In this document: positions 1 to 64,000 of the stretch, in pieces | How positions within the stretch are numbered: the stretch's first letter is position 1 | How the letters are laid out: every line of letters begins with the position of its first letter | Assembly (NCBI GenBank): GCA_963783575.1 | Contig: CAWAOD010000011.1 | Span: forward strand, 128,001 to 192,000 | Reading direction: 5' to 3' | From: an uncultured Spirochaetota bacterium | GTDB taxonomy: Bacteria; Spirochaetota; Brevinematia; Brevinematales; JAOACQ01 | Length of the DNA stretch: 64,000 bases | Translations under genes and position numbers: made by a program | The notes under the pieces: generated by a model | The model's input: only the letters and a program-made list of their open reading frames with translations | The model's database searches: none | Told to the model about the DNA's origin: nothing

Positions 1-249
1 CAAAGAAAATAATACTTTCTCTATTGAATCGAAGGGATCGGTAACCATTTCAATCTGGCTTTCCGAAAAGTCTGTTGTTATATTAGGATTTTCCAGCTTA
101 TCCCCGAATATTGCAGGATGCGGGGTCAATACCAGATTACCGCAGCCGTCAATCCGCATCGACTCTTTCTCAAGTCCCCAGTTACCTTTTAAAAGAAGCT
201 CATAATTATCTTTTTTATGAAACAGGCCGATCCAATCCTCATATTTCAT
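1..249 (-). CDS. gshA: Glutamate--cysteine ligase (GshA or GshAB/GshF N-terminus), partial, runs off left edge
   Basis: Not in the ORF track. Manual translation from ATG at 249 (GGAG SD upstream): MKYEDWIG...GLEKESMRID...TPHPAIFGDKLENPNITTDFSESQIEMVT, matching the GshA GxEKExLR and ITTDFSESQxE motifs. Confidence 0.85.
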   Translation of the reverse strand, partial: MKYEDWIGLFHKKDNYELLLKGNWGLEKESMRIDGCGNLVLTPHPAIFGDKLENPNITTDFSESQIEMVTDPFDSIEKVLFSL

Positions 250-339
250 CTTAATAACTCCTAAAAGATATAAATATCTTAAAAAGTGATATCTAATATT
301 GTATAGTTATATAATAATCGAACTATTAGACAAAAAAAA

Positions 340-645
340 CTAGCCGATAAATTCTCTGATCAACTTCAAAGCATCATCATTTACTTTACACGAAATCGAC
401 TGCCCGTTTCTCGAACAGGAGATCAAACCGGCGTTTGCCAGTTCTTTAAAATGATGGGAAACAGTTGACGGTGAAATATTAATCAGACTGCAAGCCTTGG
501 AAAAACCCTTTTCAACCGCGATGCAGCAAGTGTCTGTTTTCCCCAATTTGTAGAGCATTCCGAAGATTTTCAATCTCTGTTCGCTGGATAAAGCCTTGAA
601 TATTTTTGCCAGGTTTGATAGTTCCATACTTATAGAATAATACAT
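340..645 (-). CDS. ArsR/SmtB family transcriptional regulator
   Basis: AKIFKALSSEQRLKI...ISPSTVSHHFKELANAGLI helix-turn-helix pattern. True start is probably the second Met (MELSN). Confidence 0.9.
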   Translation of the reverse strand: MYYSISMELSNLAKIFKALSSEQRLKIFGMLYKLGKTDTCCIAVEKGFSKACSLINISPSTVSHHFKELANAGLISCSRNGQSISCKVNDDALKLIREFIG

Positions 646-682
646 TATTTTAAAAAAGTCAATGGAAAATTAAAAAATTATT

Positions 683-2236
683 TCACTCGCTGGTAACTTC
701 CATTTCTCCGATAGTAAGCCTGAAATTGCCACTACTGGAAAAATTAATCAATGAATTCATATTAATATCAATAGATTTTAAAGGATAAACCTTTATTTTA
801 TTTATTTCCTTATTTCTCCTCTGCTTTGGGGTATGGAATTTAAAAGTATCCAGGAGAATTGATATCTGCTTCCAACCTTTCCAATCATCCGTTAGCCAAT
901 ACCAGTAGTGACCATTCAAGTTATCAATTAGATCGAGAAAATATGATGTATAAGTTTGTGTACCATAAATCCAAAATTTAAAAGTTTTAATATTAGACCA
1001 ATCCATTTTATCATATCCGAAATTTAAACGGATACCTGCACTTCCCGGGTAATGTACTATAAAATCCAAGGAACAGCATTTTTCACCGTAAGTAATATTA
1101 TTTGTATAAGTAGTTATTGTTACAATGCTGCCGCCACTTTGATCTAATTTGAAATGTATCATATTATCAGTAGTGAAATCCAATAAAACAATTTTCTTTT
1201 TAGGCAGGATAAGATTTGTGAATTCACCATCAGAAAGATAGAAAGTTTCGATATATTCACTTTTATTTTTGCTAATCACTTTTATTTGATATTCCATTTC
1301 AGCAGGAAGGTTTGACAGGACTTCATCGAGCTGTATTTTACTCCCGTCCAGAAAAATTTGAAAATTTTCATCGATGGCTTTGTTATTAATGGAACACCGT
1401 ATGCTTCCTAGAGCTGTATGGCTTATATTTGTTGTTTCACCGGGCTTTAACATTACAGGCGTGTTTAAAACAATGCTTTTATTAGAAAGATTTCTTAATT
1501 TGACCGAATAAATTGCGTTTGGTAATATTTTCAAATTCAGAGAAAAATTATCATTCGTTATTTTTGCTGCAATTTTATTATTAATCAAAAGCGAATATGT
1601 GCCGTTTCCAATCTTGAAATTTCCAATATTGAGATGCGCGATTTTAAGATCTTCATTCATTGTCGACTTTATTATTTGGGAAAGCATAGCATCGATTGCG
1701 TCAAAAATATCGGCGTCAATGGGAGTTTTGTATTCATTGGTTTCGGTTTTTCCGGTTGCTTTTTCCCAGATGTTAAGGCGGATTTGAGCCTTTGAATCTG
1801 ATTTATTGCCCTGCAGGCTGTAATCTCCGTAAATAACAATATCTGCCTGATAATTGCTGTAAATATCCTGGGTTGTTAAATCCTTCCGGTTTAAAAATTC
1901 CGAATTCATATCGGCGAGGTTAGTTTTTTCAGGTACGTCGAAAGAAGGGACAATGTAGAGAAAAGAGTATAATTCATTCAAAAGAATAGTATTTACGATT
2001 TTTGAATTAGGATAATTTGTTTGATTTGACTTGTTCTGAAACGGCAGAATCAATACCCTTATTTTATTTGAGATTTCAACCGTTTCTTCCGTAGTAAAGA
2101 CCTCGTTTGTCTTAATGTTAATAAATTCTTCCTGAATGGGCTTCTCCTCTTTAACCGCTGTTTTCTGGCCGCAGGATAATATTAAAGACAAACAAATACA
2201 GCATAGGAATATTTCAACAAGAAATCTTGTTTTCAT
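683..2236 (-). CDS. Putative lipoprotein with TolB_N/CsgG-like N-terminal domain and carbohydrate-binding (CBM11-like) C-terminal domain
   Basis: Lipobox-like LILSC. IRVLILPFQNKS strand typical of CsgG/FlgO-like domains. C-terminal DWSNIKTFKFWIYG...DDWKGWKQISILLDTF resembles CBM11/CIA30-type domains. Confidence 0.5.
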   Translation of the reverse strand: MKTRFLVEIFLCCICLSLILSCGQKTAVKEEKPIQEEFINIKTNEVFTTEETVEISNKIRVLILPFQNKSNQTNYPNSKIVNTILLNELYSFLYIVPSFDVPEKTNLADMNSEFLNRKDLTTQDIYSNYQADIVIYGDYSLQGNKSDSKAQIRLNIWEKATGKTETNEYKTPIDADIFDAIDAMLSQIIKSTMNEDLKIAHLNIGNFKIGNGTYSLLINNKIAAKITNDNFSLNLKILPNAIYSVKLRNLSNKSIVLNTPVMLKPGETTNISHTALGSIRCSINNKAIDENFQIFLDGSKIQLDEVLSNLPAEMEYQIKVISKNKSEYIETFYLSDGEFTNLILPKKKIVLLDFTTDNMIHFKLDQSGGSIVTITTYTNNITYGEKCCSLDFIVHYPGSAGIRLNFGYDKMDWSNIKTFKFWIYGTQTYTSYFLDLIDNLNGHYWYWLTDDWKGWKQISILLDTFKFHTPKQRRNKEINKIKVYPLKSIDINMNSLINFSSSGNFRLTIGEMEVTSE

Positions 2237-2438
2237 ATTTACCTCCGAAAATTTGCTGTAATGTTAATTTTATAAATATTATAATATCTTACAGAAAATA
2301 ATTATAATTTTTATAAGATATAAATAAAAAACCCAGATAAACTGAAGTGTAAATTTAATTCAATTAATTTGAGATTTAATGATGCTGCGGATAAAATATC
2401 CCTGTATATAAAAACAGCCTGCTTTCGGATGGTATAAA

Positions 2439-3389
2439 ATGTCTCATATAATATTATTTTTAATTCTTCTGGTTTTCTTATTCGGTATTTGTGCGCTTTT
2501 TTTTACAGGATACAGGCAGTTCAAATCAAAAAACCGTCATTTAAAATACATATTTTTTTTCCTGGCCGTGCTTGATTTGAAACTTCTGCTTAATTATATA
2601 CTGCTTTATTTTAAAATCAACCTTACTTTTAATTCAAGCTTCCAGTTTATACTGTATACTGTCAGCGAAGATGTTTCATATCTGCTGATTTTTCTGTTTC
2701 CGCCGGTTTTTCATTCGATTTTATCAATTCCCTGGAAAAAATTTTTCGACAGGATAGCCATTTTGGTTCTATTGGCCGCATTCATAATACGCATTATGCC
2801 GTATTTTTATAAAGCCGTTTTCCCGCAGGAATATTTTTCAATTAATACGTTTCAATTACCGGAAATTCTTGTCGGCATGGTGACTATTTATATCCCGGCC
2901 GCTATTTTAATACATTTCCGCAGTCTGAAACAGCCTATTTTAAGAAAAATCGCGATTCTGGGATTATTTTTTTATATATTTGTTTTGTTGGATACTTATT
3001 TTATATTTTATGCTATTTTTATGAACAGTTATTATTCCAGGATGATATGGCCAGGTTTTGCGCTGTATGTTTTCTGGATCGTGTTTTTAACCGTTTTTTC
3101 AAATAATACAATCAGTTCAAAAACAGTTCCTGCTTTTATGGATTCAATAAGTGATGCTTTTGTCGGGAAATATTCCCTTACTTCAAAAGAAGCCGAGATT
3201 GTAAAATGGGTCATTACAGGAAAATCCAATCAGGAAATTGCTGAGCATAATTTTCTTTCCATAAAAACCATAAAAAACCACATCTATAAAATATTTCAAA
3301 AAACCGGGGTGAAAAACCGCCTGGAGCTTACTTTATTGGTCGGTTCGAACAATCAGGAATCTCAAAAAAAGGACTCCAGTCCTATCTAA
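2439..3389 (+). CDS. Membrane-anchored LuxR-family regulator 1 (multi-TM N-terminus + C-terminal LuxR HTH)
   Basis: About seven hydrophobic segments, then LTSKEAEIVKWVITGKSNQEIAEHNFLSIKTIKNHIYKIFQKTGVKNRLEL. Confidence 0.9.
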   Translation: MSHIILFLILLVFLFGICALFFTGYRQFKSKNRHLKYIFFFLAVLDLKLLLNYILLYFKINLTFNSSFQFILYTVSEDVSYLLIFLFPPVFHSILSIPWKKFFDRIAILVLLAAFIIRIMPYFYKAVFPQEYFSINTFQLPEILVGMVTIYIPAAILIHFRSLKQPILRKIAILGLFFYIFVLLDTYFIFYAIFMNSYYSRMIWPGFALYVFWIVFLTVFSNNTISSKTVPAFMDSISDAFVGKYSLTSKEAEIVKWVITGKSNQEIAEHNFLSIKTIKNHIYKIFQKTGVKNRLELTLLVGSNNQESQKKDSSPI

Positions 3390-3436
3390 AAAGTGACCAC
3401 GGACCTATGGATTTCTATCATTTTTGCTGTTATACT
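3370..3436 (+). promoter_or_regulatory. Putative LuxR operator plus sigma70 promoter (site A) for the copy 1-4 operon
   Basis: Inverted repeat AGGACT-CC-AGTCCT (3370-3383), second half-degenerate box GACCACGGACCTAT, TGGATT (3408-3413), 17 bp, then TG-n-TATACT (3431-3436). Matches site B at 17490. Confidence 0.6.
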
Positions 3437-3465
3437 CAATAATACTGAAAAGTGAGGAGAATCTC

Positions 3466-4326
3466 ATGAAAGTATTTCTAATAGTCTATGCAATAATGTT
3501 ACCGTTCATATTGCTTTATCCAATGGCCAACAGGATTGAAAAGGTCCCGATGAAGGCCTACCCGGTTATCAACATCCCTGATGGAGAATTCCTGCGATAT
3601 GGTAATTATACAAGGGGAGAAAAAACTTATGATGTGGTGTTTGTCGCAAAAATAATCACTAATGAAAACGGTAATGTTTTATACCGCATCTATTCAGATA
3701 TGATAGCTTATCCCGGAGGGAAAAAACCGCAGAAAGATTATACAAAATGGCCGTCCTATTATCTGATTGATCCGCAGAAGGGTCTTGTCCTGGAAGTGGA
3801 ACAATACTTAAGCACCAACTCGGAAGAAATGAAAAACAATACGATTTATGGAATGGGAGATACCTTTTATACTCATTATATTCTCCATCAGGACACAGGA
3901 AATGTGGAATATAAAACCAAAGGCTTTAAGGATAACGGCATTATCGAAAGTTCATACAAGGCCTATATCAAACCCGGATATTCTGCCTGGGAAGGAGGAG
4001 CCTATTTTATGTTTTCCCCGCGTTTTATGGACCCTAAGAGCGGTGGTATTATGTACTTGGTTGCTCCCGCTTTTCTGAAAGACCCGGTACCAATAACGAT
4101 CATGTCTGCCGCTAAAGAAATTATAGAAACAACTGCTGGAACTTTTAATGTTATTAAAGTGAATACGATAATGGCGGACCCGTTCATTGGTAAACTGATG
4201 GAACCGATCATCAAGAGCAGCGGATATTGGATTGAGGATTCGGACCGGAAACTGTTGATAAAAATAAAGAGATCGGCGGATAATGAATCGACACTTGATG
4301 AAATTTCAAACGTAAATATAAAATAA
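3466..4326 (+). CDS. Exported paralogue family, copy 1 (DUF3108-like C-terminus)
   Basis: ATG at 3466 after GAGGAG. Signal peptide, then family motifs PMK..IPDGEFL.YG, LIDP, PRF.D.KSGG, TxAGTF, ADPFIGKLMEP, WIEDSDR, LDEISNV. Confidence 0.85.
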   Translation: MKVFLIVYAIMLPFILLYPMANRIEKVPMKAYPVINIPDGEFLRYGNYTRGEKTYDVVFVAKIITNENGNVLYRIYSDMIAYPGGKKPQKDYTKWPSYYLIDPQKGLVLEVEQYLSTNSEEMKNNTIYGMGDTFYTHYILHQDTGNVEYKTKGFKDNGIIESSYKAYIKPGYSAWEGGAYFMFSPRFMDPKSGGIMYLVAPAFLKDPVPITIMSAAKEIIETTAGTFNVIKVNTIMADPFIGKLMEPIIKSSGYWIEDSDRKLLIKIKRSADNESTLDEISNVNIK

Positions 4327-4335
4327 GGAATAGTT

Positions 4336-5169
4336 ATGAAATTTTCACTGATATGCTTATTTTTTACTATTCAAGCCATTTTATTATTTTCCCTGGCAAA
4401 TAAAATAGAAAAGATACCTATGAAAACCTATCCTGTGGTCAATATCCCGGATGGGGAACTGCTTCGCTACGGGAATTATATCCGCGGAGAGAAAAATTCT
4501 GATACATATTATGTTACAAGATTGATTACTAATGAGAATGGTGTCTTATATAGAATCTACGCAAATTCAAATTACACCGCCGATTATACCAACTGGATTT
4601 CATATTATCTGATTGATCCGAAACAGGGAACGGTTCTGGAATCATGCGAACATTTAAGCACGAATCAGGAATATATGCGGGAAAACGCTAAATATGGGAT
4701 TGTCAATACCTTTTTTATTCACTATATCCTACACCGGGACAAAAAATATGTGGAATATACTGAAAAATCGCTTAAGGAAAATGGAGTATCGGAAAGCAGA
4801 TACAAGGTGGACATTAATCCCGGTTTTCCCTCCTGGGATGGCGGAGCCTTCTTTATGCTGTCGCCGCGCTTTATGGATGTAAAGAGCGGCGGAATATTCT
4901 ACTTAGTTGGGCCGGCATTCTTTAAAGAACCTGTCCCGGTAACCCTGAAATATGAAGCGAAAGCTTCTATCGGGACAAAGGCCGGAACCTTCCGTGTAAA
5001 AAAGATGGCAACGGTAATAGCCGATCCTTTTATCGGCAAGCTGATGGAGCCGTTTACAAAAGAAGGCAGTACCTGGGTTGAGGATTCCGACAGAAGGCTC
5101 CTAATCAAAATCCATAGATCGGATGAAAATGAAACATTTCTGGAAGAGATTTCGAATATACTAAAATGA
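4336..5169 (+). CDS. Exported paralogue family, copy 2
   Basis: Same motifs (IPDGELLRYG, TKAGTF, ADPFIGKLMEP, WVEDSDRRLL, LEEISN). Closest to copy 1. Confidence 0.85.
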   Translation: MKFSLICLFFTIQAILLFSLANKIEKIPMKTYPVVNIPDGELLRYGNYIRGEKNSDTYYVTRLITNENGVLYRIYANSNYTADYTNWISYYLIDPKQGTVLESCEHLSTNQEYMRENAKYGIVNTFFIHYILHRDKKYVEYTEKSLKENGVSESRYKVDINPGFPSWDGGAFFMLSPRFMDVKSGGIFYLVGPAFFKEPVPVTLKYEAKASIGTKAGTFRVKKMATVIADPFIGKLMEPFTKEGSTWVEDSDRRLLIKIHRSDENETFLEEISNILK

Positions 5170-5187
5170 AGTAAAGAGGAGTTTTTT

Positions 5188-6048
5188 ATGAAAGTATTTT
5201 CAGTGATTATATTATTTATAATTCAATCCGTTTTATTATTTCCATTGGCTAATAAGATTGAACAGGTGCCGATGAAAATAGCACCCCGTCTGACAATTCA
5301 GGACGGCGAATTATTGCGGTACGGATTTTACGCCGGCGGGGAAAAAGCCGGGGACAATTACTTTATTACCAGAATTATACAGGACGAATCAAAAAATAAA
5401 CTGGCTCAAATCTATTATCAAGCTGCCAAAATTAACTCCGGGAAAGAAATGCCTGGAAACTATACTAATTTTTCTTCCAGGTTTCTAGTTTCGATTGACC
5501 GGTGTACTCTGCTTGAGGCTGACGGTGAAGAGAAAATCGATACAAACAATCATAAGCTGGAAAATATACCATCGGGATATGCCGGTTTATTTTCCTGGCA
5601 TTATAACCTGAACACCGAAAAAGAGCAGATCGATTATGAAAATAAAATCTGGGACGGTTATGAAGTAAAATCTCGAAAAAGCCGGATTCCGGTTCATCCC
5701 GGTTTTCCATGCCGGGACTGGATGTCCGGGATGTTCTTCTCCGCCAGGTTTATGGATATCAAATGCCCGGGCGTTTTCTACTTTATTTTACCGGAAGCCC
5801 TGAAAGATCCCATACCTTTAACTTTTAAAACAATCAAAAAGGAAACCCTTACCACAAAAGCCGGGACATTCAAAACGGTTAAAATGGGGATGAATGCCGC
5901 CGATCCTTTTTTAGCCAGGCTTATCGAACCTTTTTCCAGGATGATGTACTTATGGGTTGAGGACTCGGACAGAAAGCTTATAGTGCAGATACAGCTTCCC
6001 GCCGGTTTTTTTAAGCTGGAAGAAATTTCGAATATGAATATTAAATGA
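5188..6048 (+). CDS. Exported paralogue family, copy 3
   Basis: IQDGELLRYG, TKAGTF, ADPFLARLIEP, WVEDSDRKL, LEEISN; signal peptide. Confidence 0.85.
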   Translation: MKVFSVIILFIIQSVLLFPLANKIEQVPMKIAPRLTIQDGELLRYGFYAGGEKAGDNYFITRIIQDESKNKLAQIYYQAAKINSGKEMPGNYTNFSSRFLVSIDRCTLLEADGEEKIDTNNHKLENIPSGYAGLFSWHYNLNTEKEQIDYENKIWDGYEVKSRKSRIPVHPGFPCRDWMSGMFFSARFMDIKCPGVFYFILPEALKDPIPLTFKTIKKETLTTKAGTFKTVKMGMNAADPFLARLIEPFSRMMYLWVEDSDRKLIVQIQLPAGFFKLEEISNMNIK

Positions 6049-6061
6049 GGAGTGTTTTTCC

Positions 6062-6908
6062 ATGGAAGTATTTTTGATATTATTCATATTCAGCATGCAG
6101 GCTGTTTTGCTTTATCCTATGGCCAATAAAATAGAAAAGATCCCAATGAAAACATACGGCGATACTGTGATTCCCGACGGGGAGTTTCTTCATTACATTG
6201 TCTACTTCGGCGGGGAAAAGGACTCGGATTATTATTACGTGACCAGAAAGGAAACGGATGAAAATGGGGCATTATACTACCGGATATACTATATAGCAAT
6301 TCCGGTAACGGAGGGCAAAAAGCCGCCTGAAAATTATTCAAACTGGCCCTCGACTTTCATGATCGATCCGGCGCGGGGTTCGCTCATAGAATCGGAAGTC
6401 AGGATCAATCCCAATGACTCGGTAGTGGGATAAATTCGGAGTAGGATACAAAGTTTACGTCCATTATAAGCTTTTTCGGGATAAGGGCTTTGCGGAATAC
6501 CATTCAAAAACAGTGAATGATTACGGAACGAATGAAAGGACATACATTGTGAAATTCGATACCGGCATTCCAAGTGATAGTCCGGCAGGAGCTTATATTA
6601 CGCAGAGGTTTTTAAATTTTAAAAATGGAGGCATTTGCTATTCCATCATTCCCGAAGTTATGAAAGGAGCAATGCCCAGTACCGCGAAATATATTTCTAA
6701 GGATACGGTCCGGACAAAAGCGGGGTCTTTTAATGTCGATAAATACCATATCATCATCGCAGATACTTTCATAAGTAAACTGATAGGACAAATGATGGGG
6801 GATTCTATTATGATGGTCGAAAATTCGGTCAGGCACCTGGTCGTCAAATCTGATATTCCCGGCGGCCGTGTGGAACTGGATGAAATTTCAAACATAAATA
6901 TAAGATAA
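6062..6908 (+). pseudogene. Exported paralogue family, copy 4, frameshifted near 6425
   Basis: ORFs 6062-6433 and 6513-6908 are the two halves. Alignment to copy 9 (NPNDSIKW) shows ~2 nt missing at TCGGTAG^TGGGAT. Confidence 0.85.
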
Positions 6909-7037
6909 TTAAACCAGTATTTTTCCTCTTCTTCTTTGCAACATTTTATGAAGAAGTATAAAATTATATATTAATATTGAAGCACGTGCTTCATTATGGT
7001 ATATTATAGCTTATACAAATTAAAAAGAGGGAAACCG

Positions 7038-7967
7038 GTGAAACATATAGATATTTTAATTCATATTTTGTGCTTATTCTCCGGGATGTTAGCTGCGCTT
7101 CTGGTGTTTTTGCTCTACCTGAAATATAAATTGAAAGTGATATGGAATTACTCTTTATTTATTTTTACGACTACTTTAACCGTAGCCGTGACAACTTATT
7201 ACAGCTATGTTTCCTATTTTATGAATTTCAGTCCGAATTCTTTTTCCATTGCAATAGGAATGCTGGTTTTCGGTATATTTTTATCGCTGATCAATTATGC
7301 TTTTTCCATGTTAGCTCTGGGTATAATGAATAAGCCTGTTTCTTTTTTTAATAAATTGTTTATTGGAATTCCCTGGTTGATAACTGCTTTATCAATAATA
7401 ACAATTATTTATTTTAACTTCGTAAAAGTAAGCTTGCCGTTTCTATCTGTAATCAATATGTTTACCGGATTAATACTGATAAATCTGTTTCTGTCATTTG
7501 TCATATACAGCATACAAATTTATATGAATTTAAAAAATATAGAAAATCCTGATTTAAAGGCTACGTTAAAAGTCCTGGCTTTTTTATTCATTATTTATAT
7601 ACCTCTACAGGCCGTTGTGATAGCATTTATAAAGCAGACGGTTATTATCTTTCTTTCACGCAATATCTTTTACTTTTTGGTTAACACGATTAGTGTCATT
7701 TTTGCTGCCAGATACTTTTTTATGAATACGCCTTCAATAATGGAACACATAGAAATTTCAGGTCATTTTATGAAGATATTTTCGGTAACAAAAAGGGAAA
7801 AAGAGGTGATAGAGCTTCTTTTGAGCGGATTATCCATAAAGGAAATCAGCGGAAAATTGATACGCTCTTTTAAAACCGTAAATAATCATATCTATAATAT
7901 TTACCGGAAAACAAATGTCAACAGTAAAATGGAGCTGTTGAATCTTATTAAAGAGAATCGCATTTAA
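7038..7967 (+). CDS. Membrane-anchored LuxR-family regulator 2
   Basis: GTG start after AGAGGG. Multi-TM region, then VTKREKEVIELLLSGLSIKEISGKLIRSFKTVNNHIYNIYRKTNV. Confidence 0.88.
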   Translation: MKHIDILIHILCLFSGMLAALLVFLLYLKYKLKVIWNYSLFIFTTTLTVAVTTYYSYVSYFMNFSPNSFSIAIGMLVFGIFLSLINYAFSMLALGIMNKPVSFFNKLFIGIPWLITALSIITIIYFNFVKVSLPFLSVINMFTGLILINLFLSFVIYSIQIYMNLKNIENPDLKATLKVLAFLFIIYIPLQAVVIAFIKQTVIIFLSRNIFYFLVNTISVIFAARYFFMNTPSIMEHIEISGHFMKIFSVTKREKEVIELLLSGLSIKEISGKLIRSFKTVNNHIYNIYRKTNVNSKMELLNLIKENRI

Positions 7968-8047
7968 GAAGCCAAGAGCAGATGATACTTAACTTTTTAT
8001 TGAATTGATATGGATATTTCCTTAGGAATAAATTCCAGTGAGGTTAT

Positions 8048-8836
8048 ATGATAAGAATTTTGTTATTATTTATCGTTTTAGCGTTCGTTCTTCAAGGTTG
8101 TGCACCAATTTCCATAACGAGAAGCAATTATAGAAATCCTATGCCGGATAGTATCCGGCTGTCGCCGGATGTAACCCTGACACCGACCGGAGAAGTTCAT
8201 ATATTTGTCGCCGGTCTAGTCAATACGGATTTTTATCCTTCCAGTTTCAGGATTGATGCTTCCGGAAAAGTTATTTATATTGATCCTGTGGAGGTAGACG
8301 GACAAGCATTTGCGGATTACATATTCATTACCCATGCGCATGGCGATCATCTTTCTCTGCCTGACATAAAAAAGCTGTCGAAAAACAATACTCTGATAAT
8401 TTGTCCGGAAATGGCCGCAGATAGACTTTCGGATTATAAGATAAGAGTAATAAAACCGGGGGATATAATTGATTTTGGAGATATTAAGTGCGAGGCCGTT
8501 GCGGCATATAATATTAACTCAGGACTTTTCGGATTGACCGCTCATCCAAGGACGGATAAGAACGTAGGTTATATACTGACCATTAGCGGCATAAGAATTT
8601 ATCATGCGGGGGATACGGATTTAATACCGGAAATGAAGGGGATTAAGAATATAACCGCGGCACTGGTTCCCATCGGAGGAGGAAATCTAACTACGGGGCC
8701 GGCGGAGGCCGCGGAGGCAATAAATATAATCAAACCTTTGATTGCCATACCAATGCATTATGTGCCGGGAACAAACCAGGCTGAAACATTCAAAAAGCTG
8801 GTTGATACAGGAATTCAGGTGAGAATAATGAAATAA
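8048..8836 (+). CDS. MBL-fold metallohydrolase (UlaG/UPF0173-like), probable lipoprotein
   Basis: THAHGDH, YHAGDT and IPMHY motifs; LQGC lipobox. Confidence 0.88.
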   Translation: MIRILLLFIVLAFVLQGCAPISITRSNYRNPMPDSIRLSPDVTLTPTGEVHIFVAGLVNTDFYPSSFRIDASGKVIYIDPVEVDGQAFADYIFITHAHGDHLSLPDIKKLSKNNTLIICPEMAADRLSDYKIRVIKPGDIIDFGDIKCEAVAAYNINSGLFGLTAHPRTDKNVGYILTISGIRIYHAGDTDLIPEMKGIKNITAALVPIGGGNLTTGPAEAAEAINIIKPLIAIPMHYVPGTNQAETFKKLVDTGIQVRIMK

Positions 8837-8879
8837 AATAAAGGAGATATAAAATAAAATTAAAAAGTGTTTAATAATT

Positions 8880-9045
8880 TCCCCTCCTACGGATGGGCTA
8901 GGGGTGGGTTCCTTCGATAGTGCTGTTGAGCATGAAGCCGAGGAATCAGGAATCGGTCGTCGTGGTTCGACAAGCTCATTGAAATATCCTAAATCCGGTT
9001 CTTGAGTCTGCCGAAGGTCTCAGTGCATCGCTCCGTAGGAGGGGA
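8880..9045. repeat. REP-like composite palindromic element
   Basis: Perfect 14-bp inverted ends TCCCCTCCTACGGA (8880-8893) and TCCGTAGGAGGGGA (9032-9045) enclosing TTCGACAAGCTCA and TGAGTCTGCCGAAGG units. GC-rich in an AT-rich spacer. Confidence 0.7.
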
Positions 9046-9406
9046 GTTTACAGAACAAGGTTTTATTTGTAAATATAGTATTAAATTATCAACTTATATT
9101 TATAAAACTTTTGACAATACTCAGATTATTTAAAGAGGATAATTATGAATAAAGCTCTGCGGTTTGATTTTGGGATATTGATCCTACTGATATTTTTTGC
9201 AGAGAGGGGCTTCCCGGTGGGCATTAAAGAAAAAATACCAATGAAGCCCTATGAGGTTATTAAAATTCCAGACGGAGAATTTCTTCACTATGTTAATTAT
9301 ACCGGCGGTGAAAAGGACAGTGATACCTATATGGTTACAACTATAGAAACGGGCAAAAATGGAGAAACCGTTTACCGTATTTATTTTGACCAGATATCGC
9401 TATCTA

Positions 9407-10539
9407 GTGCTTAATTGCGTAAGTTAACGATAGTATTTCTTAATTGAGAACCTTTCACTTCCCGTTTTCTCCACACAAAAGGTTTTGCGGTTTCAGTGTA
9501 TGCTTTAACAAATGCATCTATTGCTTCTCTCAATTCTTCCGTGTTTTTAAAACTGGCGCCTCTAAGAGCTTTTCGGCTCATAATACCAAACCATATTTCC
9601 ACCTGATTTAACCAACTTGCCGAAGTAGGCGTGTAATGAAAAAAAACATTCTTATTCCGGGATAACCATTCATCGTTCTTTTTGTGAATACAATAATTGT
9701 CTAAAATTACATGAATTTCTTTATCTTTTGAAACATCTACCACCACTCTATCCATAAACTCAAGAAATTCAATACGTCTTTTGTATTCAGTAGTTTGGGT
9801 GTGTATTAACCCTGTAGCTACTTCCAGCGCAGCAAATAGGTTCAGCGTTCCATTTCTTTTATATGTACTTTTGTATCCTCTTACAATTTTTCCATTATCC
9901 GTCTCTACATAGCCGGTTGTCCTTTCCAACGCTTGAATACCAGGTTTTTCGTCTACAGATATAACCAATGCATTCATCGGCGGATTTAAATACAACCCAA
10001 TAATATTTGTGGCTTTTGTCGAAAATTCAGGATCAGTGCTGACACACCAACTTCGCTGTCGGGATAAGCAAATTCCTTCTTTTCTTAAAACCCTCCATAC
10101 CGCATGCGTTGATGTGTTTAAATGTTTTGCTAAAGCCGGACCATCCCAAATTGCCTGCCCGATAGGCGGTGTTTTTTCCAGAGTTTCTAAAACTTTGTCC
10201 CTGAAATTCTGCCCATATATTTTTGGCTTTCCTGACCTGGGCAGATCATACAATCCATCAATTCCTTTTTGCTGAAATCTTTTTTTCCAATCAATAACCG
10301 TATTTGGTCTTATGTGAAGGTCAGCCGCAATCTCAGATACATTTTGTCCTTTCAGGCTATTGACAATTATTTTCGCCCTCTCTACAAGTCGCGCTTCCAT
10401 AGTTCGGCTTCTCACCCAACTATCAAGAATAATTTCATCCGCTTTGGTGCATGTTATAACTTGCGTTTTCTTAGACATACAACCTCCTTTTTTATGTCTA
10501 AGATTATAATTAATAACGCTTATTATTGCAATTAAGCAC
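9407..10539 (-). mobile_element. IS630-family insertion sequence
   Basis: Perfect 12-bp terminal inverted repeats GTGCTTAATTGC / GCAATTAAGCAC. TA duplicated at 9405-9406 and 10540-10541 within a CTAG target. Confidence 0.93.
9411..10478 (-). CDS. IS630-family transposase
   Basis: N-terminal HTH (DLPRSGKP); DDE motifs SVDEKPGIQA, VILDNY, SWLNQVEIWF. Confidence 0.95.
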   Translation of the reverse strand: MSKKTQVITCTKADEIILDSWVRSRTMEARLVERAKIIVNSLKGQNVSEIAADLHIRPNTVIDWKKRFQQKGIDGLYDLPRSGKPKIYGQNFRDKVLETLEKTPPIGQAIWDGPALAKHLNTSTHAVWRVLRKEGICLSRQRSWCVSTDPEFSTKATNIIGLYLNPPMNALVISVDEKPGIQALERTTGYVETDNGKIVRGYKSTYKRNGTLNLFAALEVATGLIHTQTTEYKRRIEFLEFMDRVVVDVSKDKEIHVILDNYCIHKKNDEWLSRNKNVFFHYTPTSASWLNQVEIWFGIMSRKALRGASFKNTEELREAIDAFVKAYTETAKPFVWRKREVKGSQLRNTIVNLRN

Positions 10540-11171
10540 TAGTACAAAAAAGCTTCCTGTAAATTTTACTGACTGGCCGTCATTTACCAGAATAGATCCA
10601 AAGCGAGGCTCCGTTATGGAATGGGAAGAAACTTACGATACGAATGCATCGATTTATAAAAATAATGAAAATGCTTACTATCCTTACTATTTTCAATATA
10701 AATATTTTCCCGAAAAAGGTTATGTTGATGAGTTTATAAAATCAATAAAAGGGAATCAAACTTCCGATGTAAAATATCATGTGAAAGTGAATCCTGATTT
10801 TCCGATATGGGATCAAATTTCATTCGGATTTCATTCTGCGCGCTTTATAGATGCAAAGAGCGGAGGCATTGCGTATATGATTGCTCCTTTTATGATAAAA
10901 GATCCTGCACCGGTCACTTTCAAATATATTTCAACCGAAACAATTAAAACAAAAGCCGGGGTTTTCCGTGCAAATAAAATCAATATTGTTGTTGCGGACG
11001 CTTTCATTGGTAAACTTATGGAGCAGGTGATGAAAACCTCGGCGCTCTGGATCGAAGATTCCGATAGAAGGATTCTTTTAAAAGTACAATTGATGGGAAA
11101 TGATACAATTTTAGAGGATATTTCAAACGTTAAATAATATAATTTAGAATAATTAATTTATGGAGTAAAAT

Positions 11172-11858
11172 ATGGCTATTGAAATCAAGACAATTAATAC
11201 AGGAGTGAATTGCTATCTTCTTAAAACCGGATTAGATTTTTTCCTGATTGATACCGGTTTTTCCTCAAAAAAAGCATTGTTAGTCAATGAACTTGAGAAC
11301 GCCGGCTGCAATCCGGGCAACCTTAAACTTATCATTTTAACTCATGGCGATATTGATCATACAGGCAATTGCGCTTATTTAAGGGAAAAATACGGCACAA
11401 AAATAGTAATGCATAATGATGATACCGGAATGGCGGAAAACGGCGATATGAGTTTAAACAGGAAAAATAAGCCGGATAAAGTCTCTATAATTTTCAGATT
11501 AATTGGAGTTTTTTTCGGCGGTTCTATAAAATATGATAAATTTAAACCGGACATTATTATTGAGGGCGGGCAGGATCTTTCCGAATTTGGCTACAATGCA
11601 AGAATAATTCATATTCCAGGGCACTCAAAAGGTTCAATCGGCATTCTGACAGCCGAGGGAAGTCTGTTTTGCGGTGATCTGCTTATTAATTTCATTAAGC
11701 CGGGTTTTCATTTTTATATTGACAGTATGGCCGATGCAAAATCAAGCATTGAAAAACTATCAAAATTTAAAATTGATACCGTCTACCCCGGGCATGGCAG
11801 GCCATTCATCTGGGAGAAATTTCTGAAAAATTATCATAAGAAAAATAATAAGAAATAA
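11172..11858 (+). CDS. MBL-fold metallohydrolase (glyoxalase II-like)
   Basis: VNCYLL, LIDTG, THGDIDHTG, PGHSKGS, FCGD, VYPGHG. Confidence 0.9.
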   Translation: MAIEIKTINTGVNCYLLKTGLDFFLIDTGFSSKKALLVNELENAGCNPGNLKLIILTHGDIDHTGNCAYLREKYGTKIVMHNDDTGMAENGDMSLNRKNKPDKVSIIFRLIGVFFGGSIKYDKFKPDIIIEGGQDLSEFGYNARIIHIPGHSKGSIGILTAEGSLFCGDLLINFIKPGFHFYIDSMADAKSSIEKLSKFKIDTVYPGHGRPFIWEKFLKNYHKKNNKK

Positions 11859-11922
11859 TTTTCCATTAATAATTATTATTTATAAATTCCGTGTTAAACT
11901 CTTTTAATGATTGGAGAAGTAA

Positions 11923-12603
11923 ATGTTTAATGAAATTAAAACAATCAATTTGGGTGGAGTAAACTGCTACCTGATAAAAACTGCCGATGGATTTATTTTG
12001 ATTGATACAGGCTTTCCATTTAACCGTGATAATCTATTAAAAGAACTTGAAAAGGAAGGCTGTTTACCGGGTACCCTCAAACTTGTTGTTTTAACTCACC
12101 GCGATTGGGATCACACCGGCAGCGCCGCTTATCTTAAGGAAAAATATAAAACCAGAATAGCCATACATAAAGCCGACGCCGGCGGTGAACAGCTCATAAA
12201 AAGGAAAATGAAGCCGTTTTACCTGATGATATTAATGATACCTAAGATTATGAAAATTTTACCGAAAATACGGGAATATCCCCTTGAACGGTTTGAAACG
12301 GATTTGTTTCTGGAAGATGGTATGAGCCTCTTGGATTATGGTTTCGATGCCGAAATACTCCATCTCCCCGGTCATACAAAAGGATCAATCGCAGTTTTAA
12401 CTGGAAATAGCGATCTCTTTTGCGGCGATATAATCCAGGATTCTTATTTAAAAAAAGGGAAACCGGTTTTTGCCCAGATCTTCGAAGATGAAAAGAAACT
12501 CATTTTAAGCATTGAAAGACTGAAGCAGCAAAATATCAAAACTGTTTACCCGGGGCATGGTAAACCGTTTGCATGGGAAAAGTTTCTTGAAAATTATAAA
12601 TAA
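11923..12603 (+). CDS. MBL-fold metallohydrolase, paralogue of 11172-11858
   Basis: THRDWDHTG, PGHTKGS, FCGD, VYPGHG. Confidence 0.9.
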   Translation: MFNEIKTINLGGVNCYLIKTADGFILIDTGFPFNRDNLLKELEKEGCLPGTLKLVVLTHRDWDHTGSAAYLKEKYKTRIAIHKADAGGEQLIKRKMKPFYLMILMIPKIMKILPKIREYPLERFETDLFLEDGMSLLDYGFDAEILHLPGHTKGSIAVLTGNSDLFCGDIIQDSYLKKGKPVFAQIFEDEKKLILSIERLKQQNIKTVYPGHGKPFAWEKFLENYK

Positions 12604-12720
12604 AAAAGAAAGTTATATTGCTATAAACTCAAAAGCTGCCATCTGAGTAAATAATTCAATTATGATTTACAAGGCTTTGGAAAGATATAAAAATGAGAAT
12701 TTGCTGATTGGAGGCATTAT

Positions 12721-13137
12721 ATGAACATAAAGGTGTTTTATCAATCAAAGACTGGAAATACAAAAAAGGTGGCTGATGCGATGGCTGCAGCAGCGGGTTG
12801 TGAAGCCCTGCCGACGGCTAATGCCCATCAACCGGTCGAAGCTGATTTATTGCTTATTGGAGGGGCGGTTTACGCAATCTATGACCATGATATCCATCCG
12901 GATTTAAAGCGGTTTATCGGCAGCCTTGATTCCCGAAAAATTAAAAGGGCGGCGGTTTTCTGTACCGGTTTTCAGGAAGCGGCAAATAATATTATGAAGA
13001 ACCTGTTAGAAAAAAGAGGCATTCCAGTGGAGAAGGAAAGTTTTACCTGTAAAGGTAAATTTCTTCTTTTTAATTTTGGACATCCCGACAAAGTAGATCT
13101 GAATAATGCGAAAGAGTTTATCGGAAGGTTTTTGTGA
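12721..13137 (+). CDS. Flavodoxin-like protein
   Basis: YQSKTGNTKKVA FMN phosphate loop. Confidence 0.85.
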   Translation: MNIKVFYQSKTGNTKKVADAMAAAAGCEALPTANAHQPVEADLLLIGGAVYAIYDHDIHPDLKRFIGSLDSRKIKRAAVFCTGFQEAANNIMKNLLEKRGIPVEKESFTCKGKFLLFNFGHPDKVDLNNAKEFIGRFL

Positions 13138-13152
13138 TGCAGGAGCTTTAAT

Positions 13153-13620
13153 ATGAATATAGGTATTATCGTTTTTTCAGGAACAGGAAATACCCTTTCT
13201 GTTGCACAAAAGCTTAAAGAAAAATTATCATCAATTGGTCATACCGCAGTCCTGGAACAGATTAAGGTTTCGGGTTATAATCCGCGGAAAATTGGCAATT
13301 TTCAATTTACCGATGTGCCCGATGCCGGACGGTATGATGCGATTGTTTTTACGGCCCCCGTGCAGGCTTTTTCTCTGTCACCGGTTATGAAAAAATATTT
13401 TGAACGGTCCGGTTCACTGAAGGGCAAGAAGGCTGCCTGCCTGGTAACACAATATTTTCCATTTTCCTGGATGGGCGGCAGGCAGGCGATCGGCTGGATG
13501 AAAAATTTCTGTGTATCCAAAGGCATTGAAGTCCTGGGAACAGGGATAGTGAATTGGTCAAAAAAAGACCGCGATCATCAAATAGTTGAAGTAGTCGACC
13601 GGTTAAGCGGATTATTTTAA
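13153..13620 (+). CDS. Flavodoxin-like protein
   Basis: VFSGTGNTLSVA loop; YDAIVFTAPV. Confidence 0.85.
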   Translation: MNIGIIVFSGTGNTLSVAQKLKEKLSSIGHTAVLEQIKVSGYNPRKIGNFQFTDVPDAGRYDAIVFTAPVQAFSLSPVMKKYFERSGSLKGKKAACLVTQYFPFSWMGGRQAIGWMKNFCVSKGIEVLGTGIVNWSKKDRDHQIVEVVDRLSGLF

Positions 13621-13645
13621 CAAACATGCTACTTAAAGGAAAAAT

Positions 13646-14389
13646 ATGAATGCAAAAAAGAATGAACTTAATTCTGATATAGTTGATTCACCATGGAAGG
13701 TTATATGCAGGATCGGGGGGATAGCTGCTATTATTTTTATTGTTTATTCCCTTGTCACTTTCATAGTTTTATTTAAATTAGGCGCAGGCACCGATACCGT
13801 TTTGGAGTATTATACTTTGTTGCATAATAATAGAATTGAGGGCCTTTTAAAGCTCGATATACTGACCGCTATATGCATGCCGCTGTATTACCTGCTATTT
13901 TTTGGGATCTACGCTGCGCTCAGGAAAACCGAGGGAGCGCTTACAGCTCTGGGTACGATTTTTATATTCATAGGGGTTACACTTTTCCTTGCTACACCTT
14001 CCGTTTTTTCTATGGCATACTTAAGTGATCAATATGCTGCGGCTATCACCGATTCACAAAGATCACAGCTCCTGGCGGCGGGAGAAGCCGTAATGGCTTC
14101 AGATATGTGGCATGGCACCGGGGCTCGCATCGGCGGTTTTATCATTGAAAGTGCCGCCCTGTTTATATCATTTGTTATGTTTCGGAGCAAGGTTTTTGGG
14201 AAATTGACGGCTTATGTTGGAATTATTACTAACGGTCTCGACCTGATACATATTATTGTAAACGTTTTCCAGCCGGGTATCGGCTCTGTTCTTATGGCCA
14301 TCTCCGGTACGCTATATCTTGCCTGGTTTCCGCTGTTAGCCTGGAGGCTTTTACAATTAGGGCATATTGATAGAAAAGGCATTTCATAA
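13646..14389 (+). CDS. Integral membrane protein (DUF4386-like)
   Basis: Six to seven TM segments; LSDQYAAA...AAGEA and FGKLTAYVGI motifs typical of DUF4386-type proteins. Confidence 0.6.
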   Translation: MNAKKNELNSDIVDSPWKVICRIGGIAAIIFIVYSLVTFIVLFKLGAGTDTVLEYYTLLHNNRIEGLLKLDILTAICMPLYYLLFFGIYAALRKTEGALTALGTIFIFIGVTLFLATPSVFSMAYLSDQYAAAITDSQRSQLLAAGEAVMASDMWHGTGARIGGFIIESAALFISFVMFRSKVFGKLTAYVGIITNGLDLIHIIVNVFQPGIGSVLMAISGTLYLAWFPLLAWRLLQLGHIDRKGIS

Positions 14390-14415
14390 TAAAAACGGCA
14401 ATATATAAAAAGAGT

Positions 14416-14459
14416 TTCTAACACAAGGTTGTGTTTTTAAATGCAACCTTGTGTTAGAA
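14416..14459. repeat. Perfect 16-bp inverted repeat (hairpin)
   Basis: TTCTAACACAAGGTTG (14416-14431), 12-nt spacer, CAACCTTGTGTTAGAA (14444-14459). Confidence 0.85.
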
Positions 14460-14503
14460 GACTGGAGAATACAGTTGATGAGATGGCAAATGGAGGAAAT
14501 TTT

Positions 14504-15362
14504 ATGAACCGGCTATTAAAAATTTTTATCGGGGGCCTTTTTTTAATTTTGTTTTTCACAGCCGGCGCTTTTTCGATGGGAAACAACAAGCTTGTTCCAA
14601 TGAAGTTATATCCGGCAGTTGATATTCCCGACGGGGAGTTCCTTCATTACGGATTTTTATCCGCAGGAGAAAAGTCTTCGGACTATTATTTTGTTACCAG
14701 AAAGATAACTGACGGGAAAGGAGGTTTTTTTTACCGTTGTTATGAGGACATAATTTCAATTTCAAGCCGCAGGAAACCCGATAAAAATTATACCAGCTGG
14801 CCAATTTATTATGATATTGACCCTAAACTCGGTTCGGTTATAAGCTCGGTGGGAAATTTGACCGCTGAAGACACTAAAGATTGGCCCAAAGCCCCCTCCG
14901 GAGAAATCTTTTTATCCTGGAATTACCGGCTGGACAATGATAAAGGCACAGTGGAATACAGTTCAAAAATGCTAAAAGGCAAAGAAACAAACGAGAGTAA
15001 ATCCCTTGTGAAATTCAGCACCGGTTTTCCCAGCACCGACCAGTGGGGGGGATCAACATTATTCCGTCTATTAGACCCCCGAAGCGGCGGCGTATATTAT
15101 GTAATTACCGCGATGTATATGAAGGAGCCAATGCCGTTTACCATAAAATATATTTCTACAGAAACCATTGAAACGAAAGCCGGGACTTTCCGTGTAGACA
15201 AATTGAATAACCTACCCGGAGACCCATTTCTTGGAAAAACTTCTGGAACCGATGATGAAGACTTCAGGATACTGGATTGAGGATTCAAAAAGGAGACTTC
15301 TTGTAAAAGATGAGATGGTGGGGGCCGGTGTTATACTTGAAGAAATTTCAAATGTAAAATAA
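14504..15362 (+). pseudogene. Exported paralogue family, copy 6, +1 frameshift near 15235 (possibly an assembly error)
   Basis: ATG at 14504 after GGAGG. Removing one A from GGAAAAACTT restores DPFLGKLLEPMMKTSGYWIEDSKRRLL...LEEISNVK* (TAA at 15360-15362). Confidence 0.85.
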
Positions 15363-15483
15363 CCCAGGTAAGCTGTTATATTCGATATTTTGAGTTTAAT
15401 GTTTCTCTTCATTACAATATATATAGTTTGCAATAAACCAATCGGTCAACTCAGTAAATCAAATAAAATCAGGCGGTTATAGT

Positions 15484-16360
15484 ATGAAACAAGGATTGCG
15501 AGTATTATTTGTCTTATCATTATTAATAACGGTTTTTATGTTCGATTCCTGTTCAAAGAAAGGCATAAACTTTATTCCCAAGAAAGTATTTTCAGTTATT
15601 AATATCCCCGATGGTGAGTTCCTTCATTATGGCACTTATTTCGGCGGAGATAAAATCCTTGATCAATATTTTGTTACAAAGATAGAAACAAATTTAAACG
15701 GAGGCATTAATTTCAGAATTTACTGTAATTTTATATCCGTTTCGGATACTAAAAATAATCCAGGATATTTTACTAACTGGCCGATGGTAATGATAATCGA
15801 TGCGGCAAGCGGTTCCGTTATTGAATCGGAAGGAAAATTAAGCACAAACACCTTGCAGTTGCAGGCATTTGAAGAAGCCGGAATCAGGGGCCTGGTCTAC
15901 TGGCATTATCAATTATTCCAGAATAAAGGATATGTTGATTATACCTCAAAATCTTTAAAGGGCGAAGAAACGGTAACAAAGAGATTCAAGATTTATGTAA
16001 AACCCGGTTTTCCGCTTTTTGACGCTTTTTCAATCAATATATTTTCAAACCGGCTTATCGATCCGGACAGCCCGGGAATCATGTACTCGGATTATCCCGA
16101 ATTTTTTTAAGGAACCTTTGCCTATTTCAACCGGGATTGAAAAAAAAGAAATTGTAACGACTAAAGCGGGAACATTTAAGGTAAATATAATAAATACAAT
16201 TGTCGGGGACGCTTTTATCAACGCGCTTGTGGGCCCTGTTTTAAAAAACACCAGCCACCTGGTTGAGGACTCGGACAGAAGGCGTATAATAAAACGGGAG
16301 GTTCCGGGAGGGGGGACTGTTCTTGAAGAGATTTCAAACGTGAATGTAAACCGGCCGTAA
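15484..16360 (+). pseudogene. Exported paralogue family, copy 7 (lipobox-like FDSC), +1 frameshift near 16089
   Basis: ORFs 15484-16110 and 16019-16360 carry consecutive motifs (IPDGEFLHYG...GIMY | IIPNFFKEP...TKAGTF...LEEISNV). Confidence 0.85.
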
Positions 16361-16365
16361 TAAAA

Positions 16366-16456
16366 GTCACCCTGAGCCCCTTCCCTTCGACTATCGCTCA
16401 GGGAAAGCTACTCAGGACAGGTAATTGTAACCATACTTCGTCAGGCTCAGTATGAC
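16366..16456. repeat. REP-like palindromic element
   Basis: GTCACCCTGAGCC ... GGCTCAGTATGAC imperfect inverted ends enclosing CCTTCGACTATCGCTCAGGG and CTTCGTCAGGCTCAG units. Confidence 0.65.
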
Positions 16457-16551
16457 GATGGCAGTAATAAATGAGTTTTAGAATTGCCCTAAAAAAAATA
16501 ATGTGAAGGTTCATACTCGCATAAATCATCTCTTAAGAAGGATTAATAATA

Positions 16552-17469
16552 ATGGAATATCTGTTTACCGCGGCTTTTCTGATTTTGTGGATTTTATGCG
16601 CGGTTGCTCTATCTTTTTCGCTATTTTTTTCTTATAAAACCGGGAACCGGATATGGAAATTTTATTCAATATTCTATGTCTATCTGAATATTAAAATATT
16701 TTTTCATTTAATCCAGATTTATTTAAAATCCAGCCTTCCTCTTGAAAATATTTCCCAAATTTACTGGTTTGGAATTCATTCCGATGTGTCTTTACTTTTA
16801 TGCCTGTCTTTTCCAATTCTATTTCAAACTTTGACGGATGTTCCGGGCAGGAAAATACTGAACAGAATCTGCGGCATATTTTTGATATTGATTGCTCTTA
16901 TAGAAATGAATCCTTATCTGGTACAATTGATATACGGGCCTGACTCATACTTCTTTTCAATTCCTTACCTGGATAACATTTTACTTTTCCTTTCCGCCAT
17001 ATATAATTTTATAATATTTCTCTTTAATTACGGAAAAATCAAACTTTCTGAACAGAAACGGTCTGCCGTAAGCCTTCTCGCTCTATTTATGTTTTTCTTG
17101 ATTGACCACTTTTTTATTTTATTGCGGCTGTTTTTCAATCCATTAAATATCATTATGAGCTGTTTCAACATTCTGTTTTATGTCACCTGGAATATCGTCT
17201 TTTTCCGTTATCTCATTCAGGGTTTTATCAGAATTCCTGATAATTTAATGGGTATCAACCTTGAACATTCTTTTATAAAAAGATACAACCTGACGGATCG
17301 GGAAAGTGAAATTGTGAATATGCTGATTCAGGGAAAAACCAATCCATCCATCGGTGAAAAACTGTTTTTATCGATTAAAACCGTTAAAAACCATATTTAT
17401 AAAATTTACCGGAAAACAGGTGTAAAGAGCCGTATTGAACTGGCTTATCTGATTAAAAACATGAAATAA
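16552..17469 (+). CDS. Membrane-anchored LuxR-family regulator 3
   Basis: Multi-TM region, then LTDRESEIVNMLIQGKTNPSIGEKLFLSIKTVKNHIYKIYRKTGVKSRIEL. Confidence 0.9.
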   Translation: MEYLFTAAFLILWILCAVALSFSLFFSYKTGNRIWKFYSIFYVYLNIKIFFHLIQIYLKSSLPLENISQIYWFGIHSDVSLLLCLSFPILFQTLTDVPGRKILNRICGIFLILIALIEMNPYLVQLIYGPDSYFFSIPYLDNILLFLSAIYNFIIFLFNYGKIKLSEQKRSAVSLLALFMFFLIDHFFILLRLFFNPLNIIMSCFNILFYVTWNIVFFRYLIQGFIRIPDNLMGINLEHSFIKRYNLTDRESEIVNMLIQGKTNPSIGEKLFLSIKTVKNHIYKIYRKTGVKSRIELAYLIKNMK

Positions 17470-17489
17470 TAAATAGATAAAATAAAAAA

Positions 17490-17556
17490 AGGACTATTGT
17501 CCTATCAGTAACATACCAAAGTCCCATTGATTTTCGAGACTCTCAGAAATTATAAT
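17490..17556 (+). promoter_or_regulatory. Putative LuxR operator plus sigma70 promoter (site B) for copy 8
   Basis: AGGAC-TATT-GTCCT (17490-17503), TACCAAAGTCCCAT, TTGATT (17527-17532), TATAAT (17551-17556). Same 60-bp GGAC-to--10 distance as site A. Confidence 0.6.
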
Positions 17557-17583
17557 TAATGCAGGTTTCGGGGAGGCAGTTTT

Positions 17584-18450
17584 ATGAATATTAGATTCGT
17601 TTTTGTTACAGGATTATTTTCACTTATGATCGGTTCGCTGACAACGGTTTATCCGATGGGTGGTAAAGTTAAAATATTTCCTATGAAAACATATTCCTAT
17701 ATCAATATTCCCGATGGTGAATTTCTCGATTATGGGGTTTATACTGGCGGAGTAAAGAAAGAGGATATTTATTATGTTATAAAAAAGGAAACTAATGCCA
17801 AAGGAGGTATTTATTACCGTATTTATACTGATACAATATCTATTACGAATAATAAACTGATCCGGAAAAATTACACGAACTGGCCGGGATTTTCCATTAT
17901 TGATCCAAAACAGGGGGCGGTTATTGAAGCGGAGAAGTACTTCGACACTAACTCTCTAGCAGATTTCAGCGCTGTCGGGGGTAATATCTTCTATTATCAT
18001 TATCAGTTAAATGATGACAGAGGTTATGTGGATTTTGTATCGAAAACAAAAAGCAAGGAGGATGTCATATCAACAACGCACAGCAGGGTAAATGTTCAAT
18101 CCGGTTCCCCTGTGTGGGATAGAGGATCGATGTGGATGTTTTCTACGCGATTTATGGACTTTAAAAGCGTAGGGGTAGTGTTTTTGATTGTCCCGGAGGT
18201 CTTAAAAACACCTTTATCCTGTACATTTACGTTTATTTCAAAGGAAACCATTTCGACTAAAGCGGGAACATTCCGGGTTAATAAGGTAGGTTTTATGGTT
18301 TCGGATCCTTTTCTTATGAAGCTGATGGGCTGGATGGCAAAAGATGTATACTCATATGTGGATGAATCTGACAGGAGAATTATGGTAAAAACTCATACTC
18401 CATCCTCTGAATGGGTGCTTGAGGAGATTTCTAATGTGAATTTGAGATAG
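17584..18450 (+). CDS. Exported paralogue family, copy 8
   Basis: YPMGGK signal end; IPDGEFLDYG, IIDP, TKAGTF, SDPFLMKLM, DESDRR, LEEISNV. Confidence 0.85.
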   Translation: MNIRFVFVTGLFSLMIGSLTTVYPMGGKVKIFPMKTYSYINIPDGEFLDYGVYTGGVKKEDIYYVIKKETNAKGGIYYRIYTDTISITNNKLIRKNYTNWPGFSIIDPKQGAVIEAEKYFDTNSLADFSAVGGNIFYYHYQLNDDRGYVDFVSKTKSKEDVISTTHSRVNVQSGSPVWDRGSMWMFSTRFMDFKSVGVVFLIVPEVLKTPLSCTFTFISKETISTKAGTFRVNKVGFMVSDPFLMKLMGWMAKDVYSYVDESDRRIMVKTHTPSSEWVLEEISNVNLR

Positions 18451-18979
18451 TCAACAGTTAATAAAACAAAGAGTTATCTGCTGACTTCTAACGACATACA
18501 CGGCAGATTATCACTTTTATTAATCAGCCTGTTAATTCTTCTGCTTCTGAAATACGAGTTTAAATTAAACTTGAGTACTTTATTCATTTTTCTTGGATTC
18601 AGCCTTAATTTTATTTTTAATGTCATTGTTTTTCAATAAAATCTTTTTTCGATTCGACAGATGGAGGCTTAAATTGTAAAATTAATGGATTTTATTATGG
18701 GTCATACTCATTTCCAGCATATTCCACGCTGCCTTGATAAGCAGTAAATTTCAATATTTTAAATTAAATTCGGTATATGGGATAAAATCCCTATTGTTTT
18801 AAATATGATAATAATGTAAAATATTGTAATTCAATTCAGACCAACTAATTTTACTAATTAGCAAGAATTGGTATAATTTGTGCAATTTGTGGCACATATT
18901 AATACTGAAAAGAAAATATATAAGAGGGCATCATAGTAGCTATGTGAGACAAAAACTTTATCCGGAAGGTTGATAAATT

Positions 18980-19837
18980 ATGATCAAAAGTTGGAAATTC
19001 GCCGCTGAAATTTTAATAATAATACTGATTCATACTGCTTCAGCATTTTCAATGGGAAATAAAACGCTTCCGATGAAGACTTATACAGGTACGGAAATTA
19101 CCGAAGCAGAGTTTCTCCATTACTGTCAGTATTTTGGCGGAGAAAGGGATTCGGATTATTATTATGTAACGAGAACTGAAACGAATGGAAAAGGTGGATT
19201 ATATTACCGGGTATACTACATAACCATTCCGGTATCTGAGGGAAAAAAGCCGCCGGAGAATTATTCAAACTGGCCTTCATTTTTTGTAATTGACCCAAAA
19301 ACCGGTTCCATTATTGAATCGGAATTCAAACTCAATCCCAATGATTCGATAAAATGGGCAAAAGGCGGGCTGGGATATTTAATATACGGGCATTATAAAT
19401 TATTCCACGATAAAGGTTATGTCGAGTATTTTTCAAAAAAAAAGACGGATTATGGAACCAATGAGACAAGGTACATTGTAAGGTTCAATACTGATATTCC
19501 AAGCGGGGATGTTTCCGGCGTGTATTTCCAGCCTCGTTTTCTGGATCCCCTAAATACAGGTGTTTATTATAAAATCATTCCGGAATTTATGAAGGATGCA
19601 ATGCCTGTTACTATGAAATTTTTATCAAAAGAAACAATTAAGGTTAAAGCTGGAACTTTCCGGGTGAATAAATATAGCATTGTAATGGCCGATCCCTTTG
19701 TTGGAAAACTTGTCGAATCCGTTATGAAAAATTCGATAATAATGATTGAGGTTTCAGAAAGAAGACTTGTAGTTAAATCCGATATTCCCGGAGGCTATGT
19801 TGAACTTGAAGAGATTTCAAATATAAACAAGAGATAG
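18980..19837 (+). CDS. Exported paralogue family, copy 9
   Basis: AFSMGNK signal end; EFLHY, VIDP, KAGTF, ADPFVGKLVE, LEEISN. Confidence 0.85.
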   Translation: MIKSWKFAAEILIIILIHTASAFSMGNKTLPMKTYTGTEITEAEFLHYCQYFGGERDSDYYYVTRTETNGKGGLYYRVYYITIPVSEGKKPPENYSNWPSFFVIDPKTGSIIESEFKLNPNDSIKWAKGGLGYLIYGHYKLFHDKGYVEYFSKKKTDYGTNETRYIVRFNTDIPSGDVSGVYFQPRFLDPLNTGVYYKIIPEFMKDAMPVTMKFLSKETIKVKAGTFRVNKYSIVMADPFVGKLVESVMKNSIIMIEVSERRLVVKSDIPGGYVELEEISNINKR

Positions 19838-19949
19838 ACGACGATATTACAATACCGACTAATAAGATCGAGATCCTGTTTTGAATCATACCTGATAGAA
19901 TGGCAACTTCTTATCGGTTTAGGCGATACAATGGGCAAAAGAAAGGGAA

Positions 19950-20000
19950 AATCTGAAAAAATTAAAAATAAAAACCGTTTATCCGGGGTATGGAAATAAA
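19950..20000 (+). pseudogene. C-terminal remnant of an MBL-fold hydrolase
   Basis: Reads LKKLKIKTVYPGYG, matching the ends of 11172/11923 (NIKTVYPGHG). Confidence 0.5.
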
Positions 20001-20032
20001 TTTTATTCTTTCATTAAACTGGGAGGTTTACT

Positions 20033-20723
20033 ATGAATGAAATCGAAATTTATTATTTTTCAGGTACTGGAAAACAAACGGAAAACTTATACCTTTGGCC
20101 TCCGTGACGAATAAAGAAAGCATAAGTACCGATGCCGGTATAATTGGAATTATATTCCCGGTTTATTATCTTTTCAACGGGGGAAAACCGCTTATCATAG
20201 AACGATTTGTTAAAAACCTGAAAAACATTGATTTAAAATAAATATTCGCTGTATGCAAAACTGCTTTTTACGGGGTACGGCAATCAATCAATAGAATAAA
20301 ATGATCCGGAAGTATGGCGATAAGCTTTCGGCATGATTTGCAGTACAGATGCCCTATAACTATACTGACTGGTTAGAATGTTCGATAACTGGAAGATAAA
20401 GCTTGATATGATTCATGAAATCGTTAACCTAAAAGAGAAAGTAAATTTGAAACAAGTTCTAATATCAGCGAAGCTTTGTTAGGTTTGATCGGTTTAAGGA
20501 AAAATGCCAAATCTCATTATAATTGAAAGCCAATTTCAAGAAAGATCCGGGTCTTTCTTTTAATGAAATCTTGCCCTTTATGGACAGGAGCTACCGTTAC
20601 AATGAGAACTGTAATGGCTGTGGCATATGCTCGAAGATTTATCCCGTAAATAATAGAAATGAGACCTGCAATGGTACCTGGAGGAAGCAATATTTAGATA
20701 TGTTAAGGCAGGATTTGCCTTAA
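20033..20723 (+). pseudogene. Degraded EFR1-type flavodoxin-ferredoxin gene
   Basis: ATG at 20033 after GGAGG gives MNEIEIYYFSGTG. Later fragments IIGIIFPVY, QMPYNY and CNGCGICSKIYP, with several stops and shifts. Confidence 0.7.
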
Positions 20724-20763
20724 AAGGATTCCAAATTATAATAGTAAAAAATGGAGGAATAAT

Positions 20764-21603
20764 ATGACCGGTTTTTTAAGGTTTTTCTTTTTGGTAGCGA
20801 TTTTATTTTTAATTTTTCTGACTTGTGCTTTTCCGATGGGAGCGAAAAATGAAAAAATACCATTAAAGCCCTATCCGGTTATTGACATCCCGGACGGGGA
20901 GTTTCTCCATTACGGAAACTATTCGCATAGTGAAAAGTATGGTGACACCTATATGGTTATTAAAAAGGAAGCAAATGAAAGCGGGGATTTTAATTACCGT
21001 ATTTATAAGGACGATATACGCATATCGGGCGGGAAAAAGCTTCCGGAAAATTATAAAGACTGGCAGTCATCTTTCCTTATAGACCCGAAACGCGGGTCCG
21101 TTCTTGAAGCCTCTGAAAACCTTGGTTATGACCGCGAGGGTGATTCAGGAACCGCAAACTATAATTACAGGTTATATCCCGAAAAGGGCTATGTCGATTT
21201 TGTATCGAAAACTATAAAGAATAAAGTTTTATCTGAAAGTAAATACCGTGTTAAAGTAAATCCGGATTTTCCTGCCTGGGATAATTTTTCTATGTATTAC
21301 GCGCCGTGTTTTCTTGATAACCGGAGCGGGGGAATTATGTATTTGATAAATCCTGCTTTTTTCAAAGAACCTTTGCCGGTTTCATTTAAGCATTTATCAG
21401 CCGATACGATTCGGACAAAAGCCGGAACCTTCCGTACTTCTAAAGCGGTAATAATCTTTGCCGATGCCTTTATCAGCAAACTTATGGAACCTTTATTAAA
21501 AGGAACCGCAATGTGGGTTGAGGATTCTGACAGAAGGATTTTAATTAAAGCAGAGATGGCGGGATATGTAGCCTTTATAGAGGAAATTTCCAATGTGAGA
21601 TAA
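20764..21603 (+). CDS. Exported paralogue family, copy 10
   Basis: FPMGAK signal end; IPDGEFLHYG, LIDP, TKAGTF, ADAFISKLMEP, WVEDSDRR, IEEISNV. Confidence 0.85.
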   Translation: MTGFLRFFFLVAILFLIFLTCAFPMGAKNEKIPLKPYPVIDIPDGEFLHYGNYSHSEKYGDTYMVIKKEANESGDFNYRIYKDDIRISGGKKLPENYKDWQSSFLIDPKRGSVLEASENLGYDREGDSGTANYNYRLYPEKGYVDFVSKTIKNKVLSESKYRVKVNPDFPAWDNFSMYYAPCFLDNRSGGIMYLINPAFFKEPLPVSFKHLSADTIRTKAGTFRTSKAVIIFADAFISKLMEPLLKGTAMWVEDSDRRILIKAEMAGYVAFIEEISNVR

Positions 21604-21612
21604 TAAGATATC

Positions 21613-22098
21613 GGCGGCTGCACCGTATTTGATTTAAATCTGCCCGAAGTTCGAGTCCTCAAACTTATTATTTTAACCCATGGAGACCCGGATAATGCAG
21701 GCAATTACGCTTATCTGCGTGAGAAATACAAAACAAAAATCACTATGCATAGAGGCGATTTGATTCTCGTTAAAGACAGAGTGATGTCAAACGTGAAAAT
21801 TAAGTCTTTAATTTTACAATCTATGAGGATTTTGATTTTTCACCTTATGGATTAAATGCAAAAGTTTTATATCTACAGGACCATACGCTGGGTTCGATAG
21901 GAGTACTTACTTCGGAAGGTGACTTCTTTTGCGGCGATATTTTCAGCAATTCAGGCAGGCCTGTGGTCTCAATGTCTGTTGAAAATTCAGTGATTTAAAT
22001 CAAGCTTAAACAGGCTAAAGAATTTAAATATAAAAAAGGTATATACGGGCCATAGAAAACCATTTAAAATGGGATTGCTTATAAAAAATTATCGGTAA
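21613..22098 (+). pseudogene. Degraded MBL-fold hydrolase
   Basis: Fragments LKLIILTHGDPDNAGNYAYLREKYKTKITMH, GHTLGSIGVLTSEGDFFCGD and KKVYTGH, homologous to 11172-11858. No start codon, several breaks. Confidence 0.8.
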
Positions 22099-22119
22099 AA
22101 ATTAAATTTCAATATTATA

Positions 22120-23361
22120 TTAATATATGCATTGTTTTTTTCTGCACCAAATAAATAGCAGCCATGCTATTAGAATCATTGCCGATGTAATCCAGATCGG
22201 AAGTGTGGTGTTATAACCTACGATAAATCCTCCAATAAGCGGAGGTATGAATTGAGCCGCTGCCTGTATGGATTGGTTGACGCCAAGTATTTCACCCTGC
22301 GAATGTTCGCTGCCAAGCCCGGATATAACTGCGGTCAAATTTGGGTTTGATAGCCCATTGAACAGAGGAACTAAAAATACAACCGGAAATATCAAGACAA
22401 ATGAAGGCATTAGGAGAATGAGGGGAAATACAGCCGCTAGTAAAATGAAAGTGAAACTGAGTATTTGAGAAGGCCGGAAACGCCTGGTCACAGGACGAAT
22501 TACAAATGCTTGTACCAGGATTGAAGATATACCGATGAAGGAAAAGAGAATTCCGATCTGAGAACGGGTTATTGAAAAACGGTCAATAAGATAAACCTGA
22601 AAGAATTGAGTAAAAAAATTAAATCCGAAACCGAGAAAAAAAACCACAAGAAAAAGATTTCTATGAACAGGGTCCTGAAAGGCTTTGATAATATTCACCG
22701 GGCCTGTTAATGGATGGAAATCTCTCAGTTTGCGCTTTTCCACAGGAAGTGTTTCCGGGAATTGAAGCGAAACCTGGATAAAATTGACCAGAGTTAAAAT
22801 TGAAGCGAGCCAGAAAGGGATGTCATAATTAAACCATGACACAATTTTCGGATCTGAAAGAAATCCTCCGAGCGCCGGTCCTATAAAGAAACTGGCCCCG
22901 AATGCCGCTCCTATAAGCCCGAAATTCCCGGGCCGGCTTTTTTCGTCGCTTATATCAGAGATTGCGGATTGATTAACCGACAGATTTCCGCTGAGCCCTC
23001 CCATAATCATTCTGCTTAATAAAGCAAGCGCAAGGCTTCCAATCCTGATGCCGACTGCCATGAGAATATACCCTGCGAACATACCCAGAATTGAATAGGA
23101 AAGAACTGTTTTACGGCCATGCCGGTCAGAAAGAACCCCAAGTATGGGTGATGAGAAAAATTGAAACAGTGGATAAATTCCAAGAAGTAATCCAAGAATA
23201 ATTGTTCTTATGGGCATTGATGTACCCGGAGAAAGAATACCGCCTGTCTGATCCAGGCAGAGCGGTGTAAAAACAGGGATGGCAAGCGTCAGCCCCAACA
23301 AGTCAAGAAAAACTGTGAAAACAATAACAACCAGCGCCACTCTTGTCTGTTTTTGATCCAT
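22120..23361 (-). CDS. MFS transporter, TetA/DHA1-like efflux
   Basis: VFLDLLG, GVLSDRHGRK (motif A), GFFIGPALGG-like motif C; 12 TM segments. Confidence 0.9.
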   Translation of the reverse strand: MDQKQTRVALVVIVFTVFLDLLGLTLAIPVFTPLCLDQTGGILSPGTSMPIRTIILGLLLGIYPLFQFFSSPILGVLSDRHGRKTVLSYSILGMFAGYILMAVGIRIGSLALALLSRMIMGGLSGNLSVNQSAISDISDEKSRPGNFGLIGAAFGASFFIGPALGGFLSDPKIVSWFNYDIPFWLASILTLVNFIQVSLQFPETLPVEKRKLRDFHPLTGPVNIIKAFQDPVHRNLFLVVFFLGFGFNFFTQFFQVYLIDRFSITRSQIGILFSFIGISSILVQAFVIRPVTRRFRPSQILSFTFILLAAVFPLILLMPSFVLIFPVVFLVPLFNGLSNPNLTAVISGLGSEHSQGEILGVNQSIQAAAQFIPPLIGGFIVGYNTTLPIWITSAMILIAWLLFIWCRKKQCIY

Positions 23362-23635
23362 AATTGCTCCTGATTATACTCTGTATATTCCAATAAAACA
23401 TAGGCAAAATCCTATAAAATTCTTTATAAAAATAATCATTTATCAACCATTAAGTCAAAAAGATACGCTTACAAAAAGTCTGCAATAAATTCTCACAGAT
23501 ATTTCTTCCAATAATTAATTAATAATTAACTTTAAAAACACATTTATTACATAAATCTGTTCTAAACTTTACGTAAAAATTTAACCTGAACCTGTCCGGT
23601 AAAAAATAAACTTTTTTATGTTATAGGAGATAGAT

Positions 23636-24061
23636 TTGTTTAATATAAATGAATATGCGGCTATTTTGCAATCTATCGATTCTTTTGAAGCTGAAAAGCT
23701 CGCTGTCATTGTCAAAAAATTGCCGGTTAAAATTATCCATGAAAAAGAAACGGGTATGATAATGATACGCACTATCGACTCGTTTGGGAATCCTTTTTAT
23801 ATCGGCGAAGTCTTGGTGACATCTTCGGAAGTGGAATATAAATCTTTTCGCGGATACGGTATGCTTGCCGGAAGCGACGGGAACAAATCGCTTGTTCTTG
23901 CCGCTATCGACGCATTGTTTCAGGCGGGGGACGAAAATATTCTGAATGAAATTCAGCCGCTGATGGAAGAAAAGAAACTGGAAATGGAAAGAAAAACCAA
24001 ACAGGAAAAAATATTTATTGAAAGTACAAAAGTTCAATTCGGACTGATGGCGGAGGTTTAA
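23636..24061 (+). CDS. phnG: C-P lyase subunit PhnG
   Basis: TTG start after AGGAGA. ETGMIMIR...PFYIGEVLVT...AAIDA...STKVQF; first gene of the phn cluster. Confidence 0.85.
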   Translation: MFNINEYAAILQSIDSFEAEKLAVIVKKLPVKIIHEKETGMIMIRTIDSFGNPFYIGEVLVTSSEVEYKSFRGYGMLAGSDGNKSLVLAAIDALFQAGDENILNEIQPLMEEKKLEMERKTKQEKIFIESTKVQFGLMAEV

Positions 24062-24622
24062 ATGAATCCGGAAAGAAGCGGTTTTCAATTGACTCAGGAA
24101 AATTTCCGGGTTCTACTTGATTCTATGTCACACCCAGGAAGGATATTAAAACTTCCGGATGATTTTCCTGCGGTACTTTATACGCTTCTTGATCATGAAG
24201 TCTCATTCACTGTGATAGGTCCTGGGGCTAGTGAGGAATTTATACACCGGATTTACCAGATGACCAAATCGCCCTATTCCGGTATCGATGAAGCGGATTA
24301 TGTGGTGGTATGCGGAGGTTCTAGCGGAGATATGCTTGCGCATGTCAGAAGAGGCGAACTGGAATTCCCCGATCGAGGCGCCACAGTATTTTACGAAGTG
24401 GGTGAACTGGGCGGAAATCAGGGGAGCAAAATTCAATTGATGGGCCCGGGCGTTATAGATTTGATAGAATTAAATGTTTTCGGTATAGACAATAACGACC
24501 TGTCAATGATTAACGAGATCAATACAGAGTATCCGCTGGGTATCGATATTATATTTATCGATCGTTCGATGAACATAGCCAGTATTCCGCGGTCTTCACG
24601 AATCAGCCTCATGGGGGAGTAA
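24062..24622 (+). CDS. phnH: C-P lyase subunit PhnH
   Basis: QENFRVLLDSMSHPG, TLLDHEV, GELEFPDRGAT, GPG, YPLGID, SIPRS. Confidence 0.92.
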   Translation: MNPERSGFQLTQENFRVLLDSMSHPGRILKLPDDFPAVLYTLLDHEVSFTVIGPGASEEFIHRIYQMTKSPYSGIDEADYVVVCGGSSGDMLAHVRRGELEFPDRGATVFYEVGELGGNQGSKIQLMGPGVIDLIELNVFGIDNNDLSMINEINTEYPLGIDIIFIDRSMNIASIPRSSRISLMGE

Positions 24623-24625
24623 TTA

Positions 24626-25735
24626 ATGGGATATGTCGCTGTTTCAGGAGGGCGAGAGGCGATTGAAAACGCCGGAAGCTTCCTGAATTATAACAGGATA
24701 AAGGGGCAATCAGCCCCTATCAGTATAGAACAGATAAGGGATCAAATGTATTTTCTGGTGGACAGGGTTATGGGGGAAGGTTCTCTTTACGCTCCCGACC
24801 TCGCGGCACTTGCTTTGAAACAGTCGGCAGGCGACACATTCGAGGCGGCATTTATGGTACGAGGTTATAGAACCACTCTACCAAGACTGGGATATTCCCT
24901 GCCCCGCTCGACGGAAAATATGCGCGTCATCCGCAGGATTTCCTCGGCGTTCAAGGATATTCCCGGCGGACAGATTCTCGGTCCTACGCCGGACTATACT
25001 TTACGCCTGCTCGATTTCAGCCTGGCTGAAGAAACGCCGGAATCAGTGGAAGAAAGTATAAATCATTTTTTTGAGAACCTTGAGTACCGGGGAGAAATCC
25101 CTGACACTTTCCCGAAAATGGTCGAAATCCTGAGGAAAGAAAATCTACTTGTTTCTAAGTTCAATACCGGAAACACGGAAACGGATTGTTTTGATATTAC
25201 CCGGGAATCCATGGTGTTTCCCGCGCCGAGAAGCGCCGCTCTGCAAAGTATGGCCAGGGGAGAAACCGGGGGAATGCTGGCGCTGGCGTATTCCAATATG
25301 CGCGGTTATGGAAGCGCTCATCCGACAATCGGAGAACTGCGGGTCGGCTACCTTCCCGTTATAATGGAGCACCCATACCGGAAGGAAGCGGTTTCTATCG
25401 GAGAGATCAAAGTGACAGAGGCCGAGATCATATCCTCCATTACGGTGGATGAAGGCTCGCCGAAATTCGCGCTTGGCTATGGGCTATGCTTTGGCCATAA
25501 CGAAACCAAGGCAATCTCAATGGCGGTACTGGACCGCGCAATGCAGAACAGGCGGCCGAAGTATCCTTCGGAAGATCAGGAATTTGTGCTGTCCCATATC
25601 GACGGGATTGAATCGATGGGCTTTGCCAACCATTTCAAGCTTCCGCATTATGTGACTTTTCAATCCTCGCTTGACCGTTTGAGATGTTCCATCAAAAATA
25701 CCGGCCAAAAGGTTAAAAATAATGGAAAGAAATAA
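24626..25735 (+). CDS. phnI: C-P lyase subunit PhnI
   Basis: MGYVAVSGGREAI, RRISSAFKDIPGGQILGPT, HFKLPHYVTFQS. Confidence 0.95.
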   Translation: MGYVAVSGGREAIENAGSFLNYNRIKGQSAPISIEQIRDQMYFLVDRVMGEGSLYAPDLAALALKQSAGDTFEAAFMVRGYRTTLPRLGYSLPRSTENMRVIRRISSAFKDIPGGQILGPTPDYTLRLLDFSLAEETPESVEESINHFFENLEYRGEIPDTFPKMVEILRKENLLVSKFNTGNTETDCFDITRESMVFPAPRSAALQSMARGETGGMLALAYSNMRGYGSAHPTIGELRVGYLPVIMEHPYRKEAVSIGEIKVTEAEIISSITVDEGSPKFALGYGLCFGHNETKAISMAVLDRAMQNRRPKYPSEDQEFVLSHIDGIESMGFANHFKLPHYVTFQSSLDRLRCSIKNTGQKVKNNGKK

Positions 25736-26570
25736 ACAATATAATTTTGCCTTCCTTGACGAAACTGCCAAGCGCGAAATAAGGCGTAAAATTTTAAAGG
25801 CGGTTGCGATTCCCGGCTGTCAGGTTCCTTTCGGTTCGAGGGAACTGCCTATCGCGAGGGGCTGGGGCACCGGCGGACTGCAGATAACCCTGTCGATTAT
25901 CGGCTTAAAGGATGTGCTCAAAGTGATTGACCAGGGAAGCGATAACAGCGTCAACGCAGTCAATATCCGGAAATTTATTGAACAGGTAACAGGTATTAAA
26001 ACTGCTACCGACACAACATCGGCGACAATAATCCAGACACGCCATAGGATACCTGAAGAGCCGCTCCGGGACGGACAGATCCTGGTTTTCCAGGTTCCTC
26101 TTCCGGAGCCTCTCCGGCTTGTCGAACATTCCGAACGGGAAACCCGCAGGATGCATGGGGAGGCGGATTATTCCAGAATGTGGCTCTACCTTTACGAAAG
26201 TATTGTAAAATTTAAAGAGATCACAAGAGGAGCGGATTATCCGGTGATGGTTAACCGCCGACATCTCATGTCGCCTTCGCCCATACCGAGATGGGACGTA
26301 CCCGCATTATCCTATGCGGATGCGCTTTTTCTTTTCGGGGCGGGAAGGGAAAAAAGGATTTATGCCATTCCGCCCTATACAATTGTTGAACCGATTGAAT
26401 TTGAGGATTACCGTTTCCGGGTAGAGGATTTCGAGGGGCATTTCTGCTCTGAGTGCAGGAGCACAGACACTTATTTAAATGAGATTGTGGACGACAAAAC
26501 CGGAAATAGGACTTACAGCTGTTCAGATACATCTTACTGTAAGAAAATAAAAGAAGGACTATTAAAATGA
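25722..26570 (+). CDS. phnJ: Alpha-D-ribose 1-methylphosphonate 5-phosphate C-P lyase (radical SAM)
   Basis: YNFAFLDE, AVAIPG, GWGTGG, KVIDQG, CX2CX21C plus downstream Cys (CSDTSYC). Confidence 0.96.
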   Translation: MERNKQYNFAFLDETAKREIRRKILKAVAIPGCQVPFGSRELPIARGWGTGGLQITLSIIGLKDVLKVIDQGSDNSVNAVNIRKFIEQVTGIKTATDTTSATIIQTRHRIPEEPLRDGQILVFQVPLPEPLRLVEHSERETRRMHGEADYSRMWLYLYESIVKFKEITRGADYPVMVNRRHLMSPSPIPRWDVPALSYADALFLFGAGREKRIYAIPPYTIVEPIEFEDYRFRVEDFEGHFCSECRSTDTYLNEIVDDKTGNRTYSCSDTSYCKKIKEGLLK

Positions 26571-27436
26571 GACCCATTCTGGAAGTGAAGAATCTTTCTA
26601 AAATATACGGGGCTTCATGTCCGGACTGTCTTACATCAACGGTGGAATCGGCATCAAATATATGTTCTTCATGCGGCTCTATCATAGCATGCAATGACGT
26701 CAGTTTCGAGCTTTATGAGGATGAAGTGCTGGGAATAGTTGGGGAAAGCGGTTCCGGCAAATCGACCCTTGTTAAAATCCTTTACTTTGAGGAGGTGCCT
26801 TCATCCGGCGAAATGCGTATTTATTCCGGGCGAAAGAATTATTTTACCATCCCCGGCGTTAATACCGATTTTGTTACGGATGCGGATTTGTTCAAGATCA
26901 ATTCCTTCCACAAACGTCTTCTCAGGAATCACTTTATGGGTATGGTTTATCAGAATCCCCATCTGGGATTGAAAATGCAGGTATCGGCCGGAGGAAATAT
27001 TGGAGAAAGGCTGTTAATGGCTAACTGGCGGAATGTGGAAAAAATACGCGGACGGGCGGCAGAATTGCTTGAAAAAACAGAAGTGCTTGTTCAAAGGATG
27101 GATGAAGCCCCCGAGAATTTCAGCGGTGGTATGCAGCAGCGGGTACAGATTGCCCGCGCTCTTTCAAACAACCCGCTCGTGCTTTTTTTAGACGAGCCGA
27201 CAACCGGTCTTGATCTTTCCGTTCAGGCACGCGTGCTTGACCTGATCCGCAAACTGCAGAAAGAAATGAGGCTTACCATAATAGTTGTTTCCCATGATCT
27301 CGGTATTATCCGGCATCTCACCACGCGGACAATGGTTATGAAAAACGGAAGGGTGGTTGAAAAAGGTTTGACCGACCAGATACTTGAAGATCCTCAGCAT
27401 GCCTATACCCAGCTTCTGGTTAATTCCACGCTTTAA
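26567..27436 (+). CDS. phnK: C-P lyase ABC-type ATPase PhnK
   Basis: GESGSGKS, FSGGMQQR, LDEPTTGLDLSVQARVLD, LEDPQHAYTQLLV. Confidence 0.93.
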   Translation: MRPILEVKNLSKIYGASCPDCLTSTVESASNICSSCGSIIACNDVSFELYEDEVLGIVGESGSGKSTLVKILYFEEVPSSGEMRIYSGRKNYFTIPGVNTDFVTDADLFKINSFHKRLLRNHFMGMVYQNPHLGLKMQVSAGGNIGERLLMANWRNVEKIRGRAAELLEKTEVLVQRMDEAPENFSGGMQQRVQIARALSNNPLVLFLDEPTTGLDLSVQARVLDLIRKLQKEMRLTIIVVSHDLGIIRHLTTRTMVMKNGRVVEKGLTDQILEDPQHAYTQLLVNSTL

Positions 27437-27449
27437 GAGGATTAATTTT

Positions 27450-27770
27450 ATGAGAACAAAAGAAGAATATTATGAACAGGTATTAAAGAACAGGAGCATA
27501 GTTTCAGATGCGGAAAACCTTAAATGCTCATGCCCGAAAGTAAAATGCGAGTGGCATGGAAGATGCGTTGAATGTGCCGCACTGCACCGTTATTACAAAG
27601 ACCATGTCCCGAAGTGTTTCCAGCCGTTTATAAGGGATAAAATCGCGTTAATCGCTCAAATCGCGGAATTGGTTACAATTGAAAAAGAAATGACCCCTCC
27701 GGAATACCGTGATTATGTCCGGGAAAGAGATTTACAAAAGAAACGGCAAGAGGATTTTTTTAATGCTTAA
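27450..27770 (+). CDS. Small Cys/His-rich putative metal-binding protein
   Basis: ATG at 27450 after AGAGG. CSCPKVKCEWHGRCVECAALH...HVPKC; overlaps the phnL start. Confidence 0.7.
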   Translation: MRTKEEYYEQVLKNRSIVSDAENLKCSCPKVKCEWHGRCVECAALHRYYKDHVPKCFQPFIRDKIALIAQIAELVTIEKEMTPPEYRDYVRERDLQKKRQEDFFNA

Positions 27771-28494
27771 AATAGAAAATCTGAGCAAGGTATTTTATAT
27801 TCATATTTTGAACGATAAGGTGATCGAAAGTTTTAATAATGTGAATTTTACATTGAGGGAAGGCTCTTCCCTGGGGATTTCCGGGCCGAGCGGCGCGGGT
27901 AAAAGCTCTATTCTTAAGTGTATATACCGTACTTATATTGCGTCCTCCGGGAGCATACTCTATGAGTCATCGCAGTTCGGCAATGTCGATCTGGCTTGTG
28001 CGCCGGAACATGTGATAATCCGAATCCGTGCGCATGAAATCGGCTATACTACCCAATTCCTGAAGGTTATTCCGAGGATACCGGCGCTCGATGTAGTAAC
28101 TGAACCGCTGGTTAATGATGGTGAGGATATCGAACAGGCGAGGTTAAAAGCGGCTGAAATCCTGACGCGTCTCCAAATTCCGGAAAAGCTCTTCGGGGCC
28201 TATCCATCGACTTTCAGCGGGGGTGAACAGCAGAGGGTTAATATAGCCCGCGCGGTCATTCGGAGGCCTAGGCTTCTGCTCCTCGATGAGCCGACCGCGT
28301 CTCTTGATGTCAAATCAACCGGGATTGTTCTTGATATACTGAAGGAGCTTCGCACCCGCGGCACAACGATGATCGGCATTTTTCACGACCCGGATACTCT
28401 TAATGAATTCGCCGACAAAAAATATGAATTGCACCTGAACAAAGACAAAATGGAATTCCTTCTTAGACCGGAGACGGCTATGGAGTATTTATGA
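27763..28494 (+). CDS. phnL: C-P lyase ABC-type ATPase PhnL
   Basis: GPSGAGKS, QFLKVIPR, YPSTFSGGEQQR, IGIFHD; start at MLKIENL. Confidence 0.93.
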   Translation: MLKIENLSKVFYIHILNDKVIESFNNVNFTLREGSSLGISGPSGAGKSSILKCIYRTYIASSGSILYESSQFGNVDLACAPEHVIIRIRAHEIGYTTQFLKVIPRIPALDVVTEPLVNDGEDIEQARLKAAEILTRLQIPEKLFGAYPSTFSGGEQQRVNIARAVIRRPRLLLLDEPTASLDVKSTGIVLDILKELRTRGTTMIGIFHDPDTLNEFADKKYELHLNKDKMEFLLRPETAMEYL

Positions 28495-28916
28495 CAATCC
28501 GGAAAGCTGTACCTTCGGATGCCAGAGCAGTCGCCGGTCTTATCGGCCAGTTAGACTATGATATAACCTTGGAATCAATCCGTAAAAAAATTGAAAATTT
28601 CAGCCGGGATGAAAACGCGCTCCTGCTGGTTTATCTGGTGGATGGCGCTGTAGCGGCATTTATTTCCCTGTTTTTTATTCCACAGATAGCACTCGAAGGG
28701 AGTTTTGCCAGGATCAGCTATTTCTGCGTGGATGAAAAATACCGGGGACGGAAAATCGGCGAAGCAATGGAAAATTACTGCGTTGAAGAGTCACGCAGGA
28801 GGGGCTGCGACCGGATAGAACTTCACAGCCATTCGAGGCGCGTTGACGCGCACAGGTTTTATAAAAAACATGGGTATGAAGAATCCCCGAAGTATTTTAT
28901 AAAGAAATTGAAATAA
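28491..28916 (+). CDS. phnO: GNAT acetyltransferase, PhnO-like (aminoalkylphosphonate N-acetyltransferase)
   Basis: VDEKYRGRKIG acetyl-CoA motif and RRVDAHRFY; located inside the phn operon. Confidence 0.65.
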   Translation: MTIRKAVPSDARAVAGLIGQLDYDITLESIRKKIENFSRDENALLLVYLVDGAVAAFISLFFIPQIALEGSFARISYFCVDEKYRGRKIGEAMENYCVEESRRRGCDRIELHSHSRRVDAHRFYKKHGYEESPKYFIKKLK

Positions 28917-28935
28917 ATTTATTTGAGGTTATGTT

Positions 28936-30108
28936 ATGCAATGTATGAAACCCCCCTTTTCAATCATCAACACAAGGGTTGTTACACCGGAAGGCATTCT
29001 GGATAACGGGGCGGTCCTGATTGAAGACGGCATAATTAAGGAGATTTCTGAAAACTATTCCGGGCGGAATGTTCATTATATAGATGCGGGTAAAGCGCTG
29101 CTTTTGCCCGGTTTTATAGATGTTCACAGCGATGCGATTGAGAAGGAAATCGAAGCCCGACCGGGAACGTATCTTGAGACCCGGATAGCTCTCTTTGAGC
29201 TTGACAAAAAGCTGGCCGCATCCGGGGTAACAACAATTTATCATTCGCTTTCATTCGCACAGGAAGGAGTGATTCTTGTCCGCTCACTTGATATCGTTGG
29301 AAAAGTTATACGGGAAATCAAGAGGCTTTCGGGACAGTTTTGCGTAAAAACAAAAGTCCATGCCCGCTATGAGATTACAAATTCCAATGATTTAAAGGGG
29401 ATAGAAGAGCTGGCGGAAGAAGGCCTGATCGATCTGATGTCCCTGATGGACCATACACCGGGGCAGGGACAGTTTAAGGATAAGGACCAGATCTATAAAT
29501 ATTACGGCAGCCGTTTCGGGATTGGGGATAAGGAAATCGAAAAACTGGTTATTGACCGGCAGAGTTTCCGTGAGGAAGTCGGAGATATAAACGCCCGCGA
29601 GATCGAGGAGATCTGCAGGAAAAAAGATATACCGCTGGCGAGCCATGATGATGACAGTTCTGAAAAGGTCCTGAAAATGAAAAAATATGGCGCAATTATA
29701 TCAGAATTCCCGGTTAACCTTGAGGCAGTGAAAGCGGCAAAAGATTTGGGCACATATATCGCGCTAGGCTCTCCAAATATTCTTCGAGGGCATTCTCATA
29801 ATAACAACCTCAGCTCCCGCGATCTTTTGATTCAGGGATACGGCGATATTGTCTGCTCGGATTATATTCCTTCCACGCTTCTATATGCGCTTTTTGTACT
29901 GGTTCAAAACAACATTTTTGATCTTCCTGATGCTGTGAAGCTTTTCAGCGCTAATCCCGCCCGAGCTCTTGGTATTGATCGGGAAACAGGAACCATTGAA
30001 GCCGGAAAAGACGCCGATCTGTTTCTGGTCAATGACAGAGGAGAGCTTCCCAGGATTATAAAAACATTCGTCCGTGGAAGAGAGGTTTATTCAGTATGCC
30101 TCGAATAG
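28936..30108 (+). CDS. phnM: Alpha-D-ribose 1-methylphosphonate 5-triphosphate diphosphatase
   Basis: LPGFIDVHSDAIEKE, SLMDHTPGQGQ, ASHDD, SEFP, CSDY. Confidence 0.95.
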   Translation: MQCMKPPFSIINTRVVTPEGILDNGAVLIEDGIIKEISENYSGRNVHYIDAGKALLLPGFIDVHSDAIEKEIEARPGTYLETRIALFELDKKLAASGVTTIYHSLSFAQEGVILVRSLDIVGKVIREIKRLSGQFCVKTKVHARYEITNSNDLKGIEELAEEGLIDLMSLMDHTPGQGQFKDKDQIYKYYGSRFGIGDKEIEKLVIDRQSFREEVGDINAREIEEICRKKDIPLASHDDDSSEKVLKMKKYGAIISEFPVNLEAVKAAKDLGTYIALGSPNILRGHSHNNNLSSRDLLIQGYGDIVCSDYIPSTLLYALFVLVQNNIFDLPDAVKLFSANPARALGIDRETGTIEAGKDADLFLVNDRGELPRIIKTFVRGREVYSVCLE

Positions 30109-31031
30109 GGCTGCGCATACCGGGTGCTCAGCTGGACAGGGACTCACTGCCGTTTATCCAAAACCTCGAACTGGCTGCCGATACAGGTTACCGGGCAGTA
30201 GAAATCTGCCCCGAGGACTTTGACGCTATTCATATGGGCATACTGGACCAGGCGGCGACAAAGAAAGTGGCAGGAATACTTAGCCGTTATAGTTTTGACG
30301 TCAGTGTTCATGTACCTATCGCACTGAACTTGATGAACCGCGAGTTTCCGGAATTACATTTCGCTGTTTTACTTAGCTGTCTGGAGTTTACCGGCTGCGT
30401 CGGAGGCCGGCTGCTGGTTTTTCATCCCTCCCGGTATGTCGATAATATCGAATTCGCCCGTTACGGGAAGGCGGTTCTTTCCGATTCGGAAAAAACAGCT
30501 TTTAATTCAAAAGAAGTTGAACTCCTCCGCAAGGCGGGAAATAAATTTCCGGAAATAATGATCGCTGTGGAAAACCACCGGCCTTACCTTGAGCATTCTC
30601 CCTATTCTTACGGTGAATTCCCGGGTGAAATTGCCTCAGTTGTTAAAGCGGTAGGCCTTCCGAATGTCGGAATGATGATCGATACCGGGCACCTTAACCT
30701 TTCGGCATCCTATCATAAGTTTGAAGCACTCCGGTCAGTTCTGGACACAGGTTTAAAAATGGAACACATTCACATCAATGATAATAATGGAATACCAACT
30801 TTTTATACTGAAAAAGATAAAAAGGCCCAGCTTCCTTTCGGCAGGGGGGATGAGCATGTACCGCCGGGTTATGGAATGATCGATTTTTCACGGTTTTTTA
30901 AATCAATTCCGGAATTTGGAGGCAGTGCCGTGATTGAATTGACAAATCATTGGTTTTATCCGGCTAAAATCAGGGAGTCGTTTCAATATATTGAGAAGAT
31001 TTTTTCAGAAATAAAAAAATCGGGGGTTTAA
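30096..31031 (+). CDS. Sugar phosphate isomerase/epimerase (xylose-isomerase-like/AP endonuclease 2 TIM barrel)
   Basis: SVHVP, VFHP, AVEN, IDTGH, HIHINDN, DEHVPPGYGMIDF, VIE metal-ligand pattern. Confidence 0.85.
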   Translation: MPRIGLRIPGAQLDRDSLPFIQNLELAADTGYRAVEICPEDFDAIHMGILDQAATKKVAGILSRYSFDVSVHVPIALNLMNREFPELHFAVLLSCLEFTGCVGGRLLVFHPSRYVDNIEFARYGKAVLSDSEKTAFNSKEVELLRKAGNKFPEIMIAVENHRPYLEHSPYSYGEFPGEIASVVKAVGLPNVGMMIDTGHLNLSASYHKFEALRSVLDTGLKMEHIHINDNNGIPTFYTEKDKKAQLPFGRGDEHVPPGYGMIDFSRFFKSIPEFGGSAVIELTNHWFYPAKIRESFQYIEKIFSEIKKSGV

Positions 31032-31037
31032 TAATAA

Positions 31038-31622
31038 ATGATGATAAATGGTTCCTCCGCTATCCGCCTTGTGATTGTTTCAATTCTGCCGGAACCGGTC
31101 TGCGCTGAAATTCATAAAATTCAGTCGGAATTATCCGAAATCTGCAGATCAGTTGAAGCCCTTTCTTATCCGCCCCATATTACGATAAGAACAGGGGTAA
31201 TTGTGCCGGCTGATAAAATGCCCGGCTTTATCTGCGAATTCGGAGAAATTATCGGCATACGTTCCCCGGTCAATGTGAAGACCGGCGGGCTGGTGAAAAC
31301 TGAATATATGGAAAGCGGATTAAAGAAATACATTGTTTTGTATTCGGTTGAAAAAACGGAGCGGCTTGTTCGGCTTAATAGGGATTGTTTGACTTATGAG
31401 AAATACAGGAAAAGCGGAAAGAAAGTATTTCAGCCCCATATATCGCTTGCTTATGAAGATCTATCTCTTCAAGGCTATGAAAAAGTCTGCCGGCATATTG
31501 AAGCGCACGAAAGCGATTATGAACGGACATTTGAATTTAATCTGAATAATGTTTCACTCTTGTATTTCTCCAATGGTTTCTGGGAAACAACGCATAGCTA
31601 TCAATTCGGAAATGCTTTATAA
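31038..31622 (+). CDS. 2H phosphoesterase (2'-5' RNA ligase/LigT-like)
   Basis: Two Hx(T/S) motifs: YPPHITI and FQPHISL. Confidence 0.8.
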   Translation: MMINGSSAIRLVIVSILPEPVCAEIHKIQSELSEICRSVEALSYPPHITIRTGVIVPADKMPGFICEFGEIIGIRSPVNVKTGGLVKTEYMESGLKKYIVLYSVEKTERLVRLNRDCLTYEKYRKSGKKVFQPHISLAYEDLSLQGYEKVCRHIEAHESDYERTFEFNLNNVSLLYFSNGFWETTHSYQFGNAL

Positions 31623-31637
31623 AAGAGGGTATTCAAC

Positions 31638-32276
31638 ATGACTTATATTGAAAATTTCAATGTTCTTCAGGGGAAAAAACTTTCAGCAGAACCGGCCATT
31701 GCTTCTACCGCGATTATTCATAAATGTTCAATCGGAAGCTACACTTCTATAGGTGAATTCACCAGTATCGCGGAAAGCGTTATGGATGATTATAGCTATA
31801 TCTGCGAATATGGTTGTTTAATTTATACCGAAATCGGGAAATTCTCCAATATCGCGGCACATTGCAGAATTAACCCGGGCAACCACCCATTAGAAAGGCC
31901 AAGCCTTCATCATTTCACATACCGGATGAAGCAGTACGGCTTCAGGGATGAAGACGATGACGAGTTTTTTAACTGGCGCCGTATCCAAAAGGTTCGCATT
32001 GGGCATGACACATGGATCGGCCATGGGGTTGTAATTATGCCTGGCATCAACGTAGGAAACGGCGCGATTGTCGGAAGTAATTCGGTTGTTACGCATGATG
32101 TTCCCCCATATTGTATCGTGGTAGGTGCTCCTGCGCGGGTGGTTCGGCGGCGCTTTCAGAAAGATATAGCCGATGCTGTCGAGAAAACCGCCTGGTGGGA
32201 CTGGCCGCATGAAACTATAAGGGAGCGCATTGATGATTTCAAAGATATCCGTATATTTTTAAAAAAATATAATTAA
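31638..32276 (+). CDS. Hexapeptide-repeat acetyltransferase of phosphonate operons (CatB/Vat-like)
   Basis: IGKFSNIA, RINPGNHP, HHFTYR, IGHDTWIG, AWWDW. Confidence 0.9.
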   Translation: MTYIENFNVLQGKKLSAEPAIASTAIIHKCSIGSYTSIGEFTSIAESVMDDYSYICEYGCLIYTEIGKFSNIAAHCRINPGNHPLERPSLHHFTYRMKQYGFRDEDDDEFFNWRRIQKVRIGHDTWIGHGVVIMPGINVGNGAIVGSNSVVTHDVPPYCIVVGAPARVVRRRFQKDIADAVEKTAWWDWPHETIRERIDDFKDIRIFLKKYN

Positions 32277-32418
32277 ATACCGCGATATCGATTATTCAAA
32301 GTTAATATTTAATAATTCACTGAAAATTAATATAAAATTGGTTTTATGCAAATAATAAGATTCTATAATAAAAAAAAGAGAATTTGAATAAATTCAATAG
32401 CATTATTGGAGGATAAAA

Positions 32419-33450
32419 ATGGTTATTAAAAAAATCATGGGGATTTCGAAAGCTGTATCTGCCGCGTCTCTTTTGATTATTGTGTTGCTCGGCGGCTGCG
32501 CTCAACAGAAATTCATTACGATGGCCTGGCTGCCCAACAATTCGGGTGATAATGAAAAAGTTATGCGTACCGAGTTTGGAAAAATCATTGAAAACGCGAC
32601 GGGCTTTAAAGTAAAGGATAAGCTGACCACTGACTACAATATCGCAATGGCGGCACTAGATTCAGGCGATGCTCAATTGGGCTTTTTCGGTCCTTTTGAG
32701 TATATTACCGGTCATGCGAAGAATTCACACATTGTGCCCCTGGTAGTGGAAAGCGGAAATTCGGGCACATTGACAGACGCGATGTATTTCAGCCGCCTTC
32801 TCGTTAAAAAGGGCAACGAAGGCAAATATATGACAGGAAATACTTATGCCATCGACAACATAGCTGGAAAGAAAATTTCATTTGTTTCCACGAGTTCGAC
32901 TTCAGGCTTTAATATGCCTTCCGCGGCTATTCTGGCTTATTTTCATAGTATGCCAAAATGGAAGGATCTGAAAAAAGATGATCTTATGCAGGGCGGTGAA
33001 GGGAAATTCTTCAGCCAGGTTATGTTTTCAGGTTCGCATCAATTGTCGCTGGTCAATCTGCTGAAAGGCAAAGCGGATATTTCAGCCGTTGATGACATTG
33101 ATGTAAAAAACTATCTTGAGTTGACTTCGGGTGCCGATGAACAGCCAGGCGCTGTTTATACCGTTAAAAAAGACGCCGATGCGCCTTTTACCGATCTCGC
33201 CGGTATGCAATTTGTTATTGTTAAGTCTATTCCGGTATTGAATACTCCTATTGAGGCCAATGATGCATTCCTTAGCCAGGATACTATAAACAAAATAATT
33301 GCTGCGCTGACGGACGACAAGGTGAAGGATAATCAAAATCTGTTTCGGACTGTTGGGTCCTCCATGGCCGGACTTTTTATGCTGCCGCACCGCTTTGTTA
33401 AAATCTCGGACACGGATTATAACGAGATGCGGCAGGTTCTGGGTATTTGA
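32419..33450 (+). CDS. phnD: Phosphonate ABC transporter substrate-binding lipoprotein
   Basis: LLGGC lipobox; TTDYNIA, FGPFEY, SFVSTSSTSGF, FSGSHQ. Confidence 0.9.
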   Translation: MVIKKIMGISKAVSAASLLIIVLLGGCAQQKFITMAWLPNNSGDNEKVMRTEFGKIIENATGFKVKDKLTTDYNIAMAALDSGDAQLGFFGPFEYITGHAKNSHIVPLVVESGNSGTLTDAMYFSRLLVKKGNEGKYMTGNTYAIDNIAGKKISFVSTSSTSGFNMPSAAILAYFHSMPKWKDLKKDDLMQGGEGKFFSQVMFSGSHQLSLVNLLKGKADISAVDDIDVKNYLELTSGADEQPGAVYTVKKDADAPFTDLAGMQFVIVKSIPVLNTPIEANDAFLSQDTINKIIAALTDDKVKDNQNLFRTVGSSMAGLFMLPHRFVKISDTDYNEMRQVLGI

Positions 33451-33489
33451 TAAATACTTTACTTCACGGGGATAAGGCAAGATAAATCT

Positions 33490-33529
33490 ATGAGGGGTGC
33501 TGCCTTTTTAGCGCCCCTCATCCTTTTTT
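33490..33529 (+). terminator. Intra-operonic stem-loop or partial terminator between phnD and phnC
   Basis: ATGAGGGGTGCT / AGCGCCCCTCAT stem followed by CCTTTTTT. Confidence 0.65.
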
Positions 33530-33544
33530 CAGGAGGGTAGCTGC

Positions 33545-34344
33545 ATGGCATTGTTAGAACTTAAAAACGTCACTAAATGTTATATTGGGACAAAACCGGC
33601 CCTGTCAAATGTCAGCTTTTCGGTCAATGAGGGTGAATTTGTCTCGGTTATCGGTTCATCCGGTTCCGGAAAAACTACTCTTTTACGCTGTATCAACCGG
33701 ATGATTGAGCCGACTCATGGGGAAATATTTTTTAACGGTGTTGTGGTTTCCAGGCTGAGAAACATGACCTGAGGAAGATTAGAACCAAGATCGGAATGAT
33801 ATTTCAGCACCACAATCTCGTAGAACGTCTGACTGTCATTGAAAACGTGCTTCATGGAAGGCTTGGCTATAAATCAACCATTGCCGGTATCCTGGGGAGC
33901 TATACTCATGAGGAAAAAAAACAGGCCTGGAAAATTCTGGAAATACTCGGTCTGGAAGAACATGTTTATAAGCGGTGCGATCAGCTCAGCGGTGGCCAGA
34001 AACAAAGGGTAGGTATTGCAAGGGCATTGGTACAGAACCCAAAAATGATACTCTGTGATGAACCAATAGCATCTCTTGATCCGGGTTCATCAAAAATTAT
34101 AATGGATTATCTCAAAAATATCTGCCTGGACCGCGGCATTACCATGATTATCAGCCTTCACCAGGTAAATGTGGCCTTGAACTATTCCCATCGTATTATC
34201 GGGTTCAGCAAAGGCTCCATTCACTTTGATGGGACACCTCTGCAATTCACGCGAAAGAGGATTTCTGAAATTTATGGTACAGAACAGATCGAGGAAAGCT
34301 TTGAACATCAGCCTGACTGCATCCTTAGCGAAGCCATAGGATAA
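33545..34344 (+). pseudogene. phnC: Phosphonate ABC transporter ATPase, -1 frameshift near 33761 (real or assembly error)
   Basis: GSSGSGKT in 33545-33772; LSGGQKQR and DEPIASLDP in 33796-34344. One added A in AGAAAC restores RLRKHDLRKIRTKIGMIFQ. Confidence 0.88.
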
Positions 34345-34347
34345 GCT

Positions 34348-35133
34348 ATGCAGGAAGATGTCTTTGTCAAAAAAAGAAAAAGTACATTTCTGTTTTTCAG
34401 TCTAATAGCAATTATAACCGTAGGTTCGATGATTATTACCCAATACGACCCCGCAAGGGGTTTCATTAGTATTTTAAAAGCTTTTTTATGGGGTGTGTCT
34501 AATTTCTATCCCGACGGCCCTTCACTGACCCGCTTAGGTGATATTTTAAAAAAACTCCTTGATACGGTCCTTATGGCTATAGCTTCAAGTGTGGCAGCTT
34601 CGGTATTCGCTATGGTATTATCTATAATGGGTTCGCGCAGTACAAGGGTACATGTCTTTTTTACAATCATTGCCAGGGGATTAGCCTCATTTTTTCGGAA
34701 TATTCCGCTGGTGGCATGGGCTATGGTGCTTATGCTTGCTTTCAGCCAGAGTTCCCTCACCGGTTTTCTCGCGCTATTCTTCGGATCGTTTGGATTTCTT
34801 ACACGGGCTTTTATGGAGACTCTTGATGAAGTTGGAGAAAGCAATGTTGAAGCCCTGAAAGCTACCGGAGCGGCCTATCATCATATTATATTCCAGGCTG
34901 TTTTACCTTCAAGCCTGCCTCAGATTGTAAGCTGGCTTTTATTCATGATTGAAACAAATATCCGGGACGCCACCCTTGTAGGATTTCTTACCGGGACAGG
35001 CATAGGTTTTTTATTCGATGTTTATTATAAATCCTTCAATTACCATGTTGCAAGTCTTGTTGTTATCGTCACCGTCATCACTGTAATTGCCGTGGAATTC
35101 ATTTCCAATAAAGTGCGTAGGGAAATATTATGA
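34348..35133 (+). CDS. phnE: Phosphonate ABC transporter permease
   Basis: RNIP, EALKATGA (EAA loop), IETNIRDAT, GTGIG. Confidence 0.9.
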   Translation: MQEDVFVKKRKSTFLFFSLIAIITVGSMIITQYDPARGFISILKAFLWGVSNFYPDGPSLTRLGDILKKLLDTVLMAIASSVAASVFAMVLSIMGSRSTRVHVFFTIIARGLASFFRNIPLVAWAMVLMLAFSQSSLTGFLALFFGSFGFLTRAFMETLDEVGESNVEALKATGAAYHHIIFQAVLPSSLPQIVSWLLFMIETNIRDATLVGFLTGTGIGFLFDVYYKSFNYHVASLVVIVTVITVIAVEFISNKVRREIL

Positions 35134-35981
35134 TGGACCTTATAGCAGTTGTCAATTCCGACAGCACAGAAAATAAAGATCACAGGATGCCGGAAAAACC
35201 GGCGAACCGTGCTGCTATTATTATCCGTATTACACTGGGAATACTCGCGGCTACTGCGCTTTATGGAATTTTGACCCTGGATTACGGAAGCATTAATATT
35301 TCCAACGCGATTGTGGAAACTCTGAATAATTTCAAGGCCATTTTTATCCATCCATACTCTCACCGTCTTTCTATTCTCAACGCTCTGGCTGAAATTGTCA
35401 TAACAATCGGATTATCAGTTCTTATTACCGTTTTCAGCGCGGTTATTGCCTTAATATTAGGCCTTCTGGGCGCGCAGAATCTTGTCCCGAAAAAAGTAAC
35501 TACCGTTGTAAAAGTTTTTGTGGCATTTATACGGGCTGTCCCTTCCATCCTCTGGGTTCTGATTTTTGCTGTATCGGCAGGATTGGGAAGCACCGCGGCG
35601 GTTATAGGACTTTCTTTTCATTCCATCGGTTATTTAACCAAAGCTTACGCCGAGTGTTATGAGGAACTGGACCGCGGGGCAATAGATGCCCTGAAAGCCA
35701 CTGGAGCTAATTGGTGGCAGATTGTCTTCCAGGCAGTCATCCCGTCATCGGCTACCTACCTTTTATCCTGGACATTCCTACGGTTCGAGTTGAATTTCTC
35801 CAACACAGTTGCTATGGGTGCTGCTGCCGGTGCAGCAGGTATAGGCTTCGATCTTTTCATGGCAAGCACTTTTTATTTCGACCTGCACGAAGTGGGACTT
35901 ATCACTTATTTCATTCTGGCTTTTGCTTTCATACTTGAAGTCATTGCGACAAGGGCAAAATCAAAACTCAAGGAAAAATAA
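35130..35981 (+). CDS. phnE: Phosphonate ABC transporter permease (second copy)
   Basis: RAVP, DALKATGA, RFELN, GAAGIG. Confidence 0.9.
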   Translation: MMDLIAVVNSDSTENKDHRMPEKPANRAAIIIRITLGILAATALYGILTLDYGSINISNAIVETLNNFKAIFIHPYSHRLSILNALAEIVITIGLSVLITVFSAVIALILGLLGAQNLVPKKVTTVVKVFVAFIRAVPSILWVLIFAVSAGLGSTAAVIGLSFHSIGYLTKAYAECYEELDRGAIDALKATGANWWQIVFQAVIPSSATYLLSWTFLRFELNFSNTVAMGAAAGAAGIGFDLFMASTFYFDLHEVGLITYFILAFAFILEVIATRAKSKLKEK

Positions 35982-36020
35982 AAGGCCAGAATTTTTTTGT
36001 ATTCAATAATCATATATTTA

Positions 36021-37881
36021 GTGCCTGAACGGAAACTCCAATTTTAAAAAATTTCTAAATCAAAAGCTCAGTTATGCTATTTTCCTGATTACAAAAATTT
36101 TTCCTGAAACAAAACTTATTAAATACTTTGCACCGTATCTAAGAATTAATACAAAAAAAACCAAAATATAACATTTTAAAAGCTTATGGGCAGACTATAC
36201 CCTTAGATATCAAATTAGCCGGAAAATCTATGCTGCCTTCATAATTTTCTTTTTTCCCGGGAGGCGTGCCTCTCTTTCCTGCCTCTTTATCTCTTTCTGC
36301 ACAAGGATATGTCCCATAATCTGAATGTTCCTGGCGACAAAAGACAAACTGACATACCTCTTAAACCCAACTATTCCATGGTCAAGGCATCTGTCCAAAC
36401 CATGATTTTCCATGGCGCTGATCCCTGACTCCACAGCTCTATGTGCCCGTTTTGCCACCCGGTACTCCTCTGTTTTTTCCCGCTCCTTTTCATCAATCGT
36501 TAGCTTGCCTTTCCTTGTCATAATCAGTTTATCCACCATTTTTCCCAGTTTGCTCTTGTTTTCAGGACTGTAAAATCCTTTATCATAGCTCACCTGTCTG
36601 ATGTTATTAAATACAGAAATAGTTTCTTCCATAATACTAACTGCCACCGCTTCGTCAGTCTTCTTTTCCATAACCATGTGATTAAGCATAAAACCAAACT
36701 GATCCTGCACCACACAAACCCGGACTCCAAGTTCCTGTGGTACTCCGGCTTTTCCTTTACTGATCCACTCTGTATGAGGCTCGAAAATCGAAAATATTTT
36801 CTCTTCGTGATGGATAACCTCACCTTTCAGTACCCGTCTGTTGACTTGATCCATCAGCTTTAGAGCCAGCCTAATATAATGTTCTAATGTCATTTCCAAT
36901 GGTATATTTGTAACCATCTTTAGAGAATCTGTTACTTTCAAGAGAATATTTTCGATATCCTTGAGATAATTCCTGTATTCCTTTTTTATCCGTTTGTCAC
37001 TTTTACCTATCTTTACTTGATCTTTTGAAGTCGATCGTTTCAGCCTTTGTATGCTCATAACTTTTTTTTAAGCTTCCCGATAGTATGTTTCCCCTGGCGA
37101 AAACCTGTTAGACCTGCATTTTTAAAGAATCCGACTATACCTGTAATTACCTTTCTCATGGCATCAAACAGAAGACTGATATCTGTCGGGAAATGAACGT
37201 CTGTTTCAACAACAAAGGAATCAACCTTCACTTTTAAACCTTTTTTTGCTTTTTCCCCAATAAGATCGTGGCCGGCTTTAACAACCACTTCATTAATCTT
37301 TGATAGTATTTCAGGAGTGAATAGAGAAATGTTCTCCCTGAGTGTCTGCAAAGCATATCTATCGACAGTAAACTCAGTTTTGCCAAGCATCTGCCTTATA
37401 GCTTTGTGATTATTCGCCTGATCCTGGAGTTTGTCATAGTCCCAGTTGCAATTCAATCGCAGCATTCCCATCACAAAGATTTCCCATATACTCATCCCCT
37501 TTCTTCCGATTCTTTTCTTTTTTATCTGGTATCATTTCCTCAAATATCTTGAATATTTTGTCCTTGATTTCAGGATTGCAATATATATATTTCAGGCCCA
37601 TAAGCAGCTTTGGAACCTCGTCACGGCAAGTTAAATCAATCACTATTTCACTGATATCAACTTCACCGATCTTTTTCTGTACTTCTTCGTTTTGTCTCAT
37701 AAATTTTTCCTCGAAGATTTAAAAAATTATATTTTTGTCGGGTTGATGCATGTCCATATCTGATAATATATTATAGCATTTTTATTCGGTTTTGTATTGC
37801 TTTTTTATTCAAATCTTCAATTTTATTTTATGCCATAATTCCCTTGCTAGTACTGCATTATCTGTATTTCCGTTCAGACAC
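36021..37881 (-). mobile_element. ISNCY-type (ISDol1-like) insertion sequence
   Basis: TIRs GTGCCTGAACGGAAA / TTTCCGTTCAGACAC (14/15 match). 6-bp duplication TATTTA at 36015-36020 and 37882-37887. Confidence 0.88.
36228..37700 (-). pseudogene. ISNCY/IS5-like transposase split into three ORFs by two frameshifts in A-runs
   Basis: RDEVPKLL; VDSFVVETDVHFPTD; EKIFSIFEPHTEWISKGK, SYDKGFYS, AVESGI. Breaks near 37520 and 37065. Confidence 0.85.
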
Positions 37882-37901
37882 TATTTAATCATTTGCTATG
37901 A

Positions 37902-39609
37902 CCTAAACTGAGCGATTCTTAACTATCCATAAAAATAGAACCATGCTAAAATAAAATGGGGTAAGGAAATGGTTACAGCCATCCTTACCCCGGAATAACA
38001 CCCATTGGGTGCAAAAGCAGGTAAATTATGACTGAAAAAAATAAAAATCGCAAAATTCAGGGAAATGAGATTCAAAAAATCGGCATAACGAAAGATTGTC
38101 TTACCAGCCGCGGCGGGCTTACGTTTGTCCTGAGATATCTCAAGAATATTAAAGTTATTCCCCTGATCAGCGAAGTATTTCAGGGAATTCGCAAGAGCCG
38201 CAAAGGTAAAGATATAGAAAAAATTATTTCTCAATTGATGCTGTTTTTCATAGATGGAAGCAAATTTACCATGACCCGGTTTGATGAATTGGCAAATGAT
38301 ATCGGGCACAGAAAGGCCATTGAATGCAGCAAAGACAATATGTGCTCATCCCATGTGATAAAGAGATTTTTTCAGTGGTAAAAAAGACAATGTTTAAAGA
38401 GCTTCAAAAGATTCTAATTAAGCTTTTTGTCTGGCGTCTCAAGATAAAGAACCCGAAAGTTATTATTCTCGGACTTGATACGATGGTACTGAATAATGAT
38501 GACGCTAAAAAGCGAAACGGCGTGACTTATACCTACAAAAAGGTTAACGGGTATCATCCGCTGCATATGTATTGGAATGGTTTTATCGTGAACCTGGCGT
38601 TCCACGAAGGAAGCGAATCCCCGAATCACGGTGACGATCTGTTTACAATGCTGGAAGAAACAGTGAAGGAAATCCGGAAATGCTATGACAAAGAGGTGCC
38701 GATTATCGTTGTGTCTGATAGCGGGTTTTTTGACCAAAAGTATTTTAAGAAGCTGGAAGACCTGAAACTGTTCTTTATATGCGGCGGGAGAATACTGGAT
38801 TCAATCAAACTCGATTTGATGAAGCGATTGCCGGAAGAATGGAGAAGGTTTGAGAAAAAAGGAGATGTAATTGAATACCTGGACTTTCGGGACAGACGGG
38901 ATAGCTGGGAAAAGGGATACCGTGCCATTTATACCAAATATGAATGTGAAGACGGGGTTTTCAGATTAGCGTTCGACAGGCCTGAAAATATTATTTATAC
39001 AAATCTTGAAGAAGCGGAAGTATTGAAAGAAAAGGGGCTTGTGAAATATATGACGGCAGAGGAAATAGTGAGGCTCTATCATCTGAGGGCAAAAGATGAA
39101 CTGGTGAACCGTGGAATAAAAGAATTCGTGGATGAAACACTGCCGTTTAAGAGTTTTGTATCAAACGGTGTATATTATTTTTTATCGATAATAGCGTATA
39201 ATCTGCTGTCGGCTTATCAGGCGGATATGGATATACCGGAAATACCAGTGGAAAGTTATCCGGATACGGTCAGGCGAATATTTATTGATATTGCGGGAAA
39301 GATTGTTAAAACAGGCGGGCGGGCTATTTTAAAATTCAGGGAAGAAGTAGTTGACAGGTTTAAATTGTTAGATTTGTGGGAGAAATGCGGAACGGTTACC
39401 CCGATTTAAAGATGCGCTCTGTTTTCATGGATTAATAAGGGGGTATTGCGCCAAAAATTGAAAATATCTCAGAGATTGATGATTTTAGTGCTTTCAAACG
39501 CATAAATTCGGCAAATTAACCGGTGACAAAAAAATATATCCAAATTTTTATAAATTTTGGCTTTTATAAACCTGTTTTTGGTATTTATTAAAAAATCGCT
39601 CAGTTTGGG
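37902..39609 (+). mobile_element. IS1380-family insertion sequence
   Basis: TIRs CCTAAACTGAGCGATT / AATCGCTCAGTTTGGG (15/16 match). 5-bp duplication TATGA at 37897-37901 and 39610-39614. Confidence 0.9.
38028..39409 (+). pseudogene. IS1380-family transposase, -1 frameshift in a T-run near 38370
   Basis: LTSRGGL; LGLDT, GYHPL, SDSGFF, YHLRAKDELVNRGIKE, IAGKIVKTG. Confidence 0.85.
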
Positions 39610-39707
39610 TATGATGAATACCATTTATTAATATTTGAAAGTTTTCAAAATTAGGATTATACTTTTTCTTGTATCAATCGGGTTTATATAGATGCAAAGG
39701 GGCAAAA

Positions 39708-40194
39708 ATGAAAATCGAATACGCATCAATTGACCTTTACAAATCATATTGTGAGGCTGTTAAATCAGTCTGCGAAGAAGAAAAATATTTAGCTAATACA
39801 ACCGGCTTTTCTGAAGAGCAGACAAAATCTTTTGTAGAAAAGATTATATCAAATAATTTTTCACAGTTTTATGCCATTGAAAACGGCCGTGTAATCGGAT
39901 GGTGCGATATTATTCCGAGAGAACAGGAAGCTCCATAGGCACATTGGTGTTCTGGGAATGGGTATAATTCCAGGATTCCGCGGTAGAGGAATCGGGACGG
40001 AACTGATCATCCGCACGATAAGCCATGCAAGGTCGCATGGGATTGAAAGAATCGAGCTGGAAGTGTGTGCGGATAATTCAATAGCACAAAAACTTTATGA
40101 AAAAACCGGTTTTCAAAAAGAGGGTGTTAAACGGAAAGGCAAAAAAATCAAAGGCCGGTATGAGGATGTAATAATAATGGGGTTAATTGGATAA
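39708..40194 (+). pseudogene. GNAT acetyltransferase (YhhY/AaaT-like), +1 frameshift near 39933
   Basis: VIGWCDI...REQEA|HRHIGVLGMGIIPGFRGRGIG...IELEV...LYEKTGF; one extra C. Confidence 0.8.
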
Positions 40195-40244
40195 TGTCGG
40201 ATATTTATATTAAAAACAATTTAGTGATTATGGAGGTAATAATT

Positions 40245-40811
40245 ATGGTAGGAATTAAAGGGTCGGTTATCAACGAAACTATTGAAGCCGTGAGGAAAAG
40301 AAGCGGAGACCAAATATTTAATGATATTATCGGCCATTTAGACAAACAATCAAAACATTTATTTGAGAATATGATATTAGCGGCGGAATGGTATCCGTTA
40401 GATTCCTTTATAAAATTTCTTGAATTTGATATAAAATTAACCACAAACGGTAATGAAAATGAATTAATTGATCGATCGGAAGATTTACTTGGAAAACAAT
40501 TAAAAGGCATTTTTAAGTCATTTGTGAAAGAAGGATCACCAGAATTTGTTCTCGATAATTGTGTTTCAATTATGCATAAAAGTTATTTCAATGGTGTTAC
40601 GATTGAAAAAAAAATGGAAGGGCCGGATAAAGTATTAATAAGATATATCGGTTTTGAAAAACAACACAAACTGATAGAATACAGTATTATCGGATTTTAC
40701 AAAAAAGCCCTGGAACTTTCGGGAGCGAAAAATGTTCAGGCTGAATATTTAACTTCAATTAAAGAAAATAAAGGCTATTGCGATCTTGAAATCTCATGGA
40801 AAAGGGAATGA
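40245..40811 (+). CDS. Hypothetical protein, DUF2378/V4R-like
   Basis: ATG at 40245 after GGAGG. IKG..., ILAAEWYP and GFYKKALELSGAKNV...CDLEISW patterns. Confidence 0.5.
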   Translation: MVGIKGSVINETIEAVRKRSGDQIFNDIIGHLDKQSKHLFENMILAAEWYPLDSFIKFLEFDIKLTTNGNENELIDRSEDLLGKQLKGIFKSFVKEGSPEFVLDNCVSIMHKSYFNGVTIEKKMEGPDKVLIRYIGFEKQHKLIEYSIIGFYKKALELSGAKNVQAEYLTSIKENKGYCDLEISWKRE

Positions 40812-40934
40812 ATTATCTAATTTAATTCAAAATTTCCGGAGCAAAAAAAAAGAAAATCTTTATTTATATGTTGATTTACGTTTTTTTATTTCATATCCGG
40901 TTTAAATAAAGGGTATTAATGTCCATCTACCCAG

Positions 40935-41158
40935 GCCCCTTTGCTTCTCTTCGGCAACAGACTGTGTGAAAACTCGGCTTTTTGAAGCGTAATTCTATAT
41001 TTTCCGTTTTGTAACTTCTATAAATACATAATGAAAAATTGTTTTCACACAGCCTGCAAGCTCAGGGCAGGCTGCTTGACCCGGTTTAGATTTCTTACGC
41101 AACAAAGTTGCGTATAGCTTTGCGGAGTTTATTCCTAGCAAAGCCTGCCCTGAGATTA
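40935..41158. repeat. REP-like composite palindrome, continues at 42850-42870 beyond IS1182
   Basis: With the insertions removed, arms are CTTCGGCAAGCTCAGGGCAGGC and GCCTGCCCTGAGATTATCGAAGG. Inner hairpin TACGCAAC-AAA-GTTGCGTA. Confidence 0.75.
40958..41056. mobile_element. 99-bp MITE with IS1182 ends
   Basis: TIRs CAGACTGTGTGAAAAC / GTTTTCACACAGCCTG, essentially those of the adjacent IS. CAA duplicated at 40955-40957 and 41057-41059. No ORF. Confidence 0.85.
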
Positions 41159-42849
41159 CAGACTGTGTGAAAACACAGTAAATATGCTATAATTATTAGA
41201 ACAAAAATAATCGGAGTAAAAGATGAAGCATATTGAGGGAGAATCAAGGGATCAGATAGTTCTGTTCAATGAAACACTGGAAGATCTGTTAGGAGAAGAA
41301 GATCCGGTAAGGTTTATAGATATTTTTGTTGATAAGCTAAATATGAAAGGAGTTGGTTTTAAAGTAAAAGAAGCATCAACCGGCAGAAGTTCATATAAAT
41401 CCGAAATACTTTTAAAAATCTATATTTACGGATATTTGAATAAAATCAGGACAAGCAGGAAATTAGAGAGAGAGTGCCGAAGAAACACAGAGTTGATGTG
41501 GCTGACTGGACGACTAGCGCCGGATTTCAAGACGATTGCCGACTTCAGGAAAGATAATAAGAAGGGAATACAGTCGATATTCAGAGAATTTTTGAAGATA
41601 TGTCATAAAGCCGGGCTTTTATCATTTGACGTTGTTGGAATTGATGGAACCAAGATCAGTGCGCAAAACCACAATAACAATGTTTATCATAGGAAAAACA
41701 TAGAAGAAATCATACATAGAATAGATCAAAAGATCGAAGAATATTTGAATGAGATGGATAAGAACGATAAGGAAGAAAAGAATGAATTTGAATTTCTTTC
41801 CGGAAAGATAGCGGAACGTTTAAAGAAAATGAAAACAAAAAAGGATAAAGTTGAGGCTATTAAAAAGATTTTTGAGGGAAATCCTGAAATGGAGAAATAT
41901 TATTCAAATGACCCGGAAAGCCGGTTTATGAATGATAAAGGGAAATCCGACATTGCATATAATCTGCAGATGGCAGTAGATGATGCGAATAAACTGATTG
42001 TGGTGATTGATGTGACGAATGAAAACAATGATATCAAACAGATGGCAGGAATGTGTGACCGAGTAGAAGAAATAAAGGACGAGCTTAAGGTAGAGACTGA
42101 AACGGTCAAAGTATCGGATGCCGGTTATTACAGCGAACCGCAGATACTGGAATGTATAGATAAGGGACATAACGTATATATGCCGAATCCGGATGACGGA
42201 CATAAGGCAAGGATTCGAGGCAAAGAAGATAATAAAGGAGTACCTGCTGAAGAATACCAGGTTGATAAATTCAAATATGATCCGGGACAAAATGTTTATT
42301 ATTGTCCGGAGGGAAACCCATTAGTGAGAAATGGGAAAAAAGTAGAGAAGGTCAATGGAGGAAAAGAGATAGTCAGGTACAAGTGCGGCTTATGCAGCCA
42401 ATGTGAAGTAAGAAATAAGTGTACTGAAAGCGTGGAAGGACGAAGTATCAAAGTACCAGTTAGAAAAGAAGAAATTGAGAACTTCAAGAGGAAAATTCGT
42501 TCTGAAGCCGGGAAAAAGATCATAGAGAAAAGGAAAGAGATATGTGAACATCCATTTGGATCGATAAAAAGGAATATGGGTTACAGTTATTTTTTAATGA
42601 AGGGAAAGGATGGCGTTCTGACGGAATCCAGTTTGGCAGGATTCATTCATAATTTAATAAAAGTATTGAATATATTGGGAATAAAGAGACTTATGACTCT
42701 GGTTTGATGCTAATAAACCATCGTTTATCGTATTCGGATAGATTTTTTAAACTAAGATTTTTTTAGCTTGAAAAATATATCAAAAAATGGAGTCTTTGTA
42801 TAATTAATCGATTTTACTATAAAATTTTACTGAGTTTTCACACAGTCTG
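41159..42849 (+). mobile_element. IS1182-family insertion sequence
   Basis: 24-bp TIRs (23/24 match) CAGACTGTGTGAAAACACAGTAAA / TTTACTGAGTTTTCACACAGTCTG. TTA duplicated at 41156-41158 and 42850-42852. Confidence 0.92.
41223..42707 (+). CDS. IS1182-family transposase (intact)
   Basis: LLKIYIYGY...TSRKLE...PDFKTIADFRK, IDGTKI, SDAGYY, YCPEG/CxxC Zn motif, EHPFGSIK. Confidence 0.95.
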   Translation: MKHIEGESRDQIVLFNETLEDLLGEEDPVRFIDIFVDKLNMKGVGFKVKEASTGRSSYKSEILLKIYIYGYLNKIRTSRKLERECRRNTELMWLTGRLAPDFKTIADFRKDNKKGIQSIFREFLKICHKAGLLSFDVVGIDGTKISAQNHNNNVYHRKNIEEIIHRIDQKIEEYLNEMDKNDKEEKNEFEFLSGKIAERLKKMKTKKDKVEAIKKIFEGNPEMEKYYSNDPESRFMNDKGKSDIAYNLQMAVDDANKLIVVIDVTNENNDIKQMAGMCDRVEEIKDELKVETETVKVSDAGYYSEPQILECIDKGHNVYMPNPDDGHKARIRGKEDNKGVPAEEYQVDKFKYDPGQNVYYCPEGNPLVRNGKKVEKVNGGKEIVRYKCGLCSQCEVRNKCTESVEGRSIKVPVRKEEIENFKRKIRSEAGKKIIEKRKEICEHPFGSIKRNMGYSYFLMKGKDGVLTESSLAGFIHNLIKVLNILGIKRLMTLV

Positions 42850-42956
42850 TTATCGAAGGGTCGAGGGGATTCCTTTAGAGTTCTTACATAATACCTCACA
42901 GCTTTCTGCAATGTTTATTACCTAGAAGCTCTGCCTCGAGGATCTTTATTACCAAT

Positions 42957-45350
42957 TTATTCTGATATAATAATGTTGGAGTAAGAAGACCACCCAGCAG
43001 TATTTGCATAAACACTTACATATATGTTCGAAACTCTGATGGCTTTCAAATTACCGCAGCTCTGGAATTGCGACCCATCGGCTACAGGCGGTGCAATGGG
43101 ATTTAGTATTACATTCGTCAGGTTGCCGCAGAAGCCAAAAGCGTCAATCCCGATATTCGTGACGCCGGCAGGTATTGCCACATTTGTTACACTGCAGTAT
43201 TCAAAAGCTTCGTCACCGATAGATGTGACGCTGTTTGGAATTATAACGATTGCCAGATTATTGCAGTTCTGGAACATACCGTATTGTATGACTGTAATAT
43301 TGTTAGGGATAGTCACGCTCTTCAGGTTTACACAGCTCTGGAATGCATCGTATCCAATAGACGTAACGCTGTCGGCTATTGTCACATATACCAGGCTTCC
43401 GCAATTCTGGAAAGCAGAATACTCAATCGTTGTGACGCCGCTTTGAATCGTCACATTAGCCAGGCTGCCGCAGTATTGGAATGCTGAATATCCAACAGTT
43501 ATGACACTGCCAGGGATCGTAACACTTGCAAGGCCACTACAGCCCTGGAATGCATTATTCCCTACATTCGTGACACTGGTAGGGATTGTCAAACTTATAA
43601 GACTGCCGCATCCATTGAATGCACTATTCCCGATAGATGTAACACTGCCGGGAATATTGATATTTGTTAGGCTGGAGCAGCCCGAAAACACTTCATTTCC
43701 AATAGATGTTATACTGCCAAGATTTGTTACAATTAAAAGGCTGACACATCCATTGAATGCACCGTTTCCGATAGATATAACACTTGTAGGGATTGTTACG
43801 CTCTGCAAACCTACACAATTTGCGAATGCATTATTTCCAATTGTAGTGACATTGCCAGGGATTGTTATATTTGTGAGGCTTCCGCAGTTCTGGAAAGCCT
43901 GGTCACCGATGGAAGTAACACTGTTCGGGATAGTCACGCTCTTCAGGCTTCCGCAATTCTGGAAGTCCCAACCTCCTATTGTTGTGATGCAATTTGGAAG
44001 TGTTACATTTGTAAGTCCGTTGCAGCCCTGGAATGAAAATGTTCCCATAGAAGTAACGCTGTTTGGAATTGCTATGCTTACCAGGCTGCCACATTGCGAG
44101 AAAACATCATTTCCGATAGATGTAACGCTGTTTGGGATAGTCACGCTCTTCAGGCTTCCGCAGTTCTGGAAGGCCTGATCACCGATGGAAGTGACACTGT
44201 TAGGGATTGTTACATTTGTCAGCCCACTGCAGCTCTGGAATGTATTATTATAGATTGTCGAAACGCCGTTGGGAATTGTAATGCTCGTCAGGCCGCTGTT
44301 TTGGAACGCAGAATATCCTATCGTTGTAACGTTGTTCGGGATACTCAGGCTCCTCAGACTGCTGCAATTTTGAAAAGCGGAATATCCTATCGCTGTGACG
44401 CTATTAGGAATCGTTACGCTTACCAGTCCTGTGCAGCCTTGAAACAAATTATTCCCGATATACGCAGTACCGCTGACGATTGTTGCGTTTGTTAGTCCGG
44501 TACAGTTTTGAAACGTTCCATTCCCGATGGATGCAATATTGGTTGAGATCGTCAAATTCACCAGACCCGAATTCTGGAACGCATTATCCTGAATGGCAGT
44601 GACACTGCCCGGAAAAGTAATATTCTTCAGCCCCGTGCAGTTTTGAAATGCGCTGTTTCCGATATAACTAACGGTGTTCGGGATTGTTATATTTGTTAGA
44701 CTTGTACAGTTTTGGAACCAGTTATTCCCTATGAAAGTAAAATTGTTTGGGAGAGTTATACTTGCCAGGCTGGAACAGTAGGCAAACAAATTATTTTCCC
44801 AGTTCTGAACCATAATGCTGTTAGGGATTGACACGCTTATTAAGCTAGTGCAATATAAAAACACTTCATTTCCGATGGATATAACACTGTTAGGAATTAT
44901 AATGTCTGTAAGGCTGGAACAGTACGCAAACGTATCATTCCCAATGGATGTGACGCTGTTGGGGATAGTAATGTTTGTCAGGCCTGTACAGCCCTGGAAT
45001 GCGCTATCCTCAAGGGAAGTTACACTTGTCGATATTGTTATATCCCTCAAAATAGAACAATTCTTGAATGCGCCATTCCCGATTGACGTAACGATATTAC
45101 TGTTTATTGAGCCGGGTATTACAATAGAGGCTTTTTGTGAATCATTCTGGTTGGACCATAAACTGGAAAGCCCTGTAATTGTACATGTATTGCCGGAAAT
45201 GGTATATGTAAAAATGGAGGTGGCCGGAGTCGAACTTGTTGGATTGCTGGAATTGCCTCCACTGCCGCTGCTTCCCGGGTTAGTACTGCAGCTTGCTGTG
45301 AAGAAAAAGATAACCATAAAGAAAATTGGAACAAAAAGTTTCCTGATCAT
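42957..45350 (-). CDS. BspA/TpLRR-type leucine-rich-repeat surface lipoprotein
   Basis: Start MIRKLF after GGGGAGG; FTASC lipobox; Ser/Gly linker; roughly 30 repeats of LxxVTIPNSVTSIGxxAFxxC (23 aa). Confidence 0.92.
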   Translation of the reverse strand: MIRKLFVPIFFMVIFFFTASCSTNPGSSGSGGNSSNPTSSTPATSIFTYTISGNTCTITGLSSLWSNQNDSQKASIVIPGSINSNIVTSIGNGAFKNCSILRDITISTSVTSLEDSAFQGCTGLTNITIPNSVTSIGNDTFAYCSSLTDIIIPNSVISIGNEVFLYCTSLISVSIPNSIMVQNWENNLFAYCSSLASITLPNNFTFIGNNWFQNCTSLTNITIPNTVSYIGNSAFQNCTGLKNITFPGSVTAIQDNAFQNSGLVNLTISTNIASIGNGTFQNCTGLTNATIVSGTAYIGNNLFQGCTGLVSVTIPNSVTAIGYSAFQNCSSLRSLSIPNNVTTIGYSAFQNSGLTSITIPNGVSTIYNNTFQSCSGLTNVTIPNSVTSIGDQAFQNCGSLKSVTIPNSVTSIGNDVFSQCGSLVSIAIPNSVTSMGTFSFQGCNGLTNVTLPNCITTIGGWDFQNCGSLKSVTIPNSVTSIGDQAFQNCGSLTNITIPGNVTTIGNNAFANCVGLQSVTIPTSVISIGNGAFNGCVSLLIVTNLGSITSIGNEVFSGCSSLTNINIPGSVTSIGNSAFNGCGSLISLTIPTSVTNVGNNAFQGCSGLASVTIPGSVITVGYSAFQYCGSLANVTIQSGVTTIEYSAFQNCGSLVYVTIADSVTSIGYDAFQSCVNLKSVTIPNNITVIQYGMFQNCNNLAIVIIPNSVTSIGDEAFEYCSVTNVAIPAGVTNIGIDAFGFCGNLTNVILNPIAPPVADGSQFQSCGNLKAIRVSNIYVSVYANTAGWSSYSNIIISE

Positions 45351-45590
45351 AAAATTTGTCCTCCCCAAAAAAAATCGTATCGAATGCATTTATTTTATCG
45401 AAAATCAGTTAAATTGTCAAGACCACAGACGGGAGGGAAATTTTAACTTTCTATACATAATAATCCTTCATTTGATTCAAGTTATCTGCGCCGGTTCATT
45501 ATTCCACCATTTATACCCTGTTTTCTTTGCTGTTTTTGATTCTATATATTACAATTTTCCTCAATAAAGTATATTTTGAAGGAGTCATCA

Positions 45591-46616
45591 ATGCGAAAAT
45601 TCGGATTAATTTGTACCGGATTTATTCTAGTATTTCTTACTATGGGGACATCACAAGATAATATATACAAAGTTCAGAAGATTGTAAAAGCAGGAGGCGC
45701 AGGAGGATACGACTATGTCTATGCCGATTCAGATGGCCGGAAATTATATATTGCTCGAACTGGAATACAAAATAGGATTACGGTATTTGATCTGGACACC
45801 CTGGTATTAATAGATGAAATTTCCAACATAAATGCCCATGGAGTCGCTGTTTCGGCAAAATCGGGCCATGGTTTTGCCACCAGTAAACCGGTTGCAATGT
45901 GGGATACAAAAACGTTTAATCTTATAAAAACGATTGAAGTTGACGGTAGTCCTGATGGAATTCTCTATGACGGATTTAATGACCGGGTTTATATTTTCAG
46001 TCATAAAGTTCCTAATGTGACTGTGATTAACGCTTCAGACGGATCGGTTGCGGGCAAGGTTGATCTTGGAGGCGCCCCGGAGCAGGCAGTTTCCGATGGA
46101 AAGGGACATATTTATGTTGACATTGAAGACAGGGATAATATTGCAGTTATTGATGCAAATTCTTCTGTAACCGCTCATTACGATCTGGCCGGAAAAGGTG
46201 GAACCTGCGCAGGCCTGGCAATTGATATGAAGAATCAAATACTTTTTGTTGCCTGCCGTGATCCGCAAACCATGGTAATTCTGAGCGCAGCAGATGGAAT
46301 GATCATCTCTGTATTGCCAATCGGTAAGGGTACGGACGGAGCCGCTTTTAATTCAAATACCATGGAAGTTTTCAGTTCGCAGAGTGACGGTACTCTGACT
46401 GTAATCAAAGAGAACAGCCCAAACAGTTTTGCTGTTGAACAAAACCTGATCACCATGCAGAACGCAAAAACTCTGACTCTTGATTCCAAAACAGATAAAA
46501 TAATCCTAATTGCCGCGGAGTTTGCCCCTCCGCCCGAAGCGCAGAAGCAGGGGAAACGGCCTCAACATGGACCAATGATCCCGGAATCTTTTTGTATTAT
46601 CGAAGTCGGTAAATAA
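45591..46616 (+). CDS. YncE-family beta-propeller exported protein
   Basis: Signal peptide; GGYDYVYAD...LYIAR, HGVA, PDGILYD, GAPE, GLAID blade repeats. Confidence 0.8.
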   Translation: MRKFGLICTGFILVFLTMGTSQDNIYKVQKIVKAGGAGGYDYVYADSDGRKLYIARTGIQNRITVFDLDTLVLIDEISNINAHGVAVSAKSGHGFATSKPVAMWDTKTFNLIKTIEVDGSPDGILYDGFNDRVYIFSHKVPNVTVINASDGSVAGKVDLGGAPEQAVSDGKGHIYVDIEDRDNIAVIDANSSVTAHYDLAGKGGTCAGLAIDMKNQILFVACRDPQTMVILSAADGMIISVLPIGKGTDGAAFNSNTMEVFSSQSDGTLTVIKENSPNSFAVEQNLITMQNAKTLTLDSKTDKIILIAAEFAPPPEAQKQGKRPQHGPMIPESFCIIEVGK

Positions 46617-46718
46617 ACAATACTTTTTCTTTAGTTGACAGACTCTTCCTATATGGGTTTTCCCTTCATTTATTTTTAAAATATCACTGCGCAAATATAA
46701 TTATACCCGGCTATTTCA

Positions 46719-47606
46719 TTATTTTCCATATATAGTATTCAGTAAATAAGCCAATCTTAATCCTCCTTTTTCAATCTGTAAATAAGCTGTCTTTTCATTC
46801 TTTTTCTTATAATCTGAAAAATTAACCATTGTAAGATATGATTTTTTACCATTAGTAATGGAAAAATAATTATAAATTTGAATCCCAATTAAATAGCTCT
46901 TATATGACCAGTCAATCAATGAGCTGTTTGTCCAATTAACTTTTTCTTTTAAAGGCGTTAAATTAATCTTTGAAACCAATTCTTTTCCTTTTTTATTAAT
47001 GGCAGTGATATCATTGGTATTAGCCTCTAAATCCCATAAGATATGGAGATTTATATATTTATTTTTACCTCTGTAAGTATTAAATAAATTGGTAAAAATT
47101 CGGCCATTGCCTCCCCTGTCGCCGTTCAAATCAATATTATGAAGGGGCTGCGTAATATCACCCGCAAAATGTATCAAAAACAATAGGTTTGTGTAAGCTA
47201 TCGGGCTTTTAGTATTTTTATTATTTATTAAGAAGACTATTTCATTTGATAACTGGGAAATAACATTATCATTATTAGCGGGCAGATAGGCCAAGATATC
47301 TTTTCTGGTGTAATTCTTATCTTCGGGTAAATCAATAAAGTGCCAGGGCGCGGTATTCCTGTATTTATTTCTTATAGAATCAGCGTCCGGTGCATGATTC
47401 TTAATCCATAATTTAACTTTTTGTTTCATTGATAATTTGGAATCACTATTAAGATGACTCTTTATTAATTTATAAATATTTGTGCAGGCTGTATCCGTTA
47501 GATATTCACCGGCAATATAGCCTATTAATTTATGGCCGCCTTTTGCCCAGGGAAAAAGTAATGAACAAGGAACAAGAAGAAATAGAATAAGTAATTTTAT
47601 TTTCAT
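46719..47606 (-). CDS. S1/P1 nuclease, secreted
   Basis: Signal peptide, then WAKGGH, WHFID, LIHFAGDITQPLH, NLHILWD zinc-ligand motifs. Confidence 0.9.
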   Translation of the reverse strand: MKIKLLILFLLVPCSLLFPWAKGGHKLIGYIAGEYLTDTACTNIYKLIKSHLNSDSKLSMKQKVKLWIKNHAPDADSIRNKYRNTAPWHFIDLPEDKNYTRKDILAYLPANNDNVISQLSNEIVFLINNKNTKSPIAYTNLLFLIHFAGDITQPLHNIDLNGDRGGNGRIFTNLFNTYRGKNKYINLHILWDLEANTNDITAINKKGKELVSKINLTPLKEKVNWTNSSLIDWSYKSYLIGIQIYNYFSITNGKKSYLTMVNFSDYKKKNEKTAYLQIEKGGLRLAYLLNTIYGK

Positions 47607-47792
47607 ATATTCCCCAAAATTGATAAATTTTATCAATTAAATTAAATCATAATAATTCTGTATTATTTTAAAGAACAATTAAAAAAATAGTTAGTAAATG
47701 GGCAAGTCTTGAAATATCGATTTATTATATGAATTGAGAATTTTTATAATTGGGGTTACAATTAATGTTATAATTATATTCAGAGGTATTCT

Positions 47793-48431
47793 ATGAAAAC
47801 AATCGCCATTAACGGAAGTCCCAGAAAAGACTGGAACACTGCAATTTTACTGGAAAGCGCTCTTAGGGGAGCGGCCCTGGCGGGAAGTAAAACAGAATTA
47901 ATTAATTTATATGACCTGAATTTTAAGGGCTGTATAAGCTGTTTTAAATGTAAAAAAAACGGAAGTAAAAATTACGGGAAATGCGCTGTGAAAGACGGAT
48001 TAACTCCAGTCTTGAGAAAAATTGAAAAGTCTGATGCGCTAATAATGGGCTCGCCAATTTACATTGGTTCTGTGACCGGTGAAATGAAATCATTTATGGA
48101 ACGGCTGTTGTTTCAGCATCTGCTCTATTCCAGCCCGTCAGGGACTTCTTTTAAGGGAAAATTAAGGGTAAGTTTTATTTACACTATGGGTATGAATAAA
48201 GAACGGTTTGAGAATAGCCAGCTAAAAGCTCATACTGAAGGCATTGAATCAACAATCATAAGAATCTTCGGAAATATCGAAACATTGCATTGTTTTGATA
48301 CTTATCAGATGGATGATTATACAAACATTGAATACGGTATGGATATTGATAAAAAATGGGAAAGAAGAAATACCGAATTTCCAAAAGATTGTGAAAAAGC
48401 CTTTGAAATAGGGAAGAACCTGAATAAATAA
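47793..48431 (+). CDS. Iron-sulfur flavoprotein / NADPH-dependent FMN reductase family
   Basis: INGSPRKDWNT, CISCFKC...C, GSPIY, KSFMER. Confidence 0.88.
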   Translation: MKTIAINGSPRKDWNTAILLESALRGAALAGSKTELINLYDLNFKGCISCFKCKKNGSKNYGKCAVKDGLTPVLRKIEKSDALIMGSPIYIGSVTGEMKSFMERLLFQHLLYSSPSGTSFKGKLRVSFIYTMGMNKERFENSQLKAHTEGIESTIIRIFGNIETLHCFDTYQMDDYTNIEYGMDIDKKWERRNTEFPKDCEKAFEIGKNLNK

Positions 48432-48466
48432 ATTTGTTTAAAATCGGGGATAGGAAGGAGCATAAA

Positions 48467-49084
48467 ATGAAAGTACTGGCATTTAACGGAAGTCCGCATA
48501 AAGACGGAAGTACATACACGGCTATAAATATTGTATCCGAGGAACTTAAAAATTTTGATATTAATGTTGAAATTGTCCAGGTTGGGAGTAAAATTATAAG
48601 AGGCTGTATTGGCTGCTACAAATGCAGGGAACTTAAAAAATGCTTTTATAATGATGATATTGTAAATGAGAATCTGGCTAATATTCAGGATGCCGACGGA
48701 TTGATCTTAGGCTCGCCTGTTTATTATTCCGGTATAGCGGGAACAATGAAATGTTTCCTTGACAGATTATTTTTTGCCGGTCCAGATTTGCGGTATAAAG
48801 TCGGGGCAGCTGTATTAGCCTTAAGGCGTTCAGGCGGCGTTTCCGCTTTCCAGCAAATAAACAATTACTTTAATCTGGCTCAAATGATAATCGCGCCGTC
48901 ACAATACTGGAATGTCATTCATGGCACGAATTCCGAAGAAGTGATAAAGGATGAAGAGGGAGTTCAAATATTGCGGACTCTTGGGAAAAACATGGGATGG
49001 CTGTTAAAATCACTTCATTCCGGAAGAAATGAAATTACTGAACCGGTACAAAGCCAAAAAGTAAGGACCAATTTTATCCGCTGA
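48467..49084 (+). CDS. Iron-sulfur flavoprotein / flavodoxin family
   Basis: ATG at 48467 after AAGGAG. FNGSPH, CIGCYKC...C, GSPVYY, RRSGG. Confidence 0.88.
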   Translation: MKVLAFNGSPHKDGSTYTAINIVSEELKNFDINVEIVQVGSKIIRGCIGCYKCRELKKCFYNDDIVNENLANIQDADGLILGSPVYYSGIAGTMKCFLDRLFFAGPDLRYKVGAAVLALRRSGGVSAFQQINNYFNLAQMIIAPSQYWNVIHGTNSEEVIKDEEGVQILRTLGKNMGWLLKSLHSGRNEITEPVQSQKVRTNFIR

Positions 49085-49121
49085 GGTCAGGCTAAACTTA
49101 CGGGTTAATTTATTGATTATT

Positions 49122-50353
49122 TCAATGATCAAAACTATCCGCTTTGAAGAGATCGGGAAAAAGCTTTGTCCAGGCAAGAACCACAGCTATAGTACCGATC
49201 CCTCCGATTACTACGGAGGGTATGGTTCCAAACCAGGCGGCCGTGATTCCGGATTCAAATTCTCCAAGCTGGTTGGACGTTCCTATAAAGAGAGAATTAA
49301 CAGCGCTCACCCTTCCCCTCATATTATCAGGAGTCTTAATCTGAACCAGTGTTTGTCTTATTACAACGCTGATTACGTCAGCGCCTCCCAGAACAGCAAG
49401 CGATGCAATAGACAGGATAAATGACCTCGAAAGCGCAAAAATTAGAGTGGCAATTCCGAAAATAATAACCGCGGTAAACATAGAACGCCCTATATGCCTA
49501 CGAATGGGTTTTCTTGACAGATAGAGCGATATAAGGAGAGCCCCTGCTGCTGGAGCGGCTCTTAAAAGCCCAATCCCCAGGGGCCGGTTGAGAGAATATC
49601 CCGCGCGTAAATCGGCAACAAAGCTGTTGCCCCTCCGAGCAAAACCGCGAAAAGGTCTAAGGAGATTGCACCTAGAATAACAGGTCTGTTAAAAATGAAA
49701 TGTATGCCTCCGAATAAAGCCATATAGCTGAAAGGTTCTTTATTTGCGTGTTTTAGTACCAAATGAATCCGGCTTGTTAGAAAACAAGAAGTCAAATATA
49801 AAAGGCAAATGATTGAATAGATCGTTAATGGGCCGAAAGTATAAAGAATTCCACCCAGTGCTGGACCGATAATTGACGCTGTCTGAAATGCCGACGAGGA
49901 AAGTGCTGCGGCCCGCGGAAAACTTTTAGCCGGCACAATCCCGGGCAGAATCGCCTGCATCGACGGTCCCTCGAAGGCCCTTGCCGCGCCTAAAAAGGTC
50001 AGAACTATTAATATGATTTCAGTATTGAGCCAGCCTGAAAAACTGCCTGCGGCAAGAATAAATAATCCCATGCCTTCCACAGCCTGGCAAACAAGAATTA
50101 TTGACCGCCTGTTGAAACGGTCCGCTGTATGGCCGATTAAAAGTGTTAGAATGAACATGGGCAGGAATTGTACAAGACCTACCATACCGAGGATAAAGGC
50201 GCTTCCTGTAATTGCGTATATCTGCCAGCCCACAGCAACGGCGGTCATCTGAGATGCGAGAGAGGCGGCAGTTCTTACAGTCAATAAAAAAACGAAAGAG
50301 CTGTTTCGGGCCAGGGATTCATCGAACTGCCCGCTTTCTGAAGATTTATTCAT
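49122..50353 (-). pseudogene. MFS transporter (EntS/MFS_3-like), -1 frameshift near 49565
   Basis: GHTADRFNRR, LDLFAVLLGGATALLP; one added base restores GLG(F/L)LRAAPAAG; RGRVSAVN. Confidence 0.85.
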
Positions 50354-50584
50354 TTAAATATCCGGATTTTCATAACTTTATTCATGAGGGAATATTCTAA
50401 TTCAGAAGCCCGCAAAACTCAAATATTAAACTTTAATGTGTTTTCCGGTTTATTTTGATTTTTGTGTTTTTTTATCAGGTTTATTATAATTTTTTACTAT
50501 AGAAAATGAGAAAGTCTTATTGTGTCAGATGTTCAAGTCCGGTTAAACTGGAAATAGTAATTTTAGATATTTTAGGAGAATAAT

Positions 50585-51304
50585 ATGCCTGATACTGTTC
50601 TTATCACTGGTGCCGGCAGGGGGCTCGGTTACTGGCTCTCAAAGAAGTTTCTTGAAAATAAATATTTTTTGATCGCTCTGAACAAGATAAAAAGCGCGGA
50701 TTTCGATAAACTCGCCGCAGATCACCCCGGTAAAACCGCTGAATTTATCGCTGATATAAGCGACGAACAATCCGTGATAAAGGCCTGCAAAGGATTAAAA
50801 AAGATATCGGAGAAAATTGATATTCTGATTAACAATGCCGGGATTCATCCGGAACCGTCAAATCACAAATGGAAGCATATCGATGACCTGTCCGATGTCA
50901 TCCTGGATACTGTAAAACTTAATTTATCGGTCAATGCATATGGACCCCTGCTTGTAGTAAAGCATTGCCTGCCTTTTTTGAAAAATGGGCGGCAAAAGCT
51001 TATCGTCAATATTTCTTCCGAAGCAGGCAGCATAGCGCAGTGTTACAGAAAAGATGAGTTCGGATACTGTATGTCGAAAGCCGCCCTGAATATGCAGTCA
51101 AAAATCCTTCAGAACAGGCTTTTGGAATTCGATCTGAAAGTCATCGCTGTCCACCCCGGATGGATGAAAACCGATATGGGCGGGCCGGAAGCCTCCGATT
51201 ATCCCGAAGTCTGCGCCGAAAGAATAACAGCCCTCGCCCTCAGGAAATGGAAGAAGGACGATCCCATTTACATGGATAACCTGGGCAACCCCTTAACCTG
51301 GTAG
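50585..51304 (+). CDS. Short-chain dehydrogenase/reductase (CsgA-like)
   Basis: TGAGRGLG, INNAG, YCMSK, HPGWMKTDMGG. Confidence 0.92.
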   Translation: MPDTVLITGAGRGLGYWLSKKFLENKYFLIALNKIKSADFDKLAADHPGKTAEFIADISDEQSVIKACKGLKKISEKIDILINNAGIHPEPSNHKWKHIDDLSDVILDTVKLNLSVNAYGPLLVVKHCLPFLKNGRQKLIVNISSEAGSIAQCYRKDEFGYCMSKAALNMQSKILQNRLLEFDLKVIAVHPGWMKTDMGGPEASDYPEVCAERITALALRKWKKDDPIYMDNLGNPLTW

Positions 51305-51313
51305 AGGATTAAT

Positions 51314-51967
51314 ATGGAAAATATTAAAATTCTCATAATCGGCGGCGATAAAAAGCATTATCATGAATTTTCAATAATAGGGCCTTTATTCAGCAGGATA
51401 TTATCCGGTAATGGTTTTGATGTCACTCTCACAGACGACTTTAATTATTTTCTGCCTGAAAATATTATGCCATATAAAGTTATATTATGCTTTTCACTTA
51501 AACCCTACCTGAATGCCAGACAGGCTGAAGGGCTTCTTGAGGCTGTAATCGGAAATCCATGGGGCAGAACAGGCGTTCCGAAGGGTTATCTCGGCGTTCA
51601 TGGAGCGTCTGCGAGCTTTATAAATAACAGGGATTATTTAAAAATGCTGGGCGGAAAGTTTCTTACCCATCCGCCAATGGGAGGCCCATACCGGATTCAT
51701 GTAAAAAATCCGGAGCACCCTGTATTGAAAGGAATCACGGATTTTGAGATAAACGATGAATTGTATTTGATGGATACCTACCCGCCGTTTGAAACGCTTT
51801 TGGAGACGGAGTACCTGGGTTTTTCAAGACCGCTTGCATGGGTAAAGCCTTACGGACTGGGCAGGGTCTGCTATCTAGCTCTTGGCCATGGCCCCGACCA
51901 GATGCGGAACCCTTTTTTTGGAAAATTTATAACTAACGCCTTACTCTGGTGCGCGAATATCAAGTAA
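51314..51967 (+). CDS. ThuA-domain protein
   Basis: GVHGA, GGKFLTHP, HPVLKGI, DELY, GRVCYLALGH. Confidence 0.85.
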   Translation: MENIKILIIGGDKKHYHEFSIIGPLFSRILSGNGFDVTLTDDFNYFLPENIMPYKVILCFSLKPYLNARQAEGLLEAVIGNPWGRTGVPKGYLGVHGASASFINNRDYLKMLGGKFLTHPPMGGPYRIHVKNPEHPVLKGITDFEINDELYLMDTYPPFETLLETEYLGFSRPLAWVKPYGLGRVCYLALGHGPDQMRNPFFGKFITNALLWCANIK

Positions 51968-51997
51968 GACCGGCAGATTTAAAAGATGAAATCTTTC

Positions 51998-52534
51998 CTA
52001 TTGGTCAGCCTGCCGGACTTTTATCAAATTGGAGAGATTAAATCCGTTGCTTACCGCCGAATCCAGGAGAAATTGGTATACAGAATCATCGAGTTGTGGT
52101 GTTCGGCTGAGAATCCATAGATAATCCTTAGTGGCACTGGTGACCATTGCATACTGATAATTTGTGCGATCGAGCTCAAAAACAATATAATCACTGCCAA
52201 ACCATAGAAAAAAGCTTACAAAAAGTTTTGAGGGGAGTTTCTGATCCTGTACCCTCGCGTTTCCGTGCGCACTTGAACGCTTTTCGCTTTTAATACCTTC
52301 ATTCAGAACGTCCACCTGCCCGTTATTCTTTAAAGTATATGTGGCAGTGACATAATTAAGTCCTTCTTCGAAAGATGTGGGCAGCCTTGCGATCTCGTAC
52401 CATTTTCCCATATACTTATTCACATCAAAATTATCTACCGGTTTAATATCCGCAGTACTTTTGTTTTCAGCCGGCAGTGCGGAGAACGCGCAAAAAACCA
52501 TTGAAAACAATAAAACAGATTTTTTTGTGAACAT
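51998..52534 (-). CDS. blc: Bacterial lipocalin
   Basis: FDVNKYMGKWYEIARL, TATYTL, YLWILSRTP. ATG at 52534 after AGGAG. Confidence 0.9.
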   Translation of the reverse strand: MFTKKSVLLFSMVFCAFSALPAENKSTADIKPVDNFDVNKYMGKWYEIARLPTSFEEGLNYVTATYTLKNNGQVDVLNEGIKSEKRSSAHGNARVQDQKLPSKLFVSFFLWFGSDYIVFELDRTNYQYAMVTSATKDYLWILSRTPQLDDSVYQFLLDSAVSNGFNLSNLIKVRQADQ

Positions 52535-52573
52535 ACATTCTCCTATGTAATTTGTCAAGTTTTATTTTAAGAT

Positions 52574-53573
52574 TCAAGCCTCAGATTTCAGATTCAACAA
52601 CTTATAATATACTTCCACAATAATTTTTCTCGCTACTGCAATGATCGCTTTTTGTTTTCCTCTTCTTGTTCGAATATTCTCATAAAACGATTTCATTTCT
52701 TTATCATATCTCACACGAACCCAGGCTGCTTGTACTATGACCCTTAAAAAAGCACCGTCTACTTTTCGTGTAATTTGACCATTTGTTCCTTTTCCGTCAC
52801 TTTCACTAACTCTTGGTGCTAATCCCATATATGATACAAATTTTTTTGAGGTACTAAAGCGGTCTATATTGCCTACCTTCGTTATGATGTATGCGCCGGT
52901 TGTTGTGCCTATTCCCGTTAATTCTTTAATCTCATTATATCCGGGTCTCTTTATGCTTAAGGCTTCTGTTTCTTTATCCAGTACCTTAATGTCTTCTTTG
53001 AGATTTTCTAACATAACATACATCTGGATTACGGCTCTCTTTATACTCTCAGGTATGTTTTGTTCTTTGACCCAGTTTGTGTTCTTTTCAAAATTGTTGA
53101 ACATTTTGTCTCCGGTTTTAATCCCCCAATACTCCATCATCGCTATTATCTTTGTCTTATAGCTTTTCTTATTGCTAACCATTTCTTCCCTCACAGATAA
53201 TAATCCTCTTATTTCAGCGTCTTCGTCGCTTCTTATCTGACAGGTACTTAGCTCTTCTTTTTCAAATCTTTGTAATATAATCGCCATTCTTTCTGCATCT
53301 TCCTTGTCTGTTTTCCATTAATCTTTTTAAATCAATAGTATTGAAAATAACCGCATCTTTTGCTTTATCTTTTAACCGTTTGATTAAATCCCATGTCCAG
53401 TTTGTCGATTCAATCCCGATTATCGTTTCTTTGTCAATCTCTTTCTCAAATTCCGCTAATTCTTTTTCATTTCTCTCATATTGCTTGATTGATTTTTTAC
53501 CGTTTTCTATAATAATGCAAACGGTAATTTGCTTTTTGTGGATATCAATTCCGATCCACTTTTTTGCGTCCAT
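52574..53573 (-). pseudogene. IS110-family DEDD recombinase, frameshifted near 53315
   Basis: IGIDIHK, IGIES, KTDKEDA (DEDD); GIG, RFSTSKKFVSYMGLAPRVSESDG (Tnp serine), KAIIAVARK. Small deletion just before KTD. Confidence 0.88.
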
Positions 53574-53629
53574 CGTTTTCCTCCCTAATTTATTTGGGAG
53601 GCCTGAATCTTTTAGTGGTATATTAATCC

Positions 53630-53794
53630 GGTTGAAAAATTACCATACTCCAATACGAGGTTTATCCTCAAAATGGTGGTTCGGACAAGGATTCGATCAT
53701 ACTCCTAACGGGGTTTATCCCCACAAATTGATTCGATCTTTGTCCTATTCAGAGTCCTCATCTATTTTGATGCGGGCTCTTTTATTTTTCAACC
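53630..53794 (-). ncRNA. Predicted IS110 bridge-RNA-like structured RNA (~165 nt)
   Basis: Starts ~7 nt after the -10. Closed by a perfect 11-bp stem (GGTTGAAAAAT / ATTTTTCAACC); contains a 5' hairpin and two related loop domains, each with a GGAG segment. Confidence 0.6.
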
Positions 53795-53814
53795 TTTTTT
53801 ATCATACCACCTCC

Positions 53815-53985
53815 TTATGCTTTTTCAGGGAACCACGGGAAAAATAGCGGTTTACTTTTTTTGTATTCCTCGAAATCTGCCCTTCCGGCGTATTTCTTTT
53901 CCAGAAGCGGTACACCGGATACAAACAACAGGAGAAATGTTATGGTTAAAGGGCTTATAATTGATATCCATCCATATCGGGAAGA
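53815..53985 (-). pseudogene. 3' remnant of a DUF1295 (steroid 5-alpha-reductase-like) membrane protein
   Basis: [27 protein letters not shown]...FEEYKK...FFPWFP is the characteristic C-terminus; the 5' part is absent. Confidence 0.7.
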
Positions 53986-54151
53986 AGCACATAAAATAAG
54001 TATAGACATATTCTTAAGATTCGTCAACAGAAAAAATTATTCCGGAAATAACTTTTCGCCATGAATGAGTAATAAAAGGCCGTCAAATTTCATTTTGACT
54101 TTTCCTATGATCAGGATTATAATTTTCATGGATATAAAGGAGGGCATTTAT

Positions 54152-55822
54152 ATGCCGAAAGTTCTGATTGTTGGCGGCGTTGCGGGAGGTATGTCCGCGG
54201 CCGCAAGGCTTAGAAGGCTGGATGAAGAAGCGGAGATAATTGTATTCGAGAAAGGCGAATATATTTCTTACGCAAATTGCGGACTGCCCTATTACATCGG
54301 CGGTGTGATCAGGGATAGGGAAAAACTTCTGGTACAGACTATCAATTCATTCAAAAAAAGATTCCGGGTGGATATCAGGATCCTAAGTGAAGTGAAGAAA
54401 ATTGGCAGGGTTAATAAAACGCTTTCGGTTAAAAACCTTATTACCGGTGAGGAATATTCTGAAATCTATGATAAATTGATTCTATCCCCGGGCGCTGAGC
54501 CTTTTATACCCAGGCTTCCCGGGATTGACAATCCGAAGATTTTTACGCTGCGGAGCATTGCAGATACCGATAAAATAAAAGCATTTATAGATACTCAGAA
54601 ACCCAAAAGGGCATTAATAATCGGTGCGGGATTCATCGGTCTGGAAATGGCCGAAAATCTGTTCAACAGGGGAATTTTCGTAACAATTGTCGAAATGGCG
54701 GAACAGGTTATGAATGCGATAGATTTTGAAATGGCTTCAATCGTACATCAGCATTTAAGAGCAAAAAAGATAGAGTTTTACCTTAGTGATGCCGTTAAAA
54801 GCTTCGAGGATTTGGGATCTAAGATTAAAACAATTTTGACCGGCGGAAAAGAAATCGTTTCGGAAATGGTGATTTTATCAATAGGAGTCAAACCGGACAT
54901 AAAGCTTGCAAAAGAAGCCGGAATCAAGATTGGAGATAAAAACGGAATAGCTGTGAACGATTATTTGCAGACATCGGACGAGAATATTTACGCAGTCGGC
55001 GATGCCGTTGAGACAATAAACCTGGTAACCGGGAAACCGGGAATATTTCCTCTTGCCGGTCCTGCGAACAAACAGGGAAGAATTGCTGCGGACAATATCA
55101 TCAAAGGGAATAAACACAAATATAGGGGCACAATGGGAACGGCAATTGCCAAAGTTTTCGATCTCGCAGTAGGAGTTACCGGAGCGGCGGAGAAAATGCT
55201 GAAATCAGAGAATATTCCTTATCAGGCACTCATAATTCACCCTTCGTCGCATGCTTCTTATTATCCCGGAAACCTTCAGTTCAGCCTTAAGCTTGTATTC
55301 TCACCCGAAGATGGAAGGCTTTTCGGCGCCCAGGCCGTCGGTTTTGAGGGGGTTGACAAAAGAATAGACGTGATCTCCACGGCTATAATGAATCACAATA
55401 CTATTTATGATCTTGAGGAAATAGAACATTCATATGCTCCGCCTTATTCCTCGGCAAAAGACCCAGTTAATATGGCCGGGTTTGCGGCTGAAAATGCCCT
55501 GACCGGTAAAGTTAAAATCATATATTGGAACCAGATTGACGGTCTTAATCGGAGTGAATATTTTATTCTCGATGTACGAACGCCTGAAGAATACAGGATG
55601 GGAACAATAAAGGACGCGGTGAATATCCCGGTCGAATCGCTTCGAGAAAGGATTAAAGAGTTACCTAAAGATAAAAATATCGCAGTTTTCTGCAGGGTCG
55701 GCCAGCGCGGTTATATTGCGGCCAGAATACTTACCCAGAAAGGGTTTGAAGATGTCTATAATCTTACCGGAGGATATTTAACCTATTCGATGGCTCATCA
55801 GAAACAGGATAACCCTGTCTAG
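54152..55822 (+). CDS. cdr: CoA-disulfide reductase with C-terminal rhodanese domain (CoADR-RHD / persulfide reductase)
   Basis: GGVAGG, SYANCGLPY, GAGFIG, YAVGD, YAPPYSSAKDPVN, LDVRTPEE, FCRVGQRG. Confidence 0.92.
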   Translation: MPKVLIVGGVAGGMSAAARLRRLDEEAEIIVFEKGEYISYANCGLPYYIGGVIRDREKLLVQTINSFKKRFRVDIRILSEVKKIGRVNKTLSVKNLITGEEYSEIYDKLILSPGAEPFIPRLPGIDNPKIFTLRSIADTDKIKAFIDTQKPKRALIIGAGFIGLEMAENLFNRGIFVTIVEMAEQVMNAIDFEMASIVHQHLRAKKIEFYLSDAVKSFEDLGSKIKTILTGGKEIVSEMVILSIGVKPDIKLAKEAGIKIGDKNGIAVNDYLQTSDENIYAVGDAVETINLVTGKPGIFPLAGPANKQGRIAADNIIKGNKHKYRGTMGTAIAKVFDLAVGVTGAAEKMLKSENIPYQALIIHPSSHASYYPGNLQFSLKLVFSPEDGRLFGAQAVGFEGVDKRIDVISTAIMNHNTIYDLEEIEHSYAPPYSSAKDPVNMAGFAAENALTGKVKIIYWNQIDGLNRSEYFILDVRTPEEYRMGTIKDAVNIPVESLRERIKELPKDKNIAVFCRVGQRGYIAARILTQKGFEDVYNLTGGYLTYSMAHQKQDNPV

Positions 55823-55884
55823 ATGAAGAAAGATTCTCTTGAATCGATAGCTAAAAACAGTGCAAGAATGACTGAAGGACTGCA

Positions 55885-56967
55885 ATGACAAAAAAAGAAA
55901 TAGCACATCTGCGTTTGATAAATCATCATATTGCCGCTAATAGTTTCGATCGTCCCGTAGAAGTAGTTCAATGGATGGGCGCCATTCAGGCTCAATTTTA
56001 CCGGCAGGCATTATGGGCGGTCGGCCTGCGCATGAAATCCGCACGCATTGCCGATATAGAACAAGCAATAGCCGGCAGAGAAATTGTCCAGACCTGGCCG
56101 ATGCGCGGTACACTTCATTTTGTGCCGGCAGAGAATGTGAAATGGATGCTGTCACTTTTGTCCCCCAGGAGGCTGGCAGCGGATAAAACACGTCAGAAAC
56201 AGCTGGAAATCAGCGACAAAATCCTTGAACAAAGCAGGTATTTATTTCAAAAAGCATTAACAGGCGGAAAACGGGTTACTCGCTCCGGTATGATGAAACT
56301 GCTGGAGGTTGGGGGGATCAACCCTAAAGGACAGCGTGGATATCACATCCTCTGGAACTTTGCCCTTGAAGGCCTCATTTGTTTCGGCCCGATGCAGGAT
56401 AAGGAGCAGACCTTCGTGCTTTTAGACGAATGGGTGCCGTTCTCCCGGACGCTTTTCCGGGATGAAGCATTGGCCGAGCTGGCCGGAATATATTTTAAAG
56501 GTCATGGGCCTGCGACCGTCTATGATTTTGCGAACTGGACAGGGCTAACGCTTACAGATGCCCGGGCCGGTCTGGAATCTGTAAAACTTAATCTGGTTTC
56601 AGAAAAGAATAATGAAATAGAATTTTGGCAATCTAAAAACACATCCGGTAAGGCAGCCGATACAACCGTCACATACATGCTTCCCGGTTTTGACGAATAC
56701 TTGATCGGCTACAAAAACCGGAGTGATGTTCTGGCTAAAGAAAATGCCTTCAAAGTTGCCCCTGGCGGTAACGGTATGTTCCTGCCAATGATTGTTGTCG
56801 ACGGTCAGGTAGTCGGAACATGGAAAAGTACAATTAGAAAAAACTCCGTCGAAATTCTCCTAAATCCCTTCCCTGGAATTAATATTTCAAAAGAAAGTAT
56901 AACCGGTTCTACCAAAAGATTCTGTGATTTTTTTGGTTTAGCGCTGAAATCAATTGCGGTAAATTAG
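55885..56967 (+). CDS. AlkZ-like (HTH_42) DNA glycosylase
   Basis: AIQAQ (QxQ), TWPMRGTLH, HGPAT..DFANWTGL, LPGFDEYLIGY, VDGQVVGTW. Confidence 0.88.
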   Translation: MTKKEIAHLRLINHHIAANSFDRPVEVVQWMGAIQAQFYRQALWAVGLRMKSARIADIEQAIAGREIVQTWPMRGTLHFVPAENVKWMLSLLSPRRLAADKTRQKQLEISDKILEQSRYLFQKALTGGKRVTRSGMMKLLEVGGINPKGQRGYHILWNFALEGLICFGPMQDKEQTFVLLDEWVPFSRTLFRDEALAELAGIYFKGHGPATVYDFANWTGLTLTDARAGLESVKLNLVSEKNNEIEFWQSKNTSGKAADTTVTYMLPGFDEYLIGYKNRSDVLAKENAFKVAPGGNGMFLPMIVVDGQVVGTWKSTIRKNSVEILLNPFPGINISKESITGSTKRFCDFFGLALKSIAVN

Positions 56968-57043
56968 AGCTCTCGAGAAAAACCTTTGTTAAAATGATGC
57001 TCATATTAAAATAATTTGGATGAAATAAATGAGACAGGGCTTT

Positions 57044-58207
57044 CTATCTTCCACCCTTTTTGATGGCGTCAAGAGAATCAATCGTTTCCTTATCTTCAAT
57101 GATTGTTTCAATCCATCTTTTATCATCATTGATCAGATCGATCTGGATCGGGTATTTTAATAAATCACCCCTTGAGTTGTAATAGATCGCGACTAAAGGC
57201 TTCAGTGCTTCCAATTTAGAAAGCTTGTTCACTTCTGCCTTTTCACCTGTGTTTAAAAGAACATATTGTCCTTCTGAAAAGATGGTTTTTTCAATTAAAT
57301 ATTCAGGCATTTTGTTTATGAATTCTATTGCGAACCTGGGATTAAATTTTACTGCCATATTTTTACGGATCAGTAAAAATGCCCTCCAGAAAGCAATTTT
57401 GTCGCGATAGCTTTTACTGGTCGTAACCGCTTCATAAAAATCGCAGATCGAGAAGATTTGAGACATATCATCAATTTTATCGACGGTAACGCCCAGAGGA
57501 TAGCCGCTTCCGTCGTAGCATTCATGGTGCATTAATGCGATATTCATTATCTGATCCTCAAAGTGGGACTGACCTTTCAGGATATTATAACTGTAAACGG
57601 GATGCTTTTTAATTATCTCAAGTTCCTCTTTTGTAAGCGGTTCCTTTTTTATTAATATCTCTGCAGGTACCATGATTTTCCCGATGTCATGAAGAAGGGC
57701 ACCGATACCCAACACCCTTATCTTGTCTCTTTTCCATCCAATTAATTTACTATATAGCACGGCGATCATGGCGGAATTCACCGAATGGACATACGTCTGT
57801 TCGTCGTAATCCTTTATTTCTATAATGTTTAGAAGGGTACCGCTTTCTGCATCAGAAACTTTTTCGATGAATTTTTCAACAGTCTCCTCAATATCCTTCT
57901 CCGGCAAAGGCGTTTTTTTAATGATAGCGTAACCGATCTGTTCTGATACCGAAAATGCTTTTTCAAGAACCTCTGACGGCATCATCGGATTCTTTTCATA
58001 ACCTGATACTATCAGCGGCTTCTTATAAAAGACTTTTTTTATATTTCGTGAAATCAGGCTATTTATGATTTCCTGCGCAATAGGTTGGTTAGCCGGGTAA
58101 ATCATAATTCCCTGTTCGGTAAACAGGTCACCCTTCAATATCATGCCAGGATACATGCAGTTTACATATAAATCGATTCTGGAAAATTTTTCCTCTTTTT
58201 CATTCAT
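57044..58207 (-). CDS. HD-GYP domain cyclic dinucleotide phosphodiesterase
   Basis: TYVHSVN, LLHDIGK, HHECYDGSGYP. Confidence 0.92.
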   Translation of the reverse strand: MNEKEEKFSRIDLYVNCMYPGMILKGDLFTEQGIMIYPANQPIAQEIINSLISRNIKKVFYKKPLIVSGYEKNPMMPSEVLEKAFSVSEQIGYAIIKKTPLPEKDIEETVEKFIEKVSDAESGTLLNIIEIKDYDEQTYVHSVNSAMIAVLYSKLIGWKRDKIRVLGIGALLHDIGKIMVPAEILIKKEPLTKEELEIIKKHPVYSYNILKGQSHFEDQIMNIALMHHECYDGSGYPLGVTVDKIDDMSQIFSICDFYEAVTTSKSYRDKIAFWRAFLLIRKNMAVKFNPRFAIEFINKMPEYLIEKTIFSEGQYVLLNTGEKAEVNKLSKLEALKPLVAIYYNSRGDLLKYPIQIDLINDDKRWIETIIEDKETIDSLDAIKKGGR

Positions 58208-58820
58208 ATTAAATTCCTATATTGTTATTGAATGGAAAAATAATTAAAAACAGCCTGATTAATATAATCAATATAATATTTTAACATTGAACAATAAAAT
58301 ATGTGAAATTTTTTAATAAAATAAATATTATACTGATCCACTGAATTTTAAAGATATAATTGTTGTGGTTAACAATAAATTTTTTTAAATTCAACATTAA
58401 AAGAGAATTATTGATAATTCAGATTATTTTTTATTGTCAGATACAATCAGCTTCATAACTGATTCCGGACCGGATTAGTTTTTTTTCTTCATCATCACTA
58501 ATTGGAGGATAAATATTTCATCGCTGTCTCTGCTACCGGGTCACCTGGTATAATTACTAATAAAATATTTTGAAAAAAACTTATATCTTGTTATAATATT
58601 GCTAAAATAATATGGAGAATTAATGCTATAACAATCCGAATATTTGATAAACTTTTTAACATATGAAACTGAAATAAGAAATAAAATTGCATGGTATTTA
58701 ATTGAAACAAAATATAAAAGTAACGAAGCAATTGTGTCCTTGCGGCAACTGAAAGAAATTTAAATACTGTTGAATTGATAAATAATAGAATAAAACTAAA
58801 ATTTCTAAAGGAGATGTTTT

Positions 58821-59069
58821 ATGAGTTCAGAGGAAGAATTAAAAGCCAAGATTGCGGCATTAGAAGCAGAGAATGCGGCATTAAAAAATAAAGGGCCTCG
58901 CTCTATTACCCTTAAAGTAAGTGAAAAAGGGGGTGTTTCACTTTATGGGATTGGAAGATTTCCAGTTACCCTTTATAAAGAGCAGTGGATTAAGGTGCTT
59001 GATTATGGCGACAATATTCGCCATTTCATCCAGGAGAATGATTCCCTATTGAAGAAAAAAGAAAGCTAG
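58821..59069 (+). CDS. Small conserved hypothetical protein (N-terminal coiled coil)
   Basis: Strong SD AAGGAG. ELKAKIAALEAENAALK, then LKVSEKGGVSLYGIGRFPVTLYKEQW. Confidence 0.75.
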   Translation: MSSEEELKAKIAALEAENAALKNKGPRSITLKVSEKGGVSLYGIGRFPVTLYKEQWIKVLDYGDNIRHFIQENDSLLKKKES

Positions 59070-59422
59070 ATTTAAAATGAAAGTTTGATTTATAATTATA
59101 GAGTAATATTTAATTATGTCCTTATCGCCTTTTAGTAACAAACCTTTCCTTGCCGCGGTTTATCTTGTTCTGGTTTCTGCTCATCCAGTCGCTGGACATA
59201 AACAGCCTTTTATCAGGATTATTATTCTTCGTAAAAAGTAACTTAATTATAAAATCAAATGTCATTTATAGACCGCCTTCCTAATATGTAACCGATTATT
59301 ATATCATACTTGCAAGTTAAATCATAATTTTGGAGGGTAGAGAAGTAGAAATTTCTTTGAATCATTTGACTTTCCCACAATTTCATTAGTAAATTACATC
59401 AACCTTTTCACCAGGAGATTAT

Positions 59423-59629
59423 ATGGATTCTCGTTATCTTGAATATAATGGCAAGTTGTACCAGGTGCAAACTAATAAAATATCAAATGGCTATGTAACT
59501 GAAATTCTTGATAATGACATTATTGTCACTTCCATCAATTCAAAATCCCAAGCGACCGATGAACTTATTAAACAAAAGCTTGATGCTAAATTTAAAGATA
59601 TTAAGGTCAATGAAGTGGTGGGGGATTAA
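59423..59629 (+). CDS. Hypothetical protein
   Basis: 68-aa ORF with AGGAG SD. Confidence 0.5.
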   Translation: MDSRYLEYNGKLYQVQTNKISNGYVTEILDNDIIVTSINSKSQATDELIKQKLDAKFKDIKVNEVVGD

Positions 59630-60028
59630 TTAATTGAATTGGTGGATGTATTGCCCCTGTTAAATTAGTTTGTATAGAAGTAAAAGTTTTATCCTTTAGC
59701 TCCTCTTCCCGATAAATACTGATTCCAGCGGTTGATTACATCCATGGTCTTGTTCAACAAGTTTCCTAGGTGAAATTTTTTAATGAATAATCCGGCTTTA
59801 TTCCCATACTTTTTTGGAAAAACGCCTTTCCGGTATGATATTCCTCTCGTCTTCTAACTCAATATTAAAAGACATTTGGTTACATTTCCTTTTGTCCGTA
59901 ATTTACTTTGGGAATTTAACTGGACAGGATACAGGTAGATCTTTCTGTGCCGGGATATGCCCTTTATCCGGCCTTGGAGAGATACTGATTTCGTTAAATC
60001 TTTTATACAATCCTGAGGTTTTAAAAAA

Positions 60029-60337
60029 ATGAGCCCTTTTTATATGACGGATCATGGAATATCTGTAAGTAATATTTATGCATATATAATATATTATTTC
60101 ATAGTTTTTCTAACGATAATACTTTCATTGACTGCAGGTAAAAAGTCCTTCTGCCATAATTGTACCAGGAACTGCCCGATGAGCCTTGAAGTTGAACAGA
60201 TGGTGAAAGACGGTTCAATGAATAACAGCGAATGTATCCTTTGCGGTGAATGTGTTGATAGCTGCAAGAGTAAGGCTGTCCAATACGGTTTTGGCAATCC
60301 TAATTTCGGAACAATTCAATATAGGAAACATTTATGA
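60029..60337 (+). pseudogene. Remnant of a membrane 4Fe-4S (NapH/polyferredoxin-like) protein
   Basis: One TM, GKKSFCH fused directly to CTRNCPM and CILCGECVDSC, implying an internal deletion. Confidence 0.6.
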
Positions 60338-60869
60338 ATTATTACAAAATACAATTATTATCAATTGTCCTTTTTGTTGCATTGTTAACAGGATGTTGTA
60401 TGGGCTTCCCGACTTGCTCGGAATTCCCCTAGGAAAGTCAGACCTCCTCTCTGGCAAGCCATTAGCGGCTATGATAGGATGCTCATCGTCTGATTCAAAG
60501 TCGAACATCATTAGTGCAGATTCAATAACCCCGGCGGATACGAGCACTTCTTTCTTCGAGTTTATGAGCTTTGTTTGGGTTGTGACGCTTATGCCGATTT
60601 GATCAACAGGAACACTTATATAGGTGATATGAAAATCATAACTATTATAACGGAACCTATAGCCGTTAACTGTATTCTGCGGTTAACAGAGATTACCGGG
60701 TAGAATATTTGGTGGTTCTTCGTTTTTCTCGTCTTTTTTTGTGTTTTTGCACATTGCTGATTATAATTTTTCCTGAGAAGCTTTGTCACTGGGAAGAATT
60801 GCATGGTATTCGGGAGATTTATGGCGATAGCCCGGATAGACTATCACTTCTGTAATAGGAGATCCTCGA

Positions 60870-63800
60870 ATGGAAACACGAGTCAAGGCCCATACAAGGA
60901 GCGAGCGCCGGCTCGCGACTATCCTCTTCGCCGACATTTCGGGCTTTACCTCCATGTCCGAGAAGATGGATGCCGAACTTGTTACACGTACCATGAACGA
61001 GTGCTTTAATATGCTTGGGACCATCGTTCAACGTAACGGGGGTATCATCGACAAATACATTGGTGACTGCATCATGGTTCTATTCGGTGTGCCCAAAGCT
61101 TTGGAGGATTCTGCTCGACGCGCTGTTCAGACCGGTCTGGAGATGCGGGAAGCCATCCGAGAATCACAGCATTTGTTGATCGTGGAAGCAAAACTGGATA
61201 TCCACATCGGAATCAATACGGGAGAGGTCATCTCGGGTGAGGTTGGTTCGGAACAGAAAAAAGAATTCACTGTGATGGGGGATGTGGTGAACATCGCATC
61301 ACGACTTAAAGATGCTGCTCCAAAGGGAAGAATTTATGTCGGGTTACAAACGCATCATAAGACCAGTGAAATGTATGAATATAAAATAATGGAGTCGATC
61401 AAGCTTAAGGGCAAAAAGAATCCTGTTCCCGTATACGAACTCCTTTCCAGGAAGTTGGGTGTGGCTCGAGGTCGAATGATATTTTCCCCCCTTGTGGCCA
61501 GACAGGAGGAACTCAATCTCTTGGAATCTAAGGTCCTGAATGTAATAAGCGGAGAAGGTTCGATAGTACATGTGATCGGGGAAGCAGGACTTGGTAAATC
61601 ACGATTGATTGCGGAGCTGCGGAATAAGGAATGCATTGAGAAGGTGATTCTTTTAGAGGGACGCGCACAGTCCTTCGGAATGAATCTAAGCTTTTATCCT
61701 ATAATTAACCTCTTAAAAGAGTGGACTGCGATTCATGAGGACGACAGTGGAGCGGAAGCTTCCCGGAAGCTCGAAAAGGCGATCCGTTCCGTCAGTCCGG
61801 AAGATATCGATGAGACTCTGCCGTTTATCGCGACTCTGATGGGCATCCCCCTTACGGGAAAGTACGCGCAGAGAATGGAGGGTATAGTCGGAGACATCCT
61901 TGTGAAATTGATGATGAGAACCACGCATGATCTTTTAAGCTGTGCCGCGCAATACCAGCCCTTGGTGATAGTACTGGATGACATGCATTGGGCGGATGAA
62001 AGCACGGTCGAATTCGTGGAGTACCTTTACAGTCTGGCGGATAGAAATCACGTACTTTTTATCAATTTGTTTCGACCGAGCGAGGAGAAAGGTGAGAGGC
62101 TTTCTAAAACGGCTCGAGAAAACCATGGGAGCCTTTATACTGAGATAATGTTATATCATCTTAATGAAGAAAGTTGCACAGAGCTTGTAGGCAACCTGAT
62201 AAAGAATAGTAACGTTCCACCTGCTATCATGGAATCGATCGTTAGCCGAACTGGTGGGAACCCATTCTTTGTCGAGGAGATTATGAGAGCATGCATCGAC
62301 AATGAGGCACTGGAGGTAGAGAAGGATGGCTTCCGGGTGACGGAAAAACTTCAGTCGTTCATTGTTCCATCGACAGTGAACGAAGTGATCATGTCGCGTT
62401 TCGACAGGCTGGACGAGGTATCGGGAGAATTACTAAGGGCCGCCTCGGTTATCGGAAGGAGTTTCTTTTACAGGCTGTTGGTAAATATCGTACAGGGAAT
62501 TGATAAGATCGATGAAAAAATCAATACCTTGAAGGAAATGCAAATTATCCTAGAGCGCAACAGAGTGGATGAGATTGAGTTTCTGTTCAAGCACGCCCTG
62601 GTGCAAGAGACAATCTACGATTCGATTCTCATACAGGCCAGAAAGAATCTGCACATAAGCGTAGCGAATGCAATTGAGTCGATATTTGCGGAGCGCCTGG
62701 GAGAGTTCACTGGGATGCTGGCATTACATTATACACGTGGGGAGGACTACGACAAGGCTGAGAAGTACATGATCAGGGCGGGGGAAGAAGCCCTTAAAGC
62801 CGCAGGGTCGGCGGAAGCATTGAACTATTATCGTGATGCTCTGGAGTTGTATTTGAAAAAACAAGGCAGTAACGCTGATCCCGCAGATGTTGTAATGCTG
62901 AAGAAAAACATCGCACGATCACTCTATTTTAGAGGACGATATGACGAGGCAATTCCCATATATGATTTTGTACTAAGATATCATGGTATCCAGATCCCAA
63001 AGAGCAGGCTTGCACTTCTCTTCTCTGCGGCGGCCGGACTGGTGGAAGTGTTGTTGTGGCTCTATGGTCCAAAGCAGAGTAAGCTGAAACCCTTATCTTC
63101 GAATTTCCGTGAAGGTATCGCGTTGAGCATGGAAAAATCCGAGATGCTCGTAGCCTACGATCCTCCCGGATTTTTTCTTCAGACCCTGGCTCTTGCCAAA
63201 ATAATGCTTCGCTATGATCTAAGCGATTGCGACCCAGGACTTAGGATGTTGGTTGGAATCTCCACGCTTTTCTCCTTCTCAGGCATTTCGCTTTCAGTGT
63301 GTCGAAGAGTGATTGAAAAGATGAGTAGAATCATACGACATGATCAACCCGGCGTATTAATAAATTACCTATCGTGCAAGTCGTTTTATTCCTATCTCAC
63401 TGGCGAATGGAATGAGCGTAGAATCTTCCGCGATCCAATGGTAGGAGGACAAGCGGAGCAAGGGAGCGCTTTCGAAGTCCTGAATCTATTTGCATTTTCC
63501 GGACTTTCCTGCATCGAGTGCGGAGATTGGGAAACCTATTTCGAAGCTCGGGATATGGTCGAAATGATTTCGGATCGTTTTGATAATAACATGGGAAGAA
63601 TGTTCCTGCATTTGTTGATACACAGGTATTATATAAAACGGCGTATGATAAAAGAAGCTACTGCCTCTATGCCAGGTCTATTAATTTTTTTTTCCAGAGT
63701 GTCGTCAAGCCTGGGCGAAACCCAGCCATTCTCAGCACACGCCAGTCTGGCTAGGATCAATATCCTTCGTGGAGATTTCGAATCAGCTGTAAAAAACCTC

Positions 63801-64000
63801 AACGCTATACCTTATGCCGTTGCGGTTTCCCCAAGAGGTCCTTGGCGTAATGGAGTTTTTTGTTGTACTTATGCTGCGATGGCTGTGGAAAAAGCGCTCC
63901 AAGCCGCCAAACAAGGAAAATTGAATCGTCAAACACGAAGGAAATGCCTTTTTGCCCTGAATCGTAACCTGAAGAACTCGAGGAAATTCGCGCCTGATCG
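60870..64000 (+). CDS. Class III nucleotidyl cyclase fused to STAND/AAA_16 NTPase and TPR-like region, partial, runs off right edge
   Basis: Absent from the ORF track, consistent with no stop in the window. ATG at 60870 after AGGAG: ERRLATILFADISGFT, DKYIGD, IGINTG, FTVMGDVVNIASRL, Walker A GEAGLGKS, Walker B LDDMHWAD, GGNPFF, FKHALVQE. Confidence 0.92.
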   Translation, partial: METRVKAHTRSERRLATILFADISGFTSMSEKMDAELVTRTMNECFNMLGTIVQRNGGIIDKYIGDCIMVLFGVPKALEDSARRAVQTGLEMREAIRESQHLLIVEAKLDIHIGINTGEVISGEVGSEQKKEFTVMGDVVNIASRLKDAAPKGRIYVGLQTHHKTSEMYEYKIMESIKLKGKKNPVPVYELLSRKLGVARGRMIFSPLVARQEELNLLESKVLNVISGEGSIVHVIGEAGLGKSRLIAELRNKECIEKVILLEGRAQSFGMNLSFYPIINLLKEWTAIHEDDSGAEASRKLEKAIRSVSPEDIDETLPFIATLMGIPLTGKYAQRMEGIVGDILVKLMMRTTHDLLSCAAQYQPLVIVLDDMHWADESTVEFVEYLYSLADRNHVLFINLFRPSEEKGERLSKTARENHGSLYTEIMLYHLNEESCTELVGNLIKNSNVPPAIMESIVSRTGGNPFFVEEIMRACIDNEALEVEKDGFRVTEKLQSFIVPSTVNEVIMSRFDRLDEVSGELLRAASVIGRSFFYRLLVNIVQGIDKIDEKINTLKEMQIILERNRVDEIEFLFKHALVQETIYDSILIQARKNLHISVANAIESIFAERLGEFTGMLALHYTRGEDYDKAEKYMIRAGEEALKAAGSAEALNYYRDALELYLKKQGSNADPADVVMLKKNIARSLYFRGRYDEAIPIYDFVLRYHGIQIPKSRLALLFSAAAGLVEVLLWLYGPKQSKLKPLSSNFREGIALSMEKSEMLVAYDPPGFFLQTLALAKIMLRYDLSDCDPGLRMLVGISTLFSFSGISLSVCRRVIEKMSRIIRHDQPGVLINYLSCKSFYSYLTGEWNERRIFRDPMVGGQAEQGSAFEVLNLFAFSGLSCIECGDWETYFEARDMVEMISDRFDNNMGRMFLHLLIHRYYIKRRMIKEATASMPGLLIFFSRVSSSLGETQPFSAHASLARINILRGDFESAVKNLNAIPYAVAVSPRGPWRNGVFCCTYAAMAVEKALQAAKQGKLNRQTRRKCLFALNRNLKNSRKFAPD

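Follow-up and report, generated by a model that had tools for sequence, protein, structure and literature searches.

An array of exported DUF3108-type proteins linked to membrane-anchored LuxR regulators in a spirochaete genome: candidate periplasmic carriers of hydrophobic cargo

The analyzed window, a stretch of 64,000 nucleotides, carries an array of ten paralogous genes on the plus strand. The initial annotation had described ten copies of about 280 aa that share a series of motifs. The family identity of all ten was corroborated, but intact ORFs of this length were found in only six cases, i.e., for copies 1 (3466..4326, 286 aa), 2 (4336..5169, 277 aa), 3 (5188..6048, 286 aa), 8 (17584..18450, 288 aa), 9 (18980..19837, 285 aa), and 10 (20764..21603, 279 aa). 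The motifs are present in the ten copies in loosened form, with the exceptions of TKAG in copy 1 and ADPF in copy 8. Pairwise identities among seven window copies range from 31 to 60%. Copies 1 and 2 are sisters with 60% identity, copy 3 belongs to a clade that differs from those of the other window copies, and the sister of copy 10 is a gene of genome G008 (locus L033). An Rfam search of positions 1–24000 yielded no matches.

The remaining four copies are broken. Three contain frameshifts, namely copy 4 (6062..6908, near 6430), copy 6 (14504..15362, near 15240), and copy 7 (15484..16360, near 16090), the last of which has a lipobox-like Cys. Copy 5 (9145..11137) is interrupted by an IS630 element on the minus strand (9404..10542) with 14-bp terminal inverted repeats, which the initial annotation had not mentioned. 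Its transposase (9411-10478, minus strand) matched NF033545 with 231.7 bits (cut-off 100), and the genome contains 13 copies of the element that are 99.8–100% identical. The frameshifts may result from assembly error rather than from gene decay. Short homopolymer runs occur at some of the frameshift sites, breaks affect 9 of 45 family loci and 5 of 60 control genes, and no indels were found in the 13 IS630 copies; coverage by the reads of run X1 was limited to IS630 and short stretches.

Several other genes on the plus strand are interleaved with the family copies. The presence of three MBL-fold hydrolases and two flavodoxins was confirmed. One hydrolase (8048..8836, Lactamase_B_3) has a lipobox-like start and stays under every NCBIfam cut-off, and two cytoplasmic ones (11172-11858 and 11923-12603) stay under every beta-lactamase cut-off; for class B metallo-beta-lactamases, the best scores of the accessory genes were 59 of 240 and 47 of 100 bits. 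The flavodoxins are encoded at 12721-13137 and 13153-13620. For the membrane protein encoded at 13646..14389, the proposed DUF4386 likeness came down to a weak match (E 0.049). The enzymes inside the array, initially suggested to be detoxifying and driven by the sensing system, lack an operator and may be passengers.

Three regulator genes complete the array, and all three encode 6–7 predicted TM helices and a GerE HTH domain alone, without a receiver or kinase domain, as had been annotated. Regulator 1 (2439..3389, plus strand, 316 aa) has 7 predicted TM helices, and regulators 2 (6996..7967, plus strand) and 3 (16552..17469, plus strand, 305 aa) have 6 each. A GerE domain was present in 16 of 16 TM-LuxR regulators checked, their TM domain had no Pfam match, and their loops are short, with no domain in the periplasm. 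With TM helices and a DNA-binding domain in one chain and neither receiver nor kinase, they have the build of transmembrane one-component regulators; transmembrane transcription regulators are described as enriched in Spirochaetota (accessible parts of PMC10269533 and PMC9214523). The annotated linkage to the family extends to the whole genome: a family gene lies no more than 1.5 kb from 12 of 22 TM-LuxR genes (expectation, 0.27; maximum of 3 in 5000), compared with 1 of 15 other LuxR genes. The linkage is not complete: 10 of the 22 TM-LuxR genes are without a family gene and 17 of 27 family clusters are without a TM-LuxR gene. In genome G004, none of 14 TM-LuxR genes is linked to the family. 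The distances of regulators and their partners were correlated in genome G000 (rho 0.43, p 0.006, n 11), but weakly so over all 17 pairs (rho 0.22, p 0.045; TM part p 0.09).

The arrangement resembles ToxR/ToxS and VtrA/VtrC, in which a gene for a membrane-tethered DNA-binding protein is followed by a gene for an exported beta-rich protein. However, regulators of the VtrA type are described with the HTH at the N-terminus, a single TM helix, and a domain in the periplasm (accessible parts of PMC10269533 and PMC9214523). This architecture was not found in the window regulators, in which 6–7 TM helices are followed by a C-terminal GerE HTH, and the partner here is a predicted beta-spiral protein with its own promoter. 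A further mark of VtrA/VtrC-type systems is that regulator and downstream partner form an obligate heterodimer.

The proposal that the regulators drive the family genes gained support from a candidate operator, which would link both. It is a site of two direct-repeat half sites, overlaps a −35 box, and lies 5′ of LuxR-linked copies. Candidate operator 1 (3368..3410, plus strand) scored 39.4 bits (31.2 in a leave-one-out analysis); its first half site overlaps the end of regulator 1, its second lies at the −35 position, and a −10-like hexamer follows at 3431-3436. Candidate operator 2 (17488..17529, plus strand) scored 37.8 bits (leave-one-out 32.1), its second half site overlaps a TTG −35 element, and the −10 hexamer is at 17551-17556. 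No operator of the modelled type was found 3′ of regulator 2, the closest relative of which in genome G008 (L033) is followed by two family genes. For the model, one of nine training sites, which was without the first half site, was removed. A scan of the genome yielded 8 matches of at least 26 bits, whereas shuffled DNA yielded none of at least 22 bits. Seven of these 8 best matches precede family genes (5 training sites and 2 held out), and the eighth precedes a barrel-FtsX-FtsX-LolA_like-LolD operon, which is itself broken in G000. Two of 83 non-training upstream regions of family genes reached 14 bits, and a strict version of the pattern had 1 match in five relatives versus 3 in the control.

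The lead to DUF3108 in the initial annotation was supported by profile matches and by an Atlas cluster, and the family appears, by sequence comparison, to be a divergent DUF3108 subfamily. PF11306 was matched at E ≤0.05 by 28 of 45 aligned members (best 2.2e-7). Five family loci elsewhere pass the gathering cut-off of 26 bits (27.3–32.7 bits), and the best window piece reached 23.3 bits. The Atlas cluster of the family, at 0.95, consists to 96% of PF11306 proteins. NCBIfam and PDB sequence searches with the family gave nothing useful. DUF3108 is present in 83 of 201 spirochaete genomes, mostly with 1–3 copies per genome, in contrast to the up to 45 copies of the family, and the gene neighbours differ as well. 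An M50 protease gene often lies 5′ of canonical DUF3108 genes, and no Lol-type neighbours were found at 28 other loci of canonical DUF3108 genes (44 of about 65 ORFs scanned, E 1e-12). We take BDI_3050 (4fvs) to be a DUF3108-like (PF21347) structure and PA0943 to be a DUF3108 protein. DUF3108 was found to be named in five papers; in the available excerpts of the literature, it is mentioned in list entries, and no function was found.

The structure of copy 10 was modelled with a pLDDT of 92.2 and a pTM of 0.84, and the model contains 15 strands and two short helices. The predicted fold is a beta-spiral cup of the EipB/PA1994/LolA type, in line with the earlier expectation. The highest match was an unrelated axonemal chain (Z 12.7), and the closest bacterial fold was that of EipB (VIA Z 10.5, 200 residues aligned, rmsd 4.2), followed by BDI_3050 (Z 9.8, 157 aligned, rmsd 3.7; Foldseek E 2.3e-4), PA1994 (Z 9.1), and LolA (Z 7.5). 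VioE has the same fold as the family model. Like EipB (DUF1849), PA1994 (DUF1089), LolA, and LolB, the family proteins are exported, have about 280 aa, and are predicted to have 14–15 antiparallel strands around short helices. They differ from this group in that identities are 6–8%, the rmsd is about 4 Å, and a conserved disulfide is lacking; none of the 45 members matched DUF1849 or a LolA or LolA_like profile of Pfam, and the members have no conserved Cys. Carriers of the LolA/LolB type bind acyl chains in a hydrophobic cavity. In an analysis at the sequence level, the strand faces showed no hydrophobic/polar split (entropy 2.62 versus 2.37 bits) and the variable residues were not sorted to one face. 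The lumen of EipB is described as about 66% hydrophobic, and the accessible part of that report names no proven cargo for either EipB or PA1994 (10.1101/551135).

The genome contains 45 family loci in 27 clusters, and the window array is the largest cluster. The family is nearly confined to one family of Brevinematales-like spirochaetes and forms a tight, separate subfamily (177 matches among 1.84 billion searched); a scan of a genome collection recovered a single locus. The members start with a signal-peptide-like sequence, and a lipobox-like Cys was found in about 25 of 91 with a rough regex. Polar residues are conserved at the positions E46, R182, D185, K201, and D234, and the family alignment contains no conserved Ser, His, or Cys. 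A quick tree of 91 rows, two of them on long branches, was available when the monophyly of 7 window copies was tested with 39 rows; monophyly, as expected for a single tandem burst, was rejected (p-AU 2e-44). Arrays would gain old paralogues and then lose them, which would account for the 4 broken copies among the 10. In a count made without a control, lipid enzymes were enriched near dispersed family copies.

Outside of the window, family genes share conserved operons with genes for a POTRA-less and a second barrel, for ABC subunits of the LolCDE-like type, and for a LolA-like carrier and enzymes of lipid synthesis. All 7 matches of the POTRA-less Omp85-like barrel, from 6 of 41 genomes, which are related, lie directly 3′ of a family gene, and 7 of 48 LolA_like genes lie no more than 5.5 kb from a family gene on the same strand (0.78 expected); the counts trace back to about four types of operon in related genomes and are not independent. 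The barrel had no Pfam match. It was modelled from 7 sequences with a pLDDT of 71, and its predicted fold is BamA/TamA-like, which would place it in the Omp85 superfamily: the best Foldseek match was BamA (E 5e-5), BamA, TamA, or Sam50 made up 12 of the 13 rows with E ≤0.001, and an Omp85 cluster of the Atlas was assigned at 0.95, with 28% of its members.

We assign a probability of about 0.5 to the interpretation that the family proteins are periplasmic binders of hydrophobic cargo that are induced by the adjacent membrane LuxR regulator via the direct-repeat promoter site. Among the roles suggested initially, that of a carrier or ligand-binding protein fits best, ligand binding itself being predicted. 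A shared fold alone reveals no function. Points against this interpretation are the axonemal chain as the highest fold match, the strand faces with no hydrophobic/polar split, the incomplete linkage, the few operator matches among non-training upstream regions and in relatives, the weak correlation over all pairs, the barrel loci with no family gene upstream, and the canonical DUF3108 loci at which no Lol-type neighbour was found among the ORFs scanned. Ancestrally, the proteins may have moved a specialised lipid across the periplasm, and carriers would have been recruited out of a lipid-export operon and put under membrane sensors. Each regulator would sense a compound in the inner membrane, bind the repeat beside the −35 box, and activate its own carriers. 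The paralogues would differ in cargo, and the induced carriers might sequester membrane-soluble compounds or pass them on.

Alternatively, the proteins could be envelope-maintenance chaperones that, like EipB or PA0943, hold envelope proteins or lipoproteins, with regulators that sense membrane stress and not cargo. This seems rather unlikely, although EipB is the nearest bacterial fold and its loss is reported to weaken the envelope (accessible part of 10.1101/551135), PA0943/PP_1663 is described as a periplasmic 14-strand beta-spiral protein required for secretin function (accessible part of PMC12041740), and M50 protease genes often precede canonical DUF3108 genes. One or two copies suffice elsewhere, G000 retains separate canonical DUF3108 genes besides the expanded family, and 45 stable paralogues with separate regulators better match many cargoes. 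It is unlikely that the family proteins are themselves the cargo, i.e., surface or secreted binding proteins or enzymes exported via the Lol-like ABC transporter and the Omp85-like barrel. Such a role would agree with a single barrel per genome versus 1–45 family genes, with the lipobox-like Cys in a minority of members, with the conserved polar residues, which could make a site, and with the fold in common with VioE. However, most copies have no lipobox, Ser, His, and Cys are not conserved, the family occurs without a barrel match in two genomes (G005 and G017), and the barrel occurs without an upstream family gene at three metagenome loci (L120, L121, and L123).

Tight pairing across genera and the correlated distances would also suit co-component sensing, in which the ligand would be bound by the cup protein and the latter would dock, like VtrC on VtrA, on its regulator's TM domain, with positive feedback via the operator. 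Known partners of membrane regulators are described as lipocalin-like binders of hydrophobic molecules (accessible parts of PMC10269533 and PMC9214523). Nevertheless, this is quite improbable in view of the short loops of the regulators and their lack of a periplasmic domain, of the promoter that separates regulator and partner genes, which do not overlap, and of the regulators without a partner. The initial annotation had also considered a diversified bank of immunity proteins. An immunity bank, or a set of surface antigens that vary under arms-race selection, is very unlikely: dN/dS values of 13 family pairs were 0.08–0.18, similar to the 0.07–0.12 of adjacent genes, orthologue pairs across genomes are 59–94% identical, VipA of the T6SS is absent in 5 of 5 genomes, and toxin domains were found in none of 84 scanned neighbours. 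Tandem arrays do decay (7 of 14 loci are broken in two large arrays versus 2 of 31 elsewhere), and a lipase-like gene lies 5′ of the second array, but an operator-type promoter stands between the two.

The carrier interpretation might, tentatively, be extended to a modular system of a dozen 7TM-LuxR receptors, each of which would respond to another membrane-soluble compound and induce matched DUF3108-type carriers, of a few shared Lol-like ABC transporters fed by these carriers, and of the POTRA-less Omp85 barrel as an exit pore for lipids. Exchangeable carriers would then allow dozens of cargoes to use a single envelope-spanning route. The parts of this system are of known kinds, and their combination, together with the 45-fold expansion, was not found in print. 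The available part of PMC13078400 describes Borrelia BBJ23-29 as an Omp85-family barrel with a type VII ABC transporter and a LolA-like protein, proposed to carry a ligand that is non-polar, from the inner to the outer membrane; in the family operons, its TPR chaperones are replaced by DUF3108-type proteins together with a second barrel and genes for lipid synthesis. According to this paper, Brevinematales have no BBJ25 homologue. LolA-fold proteins in a lipid/pigment synthesis locus are also known from the flexirubin locus of Flavobacterium, where LolA2/LolB2 are proposed as pathway-specific carriers; they belong to another family, and the accessible part of PMC11885536 describes neither an expansion nor a membrane regulator.

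The lineage supplies a lipid-export operon context for DUF3108, a widespread and poorly understood family that gains a testable job, and it allows a concrete test of the role of POTRA-less Omp85 barrels. The candidate operator offers a handle on an uncharacterised class of multi-TM LuxR proteins, and the natural regulator-partner pairs offer a route to ligand discovery. A distant homologue in genome G165 lies in an MMPL - DUF3108-like - LolA_like operon.

The array described by the initial annotation is real. Its description was partly wrong, and it has more to tell than can be read from the window alone. Ten co-oriented paralogues encoding exported proteins of about 280 aa were present at every predicted start (3466, 4336, 5188, 6062, 9145, 14504, 15484, 17584, 18980 and 20764; copies 1–10). 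Six of them are intact, but the copies at 6062, 14504 and 15484 are frameshifted and that at 9145 is interrupted by an IS630 element of recent arrival, which has 13 near-identical copies in the host genome (G000; 4.9 Mb, 18 contigs, 89.9% complete). The three regulators (2439, 6996 and 16552) each contain 6–7 predicted TM segments and a C-terminal GerE HTH as sole domain. The three MBL-fold hydrolases scored far below beta-lactamase cut-offs. Decayed gene remnants lie between the last copies (19838–20763 and 21604–22119), namely a flavodoxin/ferredoxin-like start, recognized by eye, and an MBL-fold remnant resembling gene 11172. Short dispersed repeats with many copies in G000 occupy 8868–9050 and 16361–16551. 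Divergent from regulator 1, a lipoprotein gene with a weak CBM11 match was found (683–2236, minus strand); a similar-starting gene adjoins a family fragment on C4 (L113:1409–3292).

The kinship with DUF3108 suggested earlier was supported by weak matches in 28 of 45 aligned members, five loci over the cut-off and an Atlas ranking of a DUF3108 cluster at 0.95, and the family is best classed as a divergent branch of DUF3108. The predicted model of copy 10 (pLDDT 92.2) has 15 strands and two short helices. Its matches agree with the anticipated LolA/DUF3108-type cup (Z scores: EipB 10.5, BDI_3050 9.8, PA1994 9.1, LolA 7.5, MucB 7.2), with an axonemal chain scoring higher (12.7). EipB is a cup located in the periplasm; its lumen is largely hydrophobic, and no cargo has been proven for it (10.1101/551135). 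By the criteria applied, the family is neither EipB nor LolA, and the system is not of the VtrA/VtrC kind.

Iterated HMM searches of G000 yielded 55 ORF pieces, which merged into 45 loci in 27 clusters; nine loci are in pieces, seven of these within two large arrays. Five relatives contained 7 (G001, 57% complete), 16, 20, 9 and 4 matches. Of 11 genomes from the same taxonomic family 7 contained it, versus 1 of 29 others; across the phylum it was found in 9 of 301 genomes (one marginal), and a profile search of 1.84 billion representatives gave 177 matches. In a tree test the window copies were not monophyletic: copy 3 falls in another clade than the rest, and the sister of copy 10 is a G008 gene likewise sited after a TM-LuxR gene.

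The predicted linkage to TM-LuxR genes was recovered with the family HMM. This regulator set comprises 22 of the 37 LuxR-HTH ORFs in G000 (290–380 aa, at least 6 TM segments). A family gene lies within 1.5 kb of 12 of the 22 (11 downstream, 1 divergent) versus 0.27 expected under random placement, and of 1 of the 15 remaining LuxR ORFs; only 10 of the 27 family clusters are linked. In five relatives 2/11, 5/17, 1/17, 1/19 and 0/14 LuxR genes were linked (0.04–0.15 expected each). A large, non-TM, MalT-like LuxR gene precedes a family gene in G000 (C3:70937–74500, L001) and G010 (C7, L102), with its own conserved repeats upstream.

Upstream of linked copies lies a candidate operator of two half sites 21–23 bp apart. 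The second half site ends in a -35-like TTG, followed 17–18 bp further on by a -10 box; sites overlapping the -35 are typical of activators, and the regulators may bind here. A matrix from eight training sites (five from G000; leave-one-out 18.7–33.4 bits) found eight G000 sites of at least 26 bits, and none of at least 22 bits in shuffled DNA. Seven of the eight precede family genes; two of these seven were held out of training (C9:8695, C11:411899), and both have a TM-LuxR gene 1.5–3.3 kb upstream. Because just 2 of 83 non-training family upstream regions reached 14 bits, the candidate operator is a mark of one regulator subfamily rather than of the family at large; among 522 other upstream regions the single one to reach this score was the C9 site read on its opposite strand. 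A strict pattern gave nothing above control in five relatives. The eighth site (C5:431493) precedes a barrel-FtsX-FtsX-LolA_like-LolD operon. In this operon (C5:426000–431400, L047) the barrel gene is frameshifted and a permease gene broken. A different element precedes copy 5 (9040–9144), a near-palindrome followed by an AT-rich box. This element recurs at a LolA_like gene and at several genes for exported lipoproteins; its roughly ten matches include C5:42574–42707, C5:199859, C5:201752 and C5:220027 and possibly represent another regulon or a mobile promoter.

A transport context emerged outside the window. A partner barrel of about 370 aa, whose model resembles BamA/TamA/Sam50 barrels and lacks a POTRA domain, had 7 matches, spread over 6 of 41 genomes, and all 7 lie directly after a family gene. 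In G004, G006, G008, G010 and G011 this core operon has the order B12-radical SAM, family gene, partner barrel and a second barrel-like protein, followed, with small differences, by a methyltransferase, deacetylase, acyltransferase, LolD-type ATPase, two FtsX/MacB permeases and LolA_like; FabG, two ketoacyl synthases and a desaturase-like flavoprotein neighbour it in G004. Among 10 metagenome partner-barrel loci, a family gene was upstream in 5 (3 repeating genomes already counted) and absent in 3, and 2 were too short. Other Lol-type operons with family genes occur in G000, G004, G006, G008 and G010, ordered in G010 as TM-LuxR, candidate operator, three family genes, permeases and LolA_like. 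Same-strand family genes lay within 5.5 kb of 7 of 48 LolA_like genes versus 0.78 expected, and within 13.5 kb of 14, two of which look incidental, versus 1.9 expected; in both cases the pairs come from about four operon types. In G165 an MMPL gene and a LolA_like gene flank a distant homologue. The window contains no Lol-type transporter, and its array is tied to transport through paralogy and the shared candidate operator. Canonical DUF3108 genes at 28 other loci displayed no Lol-type neighbour among the 44 of about 65 ORFs scanned there (E 1e-12). In several spirochaetes such genes follow an M50/PDZ (RseP-like) protease gene (L135, L137, L139, L141, L147, L149, L151), and one G000 ORF (C9:62925–64217, L152), followed by a flavoprotein gene, combines a TetR-like N-terminus with a canonical DUF3108 domain (62 bits); an ORF of similar size lies at G008 C1:896686. 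Borrelia P13-like proteins were noted within the core operon (L043:14250–15492, L116:7881–8501), two of three below the cut-off.

We hypothesize, with a probability of about 0.5, that the family members are periplasmic carriers of hydrophobic cargo. A family gene would have been taken out of a lipid-export operon, and the carrier genes would then have multiplied and been placed under membrane sensors; the direction of transport would presumably be outward. By analogy, the proteins may work like the LolA-fold carriers encoded in pathway loci for flexirubin (LolA2; PMC11885536) and in Borrelia (BBJ23-29; PMC13078400). A function as envelope chaperones is unlikely, though it comes foremost among the alternatives. 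That they are themselves exported cargo or enzymes is somewhat harder to favour; about 25 of 91 members carry a lipobox-like Cys, and the others start plain signal-peptide-like (rough regex).

Control by TM-LuxR may be likened to that of transmembrane one-component regulators. Among the 11 G000 pairs, regulator distances correlated with partner distances (rho 0.43, p 0.006); the correlation was weak across all 17 pairs. A co-sensor role of the family is doubtful, ranking behind cargo or enzyme. Immunity proteins are very improbable. Whole-gene dN/dS averages were 0.08–0.18 (in the 13 of 14 tested pairs that gave a finite dS), close to the 0.07–0.12 of three neighbouring genes, which speaks against a fast-diversifying bank; on these averages, the paralogues are stable and have been gained and lost slowly rather than in an arms race. 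In the open literature searched, no description of a DUF3108 family combined with multi-TM LuxR and an Omp85 barrel was found.

The remainder of the window carries a carbon-phosphorus lyase-like (phn) operon with a phosphonate ABC transporter (23636–35981; recognized from ORF sequences) and several transposase-like ORFs, part of them split (36228–42707 and 52574–53287). An 810-aa ORF on the minus strand (42957–45389) resembles, by eye, leucine-rich-repeat lipoproteins of the BspA type.

Follow-up and report, generated by a model that had tools for sequence, protein, structure and literature searches.

The locus analysed here raises the question of how a mobile element can lie between two genes, directly in front of a start codon, and leave the downstream gene with a ribosome-binding site. 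The window, i.e. the whole stretch of 64,000 nt that was analysed from the genome of an uncultured Spirochaetota bacterium (hereafter G000), contains such an element, with a Shine-Dalgarno (SD) pentamer at each of its ends (Table 1). Reading its sequence together with that of its copies and relatives, we consider it probable, with good confidence, that this is an IS110-family element whose bridge RNA is programmed for ribosome-binding sites. A paper by Doran of 1997 is reportedly entitled 'IS900 targets translation initiation signals...'.

Table 1. Features of the element and of its host genes in the window (SD, Shine-Dalgarno)
Feature	Position	Strand	Remarks
IS110-family element, including both SD pentamers	52540..53815	minus	six copies in the genome, 98-100% identical, same ends
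Left-junction SD pentamer	53811..53815	minus	probably three target-derived bases plus AG core at 53812-53811 (core placed from relatives)
SD pentamer at the right end, contributed by the element	52540..52544	minus	blc ATG lies 5 nt further on
Gene for a lipocalin (blc, 178 aa), behind the rebuilt SD	51998..52534	minus	same start in the congener G285
DUF1295 reading frame, upstream of the element	53815..54027	minus	adjoins blc, with no element, in the congener G285
-35 hexamer of the predicted circle-junction promoter	52553..52558	minus	perfect consensus; computed on joined ends
Extended -10 of the same promoter	53801..53809	minus	TG plus hexamer 53806-53801; computed on joined ends
DEDD/Tnp20 recombinase pseudogene	52574..53573	minus	frame shifted by the loss of 11 bp between 53315 and 53314
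Predicted bridge RNA (basal stem, 5′ stem-loop, target loop, donor loop)	53630..53795	minus	fold plus consensus pairs
Predicted target-binding loop	53683..53745	minus	3′-side guide 53708-53702, 5′ side 53732-53723
Predicted donor-binding loop	53641..53680	minus	pairing read by eye
Hairpin covering the SD of the transposase	53580..53601	minus	two-sided changes in relatives in 3/6 pairs
Mini-ORF of 7 codons	53782..53805	minus	ATG inside the -10, 5 nt behind the left SD; from sequence

Both junctions were re-read in the sequence exactly as the initial annotation had given them, and its assignment to the IS110 family was borne out by the PF01548 (DEDD) and PF02371 domains, by the fixed ends and by a left end of the bridge-RNA type. 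The element is 1276 bp long in the window copy and 1287 bp long in the undeleted copies, with noncoding ends of about 240 nt (left) and about 35 nt (right), the long one being upstream of the transposase gene. The left SD pentamer overlaps the stop codon of the DUF1295 frame, and the blc ATG, at 52534, is downstream of the element. No base-exact empty site was found for the window copy, since the DUF1295-blc gap of G285 is about 77 nt long and different. Elsewhere in the window, a transporter-like reading frame at 49122-50353 (minus strand) appears to be split into 263 aa and 119 aa.

The genome contains six copies of the element, with identical ends in all of them. In the window copy the 11-bp deletion, which was absent from the initial annotation, splits the two Pfam domains, which are whole in the copy on C9 (G000:C9), the only one with a whole transposase, of 336 aa. 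In a protein search the transposase matched the structures of IS621 and ISCro4 (E about 8e-7). The deletion is present in two of the six copies, one of which is also interrupted by a second element; nonsense codons are found in two copies, and a D to N change in the second acidic motif in one. Altogether, a deletion, a stop or a catalytic-motif change was observed in 5/6 copies (among them those on C11, C14, C16 and C12), the copies being about 99% alike and the substitutions among them being mostly G>A or C>T. On the evidence of its reading frame, the copy in the window is inactive and looks like a dead passenger, and the C9 copy, acting in trans, could still move the element. The interrupting element, in the C12 copy, is a 2.5-kb multi-copy one (L005, G000:C12:19699-22235) that we take to be IS21-like from its two ORFs; 11 copies of it have both ends, mostly with 5-bp duplications. 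Another IS110-family element, only distantly related, is present three times in the genome (G000:C16:220241-221673, C5:69222-70654 and C13:279733-281162); it has a non-SD target, and one of its copies is 1 kb from an SD-targeting copy.

As regards target choice, in 6/6 copies the SD pentamer is followed by an ATG, which is 5, 6, 7, 6, 5 and 5 nt past it, respectively. These ATGs open reading frames of 151-474 codons in the direction of the transposase, so that host gene and transposase have the same sense in all the six copies, and three of the six downstream products have Pfam matches (lipocalin, nitroreductase and hexapeptide repeat). The initial annotation had pointed to the flanks of the other copies as the place in which different ends, or targets unrelated to the SD and to gene starts, might come to light; instead, the ends are the same in 6/6 copies and every target is an SD before a gene start. 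It had also claimed that donor and target share a longer motif, reaching from the SD to the ATG, and this can be maintained only in part: the full match exists in one copy of the six, that of the window, and the ATG is at the donor spacing in 3/6.

As a background we considered all the 6536 sites of the pentamer in the genome, 19% of which are followed by any ATG and 12.5% by a gene-start-like one. The fraction with an ATG is 43% for the 2180 pentamers outside ORFs and 60% for the 988 of them that have AT-rich flanks. On this last model the value of 6/6 has a p of 0.045, and the count of 37/41 pooled over five genomes (see below) a p of about 1.5e-5, where the background is that of G000 only and the elements are related to each other. 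The IS21-like element is in ORFs in 3 out of 11 cases, versus 75% for random positions, and therefore selection or an AT preference is at work. Hence we ascribe the ATG link mainly to an SD guide, AT-rich flanks and the loss of gene-breaking insertions; nevertheless, the ATG excess goes beyond selection and AT-rich flanks and leaves a residue, to which a reading of the start codon may contribute.

The same target is found in homologues, i.e. in relatives having a transposase identity of 25-86%. The closest proteins, which include Brevinematia/Brevinematales records, are 44-87% identical, and at four loci (L024, L025, L009 and L011) the ends are built in the same way and the right end is followed by an ATG at 5-6 nt. 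Distant elements, with no more than 25% identity to the window protein, also target the SD in G285, G153b, G240 and G205. Considering as positive any right flank with an ATG at 4-8 nt, we counted 6/6 in G000, 10/10 in G285, 4/8 in G153b, 5/5 in G240 and 12/12 in G205, hence an ATG behind 37 of the 41 right ends; only short ORFs (3-38 codons) start from 4 of these 37 ATGs. For G285, 12 left ends were found, two of them without a right end in the locus, and the flanks scored were 11 at the left and 10 at the right; the variant-end loci L252 (G240) and L248 (G205) are outside the right-flank count. We also kept out of the pooled count G067, with an ATG at 5-9 nt in 5/6 sites, of which neither the transposase nor the RNA was seen, as well as G164 (ATG 0/2, with a different guide) and other singletons with no ATG. 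In contrast, a group with the same right-end pentamer and another guide, from four other genomes, has an ATG in 0/29 cases; we assume that this group is Leptospira IS1533-like.

Four of the G285 sites (L120, L127, L131 and L132) have a G right after the pentamer and a spacer of 7, the others having one of 5-6, which may reflect SD geometry. G153 carries two different SD-targeting elements (L112 and L118) that share their first 15 bases. In two of the ten G285 sites a matching empty orthologous site exists in G000, with the pentamer present once. A plasmid relative from Tardibacter has a target that matches its guide at 7/7 positions and an ATG 7 nt on. In the contigs of two public runs the element ends at the same bases with new flanks, and the right-end contig has an ATG 6 nt on.

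In a tree of 35 proteins, which leaves the branching order open and contains no named ISfinder reference, the SD-targeting elements fall into two groups (support 100/100 and 91/90), next to which stands the non-SD group (100/99). The G285-type protein belongs to a large population (4242 clusters at E <= 1e-60), for a handful of which the targets were checked. In the metagenome scan close relatives were found at only 3 of 80 loci; in viral contigs, none of 17 pattern matches had a transposase match, and the protein scan of these contigs was empty. The pattern matches L105, L126, probably L128, L311 were host genes and were dropped, and L133 and L134 were chance right-end matches.

The presence of the pentamer at both ends, as the junctions had been marked in the initial annotation, would suggest a 5-bp target-site duplication or a 5-bp core, and in fact it is at both ends in 6/6 copies of G000 and single in the empty sites. 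We nevertheless regard this reading as very improbable, the least probable of those considered here, on the basis of the relatives: in G240, 5/6 left junctions differ from the right end in the three bases before the AG, and in G156 all the six left junctions share only the AG with it, while the right end is fixed in each element. As these junctions differ before the AG, the core common to donor and target is most likely 2 bp long (AG) and does not comprise the whole pentamer, and the three bases before it most likely come from the target at the left and from the element at the right. The short shared core that had been proposed is kept, probably reduced to 2 bp. Since relatives with non-SD targets have an SD-like right end too, the 'regeneration of the SD' may predate SD targeting. 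The sub-terminal inverted repeat is of 3 bp (perfect) in this element and of 6-10 bp, with a 7 + 3 geometry, in G205, G240, G285 and G153b (by eye).

What could direct the element to these sites is suggested by its left end, which is predicted to encode a bridge RNA. The fold of 53580-53795 has a z of -5.17, with 0/200 shuffles as good, and 8 of 51 consensus pairs show two-sided changes across 7 sequences. A covariance model built from these RNAs also finds those of G285, G044, G153b and G205; it gave no match among the distant metagenome loci searched, and the predicted RNA has no match in Rfam. In both loops the 3′ side repeats, in the same sense, the DNA to the left of the AG, and the 5′ side is complementary to the DNA to its right. 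Precisely, the 3′ guide of the target loop is a same-sense copy of the SD with the AG core at its end, and its 5′ side is U/A-rich; in the donor loop the 5′ side is complementary to the left end (first 5 nt), and the 3′ side (53654-53648) is the same as the right end except for one mismatch. By eye, the 5′ side of the donor loop tracks the left end of the element through four variants.

We scored the left flanks of each element against the 3′ guides, and the own guide was the best one for G285 (4.73 out of 5), G153b (4.67), G240 (4.33), G205 (4.80) and G156 (4.00); guide and target vary together in five elements out of six. The remaining one is that of G000, whose flanks scored 3.50 with the own guide versus 4.33 with the G285 guide, and therefore only a specificity for the pentamer (5 nt) is shown for it. 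In the case of the 5′ guide a rigid fit was obtained only for the non-SD element of G156 (5.69 out of 8), and the fit of the window element to its six right flanks was no better than that to gene-start pentamers generally (p 0.15-0.42).

Target and donor guides are near copies of each other in this element (repeats D5 and D8), which is compatible with SD targeting as a by-product: the element would attack lookalikes of its donor end, through the donor loop or by half-match recombination (the available part of bioRxiv 2026.08.31.748434 reports half-match insertion by IS621), and selection would clear the intragenic insertions, as the depletion of the IS21-like element from ORFs (3/11 versus 75%) also indicates. 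We consider it improbable, as the group with the same right end hits 0/29 ATG sites and follows its own target guide, and as G240 and G205 share the donor end, yet their targets follow their differing target guides (in 5/6 and 8/10 left flanks, respectively). These elements offer a natural control, in which the right end is the same and SD and non-SD targets switch with the target loop.

A different question is whether SD and start codon are recognised jointly, the ATG being read by the 5′-side guide or by the protein at a flexible distance of 5-7 nt. Besides the ATG excess left over by the model of selection and AT-rich flanks, this would account for G240, in which the spacer is 5 at all the 5 scored sites and the anti-ATG of the guide fits with a one-base shift (5.40 out of 8), and for the anti-ATG triplet seen at the loop edge in several closer relatives. 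However, the guide of the window element has no anti-ATG triplet and an ATG is nonetheless present at 6/6 sites; moreover, the matrix of right guides is not diagonal for SD-type elements (the G240 sites score 5.90 with the G205 guide versus 5.40 with their own), and the spacers of G205 range from 5 to 7. We judge such a joint reading rather unlikely. The claim that this element aims at the SD and the start codon thus holds for its first half, since the SD is spelled by the predicted RNA, but a reading of the ATG by the RNA of this element is not supported: its predicted RNA demonstrably spells the SD but no start codon. A broader and equally doubtful scenario is that of one bridge-recombinase lineage, with IS1111-type guide order and upstream RNA, retuned several times to SD variants and recognising SD and ATG at a flexible 5-7 nt by means of a bulge-tolerant guide or of the protein; if true, it would be a natural system for insertion before any gene, unbroken, and would rely on the promoters of the host in order to be excised.

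The initial annotation had further predicted a promoter at the circle junction, and on the joined ends we obtained a consensus -35, a 17-nt spacer, a -10 and a TG in the extended position. In the contigs of four public runs, which cover 7-10 of 30 bins and give evidence neither way, no joined-end sequence was found. An outward hybrid promoter at the right junction was set aside, as its start would lie beyond the ATG. The mini-ORF near the left end stops before the loops of the bridge RNA, and similar short ones are apparent in relatives (by eye); it could shed ribosomes, or be due to chance or a by-product of the -10.

Returning to an element programmed for ribosome-binding sites, the mechanism that we propose, by analogy with known systems, is the following. 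The ends would join into a circle, in which the junction promoter would drive the bridge RNA; the target loop carrying the SD would then direct insertion at a ribosome-binding site, with recombination at the AG. An insertion in sense behind a host SD would place the element under the host promoter. The downstream gene would regain an SD at the original spacing because the right end of the element has the same pentamer, and host transcription could pass through because no terminator-like site was found inside the element. In this way the host gene would survive and the element would gain read-through transcription, which the excision of IS621 requires according to the accessible part of PMC13626964. 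The hairpin over the SD of the transposase may limit expression from such host-driven transcripts. This would be a safe-harbour strategy: a genome offers potential sites in the thousands, all of them would be transcribed, and the end that the element brings along would repair each of them. The element would also be a natural recombinase of low specificity that preserves operons.

SD targeting (IS900), the bridge-RNA mechanism (since 2024) and junction promoters were already established. In our literature search, which covered main texts and a minority of the subscription papers, no paper tied a bridge RNA to SD targets; the target tables in the supplements of PMC11208160 and PMC11187229 may list such elements. 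The link between the old IS900 observation and the bridge-RNA mechanism is of interest. IS900, a 1451-bp IS110-family element of Mycobacterium avium subsp. paratuberculosis, has a target motif that, in reverse complement, consists of an SD followed by six bases and an ATG, and 51 of its 58 insertions are outside coding sequences, as reported in the available text of PMC8141618. Going by this published description of IS900, the window element shares with it a target made of SD, spacer and ATG. In IS900, however, the SD-ATG motif is opposite to the transposase strand and feeds the antisense hed ORF, whereas here the sense is the same in 6/6 copies. Unlike the element-long hed, the antisense ORF found here covers only 53341-53847 (plus strand), i.e. 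the left end and the 5′ part of the transposase gene, with 168 codons (178 at C9).

As for IS621 and ISEc21, in so far as they are described in the accessible parts of PMC11208160, PMC11187229 and PMC13626964, the element has DEDD and Tnp20 domains, a long left end with a 5′ stem-loop and two loops (the bridge RNA of IS621, in the accessible part of PMC11208160, has a 5′ stem-loop and two internal loops), a predicted junction promoter and a 2-bp core. Unlike theirs, its core is AG when read along the strand of the transposase (CT along the opposite one), and its target is an SD and not a REP. With respect to ISEc21, as far as PMC11187229 describes it, the guide order within each loop is reversed, the guide pairing with the top strand being 5′ of that pairing with the bottom strand; this is clearest in G156, in which both guides fit (4.00/5 and 5.69/8). 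The same order, top-strand-pairing guide first, characterises the seekRNAs of the IS1111 group (ISEc11, ISKpn4 and ISPa11) in the accessible part of PMC11187229, and the ends of the relatives show, by eye, the 7 + 3 bp extensions outside the sub-terminal inverted repeat that are found in this group. In contrast to the IS1111 group as described there, the RNA is upstream of the transposase, a position that is rarely found there (e.g. in ISMtsp17), and the inverted repeat, a perfect 3 bp in this element and 6-10 bp among the relatives, is shorter than the usual 11-13 bp. The element thus belongs to the broad IS110 family and is predicted to work like IS621 and ISEc11, and it fits neither subgroup on all features, which makes it a test case for how the order of the guides and the position of the RNA have evolved between the two groups (IS110 and IS1111). 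What is distinct in it, as read from the sequence, is the sense orientation and an IS1111-type guide order in a predicted upstream RNA.

Follow-up and report, generated by a model that had tools for sequence, protein, structure and literature searches.

What is encoded in the short stretch of non-coding DNA ahead of an IS110-family recombinase gene in an uncultured Spirochaetota bacterium and, if the product is a guide RNA, how does it read the DNA that its element joins? A bridge RNA has been predicted for 85.7% of the elements in the IS110 group (PMC11208160), and the variety of bridge-RNA structures is acknowledged (PMC11208160; Evo-PIN preprint). A preliminary description of the present locus proposed a bridge-RNA-like transcript, in which a closing stem surrounds a 5' hairpin and two related loop domains, the first reading the target and the second the donor. 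We report a comparative analysis of this RNA, of the element that carries it and of its homologues. Throughout, 'the window' is the whole stretch of 64,000 nucleotides that was analysed; coordinates refer to it and, unless marked (+), features lie on its minus strand.

The element and its recombinase

The RNA region makes up the non-coding sequence at the 5' end of an IS110-family element of 1.27 kb, of which the genome holds six copies, and lies between the recombinase start codon at 53573 and the left end of the element at 53810. The DEDD recombinase gene (52574..53573; PF01548 and PF02371) had rightly been called frameshifted: it carries an 11-bp deletion near 53314, which recurs in one other copy. 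An intact copy of the protein scores 191.8 bits against NF033542 (cut-off 140) and, among 21 homologues, D10, E55, D96 and S262 are invariant and D93 nearly so. The protein thus combines the DEDD RuvC domain and the Tnp domain with catalytic serine that define the IS110 family, the window copy itself being frameshifted, and is distant from the recombinase of IS621 (E 2e-7). Open reading frames of 336 amino acids are found in copies C9 and C16 and of 170, 103, 103 and 35 amino acids in the remaining four; only C9 combines an intact frame with all of the DEDD residues and the catalytic serine, the third Asp being replaced by Asn in C16. A repaired recombinase, which the preliminary description thought necessary for a recombination assay, is therefore not needed, since C9 provides a natural one.

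The window copy is non-autonomous and has probably moved with recombinase supplied in trans. It shares the 11-bp deletion with the C12 copy at a different locus, the two being otherwise one base apart, which suggests movement in trans, with gene conversion as the alternative. The C12 copy (G000:C12, at 18649, L006) is itself split by a 2.5-kb insertion with two open reading frames of 521 and 255 amino acids, a pair that resembles an IS21-type IstA/IstB element. The named close relatives of the recombinase (45-50% identity) belong to Brevinematales or to an unplaced spirochaete. The backbone of a protein tree of 31 rows (4 of the 35 picked sequences were dropped by the ORF filter and an IS621-type row was absent) was not resolved, and for both of these reasons we give no position for the branch between the IS110 and IS1111 groups.

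With the nested insertion of C12 left out, the copies are 1280 bp or 1269 bp long, and all six are flanked at both ends by AGGAG. When the RNA alignment was searched against the genome with nhmmer only these six copies were matched, and no solitary RNA was found. In the window copy the left end spans 238 nt and the right end 32 nt, the only end repeat being the 4-bp CATA/TATG; no long terminal inverted repeat is present among the 25 longest inverted repeats listed. A core shared by both sides, ends free of long terminal repeats and a promoter at the junction (circles are predicted) are all as found in the IS110 family.

The left copy of AGGAG (53811..53815) is a host Shine-Dalgarno (SD) site overlapping the stop codon of an upstream DUF1295 frame, and its last two bases, AG (53812-53811), are the inferred core. 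This assignment is pinned by ISLin1 of Leptospira, in which AG alone is common to target and donor, so that the core is fixed as AG. The left end of the element itself (53801..53810) holds an extended -10 box, TGn-TATGAT (hexamer 53806-53801), to which we ascribe a function by analogy with IS621, and the right end (52542..52573) holds a -35 box, TTGACA (52558-52553); joined as a circle, the two ends give TTGACA-17-TATGAT. Since the -10 box carries the extending TG, weak promoter activity of the integrated copy is conceivable. The right copy of AGGAG (52540..52544) rebuilds an SD sequence 5 nt before the ATG of a host lipocalin gene (51998..52534; 178 amino acids, PF08212), the translation start site of which is the target.

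Several further features surround these ends. A mini-ORF of seven codons (53782..53805) begins 5 nt behind the host SD and runs across the 5' arm of the closing stem; it may exist only as a consequence of the -10 box. The right-end -35 box and the adjoining host bases make up a promoter-like site matching at 10 of 12 positions (52530-52558) that overlaps the lipocalin start codon, and a transcript from it would start inside the gene. The upstream DUF1295 frame (53815-54027) matches only the C-terminal positions 182-234 of the 235 in the profile and may be a remnant; beyond it lies a divergent CoA-disulfide reductase-like gene (54065-55822 (+)), whose best match, TIGR03385, is below the cut-off.

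Structure of the RNA

The predicted fold of 53580-53794 has an energy of -68.1 kcal/mol, against -45.2 +/- 4.1 for shuffled sequences (z -5.57), and none of 200 shuffles was as stable. All of the parts proposed in the preliminary description appear in this fold and in their proposed places. The 11-bp closing stem P1, which begins at the predicted transcription start, pairs its 5' arm (53784..53794) with its 3' arm (53630..53640) and encloses a 5' hairpin (53751..53780), a target-binding loop (53683..53745; inner hairpin 53722-53710, core positions 53725-53724) and a donor-binding loop (53642..53680; inner hairpin 53669-53657, core positions 53672-53671). Downstream, a further predicted hairpin (53580..53601), with a compensatory pair in homologues, sequesters the SD of the recombinase. 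A G-to-A change at 53755, in the 5' hairpin, is unique to the window copy.

This structure is conserved among homologues, as the preliminary description required of a genuine RNA. All 21 homologues are predicted to form the closing stem; in the alignment of 21 sequences 88.4% of 490 cells are paired and two-sided changes occur in 17 of the 24 pairs. None of 500 shuffles reaches this level of pairing, and slid controls give 28-46%, a comparison tilted in favour of the structure, since the structure was taken from the window row. Both inner hairpins are paired in 100% of cells, against 64% and 74% for the weaker innermost stems. The RNA thus has the conserved fold, with a pair of internal guide loops, that is expected of a bridge RNA. 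A search of Rfam gave no match up to E 5.

Covariation of guides and DNA

Homologous loops were collected with a parser for the pattern 5' strand, two core positions, U, hairpin, G, 3' strand ending in AG and two further nucleotides, in which the 3' guide was anchored on AG and four endings were kept. Of 46 loci run, nearly all contained the modules; the set used comprises 45 loci and 23 target-loop variants, L121 (no ends) being dropped and L009 completed by a separate pattern, with L013, L014, L110, L111, L125 and L143 outside the parsed set. The parser gave no usable result for five Chloroflexi or other loci and only a donor-like loop for two Natrinema loci. The genome scan yielded 80 loci, most of them distant (18-39% identity) and only three close, a metagenome scan with a single protein yielded one, and among viral contigs 23 pattern matches were obtained, none of which was confirmed.

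In permutation tests the target 3' guide followed the left flank at positions 3-5 (0.83 against 0.46 when shuffled, p 5e-5, n=23), the donor 3' guide followed the right end (0.99 against 0.90, p 2.5e-4, n=16) and the donor 5' guide was complementary to the left end (0.78 against 0.49, p 1e-4, n=16), the window group being represented in the donor test by the loop of L001; these p values are overstated because the variants are related, belonging to few lineages. The second target guide, called weak in the preliminary description, gave no signal: without ISLin1 the target 5' guide was at chance (0.35 against 0.34, p 0.39). Three of the four guides therefore covary with target or donor DNA across the 23 RNA variants, which argues that the RNA works like a bridge RNA and upholds the proposed sequence of target loop first and donor loop second.

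More telling than p values from related variants are cases in which guide and target have been retargeted together. Guide and target change in concert between ISLin1 in L107 and in L108, the top-strand (5') target guide being a perfect 8-nt complement in both, and the two variants found in genome G240 each fit their own sites. In L107-L109 ISLin1 is inserted in a tandem repeat, and the repeat unit represents the unoccupied target, in which the AG core occurs once. Across the clade it is the bottom-strand guide of the target loop that matches; the top-strand guide fits in ISLin1 and in a Bathyarchaeota element and is at chance in the SD-targeting members, the window element included.

In the window RNA the top-strand guide of the target loop (53731-53726) is degenerate and the bottom-strand guide (53708-53702) reads TTAGG+AG, followed by the handshake position (53701-53700). 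This guide, of 5 nt, is among the weakest of the variants: AGG+AG alone is matched in most of seven sites, position 4 matching at one of the seven and position 5 at two. The bases at the target-loop handshake position equal donor bases in just 4 of the 23 variants, the window variant not among them; the target loop thus does not show the IS621-type handshake, in which the nucleotides that follow the 3' guide agree with the partner DNA. As expected of a bridge RNA, both junction strands find a partner in the donor loop: its top-strand guide (53677-53673) pairs at 5 of 5 positions, and against the right end its bottom-strand guide (53655-53648) has a single wobble and a single mismatch.

The register of this donor pairing differs from that first put forward, in which ACCACC of the second domain was paired with donor GGTGGT. 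The two are literally complementary, but the register is probably off by 3 nt. ACCA forms the stem that closes the loop, with a compensatory change from A-U to G-C in three of five close homologues, and the earlier register contains a C-A mismatch in three of four variants; the register 3 nt further 3' pairs at 5 of 5 positions in all four, wobbles allowed. We therefore disfavour the former.

Two peculiarities were seen elsewhere in the sample. In L120 and L139, from the Treponema family, a hairpin-like insert lies within the 3' guide of the donor loop and apparently breaks it. The Bathyarchaeota IS110 elements L045-L049 have a target that resembles an inverted repeat, though an imperfect one, and in one case the right flank is like an inverted left end.

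Order of the guides

Within either loop, the sequence left of the AG core is repeated in the 3' strand, which therefore pairs with the bottom strand; the 5' strand is the complement of the sequence right of the core and pairs with the top strand. The guides thus come in the order top then bottom although the RNA lies upstream (5') of the recombinase. Scores were 0.93 and 0.99 under this reversed assignment and 0.39 and 0.43 under the IS621-type one, a difference that the AG anchor builds in in part. The same reversed order is evident by inspection in the Bathyarchaeota, Bradyrhizobium and Nitrobacter elements and in a Wolbachia phage element. The Wolbachia phage locus L179 (phage WO, MN180250.1) is an IS110 element with the same left end, two loops ending in AGGAG and an SD-like left flank. 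In the genome that carries the six copies (G000) a second IS110 family is present in three copies (C5, C13 and C16; L173-L175) with G-rich right flanks, to which the 5' strand of a loop in the upstream region is complementary, a hint of reversed guide order in this family too, with a target other than an SD.

In IS621 a loop consists of a guide, two core positions, U, a hairpin, G, a guide ending in AG and two handshake nucleotides (Durrant supplement to PMC11208160, by eye), and the same layout is found here. Since the modules and the AG endings of the 3' guides agree, the simplest reading would be that the geometry of RNA and protein is unchanged and the DNA sites are turned round. From these comparisons the locus is predicted to be a real bridge-RNA locus, and we hold it very likely that the IS110 element carries, at its 5' side, a bridge RNA by which DNA is read with the polarity reversed. 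The five other copies of the element, the reversed order of the guides and the targeting of SD sequences had escaped the preliminary description.

Target sites

Both loops read AGGAG, and all six copies lie in SD sites, sense to the host gene, with an ATG at 5-7 nt that opens a frame of 151-474 amino acids. In four of the six, the window copy included, where the stop of the DUF1295 frame overlaps the SD, a frame open on the same strand stops no more than 65 nt upstream. Over the whole clade ATG is found at 5-8 nt in 35 of 38 sites other than those of ISLin1, and in none of three ISLin1 sites. The background is 744 of 6550 for all AGGAG sites and 704 of 1762 for crude intergenic sites; against AT-rich intergenic AGGAG sites (457 of 862 and 240 of 418) the enrichment for SD sites shrinks to p 0.02 and 0.04.

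How much of this preference is written in the RNA? The target loop might also read the start codon, with CAT of its 5' strand pairing with ATG in a sliding register, so that SD, spacer and ATG would be programmed whole. CAT is indeed present in the 5' strand of 12 of the 17 AGGAG-type variants for which the right flank is known, ATG sites accompany 11 of these 12 and 3 of the 5 without CAT, some enrichment for ATG remains (p 0.02-0.04), and the motif of IS900 too has CAT at a fixed distance from TCTCCTT. However, the association between CAT and ATG has a Fisher p of 0.19, which gives direct reading of ATG no support; the window element has no CAT and yet has ATG at seven of seven sites; pairing in register would call for a spacer of 4, found at none of 38 sites; and CA(U) is able to pair inside the RNA. 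We regard programming of the whole unit as rather unlikely. The AGGAG motif, by contrast, appears to be programmed. Context and selection can account for most of the association with start codons, which probably reflects the motif, its AT-rich context and the loss of insertions that break genes, taken together.

A further alternative is that the window RNA is a decayed relic that has lost its guiding role. In its favour, the recombinase is frameshifted and only one of six copies has an intact frame with all DEDD residues, and the target guide falls one nucleotide short of the length seen in most relatives. Yet the RNA region differs by a single base from the other five copies, the 5-nt guide is common to L001 (87% protein identity) and L009, and the deleted form is present at two loci; we therefore find loss of guiding improbable. 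It is more doubtful still that the structure is mainly a 5'-UTR controlling translation of the recombinase, with the AGGAG copies as SD decoys rather than DNA guides: the SD of the recombinase is predicted to be paired in the sequestering hairpin in 19 of 21 homologues, a structured UTR controls tnp of ISPpu9 and the window guide fits its targets poorly beyond AGGAG, but such control is compatible with guiding and leaves unexplained that, in the Bathyarchaeota element and in ISLin1, the loop positions become non-SD sequences fitting targets that are likewise not SD sites, and that the strands of the donor loop track the ends of the element.

Comparison with known systems

The predicted bridge RNA shares with that of IS621 its place in the left end, a circle-junction promoter and the series of 5' hairpin, target loop and donor loop (PMC11208160, PMC11208158). 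The duplicated domains were at first taken as a distinct architecture, a view that we abandon, since the two loops of IS621 likewise share structural features (PMC11208158, legend to ED Fig. 4) and have the same module layout. The differences lie elsewhere. A closing stem surrounds all of the domains here, and none is described for IS621 in the relevant section of PMC11208160; the top-strand target guide is degenerate in the window element; and, whereas in the IS621 type the bottom strand is matched by the 5' side of a loop and the element carries a CT core on its top strand, the window element has the reverse, with AG on top. A bridge RNA and duplicated loops are, then, already known, and it is the putative reversed order with a 5' RNA, the all-enclosing stem and the AGGAG loops that differ from IS621.

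Among the IS1111 members the top-strand match precedes the bottom-strand match in the seekRNA, as it does here, with the opposite order in ISEc21 (PMC11187229). In the IS1111 group, however, the RNA usually lies downstream of the gene and there are sub-terminal inverted repeats of 7-17 bp (PMC11208160, PMC11187229), in contrast to the upstream RNA and 4-bp repeat of the window element; ISEc21 has its RNA upstream, as here, with a guide order opposite to that of the window element (PMC11187229). ISLin1 (ISfinder; also in the Durrant tree table, PMC11208160) has the RNA layout, closing stem, reversed order and right-end motif of the window element, but only ~27% protein identity and a repeat rather than SD sites as its target.

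IS900 can be compared by target and orientation, not by RNA. Its target motif, CATGNNNNNNTCTCCTT, is SD, spacer and start codon on the other strand, and genes are likewise rarely broken by its insertions (PMC8141618). Its host-expressed hed frame runs opposite to the transposase (PMC8141618), which would place the element antisense to the host gene; the window element is sense.

In the texts covered on IS621, IS622, CazIS110, Evo-PIN, ISPpu10, ISPpu9, IS900, half-match recombination and IS1111 seekRNAs there is neither a 5'-encoded bridge RNA of reversed order nor an SD-programmed guide, either of which may be shown in figures or in the supplements of preprints. The pipeline of the Evo-PIN preprint takes either guide order.

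A model for insertion and its implications

By analogy with IS621, the RNA would be made from the circle-junction promoter or by read-through and would bind the DEDD recombinase, each loop opening one DNA site in the geometry of IS621 with the element turned round and the CT core on the bottom strand. With AGG+AG as the 3' guide of the target loop and the 5' guide of that loop decayed, the element would go to AGGAG sites, most of them SD sequences, landing sense to the host gene and rebuilding an SD behind itself. Excision of IS621 requires read-through (Hiraizumi 2026), so sense insertion at gene starts would supply the bridge RNA by the same means.

A broader proposal is put forward tentatively, as a possibility that we would not yet favour. 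A wide branch of 5'-encoded IS110 elements, in spirochaetes, a Wolbachia phage, alphaproteobacteria and archaea, may use an IS1111-like order, and in its AGGAG-programmed members the order itself may be the strategy: sense landing at a gene start would let host transcription enter the bridge RNA and give the read-through for excision, the rebuilt SD would spare the host gene and the SD hairpin would keep the recombinase low, with IS900 as the mirror case, of the same target and opposite element orientation.

The published pairing of upstream RNAs with bottom-first order and of downstream RNAs with top-first order (PMC11187229) is broken by the window element, and rules and models for guide design that are seeded from IS621 may swap left and right guides in the 5'-encoded branch of reversed order. 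The impact is limited in that bridge RNAs are widespread in the IS110 group, their varied structures are acknowledged and SD targeting is known for IS900. Within the family, the target loop, apparently functional with some 5 nt on a single strand, provides a natural case in which to test the minimal pairing for a bridge recombinase, and the predicted guides would give an account at the level of RNA of an old habit of such elements, insertion at translation starts.
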